A DNA stretch of 32,000 nucleotides, taken from an uncultured Syntrophaceae bacterium (GTDB lineage Bacteria > Desulfobacterota > Syntrophia > Syntrophales > UBA6109). The notes beneath the pieces were generated by a model. It did no database searches, was not told the DNA's origin, and saw only the letters and a list, made by a program, of their open reading frames with translations. This document shows positions 1-32,000 of this stretch, piece after piece. The stretch is taken from positions 1-32,000 of the forward strand of contig CAZDLM010000028.1 of assembly GCA_964506465.1 (NCBI GenBank), given 5' to 3'. Positions within the stretch are counted from its first letter, which is position 1. Each line of letters starts with the position of its first letter. The position numbers and the translations under genes are program-made.

Positions 1-331
1 CCAGCGCCGCGGAAATCTCCCGCGTCGTCACGGGATCGATCGTGCTCATGTCGATGACGACGCCCCCTTGGGCGATTCCCTTGATGACCCCCTTTTCTCC
101 CAGGATGGCCTCCCTCGCATGAGGAGAAGAAGGCACCATGGTGATCACGATGTCCGACTGCTCGGCGACCTCCTTCGCGGAAGCCGCCGCCTTGGCTCCG
201 AACCTGACCAGTTCGTCCAATCTCGGCTTGGCAATGTCATAGGCAGTGACGGCATAGCCCTTTCGAACGACGTTCTTCGACATGGGAAGCCCCATGGCCC
301 CGAGCCCGATGAATCCGATTCTCTCCTTCAT
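1..331 (-). CDS. NAD(P)-dependent beta-hydroxyacid dehydrogenase (3-hydroxyisobutyrate dehydrogenase family), N-terminal part; gene runs off the left edge
   Basis: Hand translation of the reverse strand from ATG at 331: MKERIGFIGLGAMGLPMSKNVVRKGYAVTAYDIAKPRLDELVRFGAKAAASAKEVAEQSDIVITMVPSSPHAREAILGEKGVIKGIAQGGVVIDMSTIDPVTTREISAAL. It has the N-terminal GxGxMGxxM Rossmann fingerprint and the VITMVP and DMST segments typical of this family. Absent from the ORF track because there is no stop inside the window. Confidence 0.8.
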   Translation of the reverse strand, partial: MKERIGFIGLGAMGLPMSKNVVRKGYAVTAYDIAKPRLDELVRFGAKAAASAKEVAEQSDIVITMVPSSPHAREAILGEKGVIKGIAQGGVVIDMSTIDPVTTREISAAL

Positions 332-356
332 GACCTCTCCTCCCATTCTGTGACCT

Positions 357-1094
357 CTAAGGATACACGGTCCGTTCGAAAACCCTGGGATCGTGCCCCG
401 GCAGTACAAAACCGGATATCTTCTTCATGGATTCGTAGTACTGTTCAAGATTGTTGAAAATCCCGGACGGGATATGCGGAACGGTCTCCCAGCATTCAAA
501 GAGGCCGACCGCGTCCCCGGCGATGAAATAGTCTCCCTTTTCCGTCCTGACCGATACCCCCTGGAATCCCGGCGAATGGCTCGGAAGAAATACAGCCTTC
601 ACGCCGTCTTCGATTTCGCAATCCCCGTCGATCAACTCGATTCTGTCCAGGTAATCGATAAACGGCGGCCTGCCCAGGTCCTTCTCGTAATAGAGGGACC
701 GATGGCAAGGCAGCGGGGCAATGGCGTATTCGAGTTCTTTTCTCTGGATAAGGAACCTGGCATTCTTGAAGAGGTGGAATCCATTGGCGTGGTCCCAATG
801 GAGGTGGGTGACTAGGACCGTCTTGACGTCGTCCGGAGAAAGGCCCCGCGCCCGCAAGGCATTCAGCGGCTCCTGCTCGGGCGACCGCTTGACGACCAGT
901 CCGTGATTCGCGAGACACTGGGCCGGTTCCGGCGGCCCCAGATCGACAATGATATTTTCCGCGGTCCCTCTGATGTGCCACAGGATGCAAGGCGCTTCAT
1001 AGGTTACGCCTGCATACATCCGATAGGTGCATGTCGGCTTGGGAAGCGCCGCAAAGTGTCCCACATCAACCGGTACGATCTCGTGACGTTTCAT
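357..1094 (-). CDS. MBL-fold metallo-hydrolase (lactonase-like)
   Basis: 245-aa ORF with the HxHxDH zinc motif in VLVTHLHWDHANG and later His/Asp ligand segments (SHSPG, LPGHD). Ends 25 nt upstream of the dehydrogenase start. Confidence 0.85.
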   Translation of the reverse strand: MKRHEIVPVDVGHFAALPKPTCTYRMYAGVTYEAPCILWHIRGTAENIIVDLGPPEPAQCLANHGLVVKRSPEQEPLNALRARGLSPDDVKTVLVTHLHWDHANGFHLFKNARFLIQRKELEYAIAPLPCHRSLYYEKDLGRPPFIDYLDRIELIDGDCEIEDGVKAVFLPSHSPGFQGVSVRTEKGDYFIAGDAVGLFECWETVPHIPSGIFNNLEQYYESMKKISGFVLPGHDPRVFERTVYP

Positions 1095-1157
1095 CGCATA
1101 GCTCCTGGGGTCTGGAACAACTGGTTCCGCCTGATCGGCAACTCTGTTCTTCTTCTC

Positions 1158-2990
1158 CTATTGACATTCGCGAACGAGGTCGGCCAGGCCTAGCCGCTCG
1201 ATCGTTTCCCTTTCCGGCAGACCGCTTTCCTCGTTCCAGCCGCGTTCCTGATAGTAATCCTTCAGCATGCGCTCCAGCGGCACCGTATTCCCCTTCGCCG
1301 GACCGTCCGGCAGGGGCTCGTTCAGACAGCGCCAGGGCAACGTGTCGTCGGCTTTGGAGAACCCCTCGCGCTGATTGAAAAGCCTCTCCAGGGTGTAGAT
1401 CCGGTCCGCGATCATGGTGGCTTCCTCATCGGAATAATTCCATCCGGTCACCGCGTTCGTAAACCGCACCTGCTGCCGTTCGTCCATTCCGAACCGCGAA
1501 AAACTGCAGAAGACCATCGAGTCCTGAAGGCAGTATTTGTTCTGCTCTTTCCGGTTCAATTTCCCCTTTTCCTTGTGCGTCAGCATGTCCTTGAGGCCGA
1601 CGCGCTCGCCCGTCAGCGTGGGGCCGTAAGAGTGGTTCGCTCCCGGCGTCGCCGTCGCGTACATCAGTCCCATTCCCACGAGGGCCCGGGGCTCGTAGGC
1701 GGCAAAGTCCTGTCCCTTGCTGTGCATCGCGAACCGGTGTGAATCCTGCCCGATCGCTTTGGAAGCCCGCTTCGTCCCTTCCGCCAGAACGTTGCCGAAT
1801 CCCTCTCTGCGCGCGATCTTCTCGATCAGGGCCATGAGCACGTCCGGATTGCCGAACTCCAATTTCAACCCGTCCGTGTCCCGCTCGGTGATCAGTCCGC
1901 GCTGATAGCATTCGACGGCAAAGGCCACGGTGCTTCCGGTGCTGATGGTATCAATGCCGTATTCATTGCAGAGGTAGTTCGCCTGCGCCACGGCCCGGAT
2001 ATCGCCGATGCCGCAGTTGCTTCCGAGCAGTCCGATCGTCTCGTATTCCGGACCCGGCAGAACCGTGCCCTTGTAAGGTCCGTCTTTGATGAAGCCCGCT
2101 TTCCCGCAGGGAATCGGACAGCCGAAGCAGGACTCGTTGTGGATGTACAGCGTGTCCCTCACCGTATCCGGCATCAGGCCCTGAATGCCGTCGAAGGTCG
2201 ACCGGGAGAAATTCATGATCGGCAGGACACCCGAAGCGTACGTGACCGCTACGGTGCCCGGCGTCCCAAGCTCAATTCTCTTGGGAACGGCGGGGTTCTC
2301 CCGGATCGTCGCATAGGTTTCCGCGAGCAGACTCTGGAATTCCCCGATGTCGGCAACGCGAACACTTTTCGTGCCCCGCACGACCACGGCCTTCAGAAGC
2401 TTCGATCCCATCACCGCACCCGTTCCGCCTCTCGCCGCCGCCCGCGAACCGACGATCACGCCGGCGAACCGCACCAGGTTTTCACCGGCCGGACCGATCG
2501 GGATGACGCTCACCGAGTTGTCGTTCAGGTCCTTCCTAATCGCCGCCTGCGTTTCTCCCGTCGTCATGCCCCAATATTTCTGGGCGTCCCTGATTTCGAC
2601 CTTTCCATCGTCAATCATGACGTACACGGGACTCTTTGCCTTCCCCTTGACCACCACGGCGTCGAAGCCGCCGTACTTCAATTCCGGACCGAAGCTCCCT
2701 CCGCCGCAGACCGACCTCGACAGGGAACCCGACAGCGGGGACTTGTTCATGATGATGAACTTCGGCGCGAACGGCGTCACGGTGCCCTGAACGGGCCCTG
2801 AAATGAAATAGATCGAACTGTCGGGAGCAAAGGGGTCCGTATTCGGTGCGATCTCCCGGTAAGCGAGATACGCCCCCAGCCCCCTTCCGCCCACATAGGA
2901 TCGGGCGACGGCTGCATCGAGCGGTTCCACGTCGATCTTTCCGACGGACAAGTCGACCCGCAATATCTTGCCCATGTATCCGTACATCAT
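1158..2990 (-). CDS. aor: Aldehyde:ferredoxin oxidoreductase family (tungstopterin enzyme)
   Basis: 610-aa ORF with the family-typical N-terminus MYGYMGKILRVDLS and typical length. Contains the [4Fe-4S] ligand motif ESCFGCPIPCGK (CxxCxxxC). Immediately preceded by an Fe-S partner gene. Confidence 0.9.
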   Translation of the reverse strand: MMYGYMGKILRVDLSVGKIDVEPLDAAVARSYVGGRGLGAYLAYREIAPNTDPFAPDSSIYFISGPVQGTVTPFAPKFIIMNKSPLSGSLSRSVCGGGSFGPELKYGGFDAVVVKGKAKSPVYVMIDDGKVEIRDAQKYWGMTTGETQAAIRKDLNDNSVSVIPIGPAGENLVRFAGVIVGSRAAARGGTGAVMGSKLLKAVVVRGTKSVRVADIGEFQSLLAETYATIRENPAVPKRIELGTPGTVAVTYASGVLPIMNFSRSTFDGIQGLMPDTVRDTLYIHNESCFGCPIPCGKAGFIKDGPYKGTVLPGPEYETIGLLGSNCGIGDIRAVAQANYLCNEYGIDTISTGSTVAFAVECYQRGLITERDTDGLKLEFGNPDVLMALIEKIARREGFGNVLAEGTKRASKAIGQDSHRFAMHSKGQDFAAYEPRALVGMGLMYATATPGANHSYGPTLTGERVGLKDMLTHKEKGKLNRKEQNKYCLQDSMVFCSFSRFGMDERQQVRFTNAVTGWNYSDEEATMIADRIYTLERLFNQREGFSKADDTLPWRCLNEPLPDGPAKGNTVPLERMLKDYYQERGWNEESGLPERETIERLGLADLVRECQ

Positions 2991-3001
2991 CGTTCTTCCC
3001 C

Positions 3002-3439
3002 CTACTCAAAAATCAAGGCGCCGGTGGGACAATTTCGTACGCACAGCGGCTCTCCCCCGCACAAGTCACACTTGCCAGCTTTCGTCTCGCCATCTTCCCT
3101 GTGCAGGACGATCATGTTGTACGGACATTCCTGGAGGCACTGTTCGCACCCGATGCACTGGTCCCTGTCGACGAACCTGATCGACAGGGTTTCATTTGCA
3201 GCGAAGGCCTCCGCTGGACATCCCTCGGCGCAGGGCGCTGGATCGCACTGACGGCATACGTGCGGCTGATCGATGTTTTCGATGGGTTTGTTCAGACCGA
3301 ATTCCCGATTGCTCTCGATCCGGATCAAGGCGTTTCTTGGGTTAAAGGCCCCCTCGTAATGGAACATGGAGCAGGAAAGCTCGCATATGCGGCAGCCGAC
3401 GCATTTTTCCTCGAGAACTTTGAGACGTTTTGCAGTCAT
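3002..3439 (-). CDS. Polyferredoxin-type 4Fe-4S electron-transfer protein
   Basis: 145 aa with four Cys-cluster motifs: CVGCRICELSC, CRQCDPAPCAEGC, CIGCEQCLQEC, CDLCGGEPLCVRNC. Lies 11 nt upstream of the AOR gene. Confidence 0.9.
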   Translation of the reverse strand: MTAKRLKVLEEKCVGCRICELSCSMFHYEGAFNPRNALIRIESNREFGLNKPIENIDQPHVCRQCDPAPCAEGCPAEAFAANETLSIRFVDRDQCIGCEQCLQECPYNMIVLHREDGETKAGKCDLCGGEPLCVRNCPTGALIFE

Positions 3440-3454
3440 GGCATTTCCCCTCTT

Positions 3455-4165
3455 CTACATGCTGGCTGCGGACATCTCCATCGACGGCAGGGCCGCCAGC
3501 ATCGCCCTTCTGGCCTCTTTCGCTTCCCGGATGTGCCGTTCCAGGCTCTCTTTCGCGCCGGCGACATCCCGTTCCCTGATCCTTTGTACAATCTCTTCAT
3601 GCTGGGCGGCCGCAATGGGCAGCCTGACCGGTGGGATCCGCTCCACCGGCGATCTCAGATAGGTGTGCTCGAAAATCCGTCTGAGCTCCTTGACAATCTC
3701 CCCGTTCCGGGACATCGTTGCGATCTGCGAGTGAAACGCCGCATCCAGGATCAGTTTCCTGCGGTCATAGATCTGGATGCTGTAGTCCCTGTGGTCCTGC
3801 TGCAGCCTCTCGAGCAGACGAAAATCCTCGGGCGTCTGATTCCCGATCGCCATCTCGATGGCGTAGAGTTCGAGAATCAGCCTCAAATCAAACAGGTCTT
3901 CGATTTCCTGAAGGTTGATTTTTCTCACGTAGTACCCGACGTTCGGGATGCGTTCGACAAATCCTTCCTGCTCCAGCCGCCCCAGGGCGAATTGAACCGG
4001 AGTGGAACTCATGCTCAGCGCCTTCGCCAATTCGCGATAGATCAGTTTCTGCCCGGGCACGATGTGCTGCCCAAAAATCATATCCTTGATCTTCAGATAG
4101 GCGCTTTCCATCATATTGTGGGAGTCTTTGCCGCCCTCGGAACTCTTCAAGCCTTCGATCGCCAC
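3455..4165 (-). CDS. GntR-family transcriptional regulator (FadR/FCD-type C-terminal domain)
   Basis: 236 aa with an N-terminal winged HTH (KLIYRELAKALSMSSTPVQFALGRLEQEGFVERIPNVGYYV) and an all-helical C-terminal domain. First gene of the AOR operon, with the AT-rich region just upstream. Confidence 0.85.
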   Translation of the reverse strand: MAIEGLKSSEGGKDSHNMMESAYLKIKDMIFGQHIVPGQKLIYRELAKALSMSSTPVQFALGRLEQEGFVERIPNVGYYVRKINLQEIEDLFDLRLILELYAIEMAIGNQTPEDFRLLERLQQDHRDYSIQIYDRRKLILDAAFHSQIATMSRNGEIVKELRRIFEHTYLRSPVERIPPVRLPIAAAQHEEIVQRIRERDVAGAKESLERHIREAKEARRAMLAALPSMEMSAASM

Positions 4166-4300
4166 GTTCTTCTCTCGCTATTTTCTGGGCCAATCCAGTT
4201 CGTCCCCGTAACGCTAAGCAATCGCCAAGAATTTGTCAAGAATTTTATTTAATATTTTATTATTGCTTTATTATAAATAATATTAAGTAATTGCGATGCC
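4166..4300 (-). promoter_or_regulatory. AT-rich promoter/operator region of the GntR-AOR operon
   Basis: The only strongly AT-rich stretch in the left part (4231-4295), directly upstream of the GntR start. Direct repeat CAAGAATTT at 4226-4234 and 4237-4245 (11-bp phasing). Inverted repeat TTAATATT (4249-4256) / AATATTAA (4279-4286). No clean -35/-10 could be assigned. Confidence 0.4.
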
Positions 4301-4452
4301 GCTCGACGAGGCGCGTTACCGAGGAGTGTCTTGGCGATGCCGACAACGATGGCCCGAGCCGGGAAGGAGGGGGGAAACGATAGCGAAACGACGGGAGGTT
4401 CCGCGGCCCCGCTTGTCCGGCGCCGCGAACGATGGATTTCAGAGACCTGTTA

Positions 4453-4800
4453 CTACACGGAAGGATCTCGAGAGAGAAATGCCAGCAGCTTTTCTTCGTT
4501 CAAACCGACGCCTGGTGCGCCATCGAGCCTTTCCGACAGAGCCCCCTTTTCAAAGAGAAGCACCGTCGGATAGACCTTCACGTCATATCGAGGCGCCAGT
4601 ACTTCCGCGTCATCCTGCGCCAGAACAAAGTGCATCCCCTCGATTCCCACGTGCCGTTGAAATATCGGCAGGAAGCTTGCGCAAAAAGGGCACCAGGAGG
4701 CATAGAAGAGGACAACGACGCGGTCCCCAGCCTTCAATCTTTCGATCAGATCGCTGTCATGATCGACCCAAGTGCATGGAACGTTCGTGTTCATGGACAT
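4453..4800 (-). CDS. Thioredoxin-like protein
   Basis: WCPFC redox motif in VVLFYASWCPFCASF. The track ORF is 4453..4842, but the ATG at 4800 (MSMNTNVPC...) lies just downstream of the stop (4808-4810) of the preceding gene. Confidence 0.8.
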   Translation of the reverse strand: MSMNTNVPCTWVDHDSDLIERLKAGDRVVVLFYASWCPFCASFLPIFQRHVGIEGMHFVLAQDDAEVLAPRYDVKVYPTVLLFEKGALSERLDGAPGVGLNEEKLLAFLSRDPSV

Positions 4801-4807
4801 CCCGCGG

Positions 4808-5269
4808 TCAGTTCCCGCCGAAAAATTTCCGCCAGTTCGCATTGGCCTTCCGGATGTTGCCCGGAATGTCGCGGCTCCATTTTTCGGATGCGGTTTTGCT
4901 GCAATTCAAATAAAGCTTCCCGTCGACGATCTTCCATACTTCCGGATCGGTAAGGGCCTTCCGACCCTCCGTCATGGCCCAGGCGCAATAGCCGTCATAC
5001 TGCGGGGCGTATTTCTCCGGATCCTTCGCGAAGAGATCCCGGTTTTCCGCGGTTGAGAAATACCAGGTCCTTTGATGCCACGAAAACGAAAACGCCTCGC
5101 TGCCTTTCAGGGCTCTGCCAGCCTTGAAATACGCGACCGTGTCATATCCCCGGATCGCGACATCAGCCGCGGGCGAACCGCCGGCCTCCGCGCCGCCCCA
5201 TCCGGTCAACAGCAGAAGGGCGGCTGAGAAACTCATGAGAATCTCCTGGACTGTTTTCGACGACGTCAT
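4808..5269 (-). CDS. Exported YHS-domain-type protein (Cys form)
   Basis: 153 aa from ATG 5269 (MTSSKTVQEILMSFSAALLLLTGWGGAEA, signal-peptide-like) preceded by GGGAGGGAGAG. The body (GYDTVAYF..., PEKYAPQYDGYCAWAM, WKIVDGKLYLN) matches what I remember of proteins annotated as YHS domain-containing (seleno)protein. The track ORF 4808..5644 has an Arg/Gly-rich upstream extension overlapping the next gene. Confidence 0.75.
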   Translation of the reverse strand: MTSSKTVQEILMSFSAALLLLTGWGGAEAGGSPAADVAIRGYDTVAYFKAGRALKGSEAFSFSWHQRTWYFSTAENRDLFAKDPEKYAPQYDGYCAWAMTEGRKALTDPEVWKIVDGKLYLNCSKTASEKWSRDIPGNIRKANANWRKFFGGN

Positions 5270-5310
5270 AGGACTCTCCCTCCCCGCCCCCTCTTTTGCT
5301 TCTTCACCCC

Positions 5311-5682
5311 TCAATCGCCGGTGAAAAATTTCCGAATGCTCTTTCCCGCCTGCCGGAAGGCATCGCCGGTCTGCCTGCCGGCATCCCGGAACCACTCGCC
5401 GATGCTCCGACCCTTCTTCTGGGCCTCTTCCTTGCTTTCCTTCATCGACTCCTTGAATTCTTTCGAGGTCTCTTTGGCGTCTTCCTTGATCTTTTTCCCG
5501 ATGTCCTTTGCCCCCTGTCCGACCTCCTTTGCTCCTTCCTTGAAGCCCTGGCCGATGTCCTTTGCCCCTTCCTTGAATTTCTGCCCGATTCCCTTTTCCT
5601 CCTGATTGGCGCCGCCGTCGGCGGCCTGGCATGGGAAGGTCCAAAGGAGCGCCAGCATCAGGGCAATCACGATTCTTCGCAT
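5311..5682 (-). CDS. Small secreted Lys/Gly/Glu-rich repeat protein (hypothetical)
   Basis: 123 aa from ATG 5682 with a strong SD (AGAAGGAGGA). Signal peptide MRRIVIALMLALLWTFPCQA. Mature part is made of degenerate repeats (KFKEGAKDIGQ / GFKEGAKEVGQ / GAKDIGKKIKE). Confidence 0.7.
   Translation of the reverse strand: MRRIVIALMLALLWTFPCQAADGGANQEEKGIGQKFKEGAKDIGQGFKEGAKEVGQGAKDIGKKIKEDAKETSKEFKESMKESKEEAQKKGRSIGEWFRDAGRQTGDAFRQAGKSIRKFFTGD
5498..5568. repeat. In-frame 17-nt exact direct repeat inside the secreted repeat-protein gene
   Basis: ccgatgtcctttgcccc occurs at 5498-5514 and 5552-5568, 54 nt (18 codons) apart. This underlies the GAKDIG peptide repeats. Confidence 0.9.
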
Positions 5683-5775
5683 AAGAGTCCTCCTTCTATT
5701 GCCAAGGTGCGTCTGCAGTGTAACACGGACGGGAATCACCGGCAAGGGACGGAGATCGGGGATGGAGACAAATCG

Positions 5776-6993
5776 TTATTTTTCCAGGACGAGGCAGGCG
5801 TATGTTCCGCCGAAGGAGATCCCGCTCAGGAGAGCCCGGTGAACGGGTTTTCGTATGGAAGTCCCGGCAACGAACGGCGCCAGGCTCAGGGGTTTCTTCA
5901 GACCGACGACGGGCGGGACGATCCCGTCCCGGAGGGAAAGCGCCAGAGCGGCCGCCCGCACGCCGCCCGACGCAAAGACCTCTCCCGTCGCCCCCTTGAG
6001 CGAGGTGATGGAAGCCCCGGCGCACGCGCTCCCGAAGAGCCTTTCGTAAGCCGCCGCCTCCAGCCCGTCCAGGTCGCGTCCGCCGTTGGCCGCCGCCTGG
6101 ACAAGGTCGATCTCCGTCGCCTTCGCCCCCGCCATGCGCAGGGCGCGGTCCAGGGTCAGCAGAAGGCCGCGGGGATCAGCCGGCCATGCCGTGGGCGGCG
6201 CCGGCGAGGAGCCCAGGCCCCATCCCGATATCTCCGCATAGGGCGTCGCGCCGCGCCGGCGTGCGGAATCCATGGTCTCGAGGCAGACGATCCCGCAGCC
6301 CTCTCCCGCGACCGGACCGTTCCTGTTGAGGTCAAAGGGGCGCGCTCCCTCCACCCCGCCTCCCGAAGGGGAGAGGGCGCAGAAACGGGTCAGGGCCTCG
6401 TAGTAGAACGGCGACAGGATGTCTCCACCCCCGGCGAGGATCGCATCCGCCGTTCCGCGGCGGATCTCCATGGCACCGTAGACGATGGCCGTCTCCGCGG
6501 AGACGGCCTGGTGATTGACCGTCGTGTTCACGCCGCGGAATCCCATCTCGATGGAGGCGTGGCCGGCCGGGGCGTTCATCACGGTATTGGGAACGAAAAG
6601 AGGGCTGACCCTTTCGGGCCCTTCCGTGAAGAGCACCCGGGCGCTCAGGACCTTGTGTTCCGTATTTCCGAAGGCCGTCCCCATGACGATCCCGATCCGG
6701 TCGCGGTTGGCGTCATCGACGCGGATCCCCGCATCCTCCAGGGCCATGCGTACCGATGCCGTCGTCATGGCCGACAGGCGGTCCATCTTTCGCAGATTTT
6801 TCAGGGAAATGAAGTCCCGGGGCTGGAAGGCGCGGCATTCCGCCCCGAGGTGAGAGGGCAGCCCGCCGGTCGGAAAGCCCGCAATCTCCCGGATCCCCGT
6901 TTCGCCGCTCCAGAGGGCCTGCGCAAAGGCCTCCTTGCCGACCCCAATGGGCGTGACCATGCCGATCCCGGTGATGACGACGCGCCTATCCAT
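5776..6993 (-). CDS. Chain-length-factor-like ketosynthase homologue (KS fold, catalytic triad lost)
   Basis: 405 aa from ATG 6993 (MDRRVVITGIGMVTPIGVG...). KS fold throughout, but the nucleophile segment reads NHQAVSAE (no Cys) and both His segments are lost (AAANGGRD, LKGATGEV). The start overlaps the stop of the upstream KS by 8 nt. The track ORF 5776..7371 carries a spurious upstream extension. Confidence 0.85.
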   Translation of the reverse strand: MDRRVVITGIGMVTPIGVGKEAFAQALWSGETGIREIAGFPTGGLPSHLGAECRAFQPRDFISLKNLRKMDRLSAMTTASVRMALEDAGIRVDDANRDRIGIVMGTAFGNTEHKVLSARVLFTEGPERVSPLFVPNTVMNAPAGHASIEMGFRGVNTTVNHQAVSAETAIVYGAMEIRRGTADAILAGGGDILSPFYYEALTRFCALSPSGGGVEGARPFDLNRNGPVAGEGCGIVCLETMDSARRRGATPYAEISGWGLGSSPAPPTAWPADPRGLLLTLDRALRMAGAKATEIDLVQAAANGGRDLDGLEAAAYERLFGSACAGASITSLKGATGEVFASGGVRAAALALSLRDGIVPPVVGLKKPLSLAPFVAGTSIRKPVHRALLSGISFGGTYACLVLEK

Positions 6994-8245
6994 GCCGCCT
7001 TCCCTCTTCCCGGAAGCGGCCGAAGACGACCGTCGTATTGTTCCCGCCGAAGGCGAAGGAGTTGGAAAGAACGACTTCCGGCTGCGCCCGGCGGGCCCCC
7101 GCTGCGACGTAATCCAGGTCGCATTCCGGATCTGGCGTCTCGCAGTGGATCGTCGGCGGGATGAATTCTTCCGTGATCGCCAGGAGCGCGACGACCCCTT
7201 CGATCGCACCGGACGCCCCCAGCGTGTGGCCGTGCATCGACTTGGTCGAACTGACGGGGATCCGCCAGGCCCGCCGGCCGAAGACCTCCTTGATCGCCCG
7301 CGTCTCCATGAGATCGTTGAGCGGCGTCGCCGTCCCGTGTGCGTTGATGTAATCGACCGCCTCCGGCGCAAGACCCGCGTCGGCGAGGGCCGCCCGCATC
7401 GCCCGCGCCGCTCCGGAGGCGCCGACGTCCGGCGCCGTCATGTGATGCGAGTCGCAGGTGACGCCGTAGCCCAGGATCTCGCCCAGGATGTTCGCTCCCC
7501 TGTCGCGCGCGCTCTCCAGGGATTCGAGGATGAGGATCCCCGCCCCTTCTCCGAGCGTCAGTCCCGCGCGGTTCCCGGAAAAAGGGCGGCAAAAGCCGGG
7601 ATCGACGGCCTGCAGGGCGTTGAACGAGGAATAGGTCATGCGGCAGAGCGGCTCGGTTCCGCCGGCGATCATCGCCCGGGCGGCGCCGGCACGGATCAGA
7701 TCCCGCGCCAGGCCGATGGCCGTCGCCCCCGAGGAACAGGCGGTCATCAGGGTCGTCTTCGGTCCCCAAAGGCCGAATTTCGTCGCGAGATGATTGGCCG
7801 TCGAAGCGCAGCAGAGCGGGGCCAGCCGGGAAAACCTGACGGAGTGGGGGCCCCGCTGCAGGTAGTCTGAAAAGACGGTCTCCGCCTCCAGAAGGCCGCC
7901 GGCTCCCCCGCCGATGACGACGCCCATTTCCTCGCGAAGCCCTTCCGGAACGGGAGCAAGCCCCGCCTGGGCGAGGGCCTCCAGCGCGGCGGCAAGGCCG
8001 AGGCAATCGGAGCGAGACATCCGTTTGAGAGAAAATTCGGCGGGAATGGCGGCGCGGGGCCGGAAATCCTTCACCTGCGCCCCGTTGTGGGTGCGGAATG
8101 CCGCCGTATCGAAAAGGGTAATCGGCCCGATCCCGCATTCCCCGCGCAACAGGGCTGCGGCGAACCGGGAGACATCGGCGGCCAGTGCGTTGACGGTCCC
8201 CATCCCGGTGACCACCACGCGCTCTTGGGTTTCTTTTGTCTTCAT
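6986..8245 (-). CDS. Beta-ketoacyl-ACP synthase (KS, FabF/FabB-like, intact Cys-His-His)
   Basis: 419 aa with MTACSSGATAIG (Cys), NAHGTATPLND (His) and KSMHGHTLGASG (His). Confidence 0.9.
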   Translation of the reverse strand: MKTKETQERVVVTGMGTVNALAADVSRFAAALLRGECGIGPITLFDTAAFRTHNGAQVKDFRPRAAIPAEFSLKRMSRSDCLGLAAALEALAQAGLAPVPEGLREEMGVVIGGGAGGLLEAETVFSDYLQRGPHSVRFSRLAPLCCASTANHLATKFGLWGPKTTLMTACSSGATAIGLARDLIRAGAARAMIAGGTEPLCRMTYSSFNALQAVDPGFCRPFSGNRAGLTLGEGAGILILESLESARDRGANILGEILGYGVTCDSHHMTAPDVGASGAARAMRAALADAGLAPEAVDYINAHGTATPLNDLMETRAIKEVFGRRAWRIPVSSTKSMHGHTLGASGAIEGVVALLAITEEFIPPTIHCETPDPECDLDYVAAGARRAQPEVVLSNSFAFGGNNTTVVFGRFREEGRRHG

Positions 8246-8249
8246 AGGT

Positions 8250-9488
8250 TCAGGAGAAGCGACGGATCAGCAGGCTCGTGTTGACGCCGCCGAAGGCGAA
8301 ATTCTGGACGGCCGCGGTGTCGATGCGCTCCGCCACGATCCCCGGGGTGTGGCGGATCATGGCGCAGCGCTCGTCCGGCTCCTCGAGGTTCAGCGTCGGT
8401 GCGACGAAGCCCTCCCGCATCATATAAAGGATAAGAATCGTCTCGATGGCGCCGCAGGAGCCCATGGTGTGCCCCATGTATCCCTTGAATCCCGTCACCA
8501 GGGGATGGACGCCGTAGACGGCGTGGATCGCCTGGGCCTCGATGATGTCCCCCATCTTGGTCCCCGTCGCATGGGCGCTGATGAAATCGACCTGATCGGG
8601 GTTCAGGGACGCGTCCCGCAGCCCCAGGCGGAGGGTTTCGCCGATTCCCCGCATGTTCGGAAGGATCAGGTCGCCCCCGTTGTTGTTGCAGGCAAAGCCG
8701 ATGACCTCTCCCAGGATCTCGGCACCCCGGTGCCTCGCGAACTCGTATTCCTCCAGGAGCACCGCCCCCGCGCCCTCCCCCACGACGAGCCCGTCGCGCC
8801 TGCGGTCGAAGGGCCGCGGGGTGCACTGAGGACGGTCGTTGAAGGCCGTGGAGCAGGCCAGGAGGTTGTCGAAGACCGCCACGGTCGTCGTGTCGTACTC
8901 GTCGGCCCCGCCGCAGAGCATCGCATCCTGCATCCCGAACTTGACCATCTCGTAGCCGTAACCGATGGACTGGCTGCTGGTCGTGCATGCCGTGGAGGAG
9001 GAGATCACCCGCCCGGTGATGCCGAACATCTTGGTGATGTTGACGGCCGTCGTGTGGACCATCGACTTGAGGTAATCGACCGCGCCGATCGTGGAAAACT
9101 CCGTCCGGCTGCCGGTGAAAAAGGTCTTGTAGATCTCCCGCTGGACCGAGGGGCTGCCGTGCGTCGAGCCGAAGGCCACCCCCAGGCGGCCGGAGGTCAC
9201 GAATTCTGTGGTCAGGCCGGACTGCTCGAGAACTTCCTTCGCCACCTGACAGGCGTAATAGGCGACGGGCCCCATGGTCTTGCGGTAGACCCGTTTGAAA
9301 TCGAACTCGACCGGATAATCCACAGTCCCGAAGACCCGGGAGTGGATGAAGCGGGACAGGAGGTGATCCTCCTTCAGCGGTTTGACGCCGGAAACGCCGC
9401 GCTGAAGGCTCGCCACGATCTCGTCGCGGCCGTGGCCGATCGGCGTGATCGCCGAACAGGCCGTAATGACCACCCTTCGCCCCGTCAT
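8250..9488 (-). CDS. Beta-ketoacyl-ACP synthase (KS, intact Cys-His-His)
   Basis: 412 aa with SSSTACTTSSQSIG (Cys), SAHATGTKMGD (His) and YMGHTMGSCG (His). 4-nt gap to the next KS. Confidence 0.9.
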   Translation of the reverse strand: MTGRRVVITACSAITPIGHGRDEIVASLQRGVSGVKPLKEDHLLSRFIHSRVFGTVDYPVEFDFKRVYRKTMGPVAYYACQVAKEVLEQSGLTTEFVTSGRLGVAFGSTHGSPSVQREIYKTFFTGSRTEFSTIGAVDYLKSMVHTTAVNITKMFGITGRVISSSTACTTSSQSIGYGYEMVKFGMQDAMLCGGADEYDTTTVAVFDNLLACSTAFNDRPQCTPRPFDRRRDGLVVGEGAGAVLLEEYEFARHRGAEILGEVIGFACNNNGGDLILPNMRGIGETLRLGLRDASLNPDQVDFISAHATGTKMGDIIEAQAIHAVYGVHPLVTGFKGYMGHTMGSCGAIETILILYMMREGFVAPTLNLEEPDERCAMIRHTPGIVAERIDTAAVQNFAFGGVNTSLLIRRFS

Positions 9489-9518
9489 GGCCGGGCTCCG
9501 GTATCCGCGGATGCGGCT

Positions 9519-9788
9519 TCAGGAATTTTCATACAGACGCCTCTTGTCGGCCATGAGCACGACATAGTCGATCACCTGCCGGATCGTGCGGATCTCCATG
9601 GCCATCTGCTTTTCTTCATGCGTCAGCTCGCTCTTGAGGAGATGTTCGATTTCCAGGAGCAGCTCAATGGCGTCTACGCTGTCGAATTCGCCGGCTTCGC
9701 GCAAATCGTCATCGAGTCCGGGATTTTCCATCTCGAACTCCCGGTGGAAAATATTCAGAATCTCGAGAGTAATCTGTTCTTTTGTCAT
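9519..9788 (-). CDS. Acyl carrier protein (cluster ACP 3)
   Basis: 89 aa, acidic, with the phosphopantetheine-Ser motif in GEFDSVDAIELL. Confidence 0.85.
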   Translation of the reverse strand: MTKEQITLEILNIFHREFEMENPGLDDDLREAGEFDSVDAIELLLEIEHLLKSELTHEEKQMAMEIRTIRQVIDYVVLMADKRRLYENS

Positions 9789-9864
9789 CGGTTTCCTGCT
9801 GCAGGGTTTTTCGGACCGTCGTCAGACGGTGGCTTATAGTCCGGATTTCCAGCCATATCAAGCC

Positions 9865-11400
9865 TTACTTTCCCGGGCACTCGGCCGCCTCCGGAGGCGG
9901 CGCGTTCCCGCGGAATTCGTCCAGGTCGGCAAAGCGGTTCATTCCTTCGAGGCGCCGCAGATACTGCTGATAGCGTGCCTGCCAACCGGCCCTGCGGATC
10001 CGCCGGTCGACGAAAAACTTCATGACGGGTTGGATGACGTAGGTCCAGAAGGAGGTCCACAGGCGGCCCTGCTGCACGGCGAAGGCCGAGGGTTTCCACC
10101 ACCCCAGGACCGTTTGCCGGTAATGCCAGAAGGCATATGCCAACTGATCGGCCTGAAGCCGCCGGGTCTTCACATTGGCCCAGAAGCCGTTGTACCGCTC
10201 AAAGCGGTCGGGATTCGTCACCAGGCCCTCGGCGAGCAGATTTTCCCGAAGCCGGGTCTTGGGATAGGGGGTGAGGATCTGGCAATACGCGGCGTCGATC
10301 TCCAGTTCATTGAGGAATCGGTAGTTCTCCTGGATGGCGGTATCATCGTCGTCGGGCAGCCCGAAGATGAGGCCCCCGATCACCATGATGCCGTGCCGGT
10401 GGCAGCTCAGGACGGCCTGCCGCGCCGCCTGGACCAGATCGCCCTTCTCCATGGCCGCGAGGTTCCGGCTGGAAGCGCTTTCAATCCCCAGAAACACCCC
10501 TCGGAATCCCGCCGCGGCCATCTTGGCCACCATCGCCTCATTGCGGGCCATGGAGATGCAGTCTGCCTGGACGATCAGCCGCAGGTTCCGGTATTTCCGG
10601 GCGATGATGGCGTCGCAGACGGCCGTGACCCACTGGGGGTTCAGCACCATGTTGTCATCGGTGATGAAGATGAGACGCGTCTTCCGGTTGAAGTAGATGT
10701 CGTCCAGGTCGGCGAGAATCCGTTCGATGGGATACGTCCGGTAGGAGCGCCCATACATGTGGTTGATGCTGCAGAAGTTGCAGCTTCGCGTGCAGCCCCG
10801 GGAGGTTTCCATGACCTCGATCCGGGAGTACATGAAGTGGTATCCGCGCGTCAGGCGCCGGCGGTCGCGCACCGGGAGCTTTAGCCGGGACAAATCGCAG
10901 AGTTCCCCCGTTTCGTTGTGGATCCATTCGTTCCCGCGCCTGTAGGAGAGCGACGGAACGGCCTCCAGGCTGTCGGTCCCCGCCAGGGCGTTGACCAGCC
11001 TCCGGAACGTCTCCTCCCCTTCGCCGCGGATGATGAAGTCCATCTCCTGCGCATCCGGGGATGTGGCGATCTCGCGGCTCATCAGGGTGGCATGATAGCC
11101 CCCGACGGCGATCTTCACTCCGGGCAGGAGACGCTTGATGAGCCGCATCACGGCCAGACACGTCGGGAACTGCCAGGTCATGGCCGACAGGCCGACCAGA
11201 TCGGGGCGGATCTTCTTGAGGGTCTTCGTCAGATAGGCGACGACGCCGCGGCGCTTGCGGACCAGATCGATCAGATGGACCTCATGCCCCTCATCGATGT
11301 TGCCGGCGACGCAGGCGATGCCGTGGTTGGGCATGTGGAGCGCCGTCTCATGGATCACGATCGGAATCACATCCGGCATCGAGATCAGGACCACCTTCAT
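9865..11400 (-). CDS. B12-binding-domain radical SAM enzyme (class B type)
   Basis: 511 aa. N-terminal Rossmann-like domain (MKVVLISMPDV..., DLVGLSAMT, KIAVGGYHAT) and CxxxCxxC in SRGCTRSCNFCS, followed by a long C-terminal extension. Confidence 0.85.
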   Translation of the reverse strand: MKVVLISMPDVIPIVIHETALHMPNHGIACVAGNIDEGHEVHLIDLVRKRRGVVAYLTKTLKKIRPDLVGLSAMTWQFPTCLAVMRLIKRLLPGVKIAVGGYHATLMSREIATSPDAQEMDFIIRGEGEETFRRLVNALAGTDSLEAVPSLSYRRGNEWIHNETGELCDLSRLKLPVRDRRRLTRGYHFMYSRIEVMETSRGCTRSCNFCSINHMYGRSYRTYPIERILADLDDIYFNRKTRLIFITDDNMVLNPQWVTAVCDAIIARKYRNLRLIVQADCISMARNEAMVAKMAAAGFRGVFLGIESASSRNLAAMEKGDLVQAARQAVLSCHRHGIMVIGGLIFGLPDDDDTAIQENYRFLNELEIDAAYCQILTPYPKTRLRENLLAEGLVTNPDRFERYNGFWANVKTRRLQADQLAYAFWHYRQTVLGWWKPSAFAVQQGRLWTSFWTYVIQPVMKFFVDRRIRRAGWQARYQQYLRRLEGMNRFADLDEFRGNAPPPEAAECPGK

Positions 11401-12269
11401 AGCGCCGCCTTCCTTTCCATGAGGGCGCGCGCCTCGTCCACCAGCGCGGGCAGAGAGAAGGTTTCACTTCCGTAATCCGGCTCCAGGCTCCCGGCCAGTT
11501 CGACGCTGATGACCGCCTCGTCATGGGCATTGAACAGGAATCGGTCCGGCGGAAAGAGTCTCTGCGTGTTGCGGATGAGGACCACCCGGAGGGGCGATGC
11601 CTGGCAGAGACGGGCGATCTTGAACGCGCCCTTGTCGAACGGGCCGATCCTGCCGTTGCGGGACCGGGTCCCCTCGGGAAAGATGAAAAGATTTCCGCCT
11701 GCGGCAAGGTAGTCCTGCATGGCCTTGATCTGGTCGATCATGCTGGCCGAAAACAGTCCCTCGGCCAGCGAAGGAATGTAACCGGAGCGCCGCAGTATCC
11801 AGCCGAAAACGGGAAGACGGAAATAGTCGTTCTTGACGATCGTCTTCTGCTTTTCAAACAGGGAGACGAAGAGGATGGGATCCAGAAACGACAGGTGGTT
11901 GGCGATGATCACCGAAGAACGCAGGGCCCCGACCTCGTCCGAGACATGCCATTTCACCCGGGGAACCAGGACCCGCAGAAGGGCGAAGAACGACCGGTGA
12001 AGGCGGCAGTTCCATCGTTGAAAGGCCGTCTCTCCCCCGGATGAAAAAAAATGCGTGTACAGATAGAAGGGCGAAAAGAACAGAAGGAATCCCAGAATGT
12101 AGTAGGCCCAGAGGAGCGCCGTCACGATGAAGTCATGGACCCATGCCGCAACAGCACGGGGTCCGGTTGGCGTGCCTTCCGCGCTCCCGGCAGTCCCTTC
12201 CGGGTTGTCTGGCAAAGATCGTCCGCCGTCCACCGGGGAGGTTCGGCCGGTCCGTTCCGGTTGGGTCAT
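11397..12269 (-). CDS. 1-acyl-sn-glycerol-3-phosphate acyltransferase-like (PlsC/LPLAT family), membrane anchored
   Basis: 290 aa from ATG 12269 (MTQPERTG...). Hydrophobic N-terminal segments, H(X)4D in IIANHLSFLDP, and the FPEGTRS motif. TGATG junction with the upstream gene and ATGA with the downstream gene. Confidence 0.85.
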   Translation of the reverse strand: MTQPERTGRTSPVDGGRSLPDNPEGTAGSAEGTPTGPRAVAAWVHDFIVTALLWAYYILGFLLFFSPFYLYTHFFSSGGETAFQRWNCRLHRSFFALLRVLVPRVKWHVSDEVGALRSSVIIANHLSFLDPILFVSLFEKQKTIVKNDYFRLPVFGWILRRSGYIPSLAEGLFSASMIDQIKAMQDYLAAGGNLFIFPEGTRSRNGRIGPFDKGAFKIARLCQASPLRVVLIRNTQRLFPPDRFLFNAHDEAVISVELAGSLEPDYGSETFSLPALVDEARALMERKAAL

Positions 12270-13780
12270 CACGGCCGTCCCCCGCTCGATCCCGGCTTTT
12301 CCCGTCCCTTCGCGAGCTCTTCGTAAATCGGCGCGAAACGGTCTGCCCCGACCACCTGCCGGACGCCATGAAAAGAACCCATCAGGGTTCCGAAGACGCC
12401 CGGCGAAAGGGCGTTCTGGCCCGCAAGCCAGAGACCGGACGGCCCCAGGCGGTGGAGCGTTGCCGCAGCAGGCAACTGGCGGACCGACCGCAGGATCCCG
12501 TAAGGGGAGCCTTCCGGAGTATCCACCCAGTCCCGCAGCGTCAGGGGGCTGTAGGCATCGATCACCTTCGCGTCCGCCAGCGGCCCGAAGACCTCCTCGG
12601 CGTCCTGCAGGAGTTTGCCGGCGAGGGAAGCCTTTTCCTCTTGGTAATCCGCGCCCCGCCGGCCGGTGGTCGTCCGCTCCCACCGGCGCCACTCTTCATA
12701 GGGGCTCCTCGTAATGGCCACCAAGAGGTTTCTCCCCTCCCGGCCTCGCAGCATTTGATAGAAGACGCCCCCGCGGATCGAGCCATCCCGGTTTGTGCGC
12801 AGCCGGAAGATGTTGTGCGGAAGGGCCGGGTGGACGGCGGCGTCCACCGACGCATTCACAGCGAAGAGGCTCTCCGTCTCGCACAGCTCGGCGACGCGCC
12901 GGACCCGGCGCGGAAGGACCAGCCCTTCCGGCAGCATCGCCATCGCCTTCTTGGGATGGATGGCGGCAACCACCCGCGGGGTTCTGCACACCGTTCCCGA
13001 CGCCAGCCGGACCCCCTCGACCGCGCCCCCCGGGGCGAGGATCGCCGTCGCCGGATCGCCGCACAGGAGGGTCCCGCCCAGGGATTCCAGCCTCGCGACA
13101 AAGGCTCCCGCCAAGTCCGCACCGGATCCCTTGAGCCGCCAGGAAGAGAGCAGATAGGATGTCAGGGCCAGGTGATGATAGAGGACGGGACACTGGTCCT
13201 CCGGCATCCCCATCCATCGGGCCGAAACGCCCAGGACGCTCCTGAGCCCCGCCGAACAGTCCATTCCGGCGAGATAATCCCCCAGCGGCGCGAAGAACGC
13301 CGGATCGATGGCCAGAGGGGCCGGCGAAAGAAAAGCGAAGTCCTTCTGGAGACGGGAAAACATGCGGAGGTTTTCGACGATCGCGGCGATGGGGCGCCCG
13401 TCGCCGGGAAACGCCTTCTCCAGCGAGGCGCCGAAGGCATCGAGTCCCACGGGCAGGTCGAATAGGAAGTCATCGAAGAGGTAGCGGTCGATGGCTCCTC
13501 CGCTCCCCATCTCCTCCGCCGCCATCTGGTCCGCAACGCCCAGATAATCGCACATCCTCCGGAGGGGTTCTCCCTCTCCGAAGGAGCCGAAATAGTGGAC
13601 GCCGACGGGGCAGTCCAGGCCGTCGCGCCGGTAGCCGCGCATCAGGCCGCCCGGCAGCGGATTCCGCTCGACGATGACGACCCGGTAATTCAGCAGGGAC
13701 AGGAGGATCCCCACCGACAGCCCGCCGATCCCCGAACCGATGATCGCTGCGTCAAAAGTCCGTTTGTCTTCCATGGTCAT
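12269..13780 (-). CDS. FAD-dependent oxidoreductase, phytoene desaturase (CrtI)-like fold
   Basis: 503 aa with the dinucleotide fold FDAAIIGSGIGGLSVGILLS...VERNPLPGG. Length and layout are typical of the CrtI/amine-oxidase family. The start may be ATG 13774 instead. Confidence 0.8.
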   Translation of the reverse strand: MTMEDKRTFDAAIIGSGIGGLSVGILLSLLNYRVVIVERNPLPGGLMRGYRRDGLDCPVGVHYFGSFGEGEPLRRMCDYLGVADQMAAEEMGSGGAIDRYLFDDFLFDLPVGLDAFGASLEKAFPGDGRPIAAIVENLRMFSRLQKDFAFLSPAPLAIDPAFFAPLGDYLAGMDCSAGLRSVLGVSARWMGMPEDQCPVLYHHLALTSYLLSSWRLKGSGADLAGAFVARLESLGGTLLCGDPATAILAPGGAVEGVRLASGTVCRTPRVVAAIHPKKAMAMLPEGLVLPRRVRRVAELCETESLFAVNASVDAAVHPALPHNIFRLRTNRDGSIRGGVFYQMLRGREGRNLLVAITRSPYEEWRRWERTTTGRRGADYQEEKASLAGKLLQDAEEVFGPLADAKVIDAYSPLTLRDWVDTPEGSPYGILRSVRQLPAAATLHRLGPSGLWLAGQNALSPGVFGTLMGSFHGVRQVVGADRFAPIYEELAKGREKPGSSGGRP

Positions 13781-13837
13781 CCTTGCGGGAGGGTCCGGCC
13801 CGGAGAATCCGGCGGGGAGGATGCCTCCGCGGAGTCG

Positions 13838-14098
13838 TCAAGCCTTCGGGCGGTTCTCCCGGACGAATTGCGCCAGGGCGCGGACGGAGGCAAAGGCCTT
13901 CACGCCCACCTCCCGGGTCTCGATCTTCACCCCGTAGTCCTTCTCGAGCATGAGGACCAGTTCGAGGATATCGATGGAGTCGATTCCGATGCCCCCTCCC
14001 ACAAGAGGTTCGTCTTCTTTGATATCCTCCGGCCGCACGTCCAGAAGCGACAGGGTGGAGATGATCTTGATCTTCAATTCCGCGAGCAGTTCATCCAT
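13838..14098 (-). CDS. Acyl carrier protein (cluster ACP 2)
   Basis: 86 aa from ATG 14098 (MDELLAELK...), with the Ser motif in GIGIDSIDILELV. The track ORF 13838..14515 extends upstream across the ACAD gene. Confidence 0.85.
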   Translation of the reverse strand: MDELLAELKIKIISTLSLLDVRPEDIKEDEPLVGGGIGIDSIDILELVLMLEKDYGVKIETREVGVKAFASVRALAQFVRENRPKA

Positions 14099-14166
14099 CC
14101 TCTTTCTCCCTTTTGAATTTCTCCCGGCAGGGCGGATCCGCAAAAGACGGGCGCTGAAGAAAAGCT

Positions 14167-15309
14167 TCAGAGCCCCAGGCGCCTCGCCACAATCCCACGC
14201 ATGATCTCGTTTGTTCCCCCCAGGATCCGGGTCACCCGTATATCGCGCCACGCCCTGGCGACGGCATATTCCTCGCAGTACCCGTAGCCGCCGTGCAACT
14301 GCAGGCAGCGGTCGGCCACGCGGAAGGCCATCTCGGTCGTCCAGTATTTGGCCATGGAGACCTCCGTGGTCACATCGACGCCCTCGAGATAGTCGACGAT
14401 CAGTTTGTCGACAAAAGTCCGGCCGAGTTTGATTTCCGTCGCCATCTCGACCAGCTCGAACTGGACGTGCTGAAAACGGCTCAGGGACTTGCCGAAGGCG
14501 CTGCGCTGCCGGCAATACTCGCGCGTCAAATCGAAAACCATCTCCGCAGCCGTCACCGCGCTGATCGCCAGGACGAGTCTCTCCGGCTGCAGGTTCCGCA
14601 TGAGCTTCTTGAAGCCCGTTCCCTTCCCGCCCAGGCGGTTGGCCTTCGGAATCCGGCAGTCCTCGAAGAAGAGTTCCGCCGTATCCTGGCTGTGCCAGCC
14701 GATCTTCCTCAGACGTTTCCCCTTGATGAAACCGGGGGTGCCGGCCTCGACCAGATACAGATCGATGGCGTCATGCGCCTTCTCGACCGACGGATCGCGG
14801 GCCGCAACGACAAGGAGGTCTCCGTTGATCCCGTTGCTGATGAAGGTCTTCTGCCCGTTGAGGACGAACGCGTTCCCCTCCTCCACAGCCGTCGTCCTGA
14901 TCGCTGCCAAATCGCTGCCGGCCTGGGGTTCGGACATGGCGACGGCCGTGATGATATCGCCGGCGATGCAGCGGGGAAGGTAGCGCCTCTTCTGTTCCTC
15001 GGTGGCAAAGGCCGTGATGTAAGGGACCACGACGTTGCTGTGCAGCCGGACGGCAAGCCCGCAGAAGTTGGTGCGCGTCATCTCCTCGATCACGATGACC
15101 GTGTAGAGGAAGTCCGCCCCCGTTCCTCCATACGCCTCGGGGACGTCCATGCACAGGAACCCCTGCTCGCCCATCTTTTTCCAGGCGCTGCGCGGGACGA
15201 TCCCGGCCGCCTCCCACTCCTCGATGAAGGGAACGACCTCCCTGGCCAGAAACTTCCGGAGGGCTTGCCGGAAGATGCGGTGTTCTTCAGTGTAGGGGAT
15301 CACGTCCAT
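14167..15309 (-). CDS. Acyl-CoA (or acyl-ACP) dehydrogenase family flavoprotein, IVD/LCAD-like
   Basis: 380 aa with ACAD segments AMSEPQAGSDLAAIRTTA and TFISNG. The C-terminal ILGGTNEIM lacks the MCAD-type YEG glutamate. LQPERLVLA resembles the IVD segment LDLERLVLA that carries the alternative catalytic base (from memory). Confidence 0.85.
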   Translation of the reverse strand: MDVIPYTEEHRIFRQALRKFLAREVVPFIEEWEAAGIVPRSAWKKMGEQGFLCMDVPEAYGGTGADFLYTVIVIEEMTRTNFCGLAVRLHSNVVVPYITAFATEEQKRRYLPRCIAGDIITAVAMSEPQAGSDLAAIRTTAVEEGNAFVLNGQKTFISNGINGDLLVVAARDPSVEKAHDAIDLYLVEAGTPGFIKGKRLRKIGWHSQDTAELFFEDCRIPKANRLGGKGTGFKKLMRNLQPERLVLAISAVTAAEMVFDLTREYCRQRSAFGKSLSRFQHVQFELVEMATEIKLGRTFVDKLIVDYLEGVDVTTEVSMAKYWTTEMAFRVADRCLQLHGGYGYCEEYAVARAWRDIRVTRILGGTNEIMRGIVARRLGL

Positions 15310-15338
15310 GATCGGGTCAGCCCTCCGCCGGCTGCATC

Positions 15339-15770
15339 TCAGGCATCCGCCTCCGCACGAAAGGCCTGGACGCTCATGACGGCCACAATCTCGTCCTCCA
15401 GCAGGACCGTCCCTTCGAAGACCGCGTAGCCCTCCAACGCACAGCTCTTGGTCACCTCGGTGATCAGGGCAGCCGCGATCGGCAGGCGGGCACGGCGAAA
15501 ATCGGCGCTCTTGATCCCCACGAGCCAGCCGGTGGCGCCTCCCCGGCCGCCCTGGATGCGTTTCCAGCCTTCGAGCAGCGCCGCCGTCTGTGCGACCAGC
15601 TCGATCGTCACCAGGGCATCGACCGATCCGTCGCCGTAAAGGGGCCAGTCTTCAGAGGTTGTCGCGGCCGTGCGCGCCCTCTGATCGTCGACGGCCAGGA
15701 CCGTCTCGATCAGCTTCATCCGGCTGCGGTGGGGAATCATCTTCTCGATGTCGAGATCGATCGGTTTCAC
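15339..15770 (-). CDS. Single-hotdog FabA/FabZ-like dehydratase (APE-cluster-like)
   Basis: 143 aa with the IPHRSRMKLIE and TIELVAQTAALLEG segments typical of hotdog dehydratases. GTG start at 15770 assumed; ATG alternative at 15740. Confidence 0.7.
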   Translation of the reverse strand: MKPIDLDIEKMIPHRSRMKLIETVLAVDDQRARTAATTSEDWPLYGDGSVDALVTIELVAQTAALLEGWKRIQGGRGGATGWLVGIKSADFRRARLPIAAALITEVTKSCALEGYAVFEGTVLLEDEIVAVMSVQAFRAEADA

Positions 15771-16035
15771 GCGGTTTCCATAACAGAAATCCCCTCATGC
15801 GGCAAGACGATGTCGGCCGGGATCGTCTCATCGGCCGGCAGGCTCTTCACGATGACCGCTTGTTTTTCATCGCGCAGGCCGAAGCCGCGGGCGAAGCATG
15901 GCGCGCCGCGAGGCAATCCGCCGTTGAAGAGCAGGATCGTCCGATGGCATGCCGCTGAGGGGCTTCACCCGGTTGACCGCCCGTGTCCGTTTTTTGATCC
16001 GGCGGTTGACGAGCGGGAGCGGTGGAATTTGCCTC

Positions 16036-16878
16036 TTATCTTCCCGCCGGCACCCGCTTCTCCGATTTGAGGAATACCCAGGACACGGAGATCCCGCTCA
16101 TGATGGAACACTTCTTCTTCACCAAAGGGCTGTCTTCGATCACGGCGCCCTGGAGAAAATCAACGCTGACAAAGAGGTTGAAGATCCACGGCTCCATCTT
16201 CTTGTTCAACCCGATGCTGAGCGTCGACCCGCTGTATCCACCGCCGGCGTCGTACGAAGGGCGCGACGCCGTGGCGTAGGCCGGTTCGACCGAATAGAAA
16301 TACCGGTGATAGCCGCGGTCGCCGAATACCGGCCCGGCGGAGATTCCCAGATTCAGACCGCTCTCGGGAAGGATATCCGATTTTTCGAAAACCAGCCGCG
16401 GGTTCCACAGCCAGCCCTCATGCCGCACCGATGAAAAATCCGTCGAGAAGACCGCCCGAAACGGCAGGACCAGACTCCATTTGTAGGCGTCCTCGCGGTT
16501 GTCCAGCAGTGTGATGTTCAGGGACGGGCCGACCTCGAAGGTCGGATCCAGATCCGGCATGTCCCGGCGGGCCTCGTTTTTTGAACTGTCGACCGGCACG
16601 TTGCCGAAGAGGCTGACGTCCAGCAGAACGTCGTCCGTTTTGAAGATCCGCCCCGAAATGCGCTCCCGTTCGACCCGGAAGATATCGCCGCGATAGACGA
16701 GGTAGGGATAGGGCAGCAGCAGAAACCTGCTTTCATCGGAGCCCCGGTAGTCCGGCATGTGGAGAAGGGCCGCCCCGACGCCCGCCTCCCAGAGGGGCTT
16801 CTCCCCGCCGCAGGCGCCGGGCGGAGACAAGAAGACCGCGAGCGTCAGGAGAATCGCAAGAACACCGCGAATGCGCAC
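16036..16878 (-). CDS. MipA/OmpV-family outer-membrane protein
   Basis: 280 aa with signal peptide MRIRGVLAILLTLAVFLSPPGA. Contains PDYRGSDE and LPYPYLVYRG, with an alternating beta-strand-like pattern through to the C-terminus. Confidence 0.7.
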   Translation of the reverse strand: MRIRGVLAILLTLAVFLSPPGACGGEKPLWEAGVGAALLHMPDYRGSDESRFLLLPYPYLVYRGDIFRVERERISGRIFKTDDVLLDVSLFGNVPVDSSKNEARRDMPDLDPTFEVGPSLNITLLDNREDAYKWSLVLPFRAVFSTDFSSVRHEGWLWNPRLVFEKSDILPESGLNLGISAGPVFGDRGYHRYFYSVEPAYATASRPSYDAGGGYSGSTLSIGLNKKMEPWIFNLFVSVDFLQGAVIEDSPLVKKKCSIMSGISVSWVFLKSEKRVPAGR

Positions 16879-16917
16879 GAGACACCTCCTCTTTTTTTCC
16901 GCCGGTTCCGGCGAGCG

Positions 16918-18345
16918 TCAGCCCTTCGGTTCAAACTGGCGCTTGGCGGACCAGAACGATGGCAGATGCCGGATCAGATAGGCGATGCTTTTCCGATGCT
17001 GCCAAAGACGGCTGCGGAACCTTTTCCGCCACCGGGGGTCGGAATAGAAACGCTTCACATGCTCGTTGTACAGAAAGTCCAGCCTTTCTTTGGATGAAAT
17101 GTCCTTCGAGACAAAAACAAAATTCAGGCAATTCATCAACGGCCAGTCTTCCTGAAACGTCCCTTCATCCCGGATCGTCGACCAGAGCGGCGCCCCGGGG
17201 AAAGGGGTGAACTTGGACATGTTCATGTCGTCGAGCCCAAGCGAAATGATGAAATCCGATGTTGTCCGGATCGACGCTTCCGTTTCGCCGGGCAGGCCCA
17301 TCATGAACAGACCCTTCGCCCGCAGACCCGCGGCCTGAATGCGCCGCACCGTGTCGCAAACCTCGTCCAGCGAGACGCCCGATTTATGCCTGGCCAGCAT
17401 CTGCGAATCCGCCGATTCGATGCCCAGAGAGACCATGAGACACCCGGCCTCCTTGAGCATCCGAAGCAGGTCATCGTCCGCATAACCCACCCGGACGGCG
17501 CAGTTGAAATGGATCCCCAGGGGATGCCGTGCGAGTCCTTCGCAGAGCTCGACGATGCGGCGGCGATCCGCCGTGAAGAGGTCGTCGTAAATGTTGATGT
17601 GCCGCACGCCGAACCGCGTCCGCAGGTGTTTCATGTGCTCATAGATGTAGGGAGCCGAGTTGCAGCGGAATCCCCTCCTGAAGACGGACCGGTCGCAATA
17701 GGAGCATTGAAACATGCAGCCCCGCGACGTGATCATGGTCGCCCCGGGGGTATGGACGTAGCTGAACAAAGGCAGGTGGTAATCCCGCGGGAAGCCCTGA
17801 AGCTTTTCATAGGCGGGGAACGGAAGCGAGTCCAGGTCGACGATCTGCGGACGGGGCGGATTGGTGATCGGCGCGGAATCGCGCCGCCGGATCAACCCCC
17901 TGATGTCCGCGGGATCCGCGCCGCCGGCAAGCTCCGCCATGGTGAGCTCACCCTCTCCGGCGCACAGAAAATCAAAGGCGGGGTACCCCTGCATCAGGCT
18001 ATCCTGCAATGCGGAAACGTGCACGCCTCCGCAGATGGTCCTGACCCGTGCCGCCCGTTTCTTGATTTCCTGCGCCATCTGCGCGGCATCGAGAAAAGAA
18101 GACGTCGTGGCCGAAAATCCGACCATGTCCGGCCCATATCCCAGAATCACCCGAACCTGCGCATCGACGTCGGCGGGGACGCCCGGGCCCAGGCAGTCGT
18201 AGACGAAGACCTCGTGCCCCTGCTGCAACAGGTACGCGGCGATCGAAAGGATCCCCTGGGGAACCATGCGATTAGCGACATCGGTGATGTCGCGCCGGCC
18301 GGGGAACCAGTTGAATCCCCGCGGATGAACCAGGACAATGCGCAT
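16918..18345 (-). CDS. B12-binding-domain radical SAM enzyme (class B type)
   Basis: 475 aa. N-terminal domain MRIVLVHPRG..., DMVGFSATT, ICGGVH. CxxxCxxC in SRGCMFQCSYCD. Confidence 0.85.
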   Translation of the reverse strand: MRIVLVHPRGFNWFPGRRDITDVANRMVPQGILSIAAYLLQQGHEVFVYDCLGPGVPADVDAQVRVILGYGPDMVGFSATTSSFLDAAQMAQEIKKRAARVRTICGGVHVSALQDSLMQGYPAFDFLCAGEGELTMAELAGGADPADIRGLIRRRDSAPITNPPRPQIVDLDSLPFPAYEKLQGFPRDYHLPLFSYVHTPGATMITSRGCMFQCSYCDRSVFRRGFRCNSAPYIYEHMKHLRTRFGVRHINIYDDLFTADRRRIVELCEGLARHPLGIHFNCAVRVGYADDDLLRMLKEAGCLMVSLGIESADSQMLARHKSGVSLDEVCDTVRRIQAAGLRAKGLFMMGLPGETEASIRTTSDFIISLGLDDMNMSKFTPFPGAPLWSTIRDEGTFQEDWPLMNCLNFVFVSKDISSKERLDFLYNEHVKRFYSDPRWRKRFRSRLWQHRKSIAYLIRHLPSFWSAKRQFEPKG

Positions 18346-18396
18346 GAGCCTTTCCGCCTTCCGTCGGGCGCCGCTGCGGCACTCAACATCCTGATC

Positions 18397-18972
18397 TTAC
18401 GGCCGACGCTGCGCCTCCACCAGGGAGCGAATATTCTCCCTGTGGCTGAATACAATCAGCAGGACCGTCAGCGTAGTTCCCGCGAGGGGAACCGCGTGAG
18501 CGCCGCCCGCGGCGATGGTCACGGCCCCGAGGGTCGCAATCATGCAGAAGGAGGCGATGAAGGGAATGTGCACGACCTGCTGGACCGCGACCCAAAGGAT
18601 GCAGGAAGCAGCCGCCCCCCAGGGCGACAGCGCAAGGGTGAAGCCCAGATAGCCGGCAACGCCCTTGCCGCCCCGGAACCGGTGAAAGCAGGGGAAACGG
18701 TTCCCGGCGACCAGGGCGAGACCGACCCACGGGATCAGGTCGTCCCGGAGAAGGACCGCCGCCAGCAGCGCCAGGCAGGCGGCCCGTCCCACGTCGAGGA
18801 CGAGTACGACGGCCGCCCATCCCTTCCCGGCCTGACGGTAGACGTTGGTGGTCCCCGCATTCCCGCTGAATGTCGTCCGCGGATCCCCCTTGCCCAGAAG
18901 CCCGAGGAGAAGAATGGCAAAATTGACCGACGCCGCGAGATAGGTCAAGAAGAGAATACCGGTAAACCGCAT
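18397..18972 (-). CDS. plsY: PlsY-family glycerol-3-phosphate acyltransferase (divergent, cluster-embedded)
   Basis: 191 aa polytopic membrane protein with PlsY motifs FSGNAGTTNVYR, FPCFHRFRGGKGVA and SHRENIRSL. Confidence 0.8.
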   Translation of the reverse strand: MRFTGILFLTYLAASVNFAILLLGLLGKGDPRTTFSGNAGTTNVYRQAGKGWAAVVLVLDVGRAACLALLAAVLLRDDLIPWVGLALVAGNRFPCFHRFRGGKGVAGYLGFTLALSPWGAAASCILWVAVQQVVHIPFIASFCMIATLGAVTIAAGGAHAVPLAGTTLTVLLIVFSHRENIRSLVEAQRRP

Positions 18973-18976
18973 CCGT

Positions 18977-19840
18977 CTAAGTCTCCCGAGGCTTTCTCAC
19001 CCAGGCGGGGGGCGTCCGCCTCCCGCCGGAGATGTCCCGCATCTCGAGCCCCTGGATGATCTCCGCGTCCCCGCCGTCGCGATCCCGGAGCCATACGTTG
19101 AAACGCAGCACCGGGGCCTCTCCCGGCAGAGGGACGATGCGGCAGTCATAGGTTCCGCCGGCCCGGGTCGGGGCGAGGATCCTTCTTCGCCTGAAGCCCA
19201 CGGGGAAGGCGACCGTGTTCCTGTACCGCTGCGCCCAGGCGCAGGCGATATGAAAGGCCGCATCGGCGGGGAACGGGGACCCCAACGGCCCGGCCGGCTC
19301 GGGCGCTTCCCCCCCGGAGACCTCGGCCCAGGCCGCGGTTTCCGTCAGGCTGACGTCGCCCGCCACGTTCTGATAGGCCGGTCCGAAGGGAACCAATTCC
19401 TCGTAGAGAAGGCGGCACGGCAGCGTGAAGACCGGCTCCGTCCCGGCCGCGGACGGCGTCTCCATCCGGTCCGTCTCTTCCCCGGCGGGCAGAAAGAAGA
19501 CCGACGCATGCTCGACCCGGCGCGTCCATTTCGCCTGCCGTCCCGAGCGGACGGTCAGCAGCCTGGAAATGCAGCTTCCGTCCGCGAAACGCGAAATCTC
19601 ATGGACGGCCGGGATCTCGCGCAGGCCCGGTTCGACGATCAGAAGGTGGCTGAACGCGCCCGCTTCCTGCCGGTGAGGATCGGCGGAAACGGACGCGGGC
19701 AGCGTGGCGGCCAGGACCTGCAGGGCCTCTACGGCGGGAAGAACCACGCGGCCGGAAACGCGGTGGTCGTGCAGATACGCGGGCACGGGCACCGCCACGG
19801 GAACGTCTATCGTTTCGACGGGCTGGGAAAGGTTTTCCAT
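18977..19840 (-). CDS. Free-standing PKS-type (double-hotdog) dehydratase
   Basis: 287 aa from ATG 19840 (MENLSQPVE...). HxxxGxxxxP in LHDHRVSGRVVLPAVEAL and DxxxH in PADAAFHIA. The track ORF extends to 20221 across the thioesterase gene. Confidence 0.75.
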   Translation of the reverse strand: MENLSQPVETIDVPVAVPVPAYLHDHRVSGRVVLPAVEALQVLAATLPASVSADPHRQEAGAFSHLLIVEPGLREIPAVHEISRFADGSCISRLLTVRSGRQAKWTRRVEHASVFFLPAGEETDRMETPSAAGTEPVFTLPCRLLYEELVPFGPAYQNVAGDVSLTETAAWAEVSGGEAPEPAGPLGSPFPADAAFHIACAWAQRYRNTVAFPVGFRRRRILAPTRAGGTYDCRIVPLPGEAPVLRFNVWLRDRDGGDAEIIQGLEMRDISGGRRTPPAWVRKPRET

Positions 19841-20298
19841 AACTGAACGGTCTTGGGATCGACGGCCACGGGAATCCCCCTGGAATTGAGGGCGCAATGC
19901 CGGGTGTAGCCCCGGCAGACATCGGCCCCCGTCTCCGCGTGGGTGATGACGTAATCGAACTGGAGACGGACACGCTGGAGCTCCGCCGGCCGCGTGTGGA
20001 TCCACATGGGATCGTCGTAGTGCAGCGGCTGGTGGAACTGGATCGCCAGGTCGATGATGGGGTAGACGTAGCCGCTGTCCTCGATCTCCCGATAGGGGTA
20101 GGCGGCGTCGCGCATCAGCGACGTCCGGCCGAATTCGAAATACCGCAGATAATTGGCGTGATACACGACGGTGGAGCGGTCCGTATCGGCGTAAAGGGTC
20201 CTCATCCTGCACCGGTGCCATATCAGTCCCGTCGCAGCTTCACGGACGTAACGATCGTCCTCTCCCTGAGGTTCGGTCCGAAACGGCCTGGGCTTCAT
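19807..20298 (-). CDS. 4HBT/YbgC-type acyl thioesterase
   Basis: 163 aa from ATG 20298 (ATGA overlap with the KS stop). Active-site segment YADTDRSTVVYHANYLRYFE. The 3' end overlaps the DH start by 34 nt. Confidence 0.8.
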   Translation of the reverse strand: MKPRPFRTEPQGEDDRYVREAATGLIWHRCRMRTLYADTDRSTVVYHANYLRYFEFGRTSLMRDAAYPYREIEDSGYVYPIIDLAIQFHQPLHYDDPMWIHTRPAELQRVRLQFDYVITHAETGADVCRGYTRHCALNSRGIPVAVDPKTVQLWKTFPSPSKR

Positions 20299-21566
20299 GG
20301 CGCCACCCCCCGGAATATGATGCAGCAGTTTGTGCCGCCGAAGCCGAAGGCGTTCGACAGGGCCATCTCGCATCGGTGCGGACGGGCCGTGTTCGGCACG
20401 CAGTCGATGTCTGCAAAATGCGGATCGGGGATATGGTTGATCGTGGGCAGGATCACCCCCCGCTGCATGCCCTCGATCGTGAGGGCGTCTTCGATGGCCG
20501 CCGCCGCCCCGAGGGTATGGCCGATCTGGGACTTGTTCGAGGACAGGGGGATCTTCTCCAGGGACCGGCCGAAGACCGTCCGGAGGCACTCGACCTCGAC
20601 GAGGTCTCCTTTCGGCGTGGAGGTGCCGTGGGCGTTGATGTACTGGATGTCCGAAGGCTGCAGGGCCGCGTCGTGGAGCGCCTCCCGGATGCCCCGGATG
20701 ATCGTTTCGGGATTGGGCTTGGTGAAATGGTAGGCATCGGAGGTCCAGCCGACCCCCATCACCTCCGCCCGCGCCTGAAGGCCGTACCGCGCCAGCATCT
20801 CCTCGGCGGCGAGGACGACGACGCCGGCCCCTTCGGAAACGACGAAACCACGCCGATCCACGCTGAAAGGCCGCGAGGCCTGCCCGGGATTCTCGTACGC
20901 CCGGTCTCCGGGGACCACCTTGACGGTGGCGTTCATATTGGCGAAGCCGTGGATGATCTCCGGAAGGATCGGGGTATCTACCCCGCCGGCCAGGACGAAA
21001 TCGCAGTCCCCGTCACGGATCATGCGGGACCCGATGCCGATCGCGTGGTTCCCCGAGGCGCAGGCCCCCTGGGGAGAAAAGACGGGTCCCGTGAAACCGA
21101 GCAGCATCCCCGCCTTTCCCGAAGGAAGATTGGCGCAGAGATTGGGCAGGAGGTAGGGGCTGATCTTCAGGGCGCCCTTTTCCTGGAAACGGAGCATGGC
21201 GGTCCGGAAGGAATCCACGCCATTGATCGCCGAACCGATGAGGCAGGCCGTCCGGGGACCGGTTTCCCCGTCCATCGGCAGACGGGCGTTCGCCAGGGCT
21301 TCGCGGCAGACGGCCATGGTGAGGATGACGAAAGCGGCGTCCCAGTTGTACACTTCCTTGGCATCGACGAACTCGAGCGCCAGAGGGTCCCAGTCCGGGA
21401 TCTCCCCAACCACGTTGCAGGGCGAATCGACCTGGCAGCGGGTGACTTTCCGGAAACCGGCCTCGCCGCGGACGGCCCTTTCCCACGTCTCGGGAAATGT
21501 CCGCCCCAGCGGGGTGGCCGCTCCGTAACCGATGACGAAAACGCGTCTGTTCTGTGGCGCCCTCAT
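20295..21566 (-). CDS. Beta-ketoacyl-ACP synthase (KS, intact Cys-His-His)
   Basis: 423 aa from ATG 21566 (MRAPQNRRVFVIGYGAATPLG). PQGACASGNHAIG (Cys), NAHGTSTPKGD (His), SQIGHTLGAAA (His). The 39 upstream in-frame codons in the track have visibly lower third-position GC and are judged non-coding. Confidence 0.85.
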   Translation of the reverse strand: MRAPQNRRVFVIGYGAATPLGRTFPETWERAVRGEAGFRKVTRCQVDSPCNVVGEIPDWDPLALEFVDAKEVYNWDAAFVILTMAVCREALANARLPMDGETGPRTACLIGSAINGVDSFRTAMLRFQEKGALKISPYLLPNLCANLPSGKAGMLLGFTGPVFSPQGACASGNHAIGIGSRMIRDGDCDFVLAGGVDTPILPEIIHGFANMNATVKVVPGDRAYENPGQASRPFSVDRRGFVVSEGAGVVVLAAEEMLARYGLQARAEVMGVGWTSDAYHFTKPNPETIIRGIREALHDAALQPSDIQYINAHGTSTPKGDLVEVECLRTVFGRSLEKIPLSSNKSQIGHTLGAAAAIEDALTIEGMQRGVILPTINHIPDPHFADIDCVPNTARPHRCEMALSNAFGFGGTNCCIIFRGVAP

Positions 21567-21721
21567 GCCGGAATCAACCCATCCTTCACGATGCTGAAAT
21601 ACCGGTCTCCCGACGACGGGAAAACCGCAAAAACCCTCGCCCTGACCGGTGCCGGAATCTTTCCAAAGGTGGGAAATCGTCACCGGGACGCGTGCAGGGA
21701 AGGATTGTCAGGGTCCTCATA

Positions 21722-22975
21722 TCAGGCAACACGGCGAAACACAAGGCAGGCGTTGCAGCCCCCGAAACCGAAGGCATTCTTCAGGACATGCTCCTGCGTC
21801 AGGCGCCGGGCGCCTTCGGCGACGCAGTCAAGATCGATCGCCGGATCGCGCCGGTAGTTGATCGTGGGCAGCAGAACGCCCCGCCGCATCCCTTCCAGGG
21901 TCAGGATCGATTCCACGGCGCTCGTGGCCCCCATGGCATGTCCCAACTGCGACTTGTTGGCCGAGACGGGAGGGATCCTTTCTCCGAAGATCTCCCGGAG
22001 GGCCTCGGCCTCGACCTGATCGCCCACCTTGGTCGAGGCGGCGTGGGCATTGATTGCATCGATGTCCGCCGGTGCAATGCCGGCGTGGACGATGCTTTGG
22101 GCCATGCAGCGCGTCACCGTAACGGGATTGGGGGCTACCACGTGACAGGCGTCGGCGTTCATCGCCCAGCCGGCCAGCTCAGCGTCGAAGGCAAGACCGT
22201 GGGCCGCGGCAAAGGCCCGTGAAGCGATCACGATGCAGCCCGCCCCCTCGGAAACGACGAATCCACGGCGCCCGAGAGAAAAGGGCCGGCTCGCCACGCC
22301 GGGCGGCAGGGGCGCTTCCCCCTCCTTGGGGCGGTAGGCGCCGTTCATCGTGGCAAAACCCGCCACGATCGGCTCGATCAGGGGAAAGTCCGCGGCGCCG
22401 CAGATGGCCACGTCGGCCATCCCCTGGGCGATGAACATCGCCCCCAGGATCAGCGAACTGCTCCCCGTGGCGCAGGCGGTGACCACCGAGGCAATGGGCC
22501 CGGTCGCCCCGGTCAGGATGGCCACCTTGCCTCCCACCATGTTGATGCAGGAATTGGGATTCATGAAGGGCTGCGGCAGCTTCCCGGCCGCCGTCCAGCT
22601 CCGGTCCGCCGCGATGAGCGCATCCAGCCCGCCGATGGCGGAGCTGAAGGTGACGGCGACCCGCGGGGCCAGGTCCGGCGTGATCTCCAAGCCGGCCTTC
22701 TTCAGCGCCCTGTGGACGACGAGCAGGGCGTGCGGGAAAATCGGGGAGGTCCAGTGGGCCATCTCGCGGGGTTGCAGAAACGGATAGGGGGCGACGTCGA
22801 TGGGGTCGACCTGGCCGGCGATCCGGACGGGAAAGCCTTCTTTCAGGGGGAAGCGGGTCAGGCCCGATACGCCGCTTTCGCCCGCGGCGGCCCGGCCCCA
22901 CTGATCTTCCAGCTCGGCGCCGAGGGGCGAGACGGCATCATATCCCAGGATCACGGGTCGAGTGTCGTTCATCAT
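21722..22975 (-). CDS. Beta-ketoacyl-ACP synthase (KS, intact Cys-His-His)
   Basis: 417 aa with VVTACATGSSSLILG (Cys), NAHAASTKVGD (His) and SQLGHAMGATS (His). Confidence 0.9.
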   Translation of the reverse strand: MMNDTRPVILGYDAVSPLGAELEDQWGRAAAGESGVSGLTRFPLKEGFPVRIAGQVDPIDVAPYPFLQPREMAHWTSPIFPHALLVVHRALKKAGLEITPDLAPRVAVTFSSAIGGLDALIAADRSWTAAGKLPQPFMNPNSCINMVGGKVAILTGATGPIASVVTACATGSSSLILGAMFIAQGMADVAICGAADFPLIEPIVAGFATMNGAYRPKEGEAPLPPGVASRPFSLGRRGFVVSEGAGCIVIASRAFAAAHGLAFDAELAGWAMNADACHVVAPNPVTVTRCMAQSIVHAGIAPADIDAINAHAASTKVGDQVEAEALREIFGERIPPVSANKSQLGHAMGATSAVESILTLEGMRRGVLLPTINYRRDPAIDLDCVAEGARRLTQEHVLKNAFGFGGCNACLVFRRVA

Positions 22976-23006
22976 CTCCTCGCAGGGTCCGGCAGGGGCA
23001 CGCCTC

Positions 23007-24005
23007 TCACCAAGGGATGAACTTGTAGAGCTTGGCGAACATCTCGTACACTTCGATCCAGTTCTGGAGGTCCTTCGTGGAGCGCAGGTGGTCCCTCTTG
23101 TTGACCATGACCCAGCTCATGTGGGCGGCACCGTCCTTACAAGTCCGGCAGTCCCGTGTCGCCGAAGTGCAGCAGCGGTGCATCGTCTCGAGGTCCGCCG
23201 CCCAGCGGATAAAGCGGATGAGGCGCTTCGGACGGGGATTGCGGTTGTCGAGGGGCTCCGTCACGGAGGGGCATTCCTCCCACCCGAAAGACCGCCCCAG
23301 CATCCGTCCGGTGGTGATGACTTCATGGTAGTACCGGCAGGAAACCACCGTCCGCGGGTAGCGATCGAGCATGGCGTCCATCTCGGCGCGGACATCGGCG
23401 AGCTGCGAGGGGCTCCAGGAGAACCCGTCGACGCCTTCATCATTGGAGAGCAGTTGCATGTGGACCTTCAGGCCCACGGCGTCGATCCTGCCGATCACCC
23501 GCTCCAGCCGCCCCAACTGCCGGGGGGTGATGGTGTACAGATAGTAGGTGAAGGGGTCGCCTTCATAATTGCGGCTGGACACGGCAAAGGTGTCCCTCCC
23601 CCGCAGGAGCTTTTCGTCCTCTTCGTCCCCCCACAGGGAGATCCCCACCATCATGTCGGGAAATCTATCGCGCGGCACCTTGATCAGCCCGTTGGTGGCA
23701 CAGTAGGTGGAAAGGCGCCGGTAGAAGGCCTCGACGCGGTCGAAATGGAGGGTCGGCTCGCCCCCGATGAGAATGGCCAGATTGACCCCCCGGGCCTGTT
23801 CCTTTTCCACAAAAGCGTTCCAGCGGGCGGCGTCCATTTCCTCCCGCGCCGCCTTGTGCTCATCGGACGAGAAGAAGAAGCACCCCTTGCAGCGGAGGTT
23901 GCAGCAGTTCGTCACGTCGTAGATGGAGCTGCGCATGTTCAGGCGCGAAATCGCCTTGTAACGCTCGTACCAAGCGGGATCCAGGAGTGAACTGACGGTC
24001 TGCAT
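23007..24005 (-). CDS. Radical SAM enzyme with C-terminal Cys cluster (paralogue B)
   Basis: 332 aa from ATG 24005 (SD AGAGAGGAA; alternative ATG 24029). CxxxCxxC in YDVTNCCNLRCKGCFFF and C-terminal CCTSATRDCRTC. Confidence 0.8.
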   Translation of the reverse strand: MQTVSSLLDPAWYERYKAISRLNMRSSIYDVTNCCNLRCKGCFFFSSDEHKAAREEMDAARWNAFVEKEQARGVNLAILIGGEPTLHFDRVEAFYRRLSTYCATNGLIKVPRDRFPDMMVGISLWGDEEDEKLLRGRDTFAVSSRNYEGDPFTYYLYTITPRQLGRLERVIGRIDAVGLKVHMQLLSNDEGVDGFSWSPSQLADVRAEMDAMLDRYPRTVVSCRYYHEVITTGRMLGRSFGWEECPSVTEPLDNRNPRPKRLIRFIRWAADLETMHRCCTSATRDCRTCKDGAAHMSWVMVNKRDHLRSTKDLQNWIEVYEMFAKLYKFIPW

Positions 24006-24007
24006 CG

Positions 24008-25168
24008 TTACGGATTCCTCTCTTTGCATCCCGGCGGAGCCACCATCTCTGCGCAGAGATTCTCCCCCTTGTCATATCCCATGACCCAGACGGCCAGATA
24101 GGTATCGACATAGTCCAGCCAGGACTTGAAGGAGGGCGGATCCGCCACGTGGCGATACAGCCGGGCGGTCACCACGGCGCTTCCCGCCGCGTAATGCCGG
24201 CAGTCGGCGCAATCGGTGTCCGGCACGCAGCAGGCCGCTTCCCGGTCCCAGGTGAGGTCCGTCCTGAACTGGCGGAAGGAGCGTCCCAGACCGATCGCCG
24301 TAGAGGCGTTTCTCCGGGGATAGGAACAGTCGTAGAGGTCGTGCAGGCCCTTCTCCTGCGTATGGGCGACGACGTTGTAGGGAGAAAAGAGGACGTGCCG
24401 GGGATAGCGGGACATCATCTCCAGCATGACCTCCCGTGTCCGGACCAGGGAGGCCGCGTCGTGGCGCAGGCCCCCTGCGTAGCCCACGGGCGCAGAGAAG
24501 ACATTGAAGGTGACGCGGCAGTCCGCCGCGGCCAGGAGGCCCATGACTTCCGCCGCCTCATCGATGTTTTCCCGCGTAAAGGTATAGACGAAGACGGCCC
24601 GCGGATCGCCGCGGTAGTTGTCGACCTGCCGGCGAAGCAACTCCCGGGCCTTGCGCACGCGCCGGCTGGTTTCGTCGTTTCCCCAGACGGAGATGTGAAT
24701 CCGGTAACCGACCGCCGGATCGATGCGGCGAAACCCGTTCGTCGCGATGCAGCCCAGCGGCATCTCCGCGAAGCAGACATCGAGAAGATCGGGAACGAGC
24801 GAGGGTTCAGCCCCCGCCAGGACGACATACGTGATGCCGCGGCTGCGTTCCCGCCGCAATAGCTCGCGCCAGGCCTGAGGATCGCCGTTTTCCCGCGCAA
24901 ATTGTTTGTCGCCCTCGTAATAATAACAGCCGTCGCAACGGAGGTTGCAGCGGTTCGTCATGTCATAGGTGGACTCTCTCAGGAAGAAGTACTGCCGAAC
25001 CCGCTCCCAGCGGGCTTTGACGGCCGGCTCCGACAACAGCTCGGAAAACTTCCACCGCCGCGACGGCGAATCTTCCGGCACGGGCCCGCGCCTCAAGGCG
25101 GCCTCGTCGTACCCTGCCGTTCGCTCTCCGGTTTCCTGATTCAGCATCGCTTCGGCCTTCTGCGTCAT
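24008..25168 (-). CDS. Radical SAM enzyme with C-terminal Cys cluster (paralogue A)
   Basis: 386 aa. CxxxCxxC in YDMTNRCNLRCDGCYYY and C-terminal CCVPDTDCADC. Confidence 0.85.
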   Translation of the reverse strand: MTQKAEAMLNQETGERTAGYDEAALRRGPVPEDSPSRRWKFSELLSEPAVKARWERVRQYFFLRESTYDMTNRCNLRCDGCYYYEGDKQFARENGDPQAWRELLRRERSRGITYVVLAGAEPSLVPDLLDVCFAEMPLGCIATNGFRRIDPAVGYRIHISVWGNDETSRRVRKARELLRRQVDNYRGDPRAVFVYTFTRENIDEAAEVMGLLAAADCRVTFNVFSAPVGYAGGLRHDAASLVRTREVMLEMMSRYPRHVLFSPYNVVAHTQEKGLHDLYDCSYPRRNASTAIGLGRSFRQFRTDLTWDREAACCVPDTDCADCRHYAAGSAVVTARLYRHVADPPSFKSWLDYVDTYLAVWVMGYDKGENLCAEMVAPPGCKERNP

Positions 25169-25223
25169 CCGGTTTCCGCCCCCGGATATCCTGTCGTTCG
25201 CCGCTTCGCCTCTCCGGGCCGCT

Positions 25224-25505
25224 TCACGGTTTCCTGCCGGAAGCCGCCTGTTTGGAACACAGATACTTGGCGATCAGCCGGACGGTCCTCAGGGTCGGAT
25301 AGTCGTCCTCATCGATTGCGACGCCGTATTCATCCTGAAGAACCAGGGCGACCGTTGCCAGATCCATACTGTCCACGCCGAGTTCGTCCACCAGATCCAT
25401 ATCGGGATCGAAGGTCTCCGGCGTGATGTCCTGCAGTTTCAACTCCCCGATGACGATCTCGGCGATCCGGAGGATCTGTTCGCGGTCTTCATTGCACTCC
25501 GGCAT
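25224..25505 (-). CDS. Acyl carrier protein (cluster ACP 1)
   Basis: 93 aa with the Ser motif in ELGVDSMDLATVAL. GGAGG SD 7 nt upstream of the ATG. Confidence 0.85.
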   Translation of the reverse strand: MPECNEDREQILRIAEIVIGELKLQDITPETFDPDMDLVDELGVDSMDLATVALVLQDEYGVAIDEDDYPTLRTVRLIAKYLCSKQAASGRKP

Positions 25506-25561
25506 GTGTCAACCTCCAAAATTTCAAGGATTTTCCTTTCACAAATAAAAACGTTCTTTTC

Positions 25562-25972
25562 CTAAAAACACTGCTCTTTGTCAAGCGATTTGTGCCGCGG
25601 ACTGACGACCGGTTCGGCGGTAAAAGCCCCCGTACAGGCCGGTTCGCCGGCTATTGCGACGCTGAAGAGATAGGTCCATCCGTCCCGCCCCTCCCGCCTG
25701 GATATCTTCAGCGTCAGTTCCTCATCCGGCCTGACCGGAAGGCGAAAACGGACCCTCCCGAGACCGGTAATCCTCATCGACCTTCCCTCCCCGCGTTCCG
25801 CCGCAAGGATCGCCTCTTCCACCAGCGCCAGGATGGCGATTCCCGGAAGCAGCGGGGCGCCGGGGAAATGGCCGTCGTACCACGCCGAATCCGCTGAAAC
25901 GCTTGCCGAAGCCGCTATGCGGTCCGCCGTACCCGAACGGCGCGACAACGCCTGATGGAACGTCTTCTTCAT
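25562..25972 (-). CDS. FabZ-like (3R)-hydroxyacyl-ACP dehydratase (single hotdog)
   Basis: 136 aa. YDGHFPGAPLLPGIAILALVEE matches the FabZ His/Glu active-site segment (HFPxxPxxPG). Confidence 0.8.
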   Translation of the reverse strand: MKKTFHQALSRRSGTADRIAASASVSADSAWYDGHFPGAPLLPGIAILALVEEAILAAERGEGRSMRITGLGRVRFRLPVRPDEELTLKISRREGRDGWTYLFSVAIAGEPACTGAFTAEPVVSPRHKSLDKEQCF

Positions 25973-26832
25973 TTGTCCTCCGGACCTTTCCTGATTTCGG
26001 GAACAGCGCCGGACCGCGGAAGGGTTGCCGGTTCCATCACCGGCCTGCCGGTCAACTGCGACAGCGGCACGACCTCATACCCCTTCGACTTCAGCCCCAG
26101 GACGATCTGCTCCATCTCCTCCATCCAGTCTGCGATCCCGCCGTCGCCGGACGGCGTGACGTCGTGGAGAAGGACGACGGCCCCGGGGCGGACCCTCGAA
26201 AGGATGCCTTTGGCCAAGCCCCGGATGCGGCGGTTCCCGAAATCGCCGGCCCGGCAGCTGAAGGTGATGCAGTCCATGTCCAGCGTCCTGAGCACCCCCC
26301 GCAGTCTCGGATTGGTGATGCCCACGGGCGGCCGGAAAGCGCGGGGCAGGATGCCGAAACCGGACAGCAGTTCCTGGGCGCGGGTGATCTCATCGCAGAG
26401 TCTCGCGCGGGAACGCAGCATCAACAGAGGGTCATGATGGTAGGAGTGATTGCCGATGGCGTGCCCCCGCGACAGGATCTCCCGGATCAACGCCGGATGC
26501 CGTTTCGCCTCGACCCCCACCACAAAGAAAGTCGCCGGCAGCCGATGCCGATCCAGGAGGTCGAGCAGACCGGGCGTGACTTCCGGATCGGGGCCGTCGT
26601 CGAACGTCAGGGACACCGCCCGGCGGTCTCCCGCTCCGCGGCTGATCACCGGCAGGAAGAAACCCGCCCGGGGCAGAAAGGGGGCGGCCAGGCAGGAGAG
26701 AACAAACAGGCCGAGGGGGACGGCGGCCATTTCCGCACGCACGAACATCAGGCCCCCGGAGAGGAGCATCGATGCAGCGCCCGCGATATGGGCCGGCGAC
26801 GGATTCCTTCCAGCGGTCGACGCCTTGTTCAT
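25969..26832 (-). CDS. NodB-homology (polysaccharide deacetylase family) protein, membrane anchored
   Basis: 287 aa from ATG 26832 (ATGA overlap with the upstream stop; alternative ATG 26850). Two N-terminal hydrophobic helices. NodB motifs LTFDDGPD and GNHSYHH. Confidence 0.8.
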   Translation of the reverse strand: MNKASTAGRNPSPAHIAGAASMLLSGGLMFVRAEMAAVPLGLFVLSCLAAPFLPRAGFFLPVISRGAGDRRAVSLTFDDGPDPEVTPGLLDLLDRHRLPATFFVVGVEAKRHPALIREILSRGHAIGNHSYHHDPLLMLRSRARLCDEITRAQELLSGFGILPRAFRPPVGITNPRLRGVLRTLDMDCITFSCRAGDFGNRRIRGLAKGILSRVRPGAVVLLHDVTPSGDGGIADWMEEMEQIVLGLKSKGYEVVPLSQLTGRPVMEPATLPRSGAVPEIRKGPEDK

Positions 26833-28178
26833 CTCAGCAACAGCTCCCACAGCGGACCGGAATGACCGCGGGCGTACATCCGGGCCACGGCGCGTTCCGT
26901 CTGAGCGCTGCCGTCCCCATAAATCCAGTTCAGGCGGCCCCGGGCTTGCCGCTTCACGCGCTCCCTGATCTCATCCTTCGCAATTCCCTTGGAGCGATAA
27001 AAGATCGGGGTCAGAAGATCCTGATCCGGTGCGATCTGTCCCTCCTCCAGCGAGAGTTGATAAAGCGGGGTCTGGGGGAAGATCCGTACGCCACAGAAGA
27101 GGAAGAACACCGCCTTTCCCAGCGCCTCCATGCCGGCCAGCGTCTCTTCCAGGGTCTGTGCGTCCTCTCCGGGCCCGCCCAGCAGAAAGTAGTGGGCGAT
27201 GTGGATCCCTGCCCCCCGGGCGCTCGCGTGGGCGGCGAAGACGTCCCCCGCTTGAAATGGTTTCTGGTAGCGCCTCAACTGCGCGTTGCACAGAGATTCC
27301 GTTCCGAATTCGGCGTGCGTCATTCCGGCGTCGGCCAGGGCGCTGTAATAACCCTCGGCCGGACGCCGCGGGGCCAGAAAAGCCCCCCAGGGAATGCCGA
27401 GCCGTTCGCGCCGGAAGGCCTCGGCGACGGCAAGGCTGTGGTCCTCGTCGGCGTTGAAGACCGAGTCCGTGATGAAAAGAAACCGGGCGCCCAGTTCCTC
27501 CAGTTCCCGCGCCTGCCGGGCGACCTCTTCCGGGGGGAAGAACCGGAATTTGCGCCCCTCGATCAGGGGGAAGGAGCAATAAAAACAGCGGAACGGACAA
27601 CCCCGCTTCGTCTGAAGGTTCATGATCCCTCCGCGATCGAGGTAGAAGCGAAGCCCGGCTTCGCCGGGCGCCGTCCGCCGCGCCACTTTTCCGGTCCAGG
27701 GTACGGGGCACCCGACGGGTCCGCCGCGCGTTACGATCCCGGGCAGGACGGCGGGGTCCGTGCGTTCTTCGAGGGCGGCGAGCAGCAGCGACATGGCCTC
27801 CCCCTCCCCGACCACGCCGAAATCGGCATCCAGCCGGGACATGAACTCGCGGGGAAAGATGGAAAAGCCGCTGCCGCCGAGAACGATGGGGGCCTGCGTG
27901 CGCGCCCTGATGAACCGTGCAAGCGCCTCATAACCCGGAATGAAGCTCTTCGTATCGAGGGTATCTTCGTTGTCGATATTCCGGATGGAGATTCCGATGA
28001 CGTCCGGACGATCGACTCTCAGGGAGTCTTCCAGACGATCCTGAGCCCCGGCAACGTTCATGTCCAGGATTCGCACCTCATGACGGGGCGTCAGGGCCTG
28101 CATGACATAATCGAGCCCGAGCGGATAAACCGGGTGCGGGGTCGTGACCGTGTTGGCCGAAATGAGCAGCACCTTCAT
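26829..28178 (-). CDS. B12-binding-domain radical SAM enzyme (lipid-cluster type)
   Basis: 449 aa. N-terminal domain MKVLLISANTVTTPHPVYPLGLDYV, VIGISIRN, VLGGSGFS. CxxxCxxC in TKRGCPFRCFYCS. Confidence 0.85.
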   Translation of the reverse strand: MKVLLISANTVTTPHPVYPLGLDYVMQALTPRHEVRILDMNVAGAQDRLEDSLRVDRPDVIGISIRNIDNEDTLDTKSFIPGYEALARFIRARTQAPIVLGGSGFSIFPREFMSRLDADFGVVGEGEAMSLLLAALEERTDPAVLPGIVTRGGPVGCPVPWTGKVARRTAPGEAGLRFYLDRGGIMNLQTKRGCPFRCFYCSFPLIEGRKFRFFPPEEVARQARELEELGARFLFITDSVFNADEDHSLAVAEAFRRERLGIPWGAFLAPRRPAEGYYSALADAGMTHAEFGTESLCNAQLRRYQKPFQAGDVFAAHASARGAGIHIAHYFLLGGPGEDAQTLEETLAGMEALGKAVFFLFCGVRIFPQTPLYQLSLEEGQIAPDQDLLTPIFYRSKGIAKDEIRERVKRQARGRLNWIYGDGSAQTERAVARMYARGHSGPLWELLLR

Positions 28179-28208
28179 GAAGTCAACCTTTCCAGCTCGC
28201 CGACGCCC

Positions 28209-28571
28209 TCACCGTCCGTCCATCTTTTCGACGGTCCTTCGCGCGGCCCAACGGAGGAAGAACAAGACATAGGTCGATCCGGCAAGCCAGGAACCGACCA
28301 TGAAAACAATGTGGGAAAGGCCGTAGGTCAAGGGACCCCCGACGGCGACAACGAGCGGCTCATTCAGGGAATAGGCCATGACGGCCAGAAGCCCCACCGC
28401 CGGCCAGCCGATGAGGTAGCTCAAACCAACGAGTCCCAGCCCCACCCAGACCCGGGGTTGCGGTCTCCCGCGCAGCGAAGAGAGATCCCCCTTCTCCTCC
28501 ATGGCCTCGCGCACAAAACGCATCCGGACCAGCCGGCGGACGATCGCTGCCCTGATCGGACCCCCTGACAT
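28209..28571 (-). CDS. Small integral membrane protein (hypothetical), first gene of the cluster
   Basis: 120 aa from ATG 28571, preceded by GGAGGGAG. About three hydrophobic segments (VWVGLGLVGLSYLIGWPAVGLLAVMAY, PLVVAVGGPLTYGLSHIVFMVGSWLAG, TYVLFFLRW). No recognisable motif. Confidence 0.55.
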   Translation of the reverse strand: MSGGPIRAAIVRRLVRMRFVREAMEEKGDLSSLRGRPQPRVWVGLGLVGLSYLIGWPAVGLLAVMAYSLNEPLVVAVGGPLTYGLSHIVFMVGSWLAGSTYVLFFLRWAARRTVEKMDGR

Positions 28572-28927
28572 CGCCTTACTCCCTCCGCACCCCTTGCCGG
28601 AACGCTCCCCGCCGCTTCCGGATCCGCGCCATCACCGCCGGGAACGCCATCCCCGGCCCGACCGGCTGAAGAGGTTTTATATCCCAAAAGCATCTTCAGC
28701 GCCATCTCTTTGGGTTTCCCGGCTCCCTGTCTCGTTCCCCGGCCGGGAGGAGCAGGAATCCGCAAGAGAATATTGATTTTCATTTATTTTCAGGATATGC
28801 AGAAGCCCAATGCGCGCAGGCAGGTATATGCAACTCTTCACCTCTTTCTTCAACTGCCCGCTCTTCGCTTCATTTCCACAAAAGACGCATCAAGAAATTG
28901 TCACGATAGAAAAAGGAGGATCCGAAC
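28572..28927. promoter_or_regulatory. Divergent intergenic/promoter region between the 25-gene operon and the lipoprotein-ligase operon
   Basis: 356-bp non-coding gap between divergent starts (28571 minus, 28928 plus). AT-rich core around 28765-28800 (gaatattgattttcatttattttcaggatatgc). Candidate plus-strand TTGATT(28773)-17 nt-TATGCA. Strong SD AAAGGAGGA before 28928. No promoter could be assigned with confidence. Confidence 0.4.
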
Positions 28928-29533
28928 ATGAATATGAAAAGATGCGCGTCTCTGGCGGCAGGTTTTGCGCTGTGCCTCTTTCTGACTTCCTGCAGTTCGA
29001 CAACCGATGCCGTAAAAGTCCCTCTGAACCATTACTCTCCAAATTTGAAGTCGGACCTGAGCAAATACAAGGGAAAACCGATCTATCTGATGAACTTCGA
29101 CAATCAGGCCAAAAATACCACCAACTTTTACTATTTGAGCCTTGACCGGAAATTTGCCTATCACGGAGACTCCCTCATCCACAACTATTTCTGGTATTCC
29201 TTCGACAAGGCCCTGAAGAATCTCGGCATGGTCGTCTCCAACCCGAATCGGCCGGATGCCGTTGCGCCGGGCGTGTGGCTGACCCTGAAATCGATCACCG
29301 ACGCCCGCTACGTGGTGGAGGTAAAGATCCAGACGCGATGGGAGCCGTTCTTCACGAAGACCTACGAGGTCGCGGGAGATGCCTCCGTCGGTGACGGAAA
29401 GACGCCGGCCGAACTGGAAAAGAGGGCCTACCTCATGACCAACCGGCTCATCGAGGGCATCTTGACCGACGTGGAATTTCAGAACGCCTTTTTCAAGGCC
29501 GTCAAGGAGATGGCATCGACGAAAGGCACCTGA
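28928..29533 (+). CDS. Lipoprotein (hypothetical)
   Basis: 201 aa with signal peptide plus lipobox MNMKRCASLAAGFALCLFLTSC. Strong SD. No recognisable catalytic motif. Confidence 0.75.
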   Translation: MNMKRCASLAAGFALCLFLTSCSSTTDAVKVPLNHYSPNLKSDLSKYKGKPIYLMNFDNQAKNTTNFYYLSLDRKFAYHGDSLIHNYFWYSFDKALKNLGMVVSNPNRPDAVAPGVWLTLKSITDARYVVEVKIQTRWEPFFTKTYEVAGDASVGDGKTPAELEKRAYLMTNRLIEGILTDVEFQNAFFKAVKEMASTKGT

Positions 29534-29544
29534 GAAGACGACGC

Positions 29545-30987
29545 ATGACCGGGACCCCTGACATGCCGGCAGCGGAAATGACGATGTACGAAACGATTGC
29601 GGCCCTTCTGGAGAAAGAGGCCTCCCCTTTCGTCCCTTCCGGGCCGACCATAGGGGAAATCGCCGCGTTGGCCGCCGGATTCCGGGATTTCTTCGCCCGT
29701 TCGAGAACGCCCGCCGATGAGCCGGTTTGCCTGTGCGTCGAGAACCGGTCGCACCTGCTGGCGGCCGTGCTCGCCTCTCTGGCGGGCGCCCCGCCTTTCA
29801 TCCTCCCGCATGCCTGTCACCCGCAGGTTCTCAAAGAGGCGCAGGGAGAGAGGCCCTTCCGGATGATCCTCGCCGACGTCGCCGTGGAGGCGCCGAAGGG
29901 GGCGGCCGTCATCGATATCGCGGCATGCCGTCCGGGCCATGGACCCCTGAAGCTTACCCGCCCTCCGAAGCAGCCCCTCGTCTTTCTCTTCACGGGGGGC
30001 TCCACCGGAAAACCACGGCTCTGGTCCAAGACCCCCGAAAATCTGTTCGGCGAGGCCTTCCACCTGGCCGGATCCCTCGGCATCGGTCCGGCCGACCTCA
30101 TCCTCTCCACCGTCGGCCCCCAGCATATCTACGGTCTGCTCGGCTCCGTTCTTCTCCCCTTCATCGCATCGGCGCAGGTCATCGGGCGAACCTGCACGTT
30201 TCCCCGGGAGATCCTCGGCGCACTCCGCAGAGACAGTGCCACGATCCTGGTCAGCGTCCCCGCCCATTACCGGGCACTCAGGGCCACGGATCTCACCCGC
30301 CATGCCCTGAGGATCGCACTCTCCTCCGCAGCCCCGCTGGATCCCGAAGACGCCGCCGCCTTCCTGGACAAGACGGGACTGGCGATCCGGGAAATCTACG
30401 GGTCGACGGAAACCGGAGGGATGGGAATGCGGACGTCCGGCGAAAATCACGGATCCTGGAAGCCCTTCACCTGTCTGGACTGGAAGATCCTCGCGGACCG
30501 GCTCTGCGTGCGTTCGCCTTTCGTCTCCCCGGATCTCCCGCGCGACGAGGCCGGTTTTTTCACGACGGCGGATCGCGCCGCCGCGGACGATGGAAACCGC
30601 TTCCGCGTCCTGGGGCGTGCGGATCGCATCGTCAAGATTGCCGGCAAGCGGGTCGATCTGGAGGAGATCCGGGAGAAGATCCGGCGGATCCCCGGCGTGA
30701 CGGACGCCCACGTAACGACGGTTCCCCTGAAGGGGGCCAGGCAGATGGAAATCGTGGCCCTTGTGGCCAGCGATCAGCCCGCCCGTCAGGTCAGGGCCGC
30801 CGTCCGGTCCCTGGACGATCCTTACGGCCGTCCGCGCCGGATTCGCATCGTCAGGGCCGTTCCCGTCCTTCCGAACGGCAAGGTCGACCGGCATCGCATC
30901 GAGAAGCTCTTCGCCGCACCCCATCGCCCGAAGGCGGCCGAGGGCCTCACGGACCGCGTCCCTCCTTCCCCTCCCCCGTATCCCTGA
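29545..30987 (+). CDS. Adenylate-forming enzyme (AMP-dependent synthetase/ligase, short APE-cluster-like form)
   Basis: 480 aa with FLFTGGSTGKPRLW (P-loop-type AMP motif), EIYGSTETGG, and TADRAA...GRADRIVKIAGKRVDLEEI. Confidence 0.85.
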   Translation: MTGTPDMPAAEMTMYETIAALLEKEASPFVPSGPTIGEIAALAAGFRDFFARSRTPADEPVCLCVENRSHLLAAVLASLAGAPPFILPHACHPQVLKEAQGERPFRMILADVAVEAPKGAAVIDIAACRPGHGPLKLTRPPKQPLVFLFTGGSTGKPRLWSKTPENLFGEAFHLAGSLGIGPADLILSTVGPQHIYGLLGSVLLPFIASAQVIGRTCTFPREILGALRRDSATILVSVPAHYRALRATDLTRHALRIALSSAAPLDPEDAAAFLDKTGLAIREIYGSTETGGMGMRTSGENHGSWKPFTCLDWKILADRLCVRSPFVSPDLPRDEAGFFTTADRAAADDGNRFRVLGRADRIVKIAGKRVDLEEIREKIRRIPGVTDAHVTTVPLKGARQMEIVALVASDQPARQVRAAVRSLDDPYGRPRRIRIVRAVPVLPNGKVDRHRIEKLFAAPHRPKAAEGLTDRVPPSPPPYP

Positions 30988-31864
30988 GAAAAGTCTCGAA
31001 GTGATACCACTCGTCGGGATGCGCGCGGGCCGTTTCGGCGAGCAGATCCGCATACGTCTGGGCCGCCGTCTCGACGGCCCTGCGGCGTTCGGCGCGCGAG
31101 GCGACGGCGACGAAGACGGGCGGCTTTGCGACGACGTGGTAACGCCCTCGTCCCGTGCGATGGCCGAAGAAGATCAGGAGCGGCGCCCCGGAGATGCTCG
31201 CCAGGATATAGGGAATTTCCGGGAGCCGGGCCTCGCCGCCGGCGAACCGAACGGTGACGGACCGCTGGTCCTGAGCCCATAACCGGTCCCCCGTGAGGGA
31301 AACTAGCCCGCCGCTCCGCAGGAAATCCAGGCCTTCCAGGATGTCGATCGCCGACGCCGCTTCCTCCGGAGCCGAGACGACGCGGATCCCGTTTGCCTTC
31401 ACGGTCCGTTTCTGACGCCCCTCGATCTGCTCCCGGCGCTTCTCCCCGAGATAGAGCAGCAGCCTGATCCGCGGGTCCCCCTCGCCCATGCGCATGAGGA
31501 GCTGTGCGGCGATTTCCCAGCCGCCCACGTGCGACATGAGGATGATTCCGCCCCGGCCGCCGTGGGCGGCGGCAACGATATGTTCCCATCCCTCGCAGGT
31601 GAACGGAAGCCCGCCGTCTTCCGCCAGGCGGAACCGGTCCAGGAAGACGTGGACGAAGGAGTGATATTGCCGCCAGGTGCGCAACAGAGCGTGCAGCCGC
31701 GGCCTTTCCGGGAAGAGACGGCGGTAGAACCGGACGCTGACGGCGACGCGGCGGGGGCAAAGAAGGAAGTAGCCCGTCGCCACGTGCCAGGCGATCAGCA
31801 GGAAGATCCAGTCTCCGAACGTCCTCGCCAGGGCCATGAGACAGCGGTAGAAGAGATCCTTCAC
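30947..31864 (-). CDS. LpxL/HtrB-type (lipid A biosynthesis-like) acyltransferase family protein
   Basis: 305 aa from GTG 31864 (GTGA overlap with the upstream stop). N-terminal TM segment. H(X)4E in ILMSHVGGWEIA, as in the LpxL HFMSLE segment (from memory). Overall layout of this family. Confidence 0.7.
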   Translation of the reverse strand: MKDLFYRCLMALARTFGDWIFLLIAWHVATGYFLLCPRRVAVSVRFYRRLFPERPRLHALLRTWRQYHSFVHVFLDRFRLAEDGGLPFTCEGWEHIVAAAHGGRGGIILMSHVGGWEIAAQLLMRMGEGDPRIRLLLYLGEKRREQIEGRQKRTVKANGIRVVSAPEEAASAIDILEGLDFLRSGGLVSLTGDRLWAQDQRSVTVRFAGGEARLPEIPYILASISGAPLLIFFGHRTGRGRYHVVAKPPVFVAVASRAERRRAVETAAQTYADLLAETARAHPDEWYHFETFLRDTGEGKEGRGP

Positions 31865-32000
31865 GGCTGAGCCTCTCCCGGTGCGGACCGTTCGGCGACG
31901 AACCAGGTCTCTTCGCTCGCCGGCGCCGACGGCTCCACGGTTTCGATCCGAAAACCCGCGGCGCGGATTGTCGCCTCGATCGCTTCGCGGCTCCGGTAAC
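31861..32000 (-). CDS. C-terminal fragment of an upstream gene, methyltransferase-like (gene starts beyond the right edge)
   Basis: Hand translation: YRSREAIEATIRAAGFRIETVEPSAPASEETWFVAERSAPGEAQP*. The ...EAI...AGF.I... ending resembles the C-termini of class I SAM methyltransferases, but only 46 codons are visible. Confidence 0.4.
   Translation of the reverse strand, partial: YRSREAIEATIRAAGFRIETVEPSAPASEETWFVAERSAPGEAQP

Follow-up and report, generated by a model that had tools for sequence, protein, structure and literature searches.

A radical SAM-rich, aryl-polyene-like locus from a Syntrophales-type genome: a new member of the orphan cluster family often labelled "ladderane"

The locus described here adds a member to an orphan family of clusters that was noted in 2009 and to which annotation tools often give the label "ladderane". 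The window (the whole stretch of DNA analysed, 32,000 nucleotides) comes from an uncultured anaerobe, represented by a Syntrophales-type metagenome-assembled genome with a GC content of about 62%. Judged by its genes, the locus probably encodes an aryl-polyene (APE)-type, carrier-protein-dependent type II PKS/FAS pathway combined with a conserved oxygen-independent tailoring block, which together would yield a radically remodelled polyunsaturated acyl lipid of the cell envelope. The product could be a methylated, cross-linked or cyclised chain on glycerol-3-phosphate; a ladderane is very unlikely.

Gene content and packing

GC3 frame analysis and open reading frame (ORF) calls delineate an unbroken run of 24 minus-strand genes from 28571 to 5776. 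The initial annotation had recognized this run correctly but counted 25 genes in it; a short ORF just downstream may be the 25th. With refined starts, which match the gene calls of the related locus L002 (its g13 orthologue is 90% identical), 10 of the 23 junctions overlap or lie at most 4 nt apart, the number that had been counted before, and g01 and g02 overlap by 8 nt. Inside the run lie a 265-nt gap (15771-16035), in which no convincing ORF was found, and a 155-nt gap. Gene spacing suggests a tightly packed operon, whose promoter region, likely shared with the divergent operon of the right flank, would be the intergenic region for which no Rfam match was found.

5311-5745, minus: ORF of 144 aa, 30 nt downstream of the run
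5776..6993, minus: g01, chain-length-factor (CLF)-like ketosynthase (KS) without catalytic triad; Pfam KS N- and C-terminal domains
6986..8245, minus: g02, intact KS, partner of g01; FabF-like, 434 bits
8250..9488, minus: g03, intact KS, ApeR-like; best NCBIfam match PRK09116, 395 bits
9519..9788, minus: g04, acyl carrier protein (ACP); PP-binding domain, DSV serine motif
9865..11400, minus: g05, B12-binding radical SAM (rSAM) enzyme, BchE/HpnR-like; Pfam B12-binding and Radical_SAM, CX3CX2C at residue 203
11397..12269, minus: g06, PlsC-family acyltransferase, ApeD-like; PF01553, HX4D motif
12269..13780, minus: g07, CrtI/amine-oxidase-fold flavoenzyme; NAD_binding_8 and Amino_oxidase domains
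13838..14098, minus: g08, ACP, ApeE-like; PRK09184, 70.7 bits (cut-off 70)
14167..15309, minus: g09, acyl-CoA dehydrogenase (ACAD)-fold flavoenzyme; all three ACAD domains present
15339..15770, minus: g10, single-hotdog dehydratase, ApeP-like; PF22817, 33.1 bits (cut-off 27)
16036..16878, minus: g12, MipA/OmpV outer-membrane protein; PF06629, 141 bits, signal-peptide-like N-terminus
16918..18345, minus: g13, B12-binding rSAM enzyme, HpnJ-like; Pfam, CX3CX2C at residue 210
18397..18972, minus: g14, divergent PlsY-family membrane acyltransferase; PF02660, 121 bits, five TM-like segments
18977..19840, minus: g15, PKS-type double-hotdog dehydratase; HxxxGxxxxP and DxxxH motifs
19807..20298, minus: g16, 4HBT/YbgC-type thioesterase, ApeK-like; TIGR00051, 81 bits (cut-off 68.7)
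20295..21566, minus: g17, intact KS of the core pair; Pfam, triad intact, in 41 of 48 loci
21722..22975, minus: g18, intact KS of the core pair; Pfam, triad intact, in 47 of 53 loci
23007..24005, minus: g19, rSAM enzyme with C-terminal Cys cluster; CX3CX2C at residue 35
24008..25168, minus: g20, rSAM enzyme, paralogue of g19; CX3CX2C at residue 74
25224..25505, minus: g21, ACP; PP-binding, DSM serine motif
25562..25972, minus: g22, single-hotdog dehydratase, ApeI/FabZ-like; PF22818 (ApeI-like), 33.3 bits (cut-off 28.5)
25969..26832, minus: g23, NodB-type deacetylase or esterase; PF01522, 106 bits, TFDD and HSxxH motifs
26829..28178, minus: g24, B12-binding rSAM enzyme; TIGR04072, 390.9 bits (cut-off 360)
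28209..28571, minus: g25, small membrane protein leading the operon; two TM-like segments
28572..28927, no strand: divergent intergenic region, 356 bp, ORF-free
28928..29533, plus: R1, lipoprotein of unknown family; lipobox LTSC
29545..30987, plus: R2, adenylate-forming enzyme, ApeH-like; AMP-binding domain
30947..31864, minus: R3, LpxL-family acyltransferase; PF03279, HX4E motif
31894..31998, minus: methyltransferase C-terminal fragment, 35 residues; the gene runs past the window edge

Every domain call of the initial annotation was reproduced with Pfam and NCBIfam: four intact KSs and one CLF-like KS, three ACPs, three dehydratases, a thioesterase, an ACAD, a CrtI-like flavoenzyme, PlsY, PlsC, NodB and MipA proteins, and three B12-rSAM enzymes besides two paralogous rSAM enzymes. 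The four right-flank features were likewise recovered by lipobox, Pfam and the match of the methyltransferase fragment to the C-terminus of an MMPL-methyltransferase fusion in locus L156 (54% identity, 35 aa, E 1e-5). All five rSAM enzymes carry the CX3CX2C motif, and g02, g03, g17 and g18 retain the Cys-His-His active site, which in g01 is replaced by Ala, Ala and Glu, a loss kept in six orthologues. In the Pfam domain search none of the genes in the run fell into an enoyl-reductase family, and FabG-type ketoreductase, LolA and GT2 genes were not found in the 32-kb window.

A recurrent core around a radical SAM pair

Synteny across 160 related loci, with gene presence counted in loci having enough flank, reveals two recurrent modules, a core and an APE-like distal module. 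The recurrent core comprises a B12-rSAM enzyme, NodB, a dehydratase, an ACP, the rSAM pair, a KS pair, a thioesterase, a PKS-type dehydratase and PlsY; it spans Syntrophales, Smithella, Desulfobacterales, Leptospirales and Spirochaetota, with the rSAM pair in about 90% of loci. In the window it is intact (g25, g24, g23, g21, g20/g19, g18/g17, g15, g14). Of 80 related loci, 55 contain a homologue of the leading gene g25, which gave no match in Pfam or NCBIfam; in 39 of 63 it lies upstream of g24 at a distance of no more than 3 kb. The deacetylase-like g23, with a membrane segment at its N-terminus, occurs in 47 of 71 loci, g21 in 57 of 63, and both g16 and g15 in 38 of 45, the Pfam PS-DH match of g15 being marginal (23.3 bits; cut-off 23.7). 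The core ketosynthases g17 and g18 share 41% identity. Routine absence of the rSAM, CrtI and PlsY genes from orthologous clusters, a possibility raised by the initial annotation, is not what the family shows: g20 is present in 52 of 58 loci, g19 in 51 of 55 and PlsY (g14) in 29 of 43. Since g14 scores 93.8 bits on TIGR00023, under the PlsY equivalog cut-off of 137, acylation of glycerol-3-phosphate by this enzyme is not assured.

The most conserved gene of the family is g19, which is 65-95% identical across loci, other phyla included, while its neighbours fall to 31-50%; this points to strong selection on g19 in this context. It matches no more than 504 clusters in a set of 1.84 billion representatives, and its paralogue g20 is 27% identical to it (E 2e-31). 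The AF2 model of g19 (pLDDT 88.6) has SkfB and anSME as nearest folds at a TM of about 0.5, and because no solved enzyme comes closer, its radical reaction cannot be named. The carrier protein g21, which lies directly upstream of the rSAM pair, always precedes it, and distant members of the g19/g20 family adjoin PP-binding genes in otherwise unrelated loci, both of which support carrier-bound substrates.

Other genes are more variable. Orthologues of g05 (57-62%) occur only in L083 and L145, those of g09 (80-93%) only in the close relatives L002, L091, L093, L094 and L096, and g12 only in the window and L002. The flavoenzyme g07 matches the CrtD/CrtI families of NCBIfam only weakly; its 285 metagenome relatives all lie within this cluster type, in three different arrangements. 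In a subset of related clusters g13 follows PlsY or the PKS dehydratase. In L111 the two rSAM genes are separated by an R1 homologue (30-31%).

Kinship with aryl-polyene and anammox clusters

In direct comparison, 11 window proteins have as their best match a specific gene of the APE cluster of E. coli CFT073 (ApeR, ApeO, ApeE, ApeP, ApeI, ApeK, ApeH, ApeD and ApeJ being matched), in agreement with the APE hybrid proposed in the initial annotation. Identities to the CFT073 proteins are 40% for g03 and ApeR (414 aa, E 5e-92), 45% for g08 and ApeE, 34% for g16 and ApeK, 30% for g22 and ApeI, 28% for g10 and ApeP, 31% for g06 and ApeD (E 3e-15), 27% for R2 and ApeH (E 5e-25), and 25% over 299 aa for R3 and the N-terminal half of ApeJ; g02 shares 35-37% identity with ApeO and ApeR of E. 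coli. The APE-like module is intact in the window, with R2, g08, g04, g02:g01, g03, g10, g22, g16, g06, R3 and the methyltransferase fragment. Unlike the window, the CFT073 cluster has no rSAM, CrtI, PlsY or NodB gene, second KS pair or PKS-type dehydratase, and its short ApeC finds no match in the full-length CLF g01. The PlsC- and LpxL-type genes had been read as signs of a glycerolipid route; as homologues of ApeD and ApeJ, they provide no independent evidence for one.

Among relatives, g03 orthologues are 73-89% identical and constantly paired with g04, about 10 loci carry an R2-type gene divergently oriented to the distal module, and R3 orthologues (44-52%) head clusters L114, L133, L142, L145 and L156. 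Related loci also hold a DUF3261-like gene as well as the ketoreductase (45% identical to ApeQ), LolA, MMPL and GT2 genes missing from the window. The ApeE-like ACP heads the core in most relatives, whereas in the window it (g08) belongs to the distal module. Given this placement and the ApeI- and ApeK-like genes inside it, the core is not cleanly separable from the APE machinery. The recurrent modules and APE homology across related loci rule out chance juxtaposition.

The window inventory also parallels kuste3335-3352 of Kuenenia, which contains an adjacent rSAM pair, FabF paralogues (one non-canonical), ACPs, FabZ, a phytoene-desaturase homologue, a CoA ligase and a polysaccharide-deacetylase-like protein (PMC4790861; PMC2649909). 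When the Kuenenia homologues were expressed heterologously, no new lipid appeared, and the rSAM pair could not be detected at the protein level (PMC4790861). Together with g24, which exceeds the curated NCBIfam cut-off for TIGR04072 ("rSAM_ladder_B12"), this inventory bears out the membership in a poorly understood, ladderane-like FAS/radical SAM class that had been suggested at the outset. The idea that the class is unusual or new did not hold: g24 has relatives in 552 species-level genomes, the family is named by NCBI, and antiSMASH-type "ladderane" clusters have been reported from Desulfobacterota (PMC9902471). Similar clusters in Deltaproteobacteria were already described by Rattray et al. 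The cluster type is known from many anaerobes as well as from anammox bacteria.

Proposed pathway and competing readings

In the proposed pathway, R2 would activate a carboxylic-acid starter and transfer it to an ACP, where the KS:CLF pair and g03 would elongate it by malonyl units. The ApeI/ApeP-like dehydratases, together with a ketoreductase from beyond the window, would introduce conjugated double bonds, expected to remain because the cluster is without an enoyl reductase. The second KS pair and the PKS-type dehydratase may act on ACP g21. On the ACP-bound chain, the two twitch/SPASM-like rSAM enzymes could abstract hydrogen, resulting in a C-C bond or another rearrangement; the cobalamin rSAM enzymes could methylate or rearrange unactivated carbons, and the CrtI-like and ACAD flavoenzymes could adjust the double-bond pattern. 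The PlsY-, PlsC/ApeD- and LpxL/ApeJ-type transferases would then work with the thioesterase to move the chain to a glycerol-phosphate or lysolipid anchor, NodB may edit the head group, and an MMPL/LolA system, as in relatives, would deliver the product to the outer membrane, the presumed site of MipA and lipoprotein R1. Since the 32-kb window encodes neither a ketoreductase nor export proteins, the pathway needs genes inferred beyond its right edge or elsewhere.

An ordinary APE pigment cluster, whose rSAM, CrtI-like and extra KS genes just supply or modify the aryl starter anoxically for a conventional APE lipid, is unlikely. Such a cluster fits the near-complete APE homologue set of window and relatives combined, the ApeI- and ApeP-like Pfam matches over cut-off, and the resemblance of R2 to 4-coumarate/4-hydroxybenzoate-type ligases, but no other part of the locus is as well conserved as the genes foreign to the E. 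coli cluster, and the full-length g01 departs from ApeC. The family name of TIGR04072, the Kuenenia-like gene content and the Glu that g01 shares at the second His position with Kuste3606 and Kuste2805 would favour a ladderane (concatenated cyclobutane) lipid pathway as proposed for anammox bacteria. This reading is nevertheless close to refuted: the source is not a Brocadiia planctomycete, hundreds of genomes outside the anammox group contain the cluster family, current work assigns the genes specific to anammox bacteria to another cluster (KustE3603-3608), and Desulfotalea psychrophila has a syntenic cluster but no ladderanes (PMC2649909). Neither g22 nor g18 is nearer to the PDB entries presumed, from entry names and dates, to be the anammox FabZ and FabF homologues than to ordinary FabZ and FabF.

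For the clusters shared by Kuenenia and Desulfotalea, Rattray et al. proposed an oxygen-independent PUFA or hydrocarbon pathway with CrtI-like and rSAM enzymes as desaturases. The three dehydratases, the CrtI-like enzyme and the ACAD, with no enoyl reductase in the window, are compatible with it, as are the C31:8 and C31:9 hydrocarbons of D. psychrophila. The C31:9 hydrocarbons of other bacteria, however, come from Pfa and Ole enzymes, and neither the window nor the loci examined showed any Ole-type genes. Such a pathway, which also leaves the B12-rSAM enzymes, NodB and the APE-shared LpxL/GT2/MMPL/LolA export set unexplained, appears quite improbable.

It is unlikely, too, that the locus is a mere composite, with two or three independent systems side by side (the rSAM/KS core, g13 with MipA, and the APE-like module). 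The modules do occur apart, the distal one standing alone with a divergent AMP-ligase in some loci (L117-L127, L141-L146); MipA, g05 and the ACAD are restricted to certain lineages, and the run has its 265-nt and 155-nt gaps. Orthologues of g13 (77-78%) stand alone in Syntrophus gentianae and a 4-Mb genome, so at least one rSAM enzyme may serve an unrelated role. Against a composite, the ApeI-like dehydratase and ApeK-like thioesterase are embedded in the core, the same set of genes occurs together in the Kuenenia cluster, and distal module and core are joined in at least three gene orders across lineages, which argues for functional coupling.

Gene series, packing and flanks

The GC content of the window ranges from 53 to 69%, which makes raw lists of open reading frames (ORFs) noisy; the gene series was resolved by third-position GC (GC3) phase together with domain searches. 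Its genes, all on the minus strand, follow one another without interruption between 28571 and 5776 and are labelled from g25 (first) to g01 (last), with no g11. Gene starts were refined and are concordant with the gene calls of a related locus (L002), in which the orthologue of g13, a B12-binding radical SAM (rSAM) gene, is 90% identical. For g01, g06, g08, g15, g16 and g17 the mechanical ORFs carry long extensions at the N-terminus; these were discarded because the domain matches begin later, the GC3 phase shifts and the L002 proteins are shorter. With the refined starts, the co-directional run described in the initial annotation stands, its count of 25 genes becomes 24, and its ten junctions that overlap or are at most 4 nt apart are recovered (10 of 23). 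Just two larger gaps occur, of 265 nt (15771–16035) and 155 nt (21567–21721). The operon structure that we infer comes from this spacing alone. A promoter and terminator scan of positions 5000–24900 returned counts not above the shuffled expectation and thus speaks neither for nor against internal transcription units, while an Rfam scan of the whole window gave zero matches, and hence no cobalamin or SAM riboswitch.

The 265-nt gap separates the gene of the MipA protein from that of an ApeP-like dehydratase. It has no Rfam match and no convincing ORF, and could be an internal promoter or a seam joining two modules. As the site of a 25th gene it was rejected, since it holds only a 26-codon arginine-rich ORF. 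The following features lie outside the series, in the flanks or at the window edge:

1158–2990, minus strand, tungsten-type aldehyde:ferredoxin oxidoreductase (left flank)
3455–4165, minus strand, GntR/FCD regulator (left flank)
4808–5644, minus strand, member of the YHS-domain "(seleno)protein" family (NF041384, 159 bits, over the C-terminal 113 residues of the ORF alone)
5311–5745, minus strand, ORF of 144 aa in coding GC3 phase, 30 nt downstream of g01
31894–31998, window edge, 35-residue methyltransferase C-terminus

The 144-aa ORF may be the last gene of the operon, and possibly the 25th gene originally counted. Its matches are solely very weak ones (Lsa33 adhesin, apolipophorin-like), and it overlaps the mechanical ORF 4808–5644 in a different frame. 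The first three genes listed have no apparent relation to the cluster. On the right, the content was as first described: a lipoprotein (R1), an adenylate-forming enzyme (R2), an LpxL-family acyltransferase (R3) and the methyltransferase fragment. This fragment matches the end of a fusion between an MMPL exporter and a methyltransferase in a related locus (L156), so the cluster probably extends beyond the window edge. A homologue of R1, 30–31% identical, sits between the two paired rSAM genes in locus L111 (14304–14897), which suggests that R1 is part of the system rather than a bystander.

All domain assignments made initially were reproduced with Pfam and NCBIfam models. Among the five ketosynthases (KSs), four carry the Cys-His-His triad and the fifth, the chain length factor (CLF)-like g01, has Ala, Ala and Glu at these positions, a loss kept in six orthologues; with this exception, catalytic motifs are intact throughout. 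Each of the three acyl carrier proteins (ACPs) has its serine motif. Two single-hotdog dehydratases score above cut-off for the Pfam ApeP-like and ApeI-like families, and the third dehydratase, g15, is a double-hotdog protein with PKS dehydratase motifs. A YbgC-type thioesterase, an acyl-CoA dehydrogenase-fold (ACAD) protein and a CrtI/amine-oxidase-fold flavoenzyme are also encoded, along with three B12-binding rSAMs and two smaller rSAMs that are mutual paralogues (27% identity, E 2e-31). The envelope and transfer proteins comprise PlsY-family and PlsC-family acyltransferases, a NodB-type deacetylase and MipA. Although g14 belongs to the PlsY Pfam family (121 bits), its 93.8 bits against the TIGR00023 equivalog of the PlsY glycerol-3-phosphate acyltransferase (cut-off 137) mark it as a divergent paralogue. 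R2 scores 107 bits against TIGR02372, whose cut-off is 335.

A conserved core around a radical SAM pair

The B12-binding rSAM g24 (26829–28178) scores 390.9 bits against the curated equivalog TIGR04072 (cut-off 360) over the full length, the match being given as 2–448 of 443 model positions. The protein combines an N-terminal B12-binding domain (PF02310) with PF04055 and carries the CX3CX2C motif as CPFRCFYC at residue 194; the two other B12-binding rSAMs, g05 and g13, reach no more than about 101 bits each. TIGR04072, named rSAM_ladder_B12, is labelled by NCBI as "lipid biosynthesis B12-binding/radical SAM protein", and a literature search on this accession and on "lipid biosynthesis B12-binding" found no paper. 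The locus is a further member of an orphan cluster family that has been recognised in silico since 2009 and is now in NCBIfam.

When genomes were scanned with the g24 profile, relatives turned up in 552 species-level genomes, indicating a family widespread in anaerobes, and 80 loci were returned; synteny was assessed by tblastn of all window proteins against related loci. A core recurs in the order g25, ACP, sometimes KS and CLF, g24, the NodB gene, the ApeI-like dehydratase, ACP, the rSAM genes g20 and g19, the KS genes g18 and g17, the thioesterase, the PKS-type dehydratase and PlsY. Among loci with sufficient flank, the two rSAM genes were present in 52/58 and 51/55, the two core KS genes in 47/53 and 41/48, the thioesterase and the PKS dehydratase in 38/45 each, and PlsY in 29/43. 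This core was found in MAGs of Syntrophales, Smithella, Desulfobacterales, Leptospirales and Spirochaetota. Across loci g19 is 65–95% identical, whereas its neighbours drop to 31–50%.

A metagenome scan with the CrtI-like g07 gave 285 relatives and a second recurrent module, the distal one, composed of the ApeP-like dehydratase, in some cases the ACAD, an ACP, the CrtI-like gene, ACP g04, KS g03, PlsC, KS g02 and CLF g01. In L091 and L094 it is joined to the end of the core, the arrangement of the window; elsewhere it stands alone with a divergent AMP-ligase (L117–L127, L141–L146) or is distributed, with CrtI beside g24 and g04–g03 after the core (L107–L111, L129–L156). That the modules occur linked in several different orders speaks for a functional coupling between them. 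A fortuitous juxtaposition had been envisaged should orthologous clusters routinely lack the rSAM, CrtI and PlsY genes, and they do not. MipA, g05 and the ACAD are lineage-variable extras.

In L107, L108, L110 and L111, NodB directly follows the CrtI-like gene with no TIGR04072-type g24 between them, and a g13-like B12-rSAM is retained after the PKS dehydratase. The B12-rSAMs may be partly interchangeable. Orthologues of g13 (16918–18345) that are 77–81% identical exist outside any FAS cluster. Stand-alone copies in Syntrophus gentianae and in a 4-Mb genome (77–78%; L001 and L003, both 10001–11461) adjoin HD-domain and nitroreductase/ferredoxin genes, and in L117, L120 and L123 the orthologue lies on the opposite strand, beside the stand-alone distal module. 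Copies embedded in sister clusters are only 66–69% identical to the window g13. Since the stand-alone copies are the closer ones, the role of g13 is perhaps separable; it may have been recruited recently into the window cluster, or have a second, cluster-independent role.

The family of the paired rSAMs g20 and g19 is small and distinctive: among 1.84 billion cluster representatives, just 504 matched g19 at E ≤0.001. g19 was modelled with AlphaFold from an alignment of 32 sequences (pLDDT 88.6), and the model has a partial TIM-barrel rSAM core. In the PDB it comes closest to the twitch/SPASM enzymes SkfB, anSMEcpe and CteB, followed by viperins, all at a TM-score of about 0.5; with 12–21% identity to the three former, the likeness goes no closer. 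Both g19 and g20 have a C-terminal CCx7Cx2C motif, and this extension could bind an auxiliary cluster. Whereas SkfB, anSMEcpe and CteB act on peptides or proteins, the context of g19/g20 points to acyl or other carrier-protein-bound substrates. An ACP gene precedes the pair in every locus, and two distant family members (25–38% identity) adjoin PP-binding genes in unrelated loci; the substrates of the family are therefore probably bound to carrier proteins. The distant members lie in L166 (8124–13627) and L168 (8824–11255). One of these loci holds PaaA/PaaC-like, AMP-ligase, SnoaL and AurF genes, and the 90%-identity cluster of its rSAM includes Acidobacteriota MAG proteins; the other is a polysaccharide-type locus with glycosyltransferase and sulfotransferase genes.

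Likeness to aryl-polyene and anammox clusters

The aryl-polyene (APE) cluster of E. coli CFT073 (ApeA–ApeR, NC_004431 1143727–1158748) was used as a reference in direct tblastn comparisons.

Table. Window proteins with counterparts in the E. coli CFT073 APE cluster (protein; counterpart; match)
g03 (KS); ApeR; 40% identity
g02 (KS); ApeR and ApeO; 37% and 35%
g08 (ACP); ApeE; 45%
g10 (single-hotdog dehydratase); ApeP; E 3e-8, PF22817 33.1 bits (cut-off 27)
g22 (single-hotdog dehydratase); ApeI; E 1e-7, PF22818 33.3 bits (cut-off 28.5)
g16 (thioesterase); ApeK; 34%
R2 (adenylate-forming enzyme); ApeH; 27%
g06 (PlsC-type acyltransferase); ApeD; 31%
R3 (LpxL-type acyltransferase); ApeJ N-terminal half; 25% over 299 aa

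The KS and CLF pair ApeO:ApeC corresponds to the intact g02 and the triad-less g01, whose genes overlap by 8 nt; g22 and g10 form the ApeI and ApeP dehydratase pair; and the adenylase (R2), two ACPs (g08 and g04), the 4HBT thioesterase (g16) and the ApeD/ApeJ-type acyltransferases (g06, R3) each match their CFT073 counterpart. KS:CLF logic, the lack of an enoyl reductase and envelope-export logic are common to both systems. By tblastn, the 32-kb window contains no ketoreductase (no SDR counterpart of ApeQ, best E 0.58), no MMPL exporter, LolA-like or DUF3261 gene (ApeL, ApeM, ApeN) and no GT2 gene, and thus lacks the ketoreductase and exporter genes of APE clusters. In related loci, ORFs in the gaps supply an FabG-type ketoreductase (45% identical to ApeQ in L123 and L093), a LolA-like gene, a DUF3261-like lipoprotein gene, an MMPL–methyltransferase fusion and a GT2 that corresponds to ApeJ in its C-terminal half, so that the relatives additionally hold homologues of ApeQ, ApeL and ApeM, of the GT2 half of ApeJ and of an ApeN-like gene.

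The CFT073 cluster has no rSAM, B12-rSAM, CrtI-like, ACAD, NodB or PlsY gene, no second KS pair and no PKS-type double-hotdog dehydratase; the initial statement that APE clusters lack rSAM, CrtI, ACAD and PlsY genes and carry a ketoreductase holds for it. The window CLF is full length, in contrast to the 240-aa ApeC, to which it has no detectable homology, and the window host is a strict anaerobe, unlike E. coli. ApeJ of E. coli (L165 7713–9389) is a fusion of an LpxL-like acyltransferase with a GT2, which are separate genes in the window family, while L156 (933–4774) encodes an MMPL exporter fused to a C-terminal methyltransferase that in E. coli is a separate gene, ApeB; both fusions reflect domain shuffling between the two cluster families. 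The most fitting description of the family is that of an APE-type system for assembly and export to which a block of radical tailoring enzymes has been added. In the open-access literature searched, no paper puts this description forward, and nothing relevant was found on an APE link to these clusters or to Syntrophales.

The other relation is to Kuenenia, in which FAS clusters with rSAM and phytoene-desaturase-like genes were described by Rattray et al. in 2009 (PMC2649909). According to the same study, Desulfotalea psychrophila, Geobacter and Pelobacter carbinolicus have "similar gene clusters". The kuste3335–3352 list comprises a glycosyltransferase, a phytoene desaturase, SAM methylases, FabZ, ACP, FabG, two adjacent rSAMs, a phenylacetyl-CoA ligase, FabFs including a non-canonical one, a further ACP, and deacetylase-like and lipoprotein-like proteins (PMC2649909, PMC4790861). 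By published annotation and composition rather than alignment, this inventory agrees with that of the window class for class: the adjacent rSAM pair (kuste3342/3343), two ACPs, FabZ and several FabF paralogues, one of them non-canonical, are shared, as are, by annotation, the phytoene-desaturase homologue, CoA ligase, polysaccharide-deacetylase-like, glycosyltransferase and methyltransferase classes. The features of a Rattray-type cluster (FAS-like genes, rSAM pair, phytoene-desaturase homologue, CoA ligase and non-canonical FabF) are all encoded in the window and, by annotation, agree with that list. The window adds PlsY, PlsC, MipA, the ACAD and two more B12-rSAMs, whereas its 32 kb are without FabG, a glycosyltransferase or a complete methyltransferase, of which only the C-terminal fragment is included. 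Membership in this poorly understood FAS/rSAM class, and the reading as an APE/ladderane hybrid, both put forward initially, are supported. When Kuenenia homologues were expressed in E. coli, no product was obtained, and the rSAM pair was undetected as protein (PMC4790861).

Anammox "Cluster I" (KustE3603–3608: amxACP, amxFabZ, amxFabF2:amxFabFmut, PDH and B12-rSAM), described as specific to anammox bacteria, also shares with the window a KS with a triad-less CLF-like KS, a dedicated ACP, an FabZ-like dehydratase, a phytoene-desaturase homologue and a cobalamin rSAM. In the CLF-like proteins of both, the second catalytic His is replaced by Glu; relative to its KS, the CLF gene is downstream in the window but upstream in Cluster I. 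Anammox proteins were rejected as the closest PDB structures to g22 and g18: ordinary FabZ (E 1e-9 versus 6e-5 for g22) and ordinary FabF (E 1e-72 versus 1e-42 for g18) score better than the entries which, from their names and dates alone, we take to be the anammox homologues.

Proposed pathway and competing explanations

While gene content, intact motifs and conservation are observed, each step of the pathway given here is one that we infer. R2 would activate and load a starter acid, followed by elongation by g02:g01 and g03 with a ketoreductase acting in trans. The ApeI/ApeP-like dehydratases would remove water, with no enoyl reduction, to yield a conjugated polyenoyl-ACP. The KSs g18/g17 and dehydratase g15, as a second set for elongation, would operate on ACP g21, where g20/g19 may alter the chain through radical chemistry and the cobalamin rSAMs may methylate or rearrange it. 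Double bonds would be adjusted by g07 and, in the window lineage, by the ACAD g09. After release by thioesterase g16, the acyltransferases g14, g06 and R3 could move the chain to a glycerol-phosphate or lysolipid anchor, deacetylase g23 would edit the head group, and the product would be exported to the outer membrane. The general picture of an APE-type pathway with radical tailoring leading to an envelope lipid is considered somewhat more probable than all else together, and any particular chemistry much less so.

The family has its unusual enzymes in common with a cluster that has for years been suspected of making ladderanes, by a pathway still called unresolved in a 2026 review (PMC13459092). 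Ladderane production by the window locus is nearly excluded. Homologues of g13 and g24 bear the names Syntrophales, Smithella, Syntrophus and Smithellaceae, and the best genome loci for g24 are Syntrophaceae and other Deltaproteobacteria MAGs (65–72% identity); such relatives, together with the aldehyde:ferredoxin oxidoreductase in the left flank, indicate an uncultured strict anaerobe of Syntrophales type and not an anammox planctomycete. Moreover, ladderanes were not found in D. psychrophila, a carrier of a syntenic cluster (PMC2649909). One paper mentions both ladderanes and Syntrophobacter, but its subject is hydrazine synthase (PMC12758564).

A plain APE pigment would account for the shared assembly genes, but is improbable given that the E. 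coli cluster makes do without rSAM, CrtI, PlsY, NodB, a second KS pair and a PKS dehydratase. Little weight is given to the anaerobic route to polyunsaturated fatty acids or hydrocarbons proposed by Rattray et al. A composite of independent operons, to which the stand-alone distal modules might lend themselves, is held to be similarly doubtful, as the modules are linked in several gene orders.

Within the favoured picture of an APE-type pathway with radical tailoring, a more specific reading is that the conserved core of 12–13 genes (among them the ACP, the two twitch/SPASM-like rSAMs, the KS pair, the PKS-type dehydratase, the B12-rSAM, the thioesterase and the PlsY-like gene) makes, directly on ACP, a chain that is carbocyclic, cross-linked or C-methylated at several positions. 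If so, the product would be a new envelope-lipid class of hundreds of strictly anaerobic Desulfobacterota and spirochaetes, and the same rSAM pair would perform early radical steps that anammox bacteria elaborate into ladderanes. Taken jointly, these proposals are speculative and more likely wrong than right; were they true, g19/g20 would be the first rSAMs shown to remodel acyl-ACP chains.

The window locus itself is one more member of the family, from an uncultured genome and cut at the window edge, and brings no experimental access. What is added here is the view of the family as an APE-type machine with an extremely conserved block of carrier-protein-associated rSAMs, in which ACP g21, KS g18/g17 and rSAM g20/g19 form a minimal set for reconstitution in vitro and a concrete experimental handle. 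Outside anammox bacteria, a "ladderane" annotation should be taken to mean "APE-like cluster with radical SAM block". The cluster family is expressed in anoxic waters (PMC9902471).

Follow-up and report, generated by a model that had tools for sequence, protein, structure and literature searches.

Ladderane-type lipid clusters form a class known since 2009, the earliest descriptions coming from Kuenenia stuttgartiensis and Desulfotalea psychrophila. They encode cobalamin-domain radical SAM proteins, a type of enzyme in which the residue under cobalt has been proposed as the determinant of chemistry; the roles of this residue and of a glutamate in TsrM are taken from PMC9204698. TsrM methylates sp2 carbons, as BzaD is predicted to do. 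A tryptophan under cobalt, present in TokK, is typical of radical sp3-carbon methylation on pantetheine-tethered substrates, and the crystal structures of TokK and CysS hold pantetheinylated substrates. The array described here belongs to this class as a new member, the Kuenenia genes being compared by description. It lies in the window, the whole 32,000-nucleotide stretch of DNA that was analysed; related loci are given as L numbers.

Layout of the lipid-synthesis array

The array, which comes from a Syntrophales-type bacterium, comprises 24 genes over ~23 kb, all on the minus strand and running from 28571 to 5776 (Table 1). Short gaps and overlapping stop and start codons make a single operon plausible; simple promoter and terminator scans gave no matches above chance level. 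The divergent intergenic region of ~357 nt, between the minus-strand membrane gene and the plus-strand lipoprotein gene, is the probable promoter region. It has no Rfam match and thus no cobalamin riboswitch.

Three ACPs and five FabF-like ketosynthases are encoded, four of the latter with an intact triad. The fifth, KS5, resembles a chain-length factor; it has Ala, Ala and Glu in place of the Cys-His-His triad, and its start overlaps the KS4 stop. The fabF score of KS1 falls under the equivalog cut-off, and the PlsY-type protein, at 93.8 bits, misses the cut-off of TIGR00023 (137). Neither a ketoreductase nor an enoyl reductase is present in the array. The original prediction did not include rSAM-D and rSAM-E, the PlsY and PlsC acyltransferases or the hidden 4HBT thioesterase. 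In the syntenic locus L001, a counterpart of the first membrane protein (84% identity) lies immediately upstream of rSAM-A, and the LpxL-like gene is preceded by genes for an MMPL-methyltransferase fusion, a glycosyltransferase, DegV/Dak2, 4HBT and an aromatic ammonia-lyase.

Table 1. Features of the array and its upstream flank, by position in the window
Feature	Coordinates	Strand	Remarks
LpxL-like (lipid A type) acyltransferase	30947..31864	-	Separate upstream unit; Pfam Lip_A_acyltrans 41.8 bits
AMP-dependent ligase	29545..30987	+	Pfam AMP-binding 74.7 bits; position kept in L001
Lipoprotein, unknown family	28928..29533	+	Divergent from array; signal peptide, lipobox LTSC; no Pfam match
Divergent intergenic region	28572..28927		Putative array promoter region
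Small membrane protein	28209..28571	-	Array gene 1; 120 aa, hydrophobic; no family match
rSAM-A, cobalamin-domain radical SAM	26829..28178	-	449 aa; TIGR04072 rSAM_ladder_B12
NodB-type polysaccharide-deacetylase-like hydrolase	25969..26850	-	Membrane-anchored; Pfam Polysacc_deac_1 105.6 bits
FabZ/ApeI-like 3-hydroxyacyl-ACP dehydratase	25562..25972	-	Pfam FabA 35.6, ApeI-like 33.3 bits; HFPG motif
ACP1, acyl carrier protein	25224..25505	-	ACP-family matches; DSM serine motif
rSAM-D, radical SAM without B12 domain	24008..25168	-	Pfam Radical_SAM 32.8 bits; CNLRCDGC
rSAM-E, rSAM-D paralogue	23007..24029	-	Pfam Radical_SAM 32.0 bits; CNLRCKGC
KS1, FabF-like ketosynthase	21722..22975	-	Predicted active; fabF model 323 bits; Cys-His-His triad
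KS2, FabF-like ketosynthase	20295..21566	-	Predicted active; fabF model 384 bits; triad; start refined
4HBT-type thioesterase	19807..20298	-	98% identity to L001 gene annotated PF13279/PF03061
PKS-dehydratase-like double hot-dog protein	18977..19840	-	Pfam PS-DH 24.1 bits
PlsY-type glycerol-3-phosphate acyltransferase	18397..18972	-	Pfam G3P_acyltransf 120.9 bits
rSAM-B, cobalamin-domain radical SAM	16918..18345	-	475 aa; unnamed Syntrophales family; Pfam B12-binding, Radical_SAM
MipA-family outer-membrane protein	16036..16878	-	Pfam MipA 140.7 bits
ApeP-like dehydratase	15339..15770	-	Pfam ApeP-like 33.1 bits
Acyl-CoA/acyl-ACP dehydrogenase-family flavoprotein	14167..15309	-	Three Acyl-CoA_dh Pfam domains, all found
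ACP2, acyl carrier protein	13838..14098	-	NF006617 73.6 bits (cut-off 70)
PDH, phytoene-desaturase-like FAD amine oxidoreductase	12269..13780	-	Pfam NAD_binding_8, Amino_oxidase; weak CrtD/CrtI matches
PlsC-type (1-acylglycerol-3-phosphate) acyltransferase	11397..12269	-	Pfam Acyltransferase 72.7 bits
rSAM-C, cobalamin-domain radical SAM	9865..11400	-	511 aa; unnamed family; Pfam B12-binding, Radical_SAM
ACP3, acyl carrier protein	9519..9788	-	Weak ACP-family matches; DSV serine motif
KS3, ketosynthase	8250..9488	-	Predicted active; NF006587 394.9 bits (cut-off 470 missed); triad
KS4, ketosynthase	6986..8245	-	Predicted active; NF005589 418.7 bits (cut-off 387); triad
KS5, chain-length-factor-like ketosynthase homologue	5776..6993	-	Last array gene; no catalytic triad

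Three subfamilies of cobalamin radical SAM proteins

The original prediction of three cobalamin-domain radical SAM genes was borne out with exact coordinates, all on the minus strand, together with its CxxxCxxC motifs, RGCPFRCFYC in rSAM-A, RGCMFQCSYC in rSAM-B and RGCTRSCNFC in rSAM-C. All three have the class-B architecture, with Pfam B12-binding and Radical_SAM domains above the gathering thresholds of 32.1 and 29.5 bits, respectively: 57.2 (aa 9-129) and 68.1 bits (aa 191-347) in rSAM-A, 73.3 (aa 21-139) and 83.4 bits (aa 204-366) in rSAM-B, and 77.5 (aa 14-135) and 63.2 bits (aa 197-363) in rSAM-C. As had been judged by eye, they are not recent duplicates; pairwise identities of 25%, 25% and 26% mark them as old paralogues, and they represent three different subfamilies. 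The ladderane-cluster model that had been named for rSAM-A, TIGR04072 (NCBIfam), does claim this protein at 390.9 bits (cut-off 360), aligning over model positions 1-442 of 443; the next-best curated family is BzaD at 157.7 bits. Among curated family models, rSAM-B and rSAM-C reach no cut-off, their top matches being HpnJ (173 bits vs 577.6) and BchE (152 bits vs 481), respectively. All three proteins stay under the cut-offs of BchE, HpnJ, HpnR, BzaD, TsrM and every other known-function family, so neither a missing cobalamin fold nor placement in known unrelated clades, which would have spoken against the prediction, was observed. In the literature, no member of the TIGR04072, rSAM-B or rSAM-C families has been characterised biochemically (PMC13459092, PMC12931638).

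The suggested AlphaFold comparison agreed, as the models of rSAM-A and rSAM-C align along their full length with cobalamin radical SAM enzymes of solved structure. The AF2 model of rSAM-A (pLDDT 89.8) matches TsrM (6wtf) with a TM-score of 0.88 and E 1e-27, and profile comparison with TsrM gave E 2e-43; the rSAM-C model has a pLDDT of 85.1. The residue under cobalt differs among the three, being Arg in rSAM-A, Trp in rSAM-C and Ser in rSAM-B. C194/C198/C201 and G62-x-S64-x-R66 are invariant in rSAM-A, the latter aligning with G65-x-T67-x-R69 of TsrM, and Arg66 is kept in 40/40 sequences. Position 240, corresponding to Glu273 of TsrM, is occupied by A, V or T in all 40 sequences and by Glu in none. 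Thus, rSAM-A is devoid of the glutamate that keeps SAM from binding the TsrM cluster, and radical chemistry stays possible. The invariant G70-L-S72-A-M74-T-W76 of rSAM-C aligns with A70-x-S72-x-Y74-x-W76 of TokK, Trp76 being found in 38/38 sequences and aligned to TokK Trp76. The corresponding G76-x-S78-x-T80-x-S82 of rSAM-B is invariant as well.

Conserved string and separate conservation of rSAM-B

rSAM-A and rSAM-C, along with rSAM-D and rSAM-E, are conserved pathway members that recur in one string. It runs from rSAM-A through the deacetylase-like hydrolase, a dehydratase, an ACP, rSAM-D, rSAM-E and two ketosynthases to the 4HBT thioesterase, followed by an ACP, a ketosynthase, the PlsC-like acyltransferase, rSAM-C, the PKS-type dehydratase and PlsY. 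The A...PlsC-C-PSDH-PlsY order is kept in L097 and L100-L102, and L087 is a compact cluster (PDH-A-PDA-DH-ACP-KS-PlsC-C). rSAM-C is again joined with rSAM-A in a second arrangement (L113, L116, L120 and L125). PlsC directly adjoins rSAM-C in 54 of 76 related loci; in the window, PDH, PlsC and rSAM-C are linked through overlaps of 1 nt between the PDH stop and the PlsC start and 4 nt between the PlsC stop and the rSAM-C start. Among the 13 fully flanked rSAM-C loci (at least 9 kb on either side), PlsC, KS3 and ACP3 occur in 11, rSAM-A or rSAM-D in 8 and rSAM-B in none. ACP3 is kept beside KS3, which shows 70-79% identity across rSAM-C loci. In L001, L003, L087, L097 and L107, the deacetylase-like gene comes after rSAM-A, and in L100-L102 it stands ahead of the DH-ACP1-rSAM-D/E string; Kuenenia kuste3351 is also described as deacetylase-like (PMC2649909). 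The pair of rSAM-D, with its Cys-rich C-terminus, and rSAM-E (27% identity) is kept in L001, L003, L086, L097 and L100-102. In L086 and L087, the PKS-dehydratase-like homologue is fused with a phosphopantetheinyl transferase domain.

rSAM-B is highly conserved on its own, and its presence in the cluster is restricted to the lineage of the window and a small number of others. In a survey of 80 loci, each from a different species represented by one genome, rSAM-A lay within 10 kb of rSAM-B in 3/43 loci and rSAM-C in 1/51. Orthologues of 65-81% identity are mostly found outside ladderane-like clusters, and those of 75-81% in most Smithella/Syntrophaceae genomes and Syntrophus gentianae lie outside any such cluster; identity across Smithella and Syntrophus is 77-81%. 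On the Smithellaceae chromosome OY820932.1, rSAM-A and rSAM-B are 700 kb apart. Moreover, the conservation of rSAM-B exceeds that of every cluster protein, suggesting a constraint of its own. A MipA gene lies immediately downstream in 8/80 loci and ~2.2 kb upstream in a ninth. The role of rSAM-B, with its Ser under cobalt, in the cluster pathway is uncertain.

These data make unlikely a single pathway in which rSAM-A, rSAM-B and rSAM-C work one after another on the same ACP- or lipid-bound chain and each contributes an alkyl group or C-C bond. The three do share one co-directional array with short gaps, and rSAM-B directly follows PlsY in the window, L001, L004, L069, L071 and L077, in lineages with rSAM-B down to 69%; in L088, a B-like gene (65%) and rSAM-C are ~6 kb apart with a transposase gene between them. 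However, the cluster-free orthologues, the 700-kb separation, the absence from all 13 fully flanked rSAM-C loci and the higher conservation stand against such a succession. The originally suggested common pathway therefore holds for rSAM-A and rSAM-C, which are found together again in clusters of different layout, but not for rSAM-B, whose orthologues are mostly elsewhere.

Proposed product and alternative chemistries

On balance, we consider it somewhat probable that the array is a ladderane-type lipid cluster in which a special acyl chain is modified by radical SAM enzymes, with a glycerolipid product and with rSAM-A and rSAM-C as methyl (alkyl) transferases. The dedicated ACPs and ketosynthases would make the chain, and the radical SAM enzymes would modify it while it is tethered to phosphopantetheine or once it is part of the glycerolipid. 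PlsY-/PlsC-type enzymes would attach the chain to glycerol-3-phosphate, yielding as end product a membrane glycerolipid that carries an unusual chain. For the chemistry on the chain we infer radical alkylation or C-C coupling, and the best candidate is C-methylation while the chain is bound to ACP or lipid; the nearest characterised enzymes and the residue under cobalt suggest cobalamin-dependent C-methyl (alkyl) transfer by rSAM-A and rSAM-C. Identities of just 16-25% to these enzymes and the missing reductases weigh against this reading. Additionally, no new fatty acid arose when the Kuenenia homologues were expressed in E. coli, the proteins being insoluble or undetected (PMC4790861), and some cobalamin radical SAM enzymes acting on lipids or large substrates are not methylases, GrsA/B being ring-forming and BchE, HpnJ and OxsB performing other chemistry.

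Somewhat less likely than the three-step succession is that the radical SAM enzymes close rings, as proposed for ladderane cyclobutanes and as with GrsA/B, or couple two chains, as with Tes and Mss. The family of rSAM-A is named for ladderane clusters, rSAM-D/E show weak N-terminal matches to the Tes model, reviews place the 'ladderane' enzyme under cobalamin radical SAMs of 'other or unknown transformations' with ring formation proposed, and GrsA/B provide a precedent as cobalamin radical SAM ring synthases on archaeal lipid tails. However, ladderanes are known in the literature from anammox Planctomycetota only, D. psychrophila made none despite its syntenic cluster, and the closest characterised relatives of rSAM-A are methylases. 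The original analogy with the tetraether synthase Tes found no homology support, as its model is matched by rSAM-D/E only (22-25 bits vs a cut-off of 450), over the cluster-binding motif region alone.

Improbable, too, and slightly more so, is the anaerobic synthesis of polyunsaturated fatty acids or hydrocarbons (Rattray et al. 2009), with double bonds set or moved by PDH, the acyl dehydrogenase, dehydratases and radical SAM enzymes. Such a route would fit the presence of PDH, three or four dehydratases and the acyl-CoA-dehydrogenase-family protein and the lack of an enoyl reductase, polyunsaturated hydrocarbons were detected in D. psychrophila, and desaturation of archaeal lipids by radical SAM enzymes is reported in a 2025 preprint. 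However, cobalamin is needed for desaturation in no known case, the link between the D. psychrophila hydrocarbons and the cluster is correlative only, and Kuenenia desaturase-like genes in E. coli gave no polyunsaturated product. Least probable of all is an anaerobe's aryl polyene/flexirubin pathway with rSAM-A methylating an aromatic head group: the aromatic sp2-carbon methylation by TsrM, BzaD, CloN6 and CouN6, the ApeI- and ApeP-like dehydratases, KS/chain-length-factor pair, APE-type ACP, LpxL-like acyltransferase and AMP-ligase in the window, the upstream genes of L001 and the added LolA and ketoreductase of L086 and L088 favour it, but compact rSAM-A/rSAM-C clusters (L087, L003) are devoid of lyase, ligase and transporter, aryl-starter genes are absent within reach of the string in L097/L100-102, and the PlsY/PlsC partners speak for ordinary assembly of glycerolipids.

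The favoured C-methylation is consistent with the comparison to known systems: rSAM-A resembles TsrM and BzaD, shares with TsrM the Arg under cobalt and differs from TsrM in its absent Glu, and rSAM-C is like TokK in its Trp under cobalt.

The gene array and its radical SAM genes

The window holds an array of 24 minus-strand genes, which are separated by small gaps or joined by overlapping stop and start codons. The array and its surroundings are listed in the table together with features of homologous loci from other genomes and metagenomes (labelled L). The original prediction placed three cobalamin-domain radical SAM proteins (rSAM-A, rSAM-B and rSAM-C) in one fatty-acid-like operon, and all three open reading frames are present in the array with the cysteine motifs quoted for them. 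The window encodes, however, five radical SAM proteins in total, not three. The additional two, rSAM-D and rSAM-E, are paralogues with 27% identity and both lack a B12 domain. Also encoded are PlsY- and PlsC-type acyltransferases, which load acyl chains on glycerol-3-phosphate.

Features of the window and of related loci, with array genes numbered in the order of transcription
No.	Feature	Coordinates	Strand	Remarks
	Whole array	28571 to 5776	-	24 genes
1	Small membrane protein		-	
2	rSAM-A	26829-28178	-	449 aa; RGCPFRCFYC; Pfam B12-binding 57.2, Radical_SAM 68.1 bits
3	NodB-type deacetylase-like protein		-	
4	ApeI/FabZ-like dehydratase		-	
5	ACP1 (acyl carrier protein)		-	
6	rSAM-D	24008-25168	-	
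7	rSAM-E	23007-24029	-	
8	KS1 (FabF-like ketosynthase)		-	
9	KS2		-	
10	4HBT-type thioesterase	19807-20298	-	163 aa; inside longer listed ORF 19807-20589
11	PKS-type double hot-dog dehydratase	18977-19840	-	287 aa
12	PlsY		-	
13	rSAM-B	16918-18345	-	475 aa; RGCMFQCSYC; Pfam B12-binding 73.3, Radical_SAM 83.4 bits
14	MipA		-	
15	ApeP-like dehydratase		-	
16	Acyl-CoA-dehydrogenase-family protein		-	
17	ACP2		-	
18	PDH (phytoene-desaturase-like flavoprotein)	12269-13780	-	
19	PlsC-type acyltransferase		-	
20	rSAM-C	9865-11400	-	511 aa; RGCTRSCNFC; Pfam B12-binding 77.5, Radical_SAM 63.2 bits
	rSAM-C C-terminal extension	9865-10150	-	About 95 aa
21	ACP3		-	
22	KS3		-	
23	KS4		-	
24	KS5	5776-6993	-	Ala, Ala, Glu at the Cys, His, His positions
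	Dehydratase of No. 4, compared with anammox FabZ	25562-25972		
	Divergent intergenic region	28572-28927		357 nt; upstream end of array
	Lipoprotein	28928-29533	+	201 aa; lipobox LTSC
	AMP-ligase		+	Downstream of the lipoprotein gene
	LpxL-like acyltransferase			Convergent
	YHS-domain protein	4808-5269	-	Downstream of array
	GntR/FCD regulator	3455-4114	-	Downstream of array
	Aldehyde:ferredoxin-oxidoreductase-family protein	1158-2990	-	Downstream of array
	Dehydratase with ACPS domain, L086	11548-13083		After rSAM-C
	Dehydratase with ACPS domain, L087	11522-13105		After rSAM-C
	Fourth B12-domain protein, L086	16489-17769	-	After rSAM-C
	Fourth B12-domain protein, L088	8309-9571	-	After rSAM-C

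Overlaps of 1 nt and 4 nt join PDH, PlsC and rSAM-C. The Cys-His-His triad is kept in KS1, KS2, KS3 and KS4, and the start of KS5 overlaps the KS4 stop. Judged from its residues, KS5 resembles a chain-length factor, and KS4/KS5 would be comparable to the pairs of KS and chain-length factor in type II PKS or aryl polyene systems. The 4HBT-type thioesterase was recognised solely by synteny; its gene is 98% identical to that of L001 and, like its counterparts in most related loci, has KS2 on one side and the PKS-type dehydratase on the other. Elsewhere the counterpart of this dehydratase follows rSAM-C as a protein of 511–527 aa with a phosphopantetheinyl-transferase (ACPS) domain, recalling the PPTase that adjoins the B12 radical SAM kuste2803 in Kuenenia. 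Scans for promoter and terminator consensus sequences over 5000-24999 gave no more matches than shuffled sequence and thus give no help in setting operon limits. Rfam at gathering thresholds gave nothing over the whole window, neither a cobalamin riboswitch nor any other known RNA. The lipoprotein encoded beyond the divergent region has a signal peptide and matches no Pfam family, and no gene was called at its place in L001, the closest syntenic locus. The three genes downstream of the array are unrelated to it and are not kept beside the cluster in related loci.

Families and predicted active sites of the cobalamin radical SAM proteins

A B12-binding domain followed by a Radical_SAM domain was found in each of the three proteins above the Pfam gathering thresholds (32.1 bits for PF02310, the N-terminal cobalamin-binding Rossmann-type domain; the radical SAM core is PF04055). 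The three cysteines of the [4Fe-4S]-cluster motif CxxxCxxC do not vary in any of the three family alignments. Pairwise identity of only 25–26% upholds the earlier view that the proteins are not recent duplicates; recent tandem duplication is rejected, and they are thus considered ancient paralogues. The model rSAM_ladder_B12, which the original prediction had named with rSAM-A as its best candidate, is real (TIGR04072, an NCBIfam whole-protein HMM) and fits that protein with 390.9 bits against a cut-off of 360 (E 6e-117, model positions 1–442 of 443). rSAM-B (101.3 bits) and rSAM-C (101.4 bits) fall below it. The rSAM-A orthologue also lies amid ACP and ketosynthase genes, the context attached to TIGR04072, in the window and in L001, L003, L087, L097 and L107. 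At NCBI, rSAM-A orthologues already bear the name 'lipid biosynthesis B12-binding/radical SAM protein', and those of rSAM-B and rSAM-C are named only generically or, wrongly and by automatic annotation, 'anaerobic Mg-protoporphyrin cyclase'.

None of the three reaches the equivalog cut-offs of BchE, HpnJ, HpnR, BzaD, PhpK or MgmA/QCMT. The next-best curated model for rSAM-A is BzaD (157.7 bits, cut-off 450), and the top curated matches of rSAM-B and rSAM-C are HpnJ (173.1 bits, cut-off 577.6) and BchE (152 bits, cut-off 481), respectively. Identity with BchE, as in the automatic JGI names of the three proteins, is therefore rejected. Scores of 75–127 bits against the HpnR cut-off of 650 (rSAM-C, 127.4) exclude HpnR membership. 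The analogy drawn earlier with the tetraether synthase Tes (GDGT-MAS) finds no support in homology: rSAM-A, -B and -C give no match to NF045702 (cut-off 450 bits), which is matched solely by rSAM-D (25.4 bits) and rSAM-E (22.6 bits) over about 65 N-terminal residues. The top sequence matches to the radical SAM cores include AprD4 (6fd2), which has the same domain as cobalamin radical SAM enzymes, yet is described as a cobalamin-independent diol dehydratase.

AlphaFold models built from the family alignments are confident for rSAM-A (pLDDT 89.8) and rSAM-C (pLDDT 85.1). Both superpose on TsrM, OxsB, TokK, CysS and MgmA, so that the N-terminal domains model as the cobalamin-binding type, in line with the original prediction; for rSAM-B this domain is assigned by sequence alone. 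For rSAM-A the best superposition, covering the whole chain, is with TsrM (TM-score 0.86–0.88, E about 1e-27), followed by MgmA, AprD4, OxsB, CysS and TokK, and its family profile matches TsrM with E 2e-43. The rSAM-C model aligns with the same cobalamin radical SAM structures at TM-scores of 0.55–0.67, with no clear favourite.

[quoted passage not shown] These positions were read from HMM alignments and column counts over 40 rSAM-A, 38 rSAM-C and 15 rSAM-B sequences. In rSAM-A, G62-x-S64-x-R66 aligns with TsrM 65–69 (G-x-T-x-R69), with Arg in 40/40 sequences. The column of TsrM Glu273 holds Ala, Val or Thr in all 40 and never Glu, the D-S-E motif of TsrM reading D238-S239-V240 in rSAM-A, and rSAM-A is below the TsrM model TIGR04428 (108.5 bits, cut-off 500). 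Since the TsrM glutamate is missing, the rSAM-A cluster should bind SAM, which would make radical chemistry possible. In rSAM-C, G70-L-S72-A-M74-T-W76 aligns with TokK 70–76 (A-x-S-x-Y-x-W76), with Trp in 38/38 sequences; at 19% identity and with no curated model passed, this match counts as resemblance only. The corresponding stretch of rSAM-B is G76-F-S78-A-T80-T-S82, with Ser in 15/15. The three distinct surroundings under the cobalt thus argue for three distinct reactions. Additionally, rSAM-C has a conserved, Trp-rich, basic helical C-terminal extension (invariant W434, W435, W448, W452 and W473; helices at 417–496 in the model) that is unmatched among the solved enzymes and may sit at the membrane interface.

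A conserved string and a facultative neighbour

Comparison covered 80 species-representative genome loci at rSAM-B orthologues and 80 metagenome loci at rSAM-C orthologues, with individual contexts added and every window protein mapped onto the loci. All close homologues come from metagenome-assembled genomes (MAGs) named Syntrophales, Smithella, Syntrophus, Syntrophaceae or 'Deltaproteobacteria'. ACP3, KS3 and a PlsC-like gene precede rSAM-C nearly always: PlsC directly adjoins it in 54 of the 76 loci with enough flank, and KS3 lies no more than 3.5 kb away in 40/57. Among the 13 rSAM-C loci flanked on each side by 9 kb or more, PlsC, KS3 and ACP3 accompany rSAM-C in 11 and rSAM-A or rSAM-D occurs within 10 kb in 8, and rSAM-B occurs in none.

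The long arrangement met most often (L097, L100-L102) forms one string of rSAM-A, deacetylase-like protein, dehydratase, ACP1, rSAM-D, rSAM-E, KS1, KS2, 4HBT, ACP3, KS3, PlsC, rSAM-C, PKS-type dehydratase and PlsY, the rSAM-A end being inside the fetched flank only in L097. A compact version of nine genes (L087) comprises PDH, rSAM-A, deacetylase-like protein, dehydratase, ACP, KS, PlsC, rSAM-C and a dehydratase-PPTase. A third arrangement (L113, L116, L120, L125) again has rSAM-C and rSAM-A together, in another order. This linkage, kept through rearrangement, is good evidence that rSAM-A, -C, -D and -E work in one pathway. Directly after rSAM-C, on the opposite strand, 23/83 loci (L086, L088 and 21 more) encode a fourth B12-domain protein that is divergent and absent from the window; it has 420–426 aa, 23–24% identity to rSAM-C and a weak or absent Radical_SAM match.

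The distribution of rSAM-B is different. Its orthologues are 77–81% identical across Smithella, Syntrophus and Syntrophaceae, conserved beyond any other cluster protein. Where the upstream DNA was long enough (43 loci), rSAM-A lies within 10 kb of it in only 3, and rSAM-C is in reach in only 1/51, namely L004, the sole full syntenic match. On the Smithellaceae chromosome OY820932.1 rSAM-A and rSAM-B are 700 kb apart, and in Syntrophus gentianae rSAM-B has no lipid genes nearby. It follows PlsY in the lineage of the window and in a small number of others (L001, L004, L069, L071, L077). Owing to this sparse linkage, rSAM-B is a facultative neighbour outside the conserved core. The proposal of three enzymes in one lipid pathway therefore holds for rSAM-A and rSAM-C by conserved linkage, but not for rSAM-B, which is distributed independently and only sometimes linked. 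An LpxL-like acyltransferase is encoded 1–10 kb upstream of the rSAM-B orthologue in 36/80 loci, and L084 has an MMPL-methyltransferase fusion and AsmA upstream as well. One orthologue (78% identical) is on a 3.3-kb contig binned as 'uncultured Methanobacterium sp.' (L065, CAZDTW010000146.1), probably misbinned DNA of a syntrophic community.

Proposed pathway and relation to known systems

The system in the window is of the ladderane-type, a named but biochemically unsolved kind. To our knowledge, no enzyme from ladderane-type clusters has been characterised except a FabZ and an ACP, and we know of no genetic system for anammox bacteria. Such a fatty-acid cluster was described for Kuenenia stuttgartiensis and is syntenic in Desulfotalea psychrophila, which makes polyunsaturated hydrocarbons but not ladderanes (PMC2649909). 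Kuenenia has three: kuste3603-3608 (ACP, FabZ, two FabF, PDH, radical SAM), kuste2802-2805 (PPTase, B12 radical SAM, FabF, FabB-like) and kuste3335-3352 (including radical SAMs 3342 and 3343, a ligase and a deacetylase-like protein), and Kuenenia genes expressed in E. coli yielded no product (PMC4790861). Ladderane-type clusters of unassigned function have been reported in Desulfobacterota and other non-anammox phyla (PMC9902471), and reviews of 2022 and 2026 still call the ladderane enzyme uncharacterised. A literature search on the family name or accession brought up only Rattray 2009, Javidpour 2016 and two reviews. No cultured carrier of both rSAM-A and rSAM-C was found, the cluster members of ten homologues all having MAG-derived names.

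In the pathway that we propose with moderate confidence, dedicated ACPs and ketosynthases would assemble a special acyl chain; it would be altered by the radical SAM enzymes, on phosphopantetheine or already on the glycerolipid, and placed on glycerol-3-phosphate by PlsY-/PlsC-type enzymes to give a membrane glycerolipid. Cobalamin-dependent C-methylation is the most likely chemistry for rSAM-A and rSAM-C, and each is only tentatively assigned as a methylase, with less confidence than the overall pathway since non-methylating cobalamin radical SAM enzymes exist (GrsA/B, BchE, HpnJ, OxsB). The nearest to rSAM-A after TIGR04072 are BzaD and TsrM; TsrM methylates an sp2 carbon, as is predicted for BzaD (PMC12931638). 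rSAM-C shares its Trp with the radical sp3 methylase TokK. The crystal structures of TokK and CysS contain pantetheinylated substrates, and an ACP offers the same handle.

A bolder and rather doubtful reading is that rSAM-A and rSAM-C are the first cobalamin radical SAM enzymes acting on fatty-acyl (non-isoprenoid) membrane lipids, adding methyl branches or other C-C bonds, without oxygen, to a chain tethered to an ACP or bound in a glycerolipid, with the TokK-like, PlsC-coupled rSAM-C as an acyl-chain sp3 C-methylase. If so, ladderane-type clusters would provide anaerobes with an oxygen-free way to make phospholipids that are mid-chain-branched or otherwise alkylated, and the anammox ladderane pathway would be a derivative of it. 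Radical SAM lipid chemistry would then reach beyond isoprenoids and could account for the branched lipids that serve as biomarkers of anaerobes. Sulfate reducers and anammox bacteria, which we take to be the same groups that share the ladderane-type cluster, typically contain mid-chain-methylated acids, for example 10-methylhexadecanoic acid.

The chemistry of these clusters has been in question since 2006–2009. Two cobalamin radical SAM families stand here in a compact string, kept in many non-anammox anaerobes, with ordinary glycerolipid acyltransferases at its end. This string predicts a phospholipid product and gives a minimal gene set for expression of 9 (L087) or 15 genes (L097/L100-102), with residue-level hypotheses for rSAM-A and rSAM-C (Arg versus Trp under the cobalt, an open iron site). 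The coupling of PlsC to rSAM-C, the minimal conserved string ending in acyltransferases, the 2+1 split of the three enzymes and their three distinct residues under the cobalt all appear to be new. These results render the old question more testable and do not answer it.

Among known systems, aryl polyene (APE) clusters share with the window ApeI-like and ApeP-like dehydratases, a KS and chain-length-factor pair, an APE-type ACP and an LpxL-like acyltransferase, and a ligase is present. The APE genes for ketoreductase, LolA and MMPL are absent from the window and present only in related loci; L001 has an aromatic ammonia-lyase, a glycosyltransferase and an MMPL-methyltransferase upstream. We know of no APE cluster with radical SAM enzymes, PlsY or PlsC.

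TsrM, the tryptophan C2-methyltransferase (PDB 6wte/6wtf), has the same overall fold as rSAM-A and a homologous cobalamin domain, but TsrM and BzaD are only 21–22% identical to it, its context is lipid synthesis rather than thiopeptide or cofactor synthesis, and the iron-ligating Glu is replaced by Ala, Val or Thr. rSAM-C matches the A/G-x-S-x-Y/M-x-W motif of TokK/ThnK-type and CysS C-methylases (PDB 7kdx, 9n1b) residue by residue, including the Trp nearest to the cobalt, and their substrates are pantetheine-tethered, as an ACP-bound chain would be; it is nevertheless only 16–20% identical (TM-score 0.55–0.62), shorter, and has its own C-terminal extension. The hopanoid methylases HpnP and HpnR, the GDGT ring synthases GrsA/B and the GMGT methylase Gmm are cobalamin radical SAM enzymes as well; they modify unactivated carbons in membrane lipids and provide a general precedent for the proposed role, although their known substrates are all isoprenoid.

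A direct link to anammox enzymes was sought through solved structures; the window dehydratase matches anammox FabZ only weakly (E 5.6e-5 to 8.5e-4) and ordinary FabZ better (E 8e-10). The host does not belong to the anammox bacteria, and no ladderanes are expected from it. The closest likeness is to the Kuenenia and Desulfotalea clusters (Rattray 2009, PMC2649909; Javidpour 2016, PMC4790861; Dietl 2023, PMC10139942), whose family model rSAM-A passes; like Desulfotalea, the window's host is a deltaproteobacterial-type anaerobe. Shared with the three Kuenenia clusters are a B12 radical SAM, a non-B12 radical SAM pair, divergent FabF paralogues, dedicated ACPs, FabZ-like dehydratases, a PDH-like flavoprotein, a deacetylase-like protein and an acyl-CoA-type ligase. 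Unlike Kuenenia, the window has all of these in one array joined to PlsY, PlsC, MipA and aryl-polyene-like genes, with a third cobalamin radical SAM (rSAM-B) inserted. Judged by gene content, the window looks like a fusion of the three Kuenenia clusters.

Follow-up and report, generated by a model that had tools for sequence, protein, structure and literature searches.

Which donor and which acceptor are served by a PlsY-type acyltransferase that is encoded amid ketosynthase, acyl carrier protein (ACP) and radical SAM genes in a genome without PlsX, and does such an enzyme work for bulk phospholipid or for the product of the cluster around it? PlsY, PlsX and the fatty acid kinase Fak belong to textbook bulk phospholipid synthesis and have been studied almost exclusively in Firmicutes and a few model organisms. 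The question is raised by a stretch of 32,000 nucleotides (G000:C28:1-32000, termed the window in the following) from a Syntrophales metagenome-assembled genome (MAG) of 3.14 Mb and 86.7% completeness. With a probability of roughly 0.6, we propose that the PlsY encoded here is an enzyme of an Asn-type PlsY subfamily, accessory to a mobile ketosynthase/ACP/radical-SAM lipid cluster and fed by a thioesterase together with a fused kinase.

The PlsY gene and its surroundings

The following features of the window and the adjoining part of the contig are relevant:

8250..9788, minus strand: ketosynthase (8250-9488) and ACP (9519-9788)
11397..12269, minus strand: cluster PlsC-like LPLAT (PF01553, E 8.8e-20)
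16918..18345, minus strand: B12-binding radical SAM protein (PF02310, PF04055)
18397..18972, minus strand: Asn-type PlsY (G3P acyltransferase family), 191 aa (PF02660, match to 5xj5, AlphaFold2 model)
18977..19840, minus strand: PKS-type dehydratase-like (hotdog) protein (PS-DH, E 2.9e-5; PKS_DH_N, E 1.2e-3)
19807..20298, minus strand: 4HBT-type thioesterase (4HBT_2, E 6e-14; 4HBT, E 1.2e-9)
20295-21683 and 21722-22975, minus strand: two ketosynthases forming a conserved core (PF00109, PF02801)
23007-24029 and 24008-25168, minus strand: tandem radical SAM pair, used as cluster marker (PF04055)
30947..31864, minus strand: LpxL-like lipid acyltransferase (Lip_A_acyltrans, E 9.7e-11)
G000:C28:31861-34968, beyond the window: MMPL-methyltransferase fusion
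G000:C28:34975-35769, beyond the window: GT2
G000:C28:35712-37607, minus strand, 3.7 kb past the window end: fused FakA-DegV fatty acid kinase, 631-aa frame

The plsY reading frame runs on the minus strand from an ATG at 18972 to a TAA at 18397-18399. PF02660 (G3P_acyltransf) matches its product over profile positions 2-164 of 164 (E 7.6e-35; 120.9 bits vs a cut-off of 24.1), and HMMER aligns the PlsY from Aquifex aeolicus (5xj5), to our knowledge the only member of the family with a solved structure, to residues 7-187 (E 1e-18). An AlphaFold2 model computed from an input alignment of 50 sequences (pLDDT 97.1) recovers the seven-helix membrane fold of the Aquifex protein. In a Foldseek search it matched 5xj5, 5xj6, 5xj7 and 5xj8 with TM scores of 0.85-0.89 and rmsd values of 2.1-2.4 Å, and no other fold was matched at E <1. 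The three PlsY motifs listed by the first-pass annotation are all there (FSGNAGTTN, FPCFHRFRGGKG and SHRENIRSL). The reading frame is a genuine PlsY-family gene and represents the single PF02660 match in the assembly; its product does not reach the cut-off of the NCBI PlsY equivalog TIGR00023 (93.8 vs 137.2).

The stop codon (TAG) of the dehydratase-like gene lies 4 nt ahead of the plsY start codon, and the gene for the B12-binding radical SAM protein follows directly downstream after a spacer of 51 nt. A 414-aa frame upstream of plsY resolves into two genes, one for the thioesterase and one for the dehydratase; homologues of the former with 58-68% identity occupy the same position in loci L061, L062, L064, L065 and L067. 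The core ketosynthases are 63-81% identical in all related loci. The LPLAT assigned to positions 11397-12269 in the first reading was borne out by its Pfam match and by intact HX4D (HLSFLD) and FPEGTR (FPEGTRS) motifs; it scores 61.3 bits against TIGR00530, under the cut-off of 102.95. In loci L022, L024, L029 and L030 PlsC adjoins PlsY, and in relatives the ketosynthase/ACP pair is found directly upstream of both, giving the order ACP-KS3-PlsC-PlsY. The LpxL-like gene opens an upstream block that extends past the window end and, together with the MMPL-methyltransferase fusion and the GT2 gene, separates the fused kinase gene from the window. In total, the cluster holds three ACPs and also an amine-oxidase/phytoene-desaturase-like flavoprotein.

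FabF-like ketosynthases, ACPs, radical SAM proteins and an amine-oxidase-like flavoprotein are likewise features of the FASII/radical-SAM/phytoene-desaturase-like clusters of Kuenenia stuttgartiensis and Desulfotalea psychrophila, and by analogy we infer that the cluster studied here belongs to the 'ladderane-like' class. Gene clusters termed 'ladderane', of unknown function, have been reported in Desulfobacterota and other non-anammox phyla. The published comparison of the Kuenenia and Desulfotalea clusters nowhere mentions PlsY, PlsX or an acyltransferase (Rattray et al., 2009), and the literature that we searched yielded no link of ladderane clusters or of these taxa with PlsY or a fatty acid kinase.

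Residue changes and the Asn-type subfamily

In A. aeolicus PlsY, glycerol-3-phosphate (G3P) is held by a clamp of Ser35, Arg45, Lys104 and Asn180, with Ser142 and His177 as ligands of the 2-OH group (Li et al., 2017; PMC5700162). Asn37 is the oxyanion residue, and the 'phosphate hole' for acyl-phosphate is built from the Lys104-Ala107 backbone and the His92 side chain; only two side chains bind acyl-phosphate, His92 among them, and the Thr41 hydroxyl contacts the acyl carbonyl (PMC5700162). All six G3P-binding residues are present in the window PlsY, as is Thr41 (Aquifex numbering is used throughout unless stated otherwise). Apart from Ser142, which is conserved in at least 90% of the sequences, the G3P-binding residues are invariant in our alignment A1. 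In the phosphate hole, the GGKGVA loop is kept, and the His92 side chain is lost and replaced by Asn.

The latter exchange had been noted before as an unusual Asn in the stretch AGNRFPCF, and the HMMER alignment indeed places this Asn opposite His92. As His occupies this donor-binding position in 97.8% of the PlsY family and Asn in 0.5% (PMC5700162), the substitution is meaningful. When introduced into the Aquifex enzyme, the H92N exchange left 6.9% activity at an unchanged Km for G3P (PMC5700162). A second remark made in the first reading, that motif 1 starts with TFSGN rather than HGSGN, holds in part: PlsYs of every kind vary at the Thr/His position, but the residue that follows does differ. 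Residue 34 is Gly in 71/72 canonical PlsYs, Phe in the window PlsY and Phe, Tyr or His in 50 of the 70 members of the subfamily described below.

A homologue search in 1.84 billion representative proteins gave 8,891 matches, 143 of which were aligned over their full length and used for a maximum-likelihood tree. A branch with an SH-aLRT support of 95% has all 72 canonical His92 sequences to one side, and the other side comprises all Asn92 sequences, four with Thr, one with Val and a single long-branch His sequence (Asn in 65/70, Thr in 4, Val in 1 for the members that lack His). Asn is furthermore present at this site in 24/24 cluster-linked homologues from the loci. The positions that set the two sides apart are Asn92, His98 (68/70 vs 15/72 in the canonical group), an Arg-Ala pair in helix 3 that replaces an otherwise invariant Lys-Gly, and three more. 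On the basis of sequence, the Asn form makes up a PlsY subfamily of its own. In each of the two subfamilies, conservation reaches at least 90% for the GGKGVA loop and for residues S35, N37, R45, K104, S142, H177 and N180. Thr41 is relaxed, with Thr in 48/70, Ser in 11 and Val, Ile, Met, Phe or other residues in 11 members, as compared to Thr in 63/72 canonical sequences. With changes at positions 92 and 41, it is therefore the donor side where the differences accumulate, and no change affects the acceptor site.

Compared with PlsY (YgiH) from A. aeolicus (5xj5-5xj9), the window protein shares the family, the fold, the G3P clamp, the 2-OH ligands, Asn37 and the GGKGVA loop, but deviates in Asn92, His98, Phe34 and the Arg-Ala pair of helix 3 as well as in falling below the TIGR00023 cut-off. 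In the model, Asn91 (equivalent to Aquifex His92) closes the helix formed by residues 77-92, and His97 resides in the next loop, 93-104, which is the phosphate-hole loop. It is thus conceivable that His98 may take over part of the role of His92. The pair Asn92/His98 as such is a feature that the use of acyl-phosphate as donor leaves unexplained. A PlsY subfamily without the donor-binding His constitutes a natural experiment on the function of the phosphate hole. Carriers of the Asn-type enzyme are found among Desulfobacterota, Spirochaetota, Myxococcota and 'Pseudomonadota' MAGs. The presence of a canonical PlsY as a second copy was considered for the Spirochaetota MAG and rejected, as both of its copies are of the Asn type.

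Distribution of PlsY in Syntrophales and beyond

Among 41 Syntrophales genomes, 13 encode PlsY, and none of the 27 genomes that lack the cluster does; the gene is also absent from a genome of the same genus that is 100% complete (G001). The tandem radical SAM marker occurs in 14/41 genomes, 13 of which are those with PlsY. The remaining one, G027, contains the cluster and the kinase and appeared to be a counter-example; it was dismissed as its contig ends 4.2 kb past the marker, short of the expected plsY site. In relatives, PlsY is located among cluster genes in 12/12 loci, two of which are short contigs with few neighbours, and the usual order is rSAM-rSAM-KS-KS-thioesterase/dehydratase-(B12 rSAM)-ACP-KS-PlsC-PlsY. 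Gene order is not confined to Syntrophales: a KS-KS-thioesterase-dehydratase-PlsY arrangement recurs in five of the ten loci examined from other families, and in the Spirochaetota and 'Pseudomonadota' carriers, too, cluster genes reside beside PlsY.

The PlsB marker GPAT_C was detected in 36/41 Syntrophales. The genome containing the window encodes an 873-aa PlsB-like protein (PF01553 plus GPAT_C; NCBIfam PlsB with E 2.4e-146, under the equivalog cut-off) and, elsewhere, another PlsC that scores above its cut-off. In other families of the phylum, the Asn-type enzyme also occurs as a second copy beside canonical PlsY, and all seven such genomes tested have PlsX. Where the Asn type is the only PlsY in a high-quality genome, PlsB was present in 4/4 genomes tested. 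GPAT_C was not found in two carriers, G021 and G024, so that the Asn type could serve as the principal acyltransferase there. The complete genome G040 gave no match for PlsB, PlsX or PlsY.

The window PlsY is an accessory, cluster-dedicated enzyme, and a PlsB-type enzyme is the housekeeping acyltransferase of Syntrophales. This sets the window PlsY apart from canonical PlsY: it is accessory, embedded in a cluster and found in a genome without PlsX. The suggestion of a dedicated PlsY/PlsC pair made in the first-pass annotation gains support, as PlsY tracks the cluster, many relatives encode PlsC and PlsY side by side and housekeeping PlsB-like and PlsC proteins are encoded elsewhere. The same annotation had held that a sole plsY in the genome would point to a housekeeping function. 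Formally, plsY is indeed single, but the housekeeping role does not follow and dedication is not refuted, because Syntrophales use PlsB and most members do without any PlsY. More generally, the sole plsY of a genome need not have a housekeeping role.

Acyl-phosphate supply and the proposed route

That plsX is missing from the window had been stated correctly, and the statement can be extended to the entire assembly. PF02504 was found neither in this genome nor in any of the 41 Syntrophales nor in five further carriers, i.e. Spirochaetota, Leptospirales and 'Pseudomonadota' MAGs and two 'deltaproteobacterial' MAGs. A failure of the search was considered and ruled out, since it detects PlsX in 10/15 other genomes of the phylum and in control genomes.

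The fused kinase gene located 3.7 kb past the window end combines in one frame a Dak2 domain (E 7.9e-17), a FakA-like_M domain (E 1e-8) and a DegV domain (E 1.8e-34). NCBIfam models return YloV and DegV, the latter with 134 and 153 bits vs a cut-off of 99.7, and comparison with the PDB matches residues 12-290 to FakA (7w7h, 7rm7, 8vip) and residues 300-574 to full-length FakB/DegV. Neither FakA_C nor PF13684 matched the protein, and DegV takes that position; the FakA equivalog NF038248 yields 83-93 bits vs a cut-off of 975. Among 58 homologues of the fused kinase, DGDTG, Cys220, His257 and His259 are conserved at 95% or more, and their equivalents in Staphylococcus aureus FakA form the ATP site and the Cys-His-His triad (PMC9136124). 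In public records the protein is labelled 'DegV family EDD domain-containing protein' only.

DegV is present in exactly those 14/41 Syntrophales that bear the cluster and in 5/5 extra carriers, in frames of about 570-690 aa. Across 401 genomes sampled evenly from the phylum, a close Asn-type PlsY (identity of at least 46%) was found in 22 genomes, the full-length fused kinase in 33 and both in 21; the kinase thus occurs in 21/22 Asn-type carriers vs 12/379 other genomes, figures that overstate the evidence because related genomes are not independent, so that the Fisher test values serve as description only. In nine carriers outside Syntrophales, kinase and PlsY genes share a contig at distances of 0.2-18 kb, and in G308 they are neighbours in divergent orientation. 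Cluster and kinase are widely separated in some genomes, for example by 1.3 Mb in G377. Five of the 12 genomes that contain the kinase but no close Asn-type PlsY belong to one family (f40) and encode only canonical PlsY. Conversely, G357 encodes an Asn-type PlsY in isolation, lacking the fused kinase, PlsX and any cluster close to the gene. Judged by domain content and co-occurrence, the single-chain kinase appears to be the source of acyl-phosphate in the PlsX-less organisms.

With the FakA/FakB systems of Firmicutes (S. aureus, S. pneumoniae, E. faecalis) the fused kinase shares the Dak2 domain, the middle domain with its Cys-His-His residues and a full-length DegV/FakB. Fak makes the donor required by PlsY, and the same is predicted for the fused kinase. 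The Firmicutes systems are two-component, with FakA_C docking a separate FakB, whereas the fused kinase is one polypeptide with a true DegV in the place of FakA_C, a FakB-docking domain without a fatty-acid tunnel (PMC9136124). Furthermore, the fused kinase differs in its occurrence in Gram-negative anaerobes and in its linkage to a biosynthetic cluster. In streptococci and enterococci, an acyl-ACP thioesterase (TesS/TesE) together with Fak provides acyl-phosphate and bypasses PlsX (PMC12288450). The logic that we propose is the same, from acyl-ACP via free acid and acyl-phosphate to PlsY. The TesS/TesE bypass handles bulk fatty acids, either as a side route or by suppressing the loss of plsX, whereas the route considered here is apparently built in, is encoded within a specialised cluster and is the only one to acyl-phosphate in organisms devoid of PlsX.

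In the proposed route, the finished acyl chain would first be freed from its ACP by the 4HBT thioesterase, the product of the second gene upstream of plsY. The single-chain kinase, with its gene at the upstream end of the cluster, would then bind the free acid and phosphorylate it to acyl-phosphate, from which Asn-type PlsY would move the acyl group to the sn-1 position of glycerol-3-phosphate, yielding lysophosphatidate. The cluster PlsC-like enzyme would finally acylate sn-2. The substrates, the order of the steps and the identity of the acyl chain are what we infer from the family membership, residues, linkage and co-occurrence documented here. Acyl-phosphate is most likely the donor for the Asn-type enzyme because the GGKGVA loop is conserved, the kinase co-occurs and the thioesterase is encoded two genes upstream. 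Its use by the Asn form is an assumption, given the poor performance of H92N in the Aquifex enzyme (6.9% activity).

An altered acyl donor, as brought up in the first-pass annotation, would mean that Asn-type PlsY has abandoned acyl-phosphate for a thioester, either acyl-ACP of the cluster or acyl-CoA, as the immediate source of the acyl group. The replaced residue is a ligand of the donor phosphate, Thr41 is relaxed as well, PlsX occurs in no Syntrophales searched and three ACPs are at hand in the cluster. We nevertheless regard this possibility as unlikely: the GGKGVA phosphate hole and Asn37 are conserved, the exchange for Asn is conservative and keeps a hydrogen-bonding side chain, a complete fatty acid kinase accompanies the gene in 14/14 and 21/22 genomes, the thioesterase would destroy the very thioester, and thioester use is known for no PlsY (PMC5700162). 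With the missing PlsX explained by a cluster-linked fused kinase and a thioesterase, the proposal of an altered donor is probably wrong. Just as doubtful is a role in salvage, in which kinase and Asn-type PlsY would put exogenous fatty acids into phospholipid and would be linked to the cluster without handling its product. Activation of exogenous fatty acids is the established role of Fak (PMC12288450). Fatty acids are what Syntrophales grow on, kinase and cluster are tens of kb or more apart in several genomes, and in family f40 the kinase is accompanied by canonical PlsY only. Salvage is hard to reconcile with the gene orders (KS-KS-TE-DH-PlsY or ACP-KS-PlsC-PlsY) that are conserved across several families of the phylum, with the cluster genes beside PlsY in Spirochaetota and 'Pseudomonadota' carriers and with the finding of neither kinase nor PlsY in the 27 cluster-less Syntrophales.

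A changed acceptor, i.e. another phospho-alcohol or glycerol-1-phosphate instead of sn-glycerol-3-phosphate, is very improbable since the six G3P-binding residues defined by the crystal structures are all conserved, even though the Gly beside the clamp Ser is exchanged for Phe, Tyr or His in most subfamily members and PlsY and PlsC are able to use both glycerol-phosphate stereoisomers according to a 2026 report (PMC13400652). We give hardly any credence to an ordinary housekeeping PlsY that sits in the cluster by chance. Such an enzyme would fit the single PF02660 match in the genome and the lack of a GPAT_C match in G021 and G024, but not the absence of PlsY from most Syntrophales including a complete genome of the same genus, the PlsB-like genes in 36/41 genomes, the occurrence as a second copy beside canonical PlsY and PlsX in other families or the score under the PlsY equivalog cut-off.

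Returning to the route via thioesterase, fused kinase and Asn-type PlsY, we see an even chance that PlsY, the single-chain kinase and the 4HBT thioesterase make up a portable 'release, re-activate, load' module that is carried between phyla by ladderane-like radical-SAM/ketosynthase clusters and puts their product on the sn-1 position of glycerol phosphate with no need for PlsX, and that the exchange of His92 for Asn, coupled to an obligatory His98, adapts the enzyme to a hand-off from a tethered FakB or to a modified acyl-phosphate. If so, specialised lipid biosynthesis in Gram-negative anaerobes would include a branch devoted to acyl-phosphate chemistry, which would offer a handle for finding the products of orphan clusters. 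Asn-type PlsY and the single-chain kinase would be core parts of the widespread orphan 'ladderane-like' clusters of anaerobes, and for this large class of orphan lipid clusters a prediction arises that can be tested by lipidomics, namely that the cluster product ends up as the sn-1 acyl chain of a glycerophospholipid. Genomes G333 and G377 make up a particular case because they contain PlsX alongside the Asn type as their only PlsY, suggesting that Asn-type PlsY may also accept acyl-phosphate made by PlsX.

Acyltransferases of the Syntrophales

PlsX, the usual acyl-phosphate source for PlsY, was found in none of the Syntrophales genomes searched (0/41), and PlsY itself is restricted in these 41 genomes to those bearing the radical-SAM/ketosynthase lipid gene cluster. 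A PlsB-type GPAT is encoded in 36 of the 41. The complete, single-contig genome G040 yielded no match for PlsB (GPAT_C), PlsX or PlsY.

Genes accompanying the Asn-type PlsY

Three genes were noted on the contig of the window (C28 of the organism's own genome, G000):

Window 28209-28571 (-): 120-aa protein that matches no family
G000:C28:31861-34968 (-), beginning at window 31861: 1035-aa fusion protein, an MMPL/RND-type membrane transporter carrying a SAM methyltransferase domain at its C-terminus
G000:C28:35712-37607 (L053:5712-7607) (-), 3.7 kb past the end of the window: single-chain fatty acid kinase

Homologues of the 120-aa protein adjoin the Asn-type PlsY, i.e. the cluster-linked subfamily with Asn at the position of Aquifex His92, in several other families, either immediately upstream (loci L059 and L066) or adjacent on the opposite strand (L062 and L064), and this protein may be a PlsY partner. 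In L064 and L066, loci from other families, the transporter-methyltransferase fusion is conserved as part of the cluster. The kinase combines a FakA kinase (Dak2) domain, a Cys-His-His middle domain and a full DegV/FakB domain in one chain, the latter occupying the place that FakA_C holds in FakA. Its homologues number in the thousands, are metagenomic and carry 'DegV family' as their sole annotation. A more divergent fused form (40-46% identity) occurs in family f40 of the phylum sample (genomes G061, G138, G201, G230 and G289); PlsY in these five is solely of the canonical His92 type.

Asn-type PlsY in other genomes and an Aas-like fusion

The cluster appears to have passed between phyla. 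Spirochaetota MAG G041 encodes two Asn-type PlsY paralogues (L047, L052) and lacks canonical PlsY and PlsX. Genome G357 lacks the cluster, the fused kinase and PlsX:

L063:9728-10312 (G357:C49): lone Asn-type PlsY

This gene is flanked by genes for a solute-binding protein and a DUF362 protein, with a PlsB-like gene 5 kb away. Elsewhere in the organism's own genome, on contig C36, resides a further fusion:

L004:516-2567 (G000:C36): Aas-like fusion of AMP-binding, ACP and PF01553 acyltransferase domains

It is possible that it provides a second route for recycling free fatty acids.

Follow-up and report, generated by a model that had tools for sequence, protein, structure and literature searches.

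LipA acts on an acyl chain held on a carrier domain, contains an auxiliary [4Fe-4S] cluster, and carries out two successive radical steps. The archaeal GDGT ring synthases GrsA and GrsB are paralogous radical SAM enzymes that close C-C rings in related, consecutive reactions, each at another position along a lipid chain (cited in PMC11868695). Radical SAM chemistry on fatty-acyl and polyketide chains is almost unexplored. According to a 2026 review (PMC13459092), Jaw5 and C10P are the only characterised radical SAM enzymes that modify a thiotemplate-bound polyketide or fatty chain; its list of radical SAM modifiers of ketoacyl lipids is limited to Jaw5 and the ladderane enzymes, which are still hypothetical. 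Gene clusters of the ladderane type are widespread in non-anammox anaerobes and are without known products (PMC2649909, PMC9902471).

Here we describe two adjacent radical SAM genes, rSAM-A and rSAM-B (A and B below), from an uncultured Syntrophaceae bacterium. The window, i.e. the whole stretch of DNA that was analysed, is 32,000 nucleotides long. A and B probably modify a growing fatty chain by oxygen-free radical chemistry. Our main reading, to which we give a probability of about 0.5 together with the mechanism set out below, is that they are two complete and separately active radical SAM enzymes working on carrier-bound substrates.

The radical SAM pair and its gene cluster

rSAM-A (24008..25168, minus strand, 386 aa) and rSAM-B (23007..24005, minus strand, 332 aa) are open reading frames of the same family, belonging to its A-like and B-like clades respectively. 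BLASTP aligns the two over 327 aa with 27% identity and 45% positives (E=2e-34). The alignment brings together every motif on which the initial annotation had based its description of a tandem paralogous pair, namely STYDMTNRCNLRCDGCYYY with SIYDVTNCCNLRCKGCFFF, ATNG with ATNG, VWGNDE with LWGDEE, NYRGDP with NYEGDP, RYPR with RYPR, and CCVPDTDCADC with CCTSATRDCRTC. The gap of 2 nt, or overlap of 22 nt, that had been described between the genes reflects two starts that both exist: the rSAM-A stop TAA (24008-24010) is followed by ‘CG’ and then by an rSAM-B ATG at 24005, while an alternative ATG at 24029 gives the overlap. The ATG at 24005, which is preceded by a Shine-Dalgarno-like GAGAGG run, is the real start because 118 of the 120 closest homologues of rSAM-B are exactly 332 aa long. 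The conserved region of rSAM-A begins at about residue 35, so its true start is possibly slightly downstream. More than 2000 homologues of rSAM-A have 70-95% identity. Among the top 120 homologues of each protein, mean column conservation is 0.78 for rSAM-A and 0.83 for rSAM-B, and all cluster motifs are intact; each protein is under strong purifying selection, and neither is degenerate, which the initial annotation had named as a finding that would speak against it.

The pair lies, as previously described, between an ACP and two FabF-like ketosynthases, and all genes located here are on the minus strand. ACP1 (25224..25505; 93 aa, PF00550), the putative substrate carrier, is upstream and has a DSM phosphopantetheine site. 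Further upstream are an ApeI/FabA-like dehydratase (25562..25972; PF07977, PF22818), a polysaccharide-deacetylase-family protein (25969..26850; PF01522), and the B12-binding radical SAM protein B12rSAM1 (26829..28178), which matches the lipid biosynthesis model TIGR04072 ‘rSAM_ladder_B12’ at 390.9 bits against a cutoff of 360. Downstream of the pair, KS1 (21722..22975) and KS2 (20295..21683; probable start M40 at 21566) are followed by a 4HBT-type thioesterase (19807..20298; PF13279, PF03061) whose probable ATG at 20298 overlaps the KS2 stop. Next are a PS-DH-like dehydratase (18977..19900; weak match to PF14765, exact start uncertain) and a PlsY-type glycerol-3-phosphate acyltransferase (18397..18972; PF02660, E=7.6e-35), the likely exit to membrane lipid. 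The 26-kb lipid cluster as a whole contains three B12-rSAMs, five KS, two ACPs, a phytoene-desaturase-like oxidase, an acyl-CoA dehydrogenase, PlsC, an LpxL-like acyltransferase, an AMP-ligase, and FabZ/ApeI-like dehydratases. KS1 and KS2 were considered as a KS/CLF pair, but this was rejected because the Cys-His-His triad is intact in both; the triad-less paralogue is KS5.

By its TIGR04072 match, the cluster is of the curated ‘ladderane-type’ lipid kind. To our knowledge, Syntrophales are not known as ladderane makers. The cluster resembles kuste3335-3352 and kuste3603-3608 of Kuenenia, as well as the antiSMASH ‘ladderane’ class, in its TIGR04072 B12-rSAM, several FabFs including the triad-less KS5, dedicated ACPs, FabZ/ApeI-like dehydratases, phytoene-desaturase-like oxidase, polysaccharide-deacetylase-like gene, and AMP-ligase; kuste3351 is likewise annotated as a polysaccharide deacetylase (PMC2649909, PMC4790861). 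The ladderane clusters have no described counterpart of A or B. Their own radical SAM proteins kuste3342 and kuste3343 were compared over the N-terminal third, 128 aa each (S2 Table of PMC4790861). Over this region, kuste3342 matches TIGR04072 and is 43% identical to B12rSAM1 (E=7e-31), and kuste3343 is a canonical SPASM-like rSAM that reads CNLRCLYC and therefore does not have the family-invariant Gly of CxxxCxGC.

A distinct radical SAM family

A and B belong to the radical SAM superfamily: they contain the CxxxCxxC motif, are predicted to adopt a partial TIM-barrel fold (the models match rSAM crystal structures with a Foldseek probability of 1.00), and match the N-terminal part of PF04055 with 32.8 bits (A) and 32.0 bits (B), above its gathering score of 29.5. 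The initial annotation could not place them in a familiar subfamily such as HemN, HpnH or BioB/LipA, and the search of curated profiles bears this out. There is no Pfam or NCBIfam family model that covers the family. No NCBIfam model scores A or B above 29.5 bits, with cutoffs that lie at 131-725 bits, and the matches span just 60-90 or so N-terminal residues; the exception is TIGR03961, which gives a weak but longer match (17.6-21.7 bits against a cutoff of 306). No above-cutoff NCBIfam score was obtained for HemN-like proteins (the group of Jaw5 and C10P), HpnH, BioB/LipA, MoaA, viperin, or Tes. Neither protein matches TIGR04072 or the B12-binding model PF02310, in agreement with the earlier remark that both are without a B12 domain.

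A search of 1.84 billion representatives delimits the family to 493 clusters at 50% identity. In a neighbor-joining tree, it splits into three deep clades (A-like, B-like, C-type), with A and B in separate ones. The members share the signature CxxxCxGC, G-x-E-P, T-N-G, S-x-W-G, an invariant Arg (R172 in A), N-Y-x-x-D, and C...C(C)-x5-6-C-x2-C. In alignments of 25, 61, and 68 diverse members, A and B among them, these columns vary little or not at all, and both proteins carry the signature. Judged by these sequence features, the group is a small, distinct, and uncharacterised radical SAM family, defined here. A literature search retrieved no characterised member of the family and no Syntrophales lipid product relevant here.

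Conservation of the pair and its relatives

An A-clade alignment scan found at least 548 places in species-representative genomes, and the best 80 of these loci, all of them Syntrophales-like (Syntrophales, Smithella), were compared. Wherever the sequence continues for 1.1 kb or more past A (69 loci), B follows A without exception. Overall, it was found after A in 74 of the 80, and the remaining six end within 460 nt of A. ACP1 is directly upstream of A in 75 of the 76 loci with room for it, and B is followed by KS1 (65/66 loci), KS2 (59/61), and the thioesterase (56/57). The PS-DH-like dehydratase and PlsY are conserved in most of these best 80 loci, giving a core of ACP1-A-B-KS1-KS2-thioesterase-dehydratase-PlsY. 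In these loci, the co-occurrence check proposed earlier finds the pair kept together, in largely constant company. Low-identity matches to B were considered as signs of decay and rejected: they represent a divergent full-length copy (L044) and a frameshifted assembly (L030) in which B, KS1, and KS2 are hit alike, not pseudogenes.

A second and very divergent pair, A' and B', is present in a cluster of the order KS-KS-A'-B'-ACP-KS-MaoC-FabH. A' is 47% identical to A and 28% to B, and B' is 35% identical to B and 27% to A. Since this divergent pair occurs in another KS-ACP cluster, the duplication is old. Along with the separate deep clades and the unbroken A-B order, this sustains the initial proposal of an ancient duplication kept as a pair.

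The strongest rival to our main reading is an obligate A-B heterodimer whose single reaction requires two radical sites; two acyl chains might, for example, be coupled tail to tail or in mid-chain, with one chain activated by each subunit. Such a heterodimer would account for the strict adjacency in 69/69 loci, for a gap that is often a few nt (2 nt in the window), and for the joint occurrence of A' and B', and it is consistent with the glycerolipid acyltransferases encoded in the cluster. However, the spacing between A and B ranges from -29 to +185 nt, an extra gene is inserted between them in two loci, and the two KS genes downstream suggest that the chain is still extending. No A-B fusion is present among the representatives listed, in which the long proteins are P0377, a thioesterase domain fused to a B-like domain, and P0387, with a frameshifted-looking tail. 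Furthermore, A-like and B-like relatives exist singly, with a carrier protein at most two genes away in seven of ten diverse loci. In other phyla, such singletons are arranged as rSAM-AMP-ligase-ACP (L081), rSAM-[FAAL-ACP-KS]-ACP (L088), KS-ACP-rSAM (L092, L093), and rSAM-ACP (L083, L091); L092 comes from Pyrinomonadaceae and L091 from Reinekea marinisedimentorum. The position of the singletons speaks against an obligate heteromer and for enzymes that act autonomously on substrates tethered to a carrier. The C-type members L085 and L090 have no carrier protein nearby, so carrier association is not family-wide. Of the two options offered by the initial annotation, the heteromeric enzyme has thus lost ground in its obligate form, and two autonomous, related reactions are slightly favored. 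We regard the heterodimer as possible, though rather unlikely.

Cysteine motifs and predicted structures

The radical SAM [4Fe-4S] motif is CNLRCDGC in rSAM-A (24926..24949, minus strand; C74, C78, C81, with G80 family-invariant) and CNLRCKGC in rSAM-B (23880..23903, minus strand; C35, C39, C42). These cysteines are 100% conserved within the clade of each protein and 98-100% conserved family-wide. Each protein has five further cysteines at the C-terminus, forming a putative auxiliary Fe-S site. They are arranged as C281...C313-C314-x5-C320-x2-C323 in rSAM-A (24200..24328, minus strand) and as C245...C278-C279-x6-C286-x2-C289 in rSAM-B (23139..23273, minus strand), the closing motifs being CC-x5-C-x2-C and CC-x6-C-x2-C. 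All five are 100% conserved in 120 A-clade and 120 B-clade homologues respectively, and the positions of C313, C320, and C323 of rSAM-A are invariant or nearly so throughout the family.

Two subfamilies with C-terminal cysteines provide a comparison. SPASM proteins (PF13186 / TIGR04085) have a seven-Cys motif, CX9-15GX4C ... CX2CX5CX3C ... C, and twitch proteins (BtrN, MoaA, SkfB, BlsE) have a short C-terminal beta-hairpin/helix extension whose 3-4 Cys bind one auxiliary cluster. None of 68 family members matches PF13186 at E<=1, and the seven-Cys motif is absent in A and B, which have C-x31/32-CC-x5/6-C-x2-C instead. A and B have 4-5 conserved C-terminal cysteines and, in the models, short strands followed by helices after the core, and they may belong to the twitch group. 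Foldseek alignments of rSAM-A to SkfB and BlsE also reach past the core (289-340 columns).

The AlphaFold2 model of rSAM-A (pLDDT 89) has a partial TIM-barrel rSAM fold and is weakest in the C-terminal region, where residues 285-293 are below 50. That of rSAM-B has a pLDDT of 92, with CteB and anSMEcpe as Foldseek neighbors. The best fold neighbors of the two in the PDB are SuiB, SkfB, BlsE, anSMEcpe, and CteB, at E-values of 1e-7 to 1e-9 and TM scores of about 0.45-0.5, which show similarity at the superfamily level only. All five neighbors are auxiliary-cluster enzymes that perform oxidative cross-links or dehydrogenations. A and B share with these structures (SkfB 6efn, SuiB 5v1s, CteB 5why, anSMEcpe 4k36/4k37, BlsE 7vob) the N-terminal CxxxCxxC, the partial TIM barrel, and a Cys-rich C-terminal extension, a plausible binding site for one more Fe-S cluster. 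They differ in having just 14-20% identity to them, in the pattern C-x31-CC-x5/6-C-x2-C as opposed to the CX2CX5CX3C of SPASM, in S-x-W-G in place of the ‘SxDG’ strand motif, and in their partner, which is an ACP/KS system rather than a peptide or sugar. By analogy with the twitch/SPASM enzymes, we infer that the C-terminal cysteines of A and B bind an auxiliary [4Fe-4S] cluster. The earlier suggestion of such a cluster is consistent with the conserved cysteines and the nearest structures; the SPASM model itself does not fit.

Proposed chemistry

On gene order alone, A and B may act on the ACP1-bound chain, on a finished lipid, or on the ACP itself. We favor oxidative C-H functionalisation of the ACP1-bound chain, the oxidative character being suggested by analogy with the auxiliary-cluster enzymes nearest in fold. 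In the proposed mechanism, a 5'-deoxyadenosyl radical in each of A and B would take a hydrogen from an unactivated acyl carbon on ACP1, with the second electron passing to the auxiliary cluster. Overall, each enzyme would carry out a two-electron oxidation that needs no oxygen: a C-C ring closure or cross-link, or else a desaturation. A and B would act at two different positions or in successive steps, and might associate with each other. The modified chain would then be extended by KS1/KS2 and freed by the 4HBT thioesterase, and PlsY/PlsC would place it in a membrane glycerolipid.

For a pair of related reactions in sequence, GrsA and GrsB offer the best functional parallel, but they are likened to A and B by function alone, work on finished isoprenoid tetraethers rather than ACP-bound chains, and are encoded by genes that are not adjacent. 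Jaw5 and C10P, HemN-like cyclopropanases acting on a PKS-bound chain, similarly work in step with chain extension, as proposed for A and B; they differ in their subfamily, in using SAM as a methylene donor, and in being single enzymes rather than a paralogous pair. LipA is similar at the superfamily level only; it has other Cys motifs, and a single LipA enzyme does both steps.

In other enzymes, an auxiliary cluster can also donate sulfur (LipA, BioB) or anchor the substrate (MoaA). The cluster of A and B might be sacrificial or substrate-binding, with sulfur or another group inserted as by LipA, BioB, or AbmM. The precedent is LipA, which makes two successive insertions in an octanoyl chain on a carrier domain, and LipA and LIAS structures are among the weaker fold matches of A and B. 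In a sequence-profile search of the PDB, SkfB is the best match (E=9e-18) and AbmM (8wm2) the second (E=3.5e-7). The AbmM, LipA, and LIAS matches are, however, confined to the generic SAM-binding core; neither the LipA nor the BioB family model is matched, and A and B do not have the N-terminal CX4CX5C motif of LipA. Sulfur insertion is clearly improbable on this evidence. It is highly improbable that A and B are maturases of ACP1 itself or of an unannotated small peptide: the top fold matches (SuiB, SkfB, CteB, anSME) all modify peptides or proteins and the constant neighbor ACP1 is a small protein, but A and B have neither an RRE nor a SPASM domain, the ACP1-to-PlsY module lacks a conserved precursor-like ORF, and relatives keep company with FAAL/KS/TE thiotemplate machinery. 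Finally, we give next to no credence to A and B being Syntrophales orthologues of the candidate ladderane proteins kuste3342/kuste3343 (DP1853/DP1855 of Desulfotalea; Rattray 2009), a pairing suggested by the similar gene content and the TIGR04072 match in the cluster but largely refuted over the first 128 residues, where kuste3342 pairs with B12rSAM1 rather than A or B and kuste3343 scores 77.6 bits to NirJ2-type SPASM models versus 32 bits to the A/B profile.

Significance

This compact family has clear limits, and in several phyla two of its three clades are tied to carrier proteins and ketosynthases. Its Syntrophales pair is strictly conserved at the heart of a large lipid cluster that occurs at 548 or more places in species-representative genomes, and ACP1-A-B-KS1-KS2 provides a concrete, small module for reconstitution. 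A and B also bear on the product of ‘ladderane-type’ clusters in non-anammox anaerobes. They and the anammox rSAMs are different enzymes, and annotation is therefore not transferable between them. A speculative and, as a whole, fairly unlikely extension of our main reading is that the A-like/B-like family is a new lipid-tailoring radical SAM class that forges C-C bonds on ACP-attached chains. The Syntrophales pair would then make two such modifications, and the product in hundreds of strictly anaerobic species would be a membrane lipid, carbocyclic or bridged, that is so far undescribed; this lipid would be the real output of many non-anammox ‘ladderane’ BGC calls.

The radical SAM pair and its family

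The adjacent minus-strand genes encode the paralogous radical SAM proteins rSAM-A (A; 24008-25168, 386 aa) and rSAM-B (B; ORF 23007-24029, start ATG 24005, 332 aa). BLASTP aligns them over 327 residues at 27% identity (E = 2e-34), including every motif that the initial annotation had matched between them. Two bases separate the TAA stop codon of A from ATG 24005, which is taken as the start of B in preference to the upstream ATG 24029 because 118 of the 120 closest homologues are exactly 332 aa long; the 2-nt gap between the genes therefore stands and the alternative 22-nt overlap does not. Pfam model PF04055 covers only the N-terminal part of A and B, barely over threshold, and the Pfam search returned no B12-binding match, in agreement with the initial annotation. 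Among curated NCBIfam subfamilies, no match exceeds 29.5 bits, where the cutoffs lie between 131 and 725 bits; the initial annotation likewise could not place the pair in a known radical SAM subfamily. The pair is flanked, as first described, by an acyl carrier protein gene (ACP1; 25224-25505, minus strand) and two FabF-like ketosynthases (KS1, KS2). The initial observation is thus confirmed, and there is partial support for the hedged interpretation that came with it.

When 1.84 billion representatives at 50% identity were searched exhaustively, only 493 clusters matched at E ≤ 0.001, so that the radical SAM family is small and clearly delimited. Its signature, drawn from alignments of 25, 61 and 68 diverse members, comprises the SAM-cluster motif CxxxCxGC (C74, C78, G80 and C81 in A), the motifs G-x-E-P, T-N-G, S-x-W-G and N-Y-x-x-D, an invariant arginine (R172 in A) and three C-terminal cysteines (C313, C320 and C323 in A). 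About 71% of members have the second cysteine of the ‘CC’ doublet; C281/C313/C314/C320/C323 in the A clade and C245/C278/C279/C286/C289 in the B clade are all 100% conserved. A and B are two intact radical SAM enzymes, each with a conserved extra cysteine set. By neighbour joining, the family divides into three deep clades: A-like (A, A' of locus L086, P0249 and others), B-like (B, B' of L086 and the groups of P0354, P0381 and P0371) and a diverse C-type.

AlphaFold2 models are confident (pLDDT 89 for A, 92 for B). The best PDB neighbours found with Foldseek are SuiB, SkfB, BlsE and anSMEcpe for A and CteB and anSMEcpe for B, followed by viperins, DesII, MoaA, EpeE and HydE; the best matches have E-values of 1e-7 to 1e-9 but TM-scores of only ~0.45-0.5 and identities of 14-20%. 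SkfB is also the top PDB sequence-profile match (E = 9e-18), over the core only. The SPASM model PF13186, of the type proposed as a check for an auxiliary cluster, matched 0/68 family members. Within the superfamily, A and B are thus placed near the SPASM/twitch enzymes, but they belong to no described subfamily.

Genomic context

The pair lies in a ~26 kb cluster (about 5.8-31.9 kb), mainly on the minus strand. This begins with an LpxL-like acyltransferase (30947-31864, minus), an AMP-ligase (29545-30987, plus) and a lipoprotein without a Pfam match (28928-29533, plus), and continues with B12-rSAM 1 (26829-28178, minus), a polysaccharide-deacetylase-like protein, an ApeI-like dehydratase, ACP1, A and B. 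After B come KS1, KS2, a thioesterase, a PS-DH-like dehydratase and PlsY; then B12-rSAM 2, MipA, an ApeP-like dehydratase, an acyl-CoA dehydrogenase and ACP2; then a phytoene-desaturase-like oxidase, PlsC and B12-rSAM 3; and finally KS3, KS4 and KS5 (5776-6990, minus). The cluster is of the ‘ladderane-type’ kind because B12-rSAM 1 passes TIGR04072 (390.9 bits, cutoff 360), the curated equivalog ‘rSAM_ladder_B12 / lipid biosynthesis B12-binding/radical SAM protein’. Kuenenia and Desulfotalea provided the first comparison of such clusters (PMC2649909), and antiSMASH calls them in many non-anammox anaerobes, where their products are not established (PMC4489286, PMC9902471).

Several other features of the window were recorded. 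The B12-rSAMs at 16918-18345 and 9865-11400 belong to other, unassigned subfamilies, with sub-threshold best NCBIfam matches to HpnJ and BchE. The Cys-His-His triad is intact in KS1 to KS4 and absent in KS5, which has Q/A/E at the three catalytic columns; KS5 could serve KS4 as a chain-length-factor-like partner, a pairing resembling the anammox amxFabF-mut/amxFabF2 heterodimer (bioRxiv 10.64898/2026.05.19.726425). The AMP-ligase and LpxL-like genes converge with a ~41-nt 3' overlap. KS2 probably starts at Met40 (21566), where homologue alignments begin, and the thioesterase probably at ATG 20298, with a 2-nt overlap into the KS2 stop codon (20295-20298); the 414-aa ORF at 18977-20221 is probably only a ~300-aa PS-DH-like gene. 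The left end (357-5644) is unrelated to the lipid cluster and encodes a metallo-beta-lactamase-fold protein, a tungsten-type aldehyde:ferredoxin oxidoreductase, a 4Fe-4S ferredoxin, a GntR/FCD regulator and a YHS-domain protein.

Relatives of A are encoded at 548 or more places in a scan that took one genome per GTDB species. The best 80, from Syntrophales, Smithella, ‘Deltaproteobacteria’ and a few MAGs labelled Spirochaetes or Leptospirales, were kept and searched by tblastn with all cluster proteins. Where enough sequence was available, B lies directly downstream of A in 69/69 loci and ACP1 directly upstream in 75/76, with KS1 (65/66), KS2 (59/61) and a 4HBT thioesterase (56/57) downstream, usually followed by the PS-DH-like dehydratase and PlsY. 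B was found in 74 of the 80, and the remaining six loci end within 460 nt of A. The retention of the pair that the initial annotation assumed is thereby borne out, and both genes are strongly conserved (mean column conservation 0.78 for A and 0.83 for B, top 120 homologues each). B is broken in a single locus (L030), which points to an assembly error because KS1 and KS2 are frameshifted there too. Spacing between A and B is -29 to +185 nt (72 loci). Two loci carry between the genes a homologue of the window lipoprotein (L039:11167-11763, L074:11188-11763; 27-30% identity), which suggests that the lipoprotein is part of the system.

A second pair occurs in a very different locus, L086 (KS-KS-A'-B'-ACP-KS-MaoC-FabH). 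Identity to A is 47% for A' and 27% for B'; identity to B is 28% for A' and 35% for B'. The duplication is therefore older than the split of the two cluster types, as the proposal of an ancient, retained pair implied, and the A+B combination has been kept at least twice.

Kuenenia also has two adjoining ‘SAM radical’ genes, kuste3342 and kuste3343, in a candidate ladderane cluster (PMC2649909, PMC4790861), and A and B were for that reason first expected to be their orthologues. The first ~386 nt of each synthetic gene (S2 Table of PMC4790861) were translated. Over this stretch, kuste3342 is a B12-binding radical SAM protein that matches TIGR04072 and is 43% identical to B12-rSAM 1 (E = 7e-31). 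The N-terminal third of kuste3343 (...FTKKCNLRCLYC...GGGEPLL...) lacks the family-invariant glycine; NirJ2-type SPASM models give it 77.6 bits and the A/B profile only 32. On this comparison of the N-terminal third of each Kuenenia protein, orthology is rejected and A and B have no described counterpart in the ladderane literature.

Outside both pair-type clusters, no member has a second one within 8-10 kb to either side. Among B-like singletons, one from Blastocatellia (L081) shows translational coupling to an AMP-ligase, after which comes an ACP; another (L088) is coupled to a FAAL-ACP-KS protein and a free ACP, next to a PKS and CMAS-type methyltransferases; a third (L089) has a PKS a few kb away. 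The metagenomic P0377 (724 aa) joins a TubC-like docking segment, an alpha/beta-hydrolase thioesterase (GWSMGG) and a B-like domain, a fusion by which the family is connected with thiotemplate assembly lines. The A-like singletons make up a large clade (Pyrinomonadaceae, Thermoanaerobaculia, Polyangiaceae and the isolate Reinekea marinisedimentorum), with the order KS-ACP-rSAM in L092 and L093. Two others adjoin a lone carrier protein in the order rSAM-ACP (L083:10001-11255, L091:10001-11285), one being a close match to cultured R. marinisedimentorum; their polysaccharide or capsule-type setting, with glycosyltransferases, sulfotransferases, WcbI and epimerases, is unexpected. No carrier protein lies near the C-type members L085 and L090. 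Because a carrier protein is within two genes in 7/10 diverse loci, we infer that the A-like and B-like clades act on carrier-tethered substrates.

Proposed function

The ACP-rSAM-rSAM-KS-KS module is fixed, and association of the family with carrier proteins recurs across phyla. The extra cysteines would ligate an auxiliary [4Fe-4S] cluster, and the substrate would be an acyl chain bound to ACP1. Each enzyme would abstract hydrogen from an unactivated carbon and pass the second electron to the auxiliary cluster, giving a net O2-independent two-electron oxidation: ring closure or cross-linking, or desaturation. A and B would divide the work between two positions or two steps, and KS1 and KS2 would then lengthen the chain; the product would be freed by the thioesterase and incorporated into glycerolipid by PlsY/PlsC. 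The general picture of ACP-directed, auxiliary-cluster enzymes catalysing two related steps is given a probability of about 0.5. The oxidative chemistry is a guess, made solely by analogy with the nearest structural neighbours, and any one specific chemistry is unlikely.

Sulfur insertion, as by LipA or AbmM, is a possible alternative, as is modification of a protein. A and B might also form a true heterodimeric coupling enzyme, the initial annotation having offered either a heteromer or two consecutive reactions; since A-like and B-like relatives occur singly, each is probably able to work without the other, and the obligate form of the heteromer is weakened.

A and B, as enzymes of a known kind, radical SAM, represent an uncurated, uncharacterised subfamily with its own C-terminal cysteine domain and its own carrier-protein link, present here as an anciently duplicated pair. 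Because a recent review names only Jaw5 and the hypothetical ladderane enzymes as proposed radical SAM modifiers of ketoacyl lipids (PMC13459092), this compact, reconstitutable module is of real but moderate interest.
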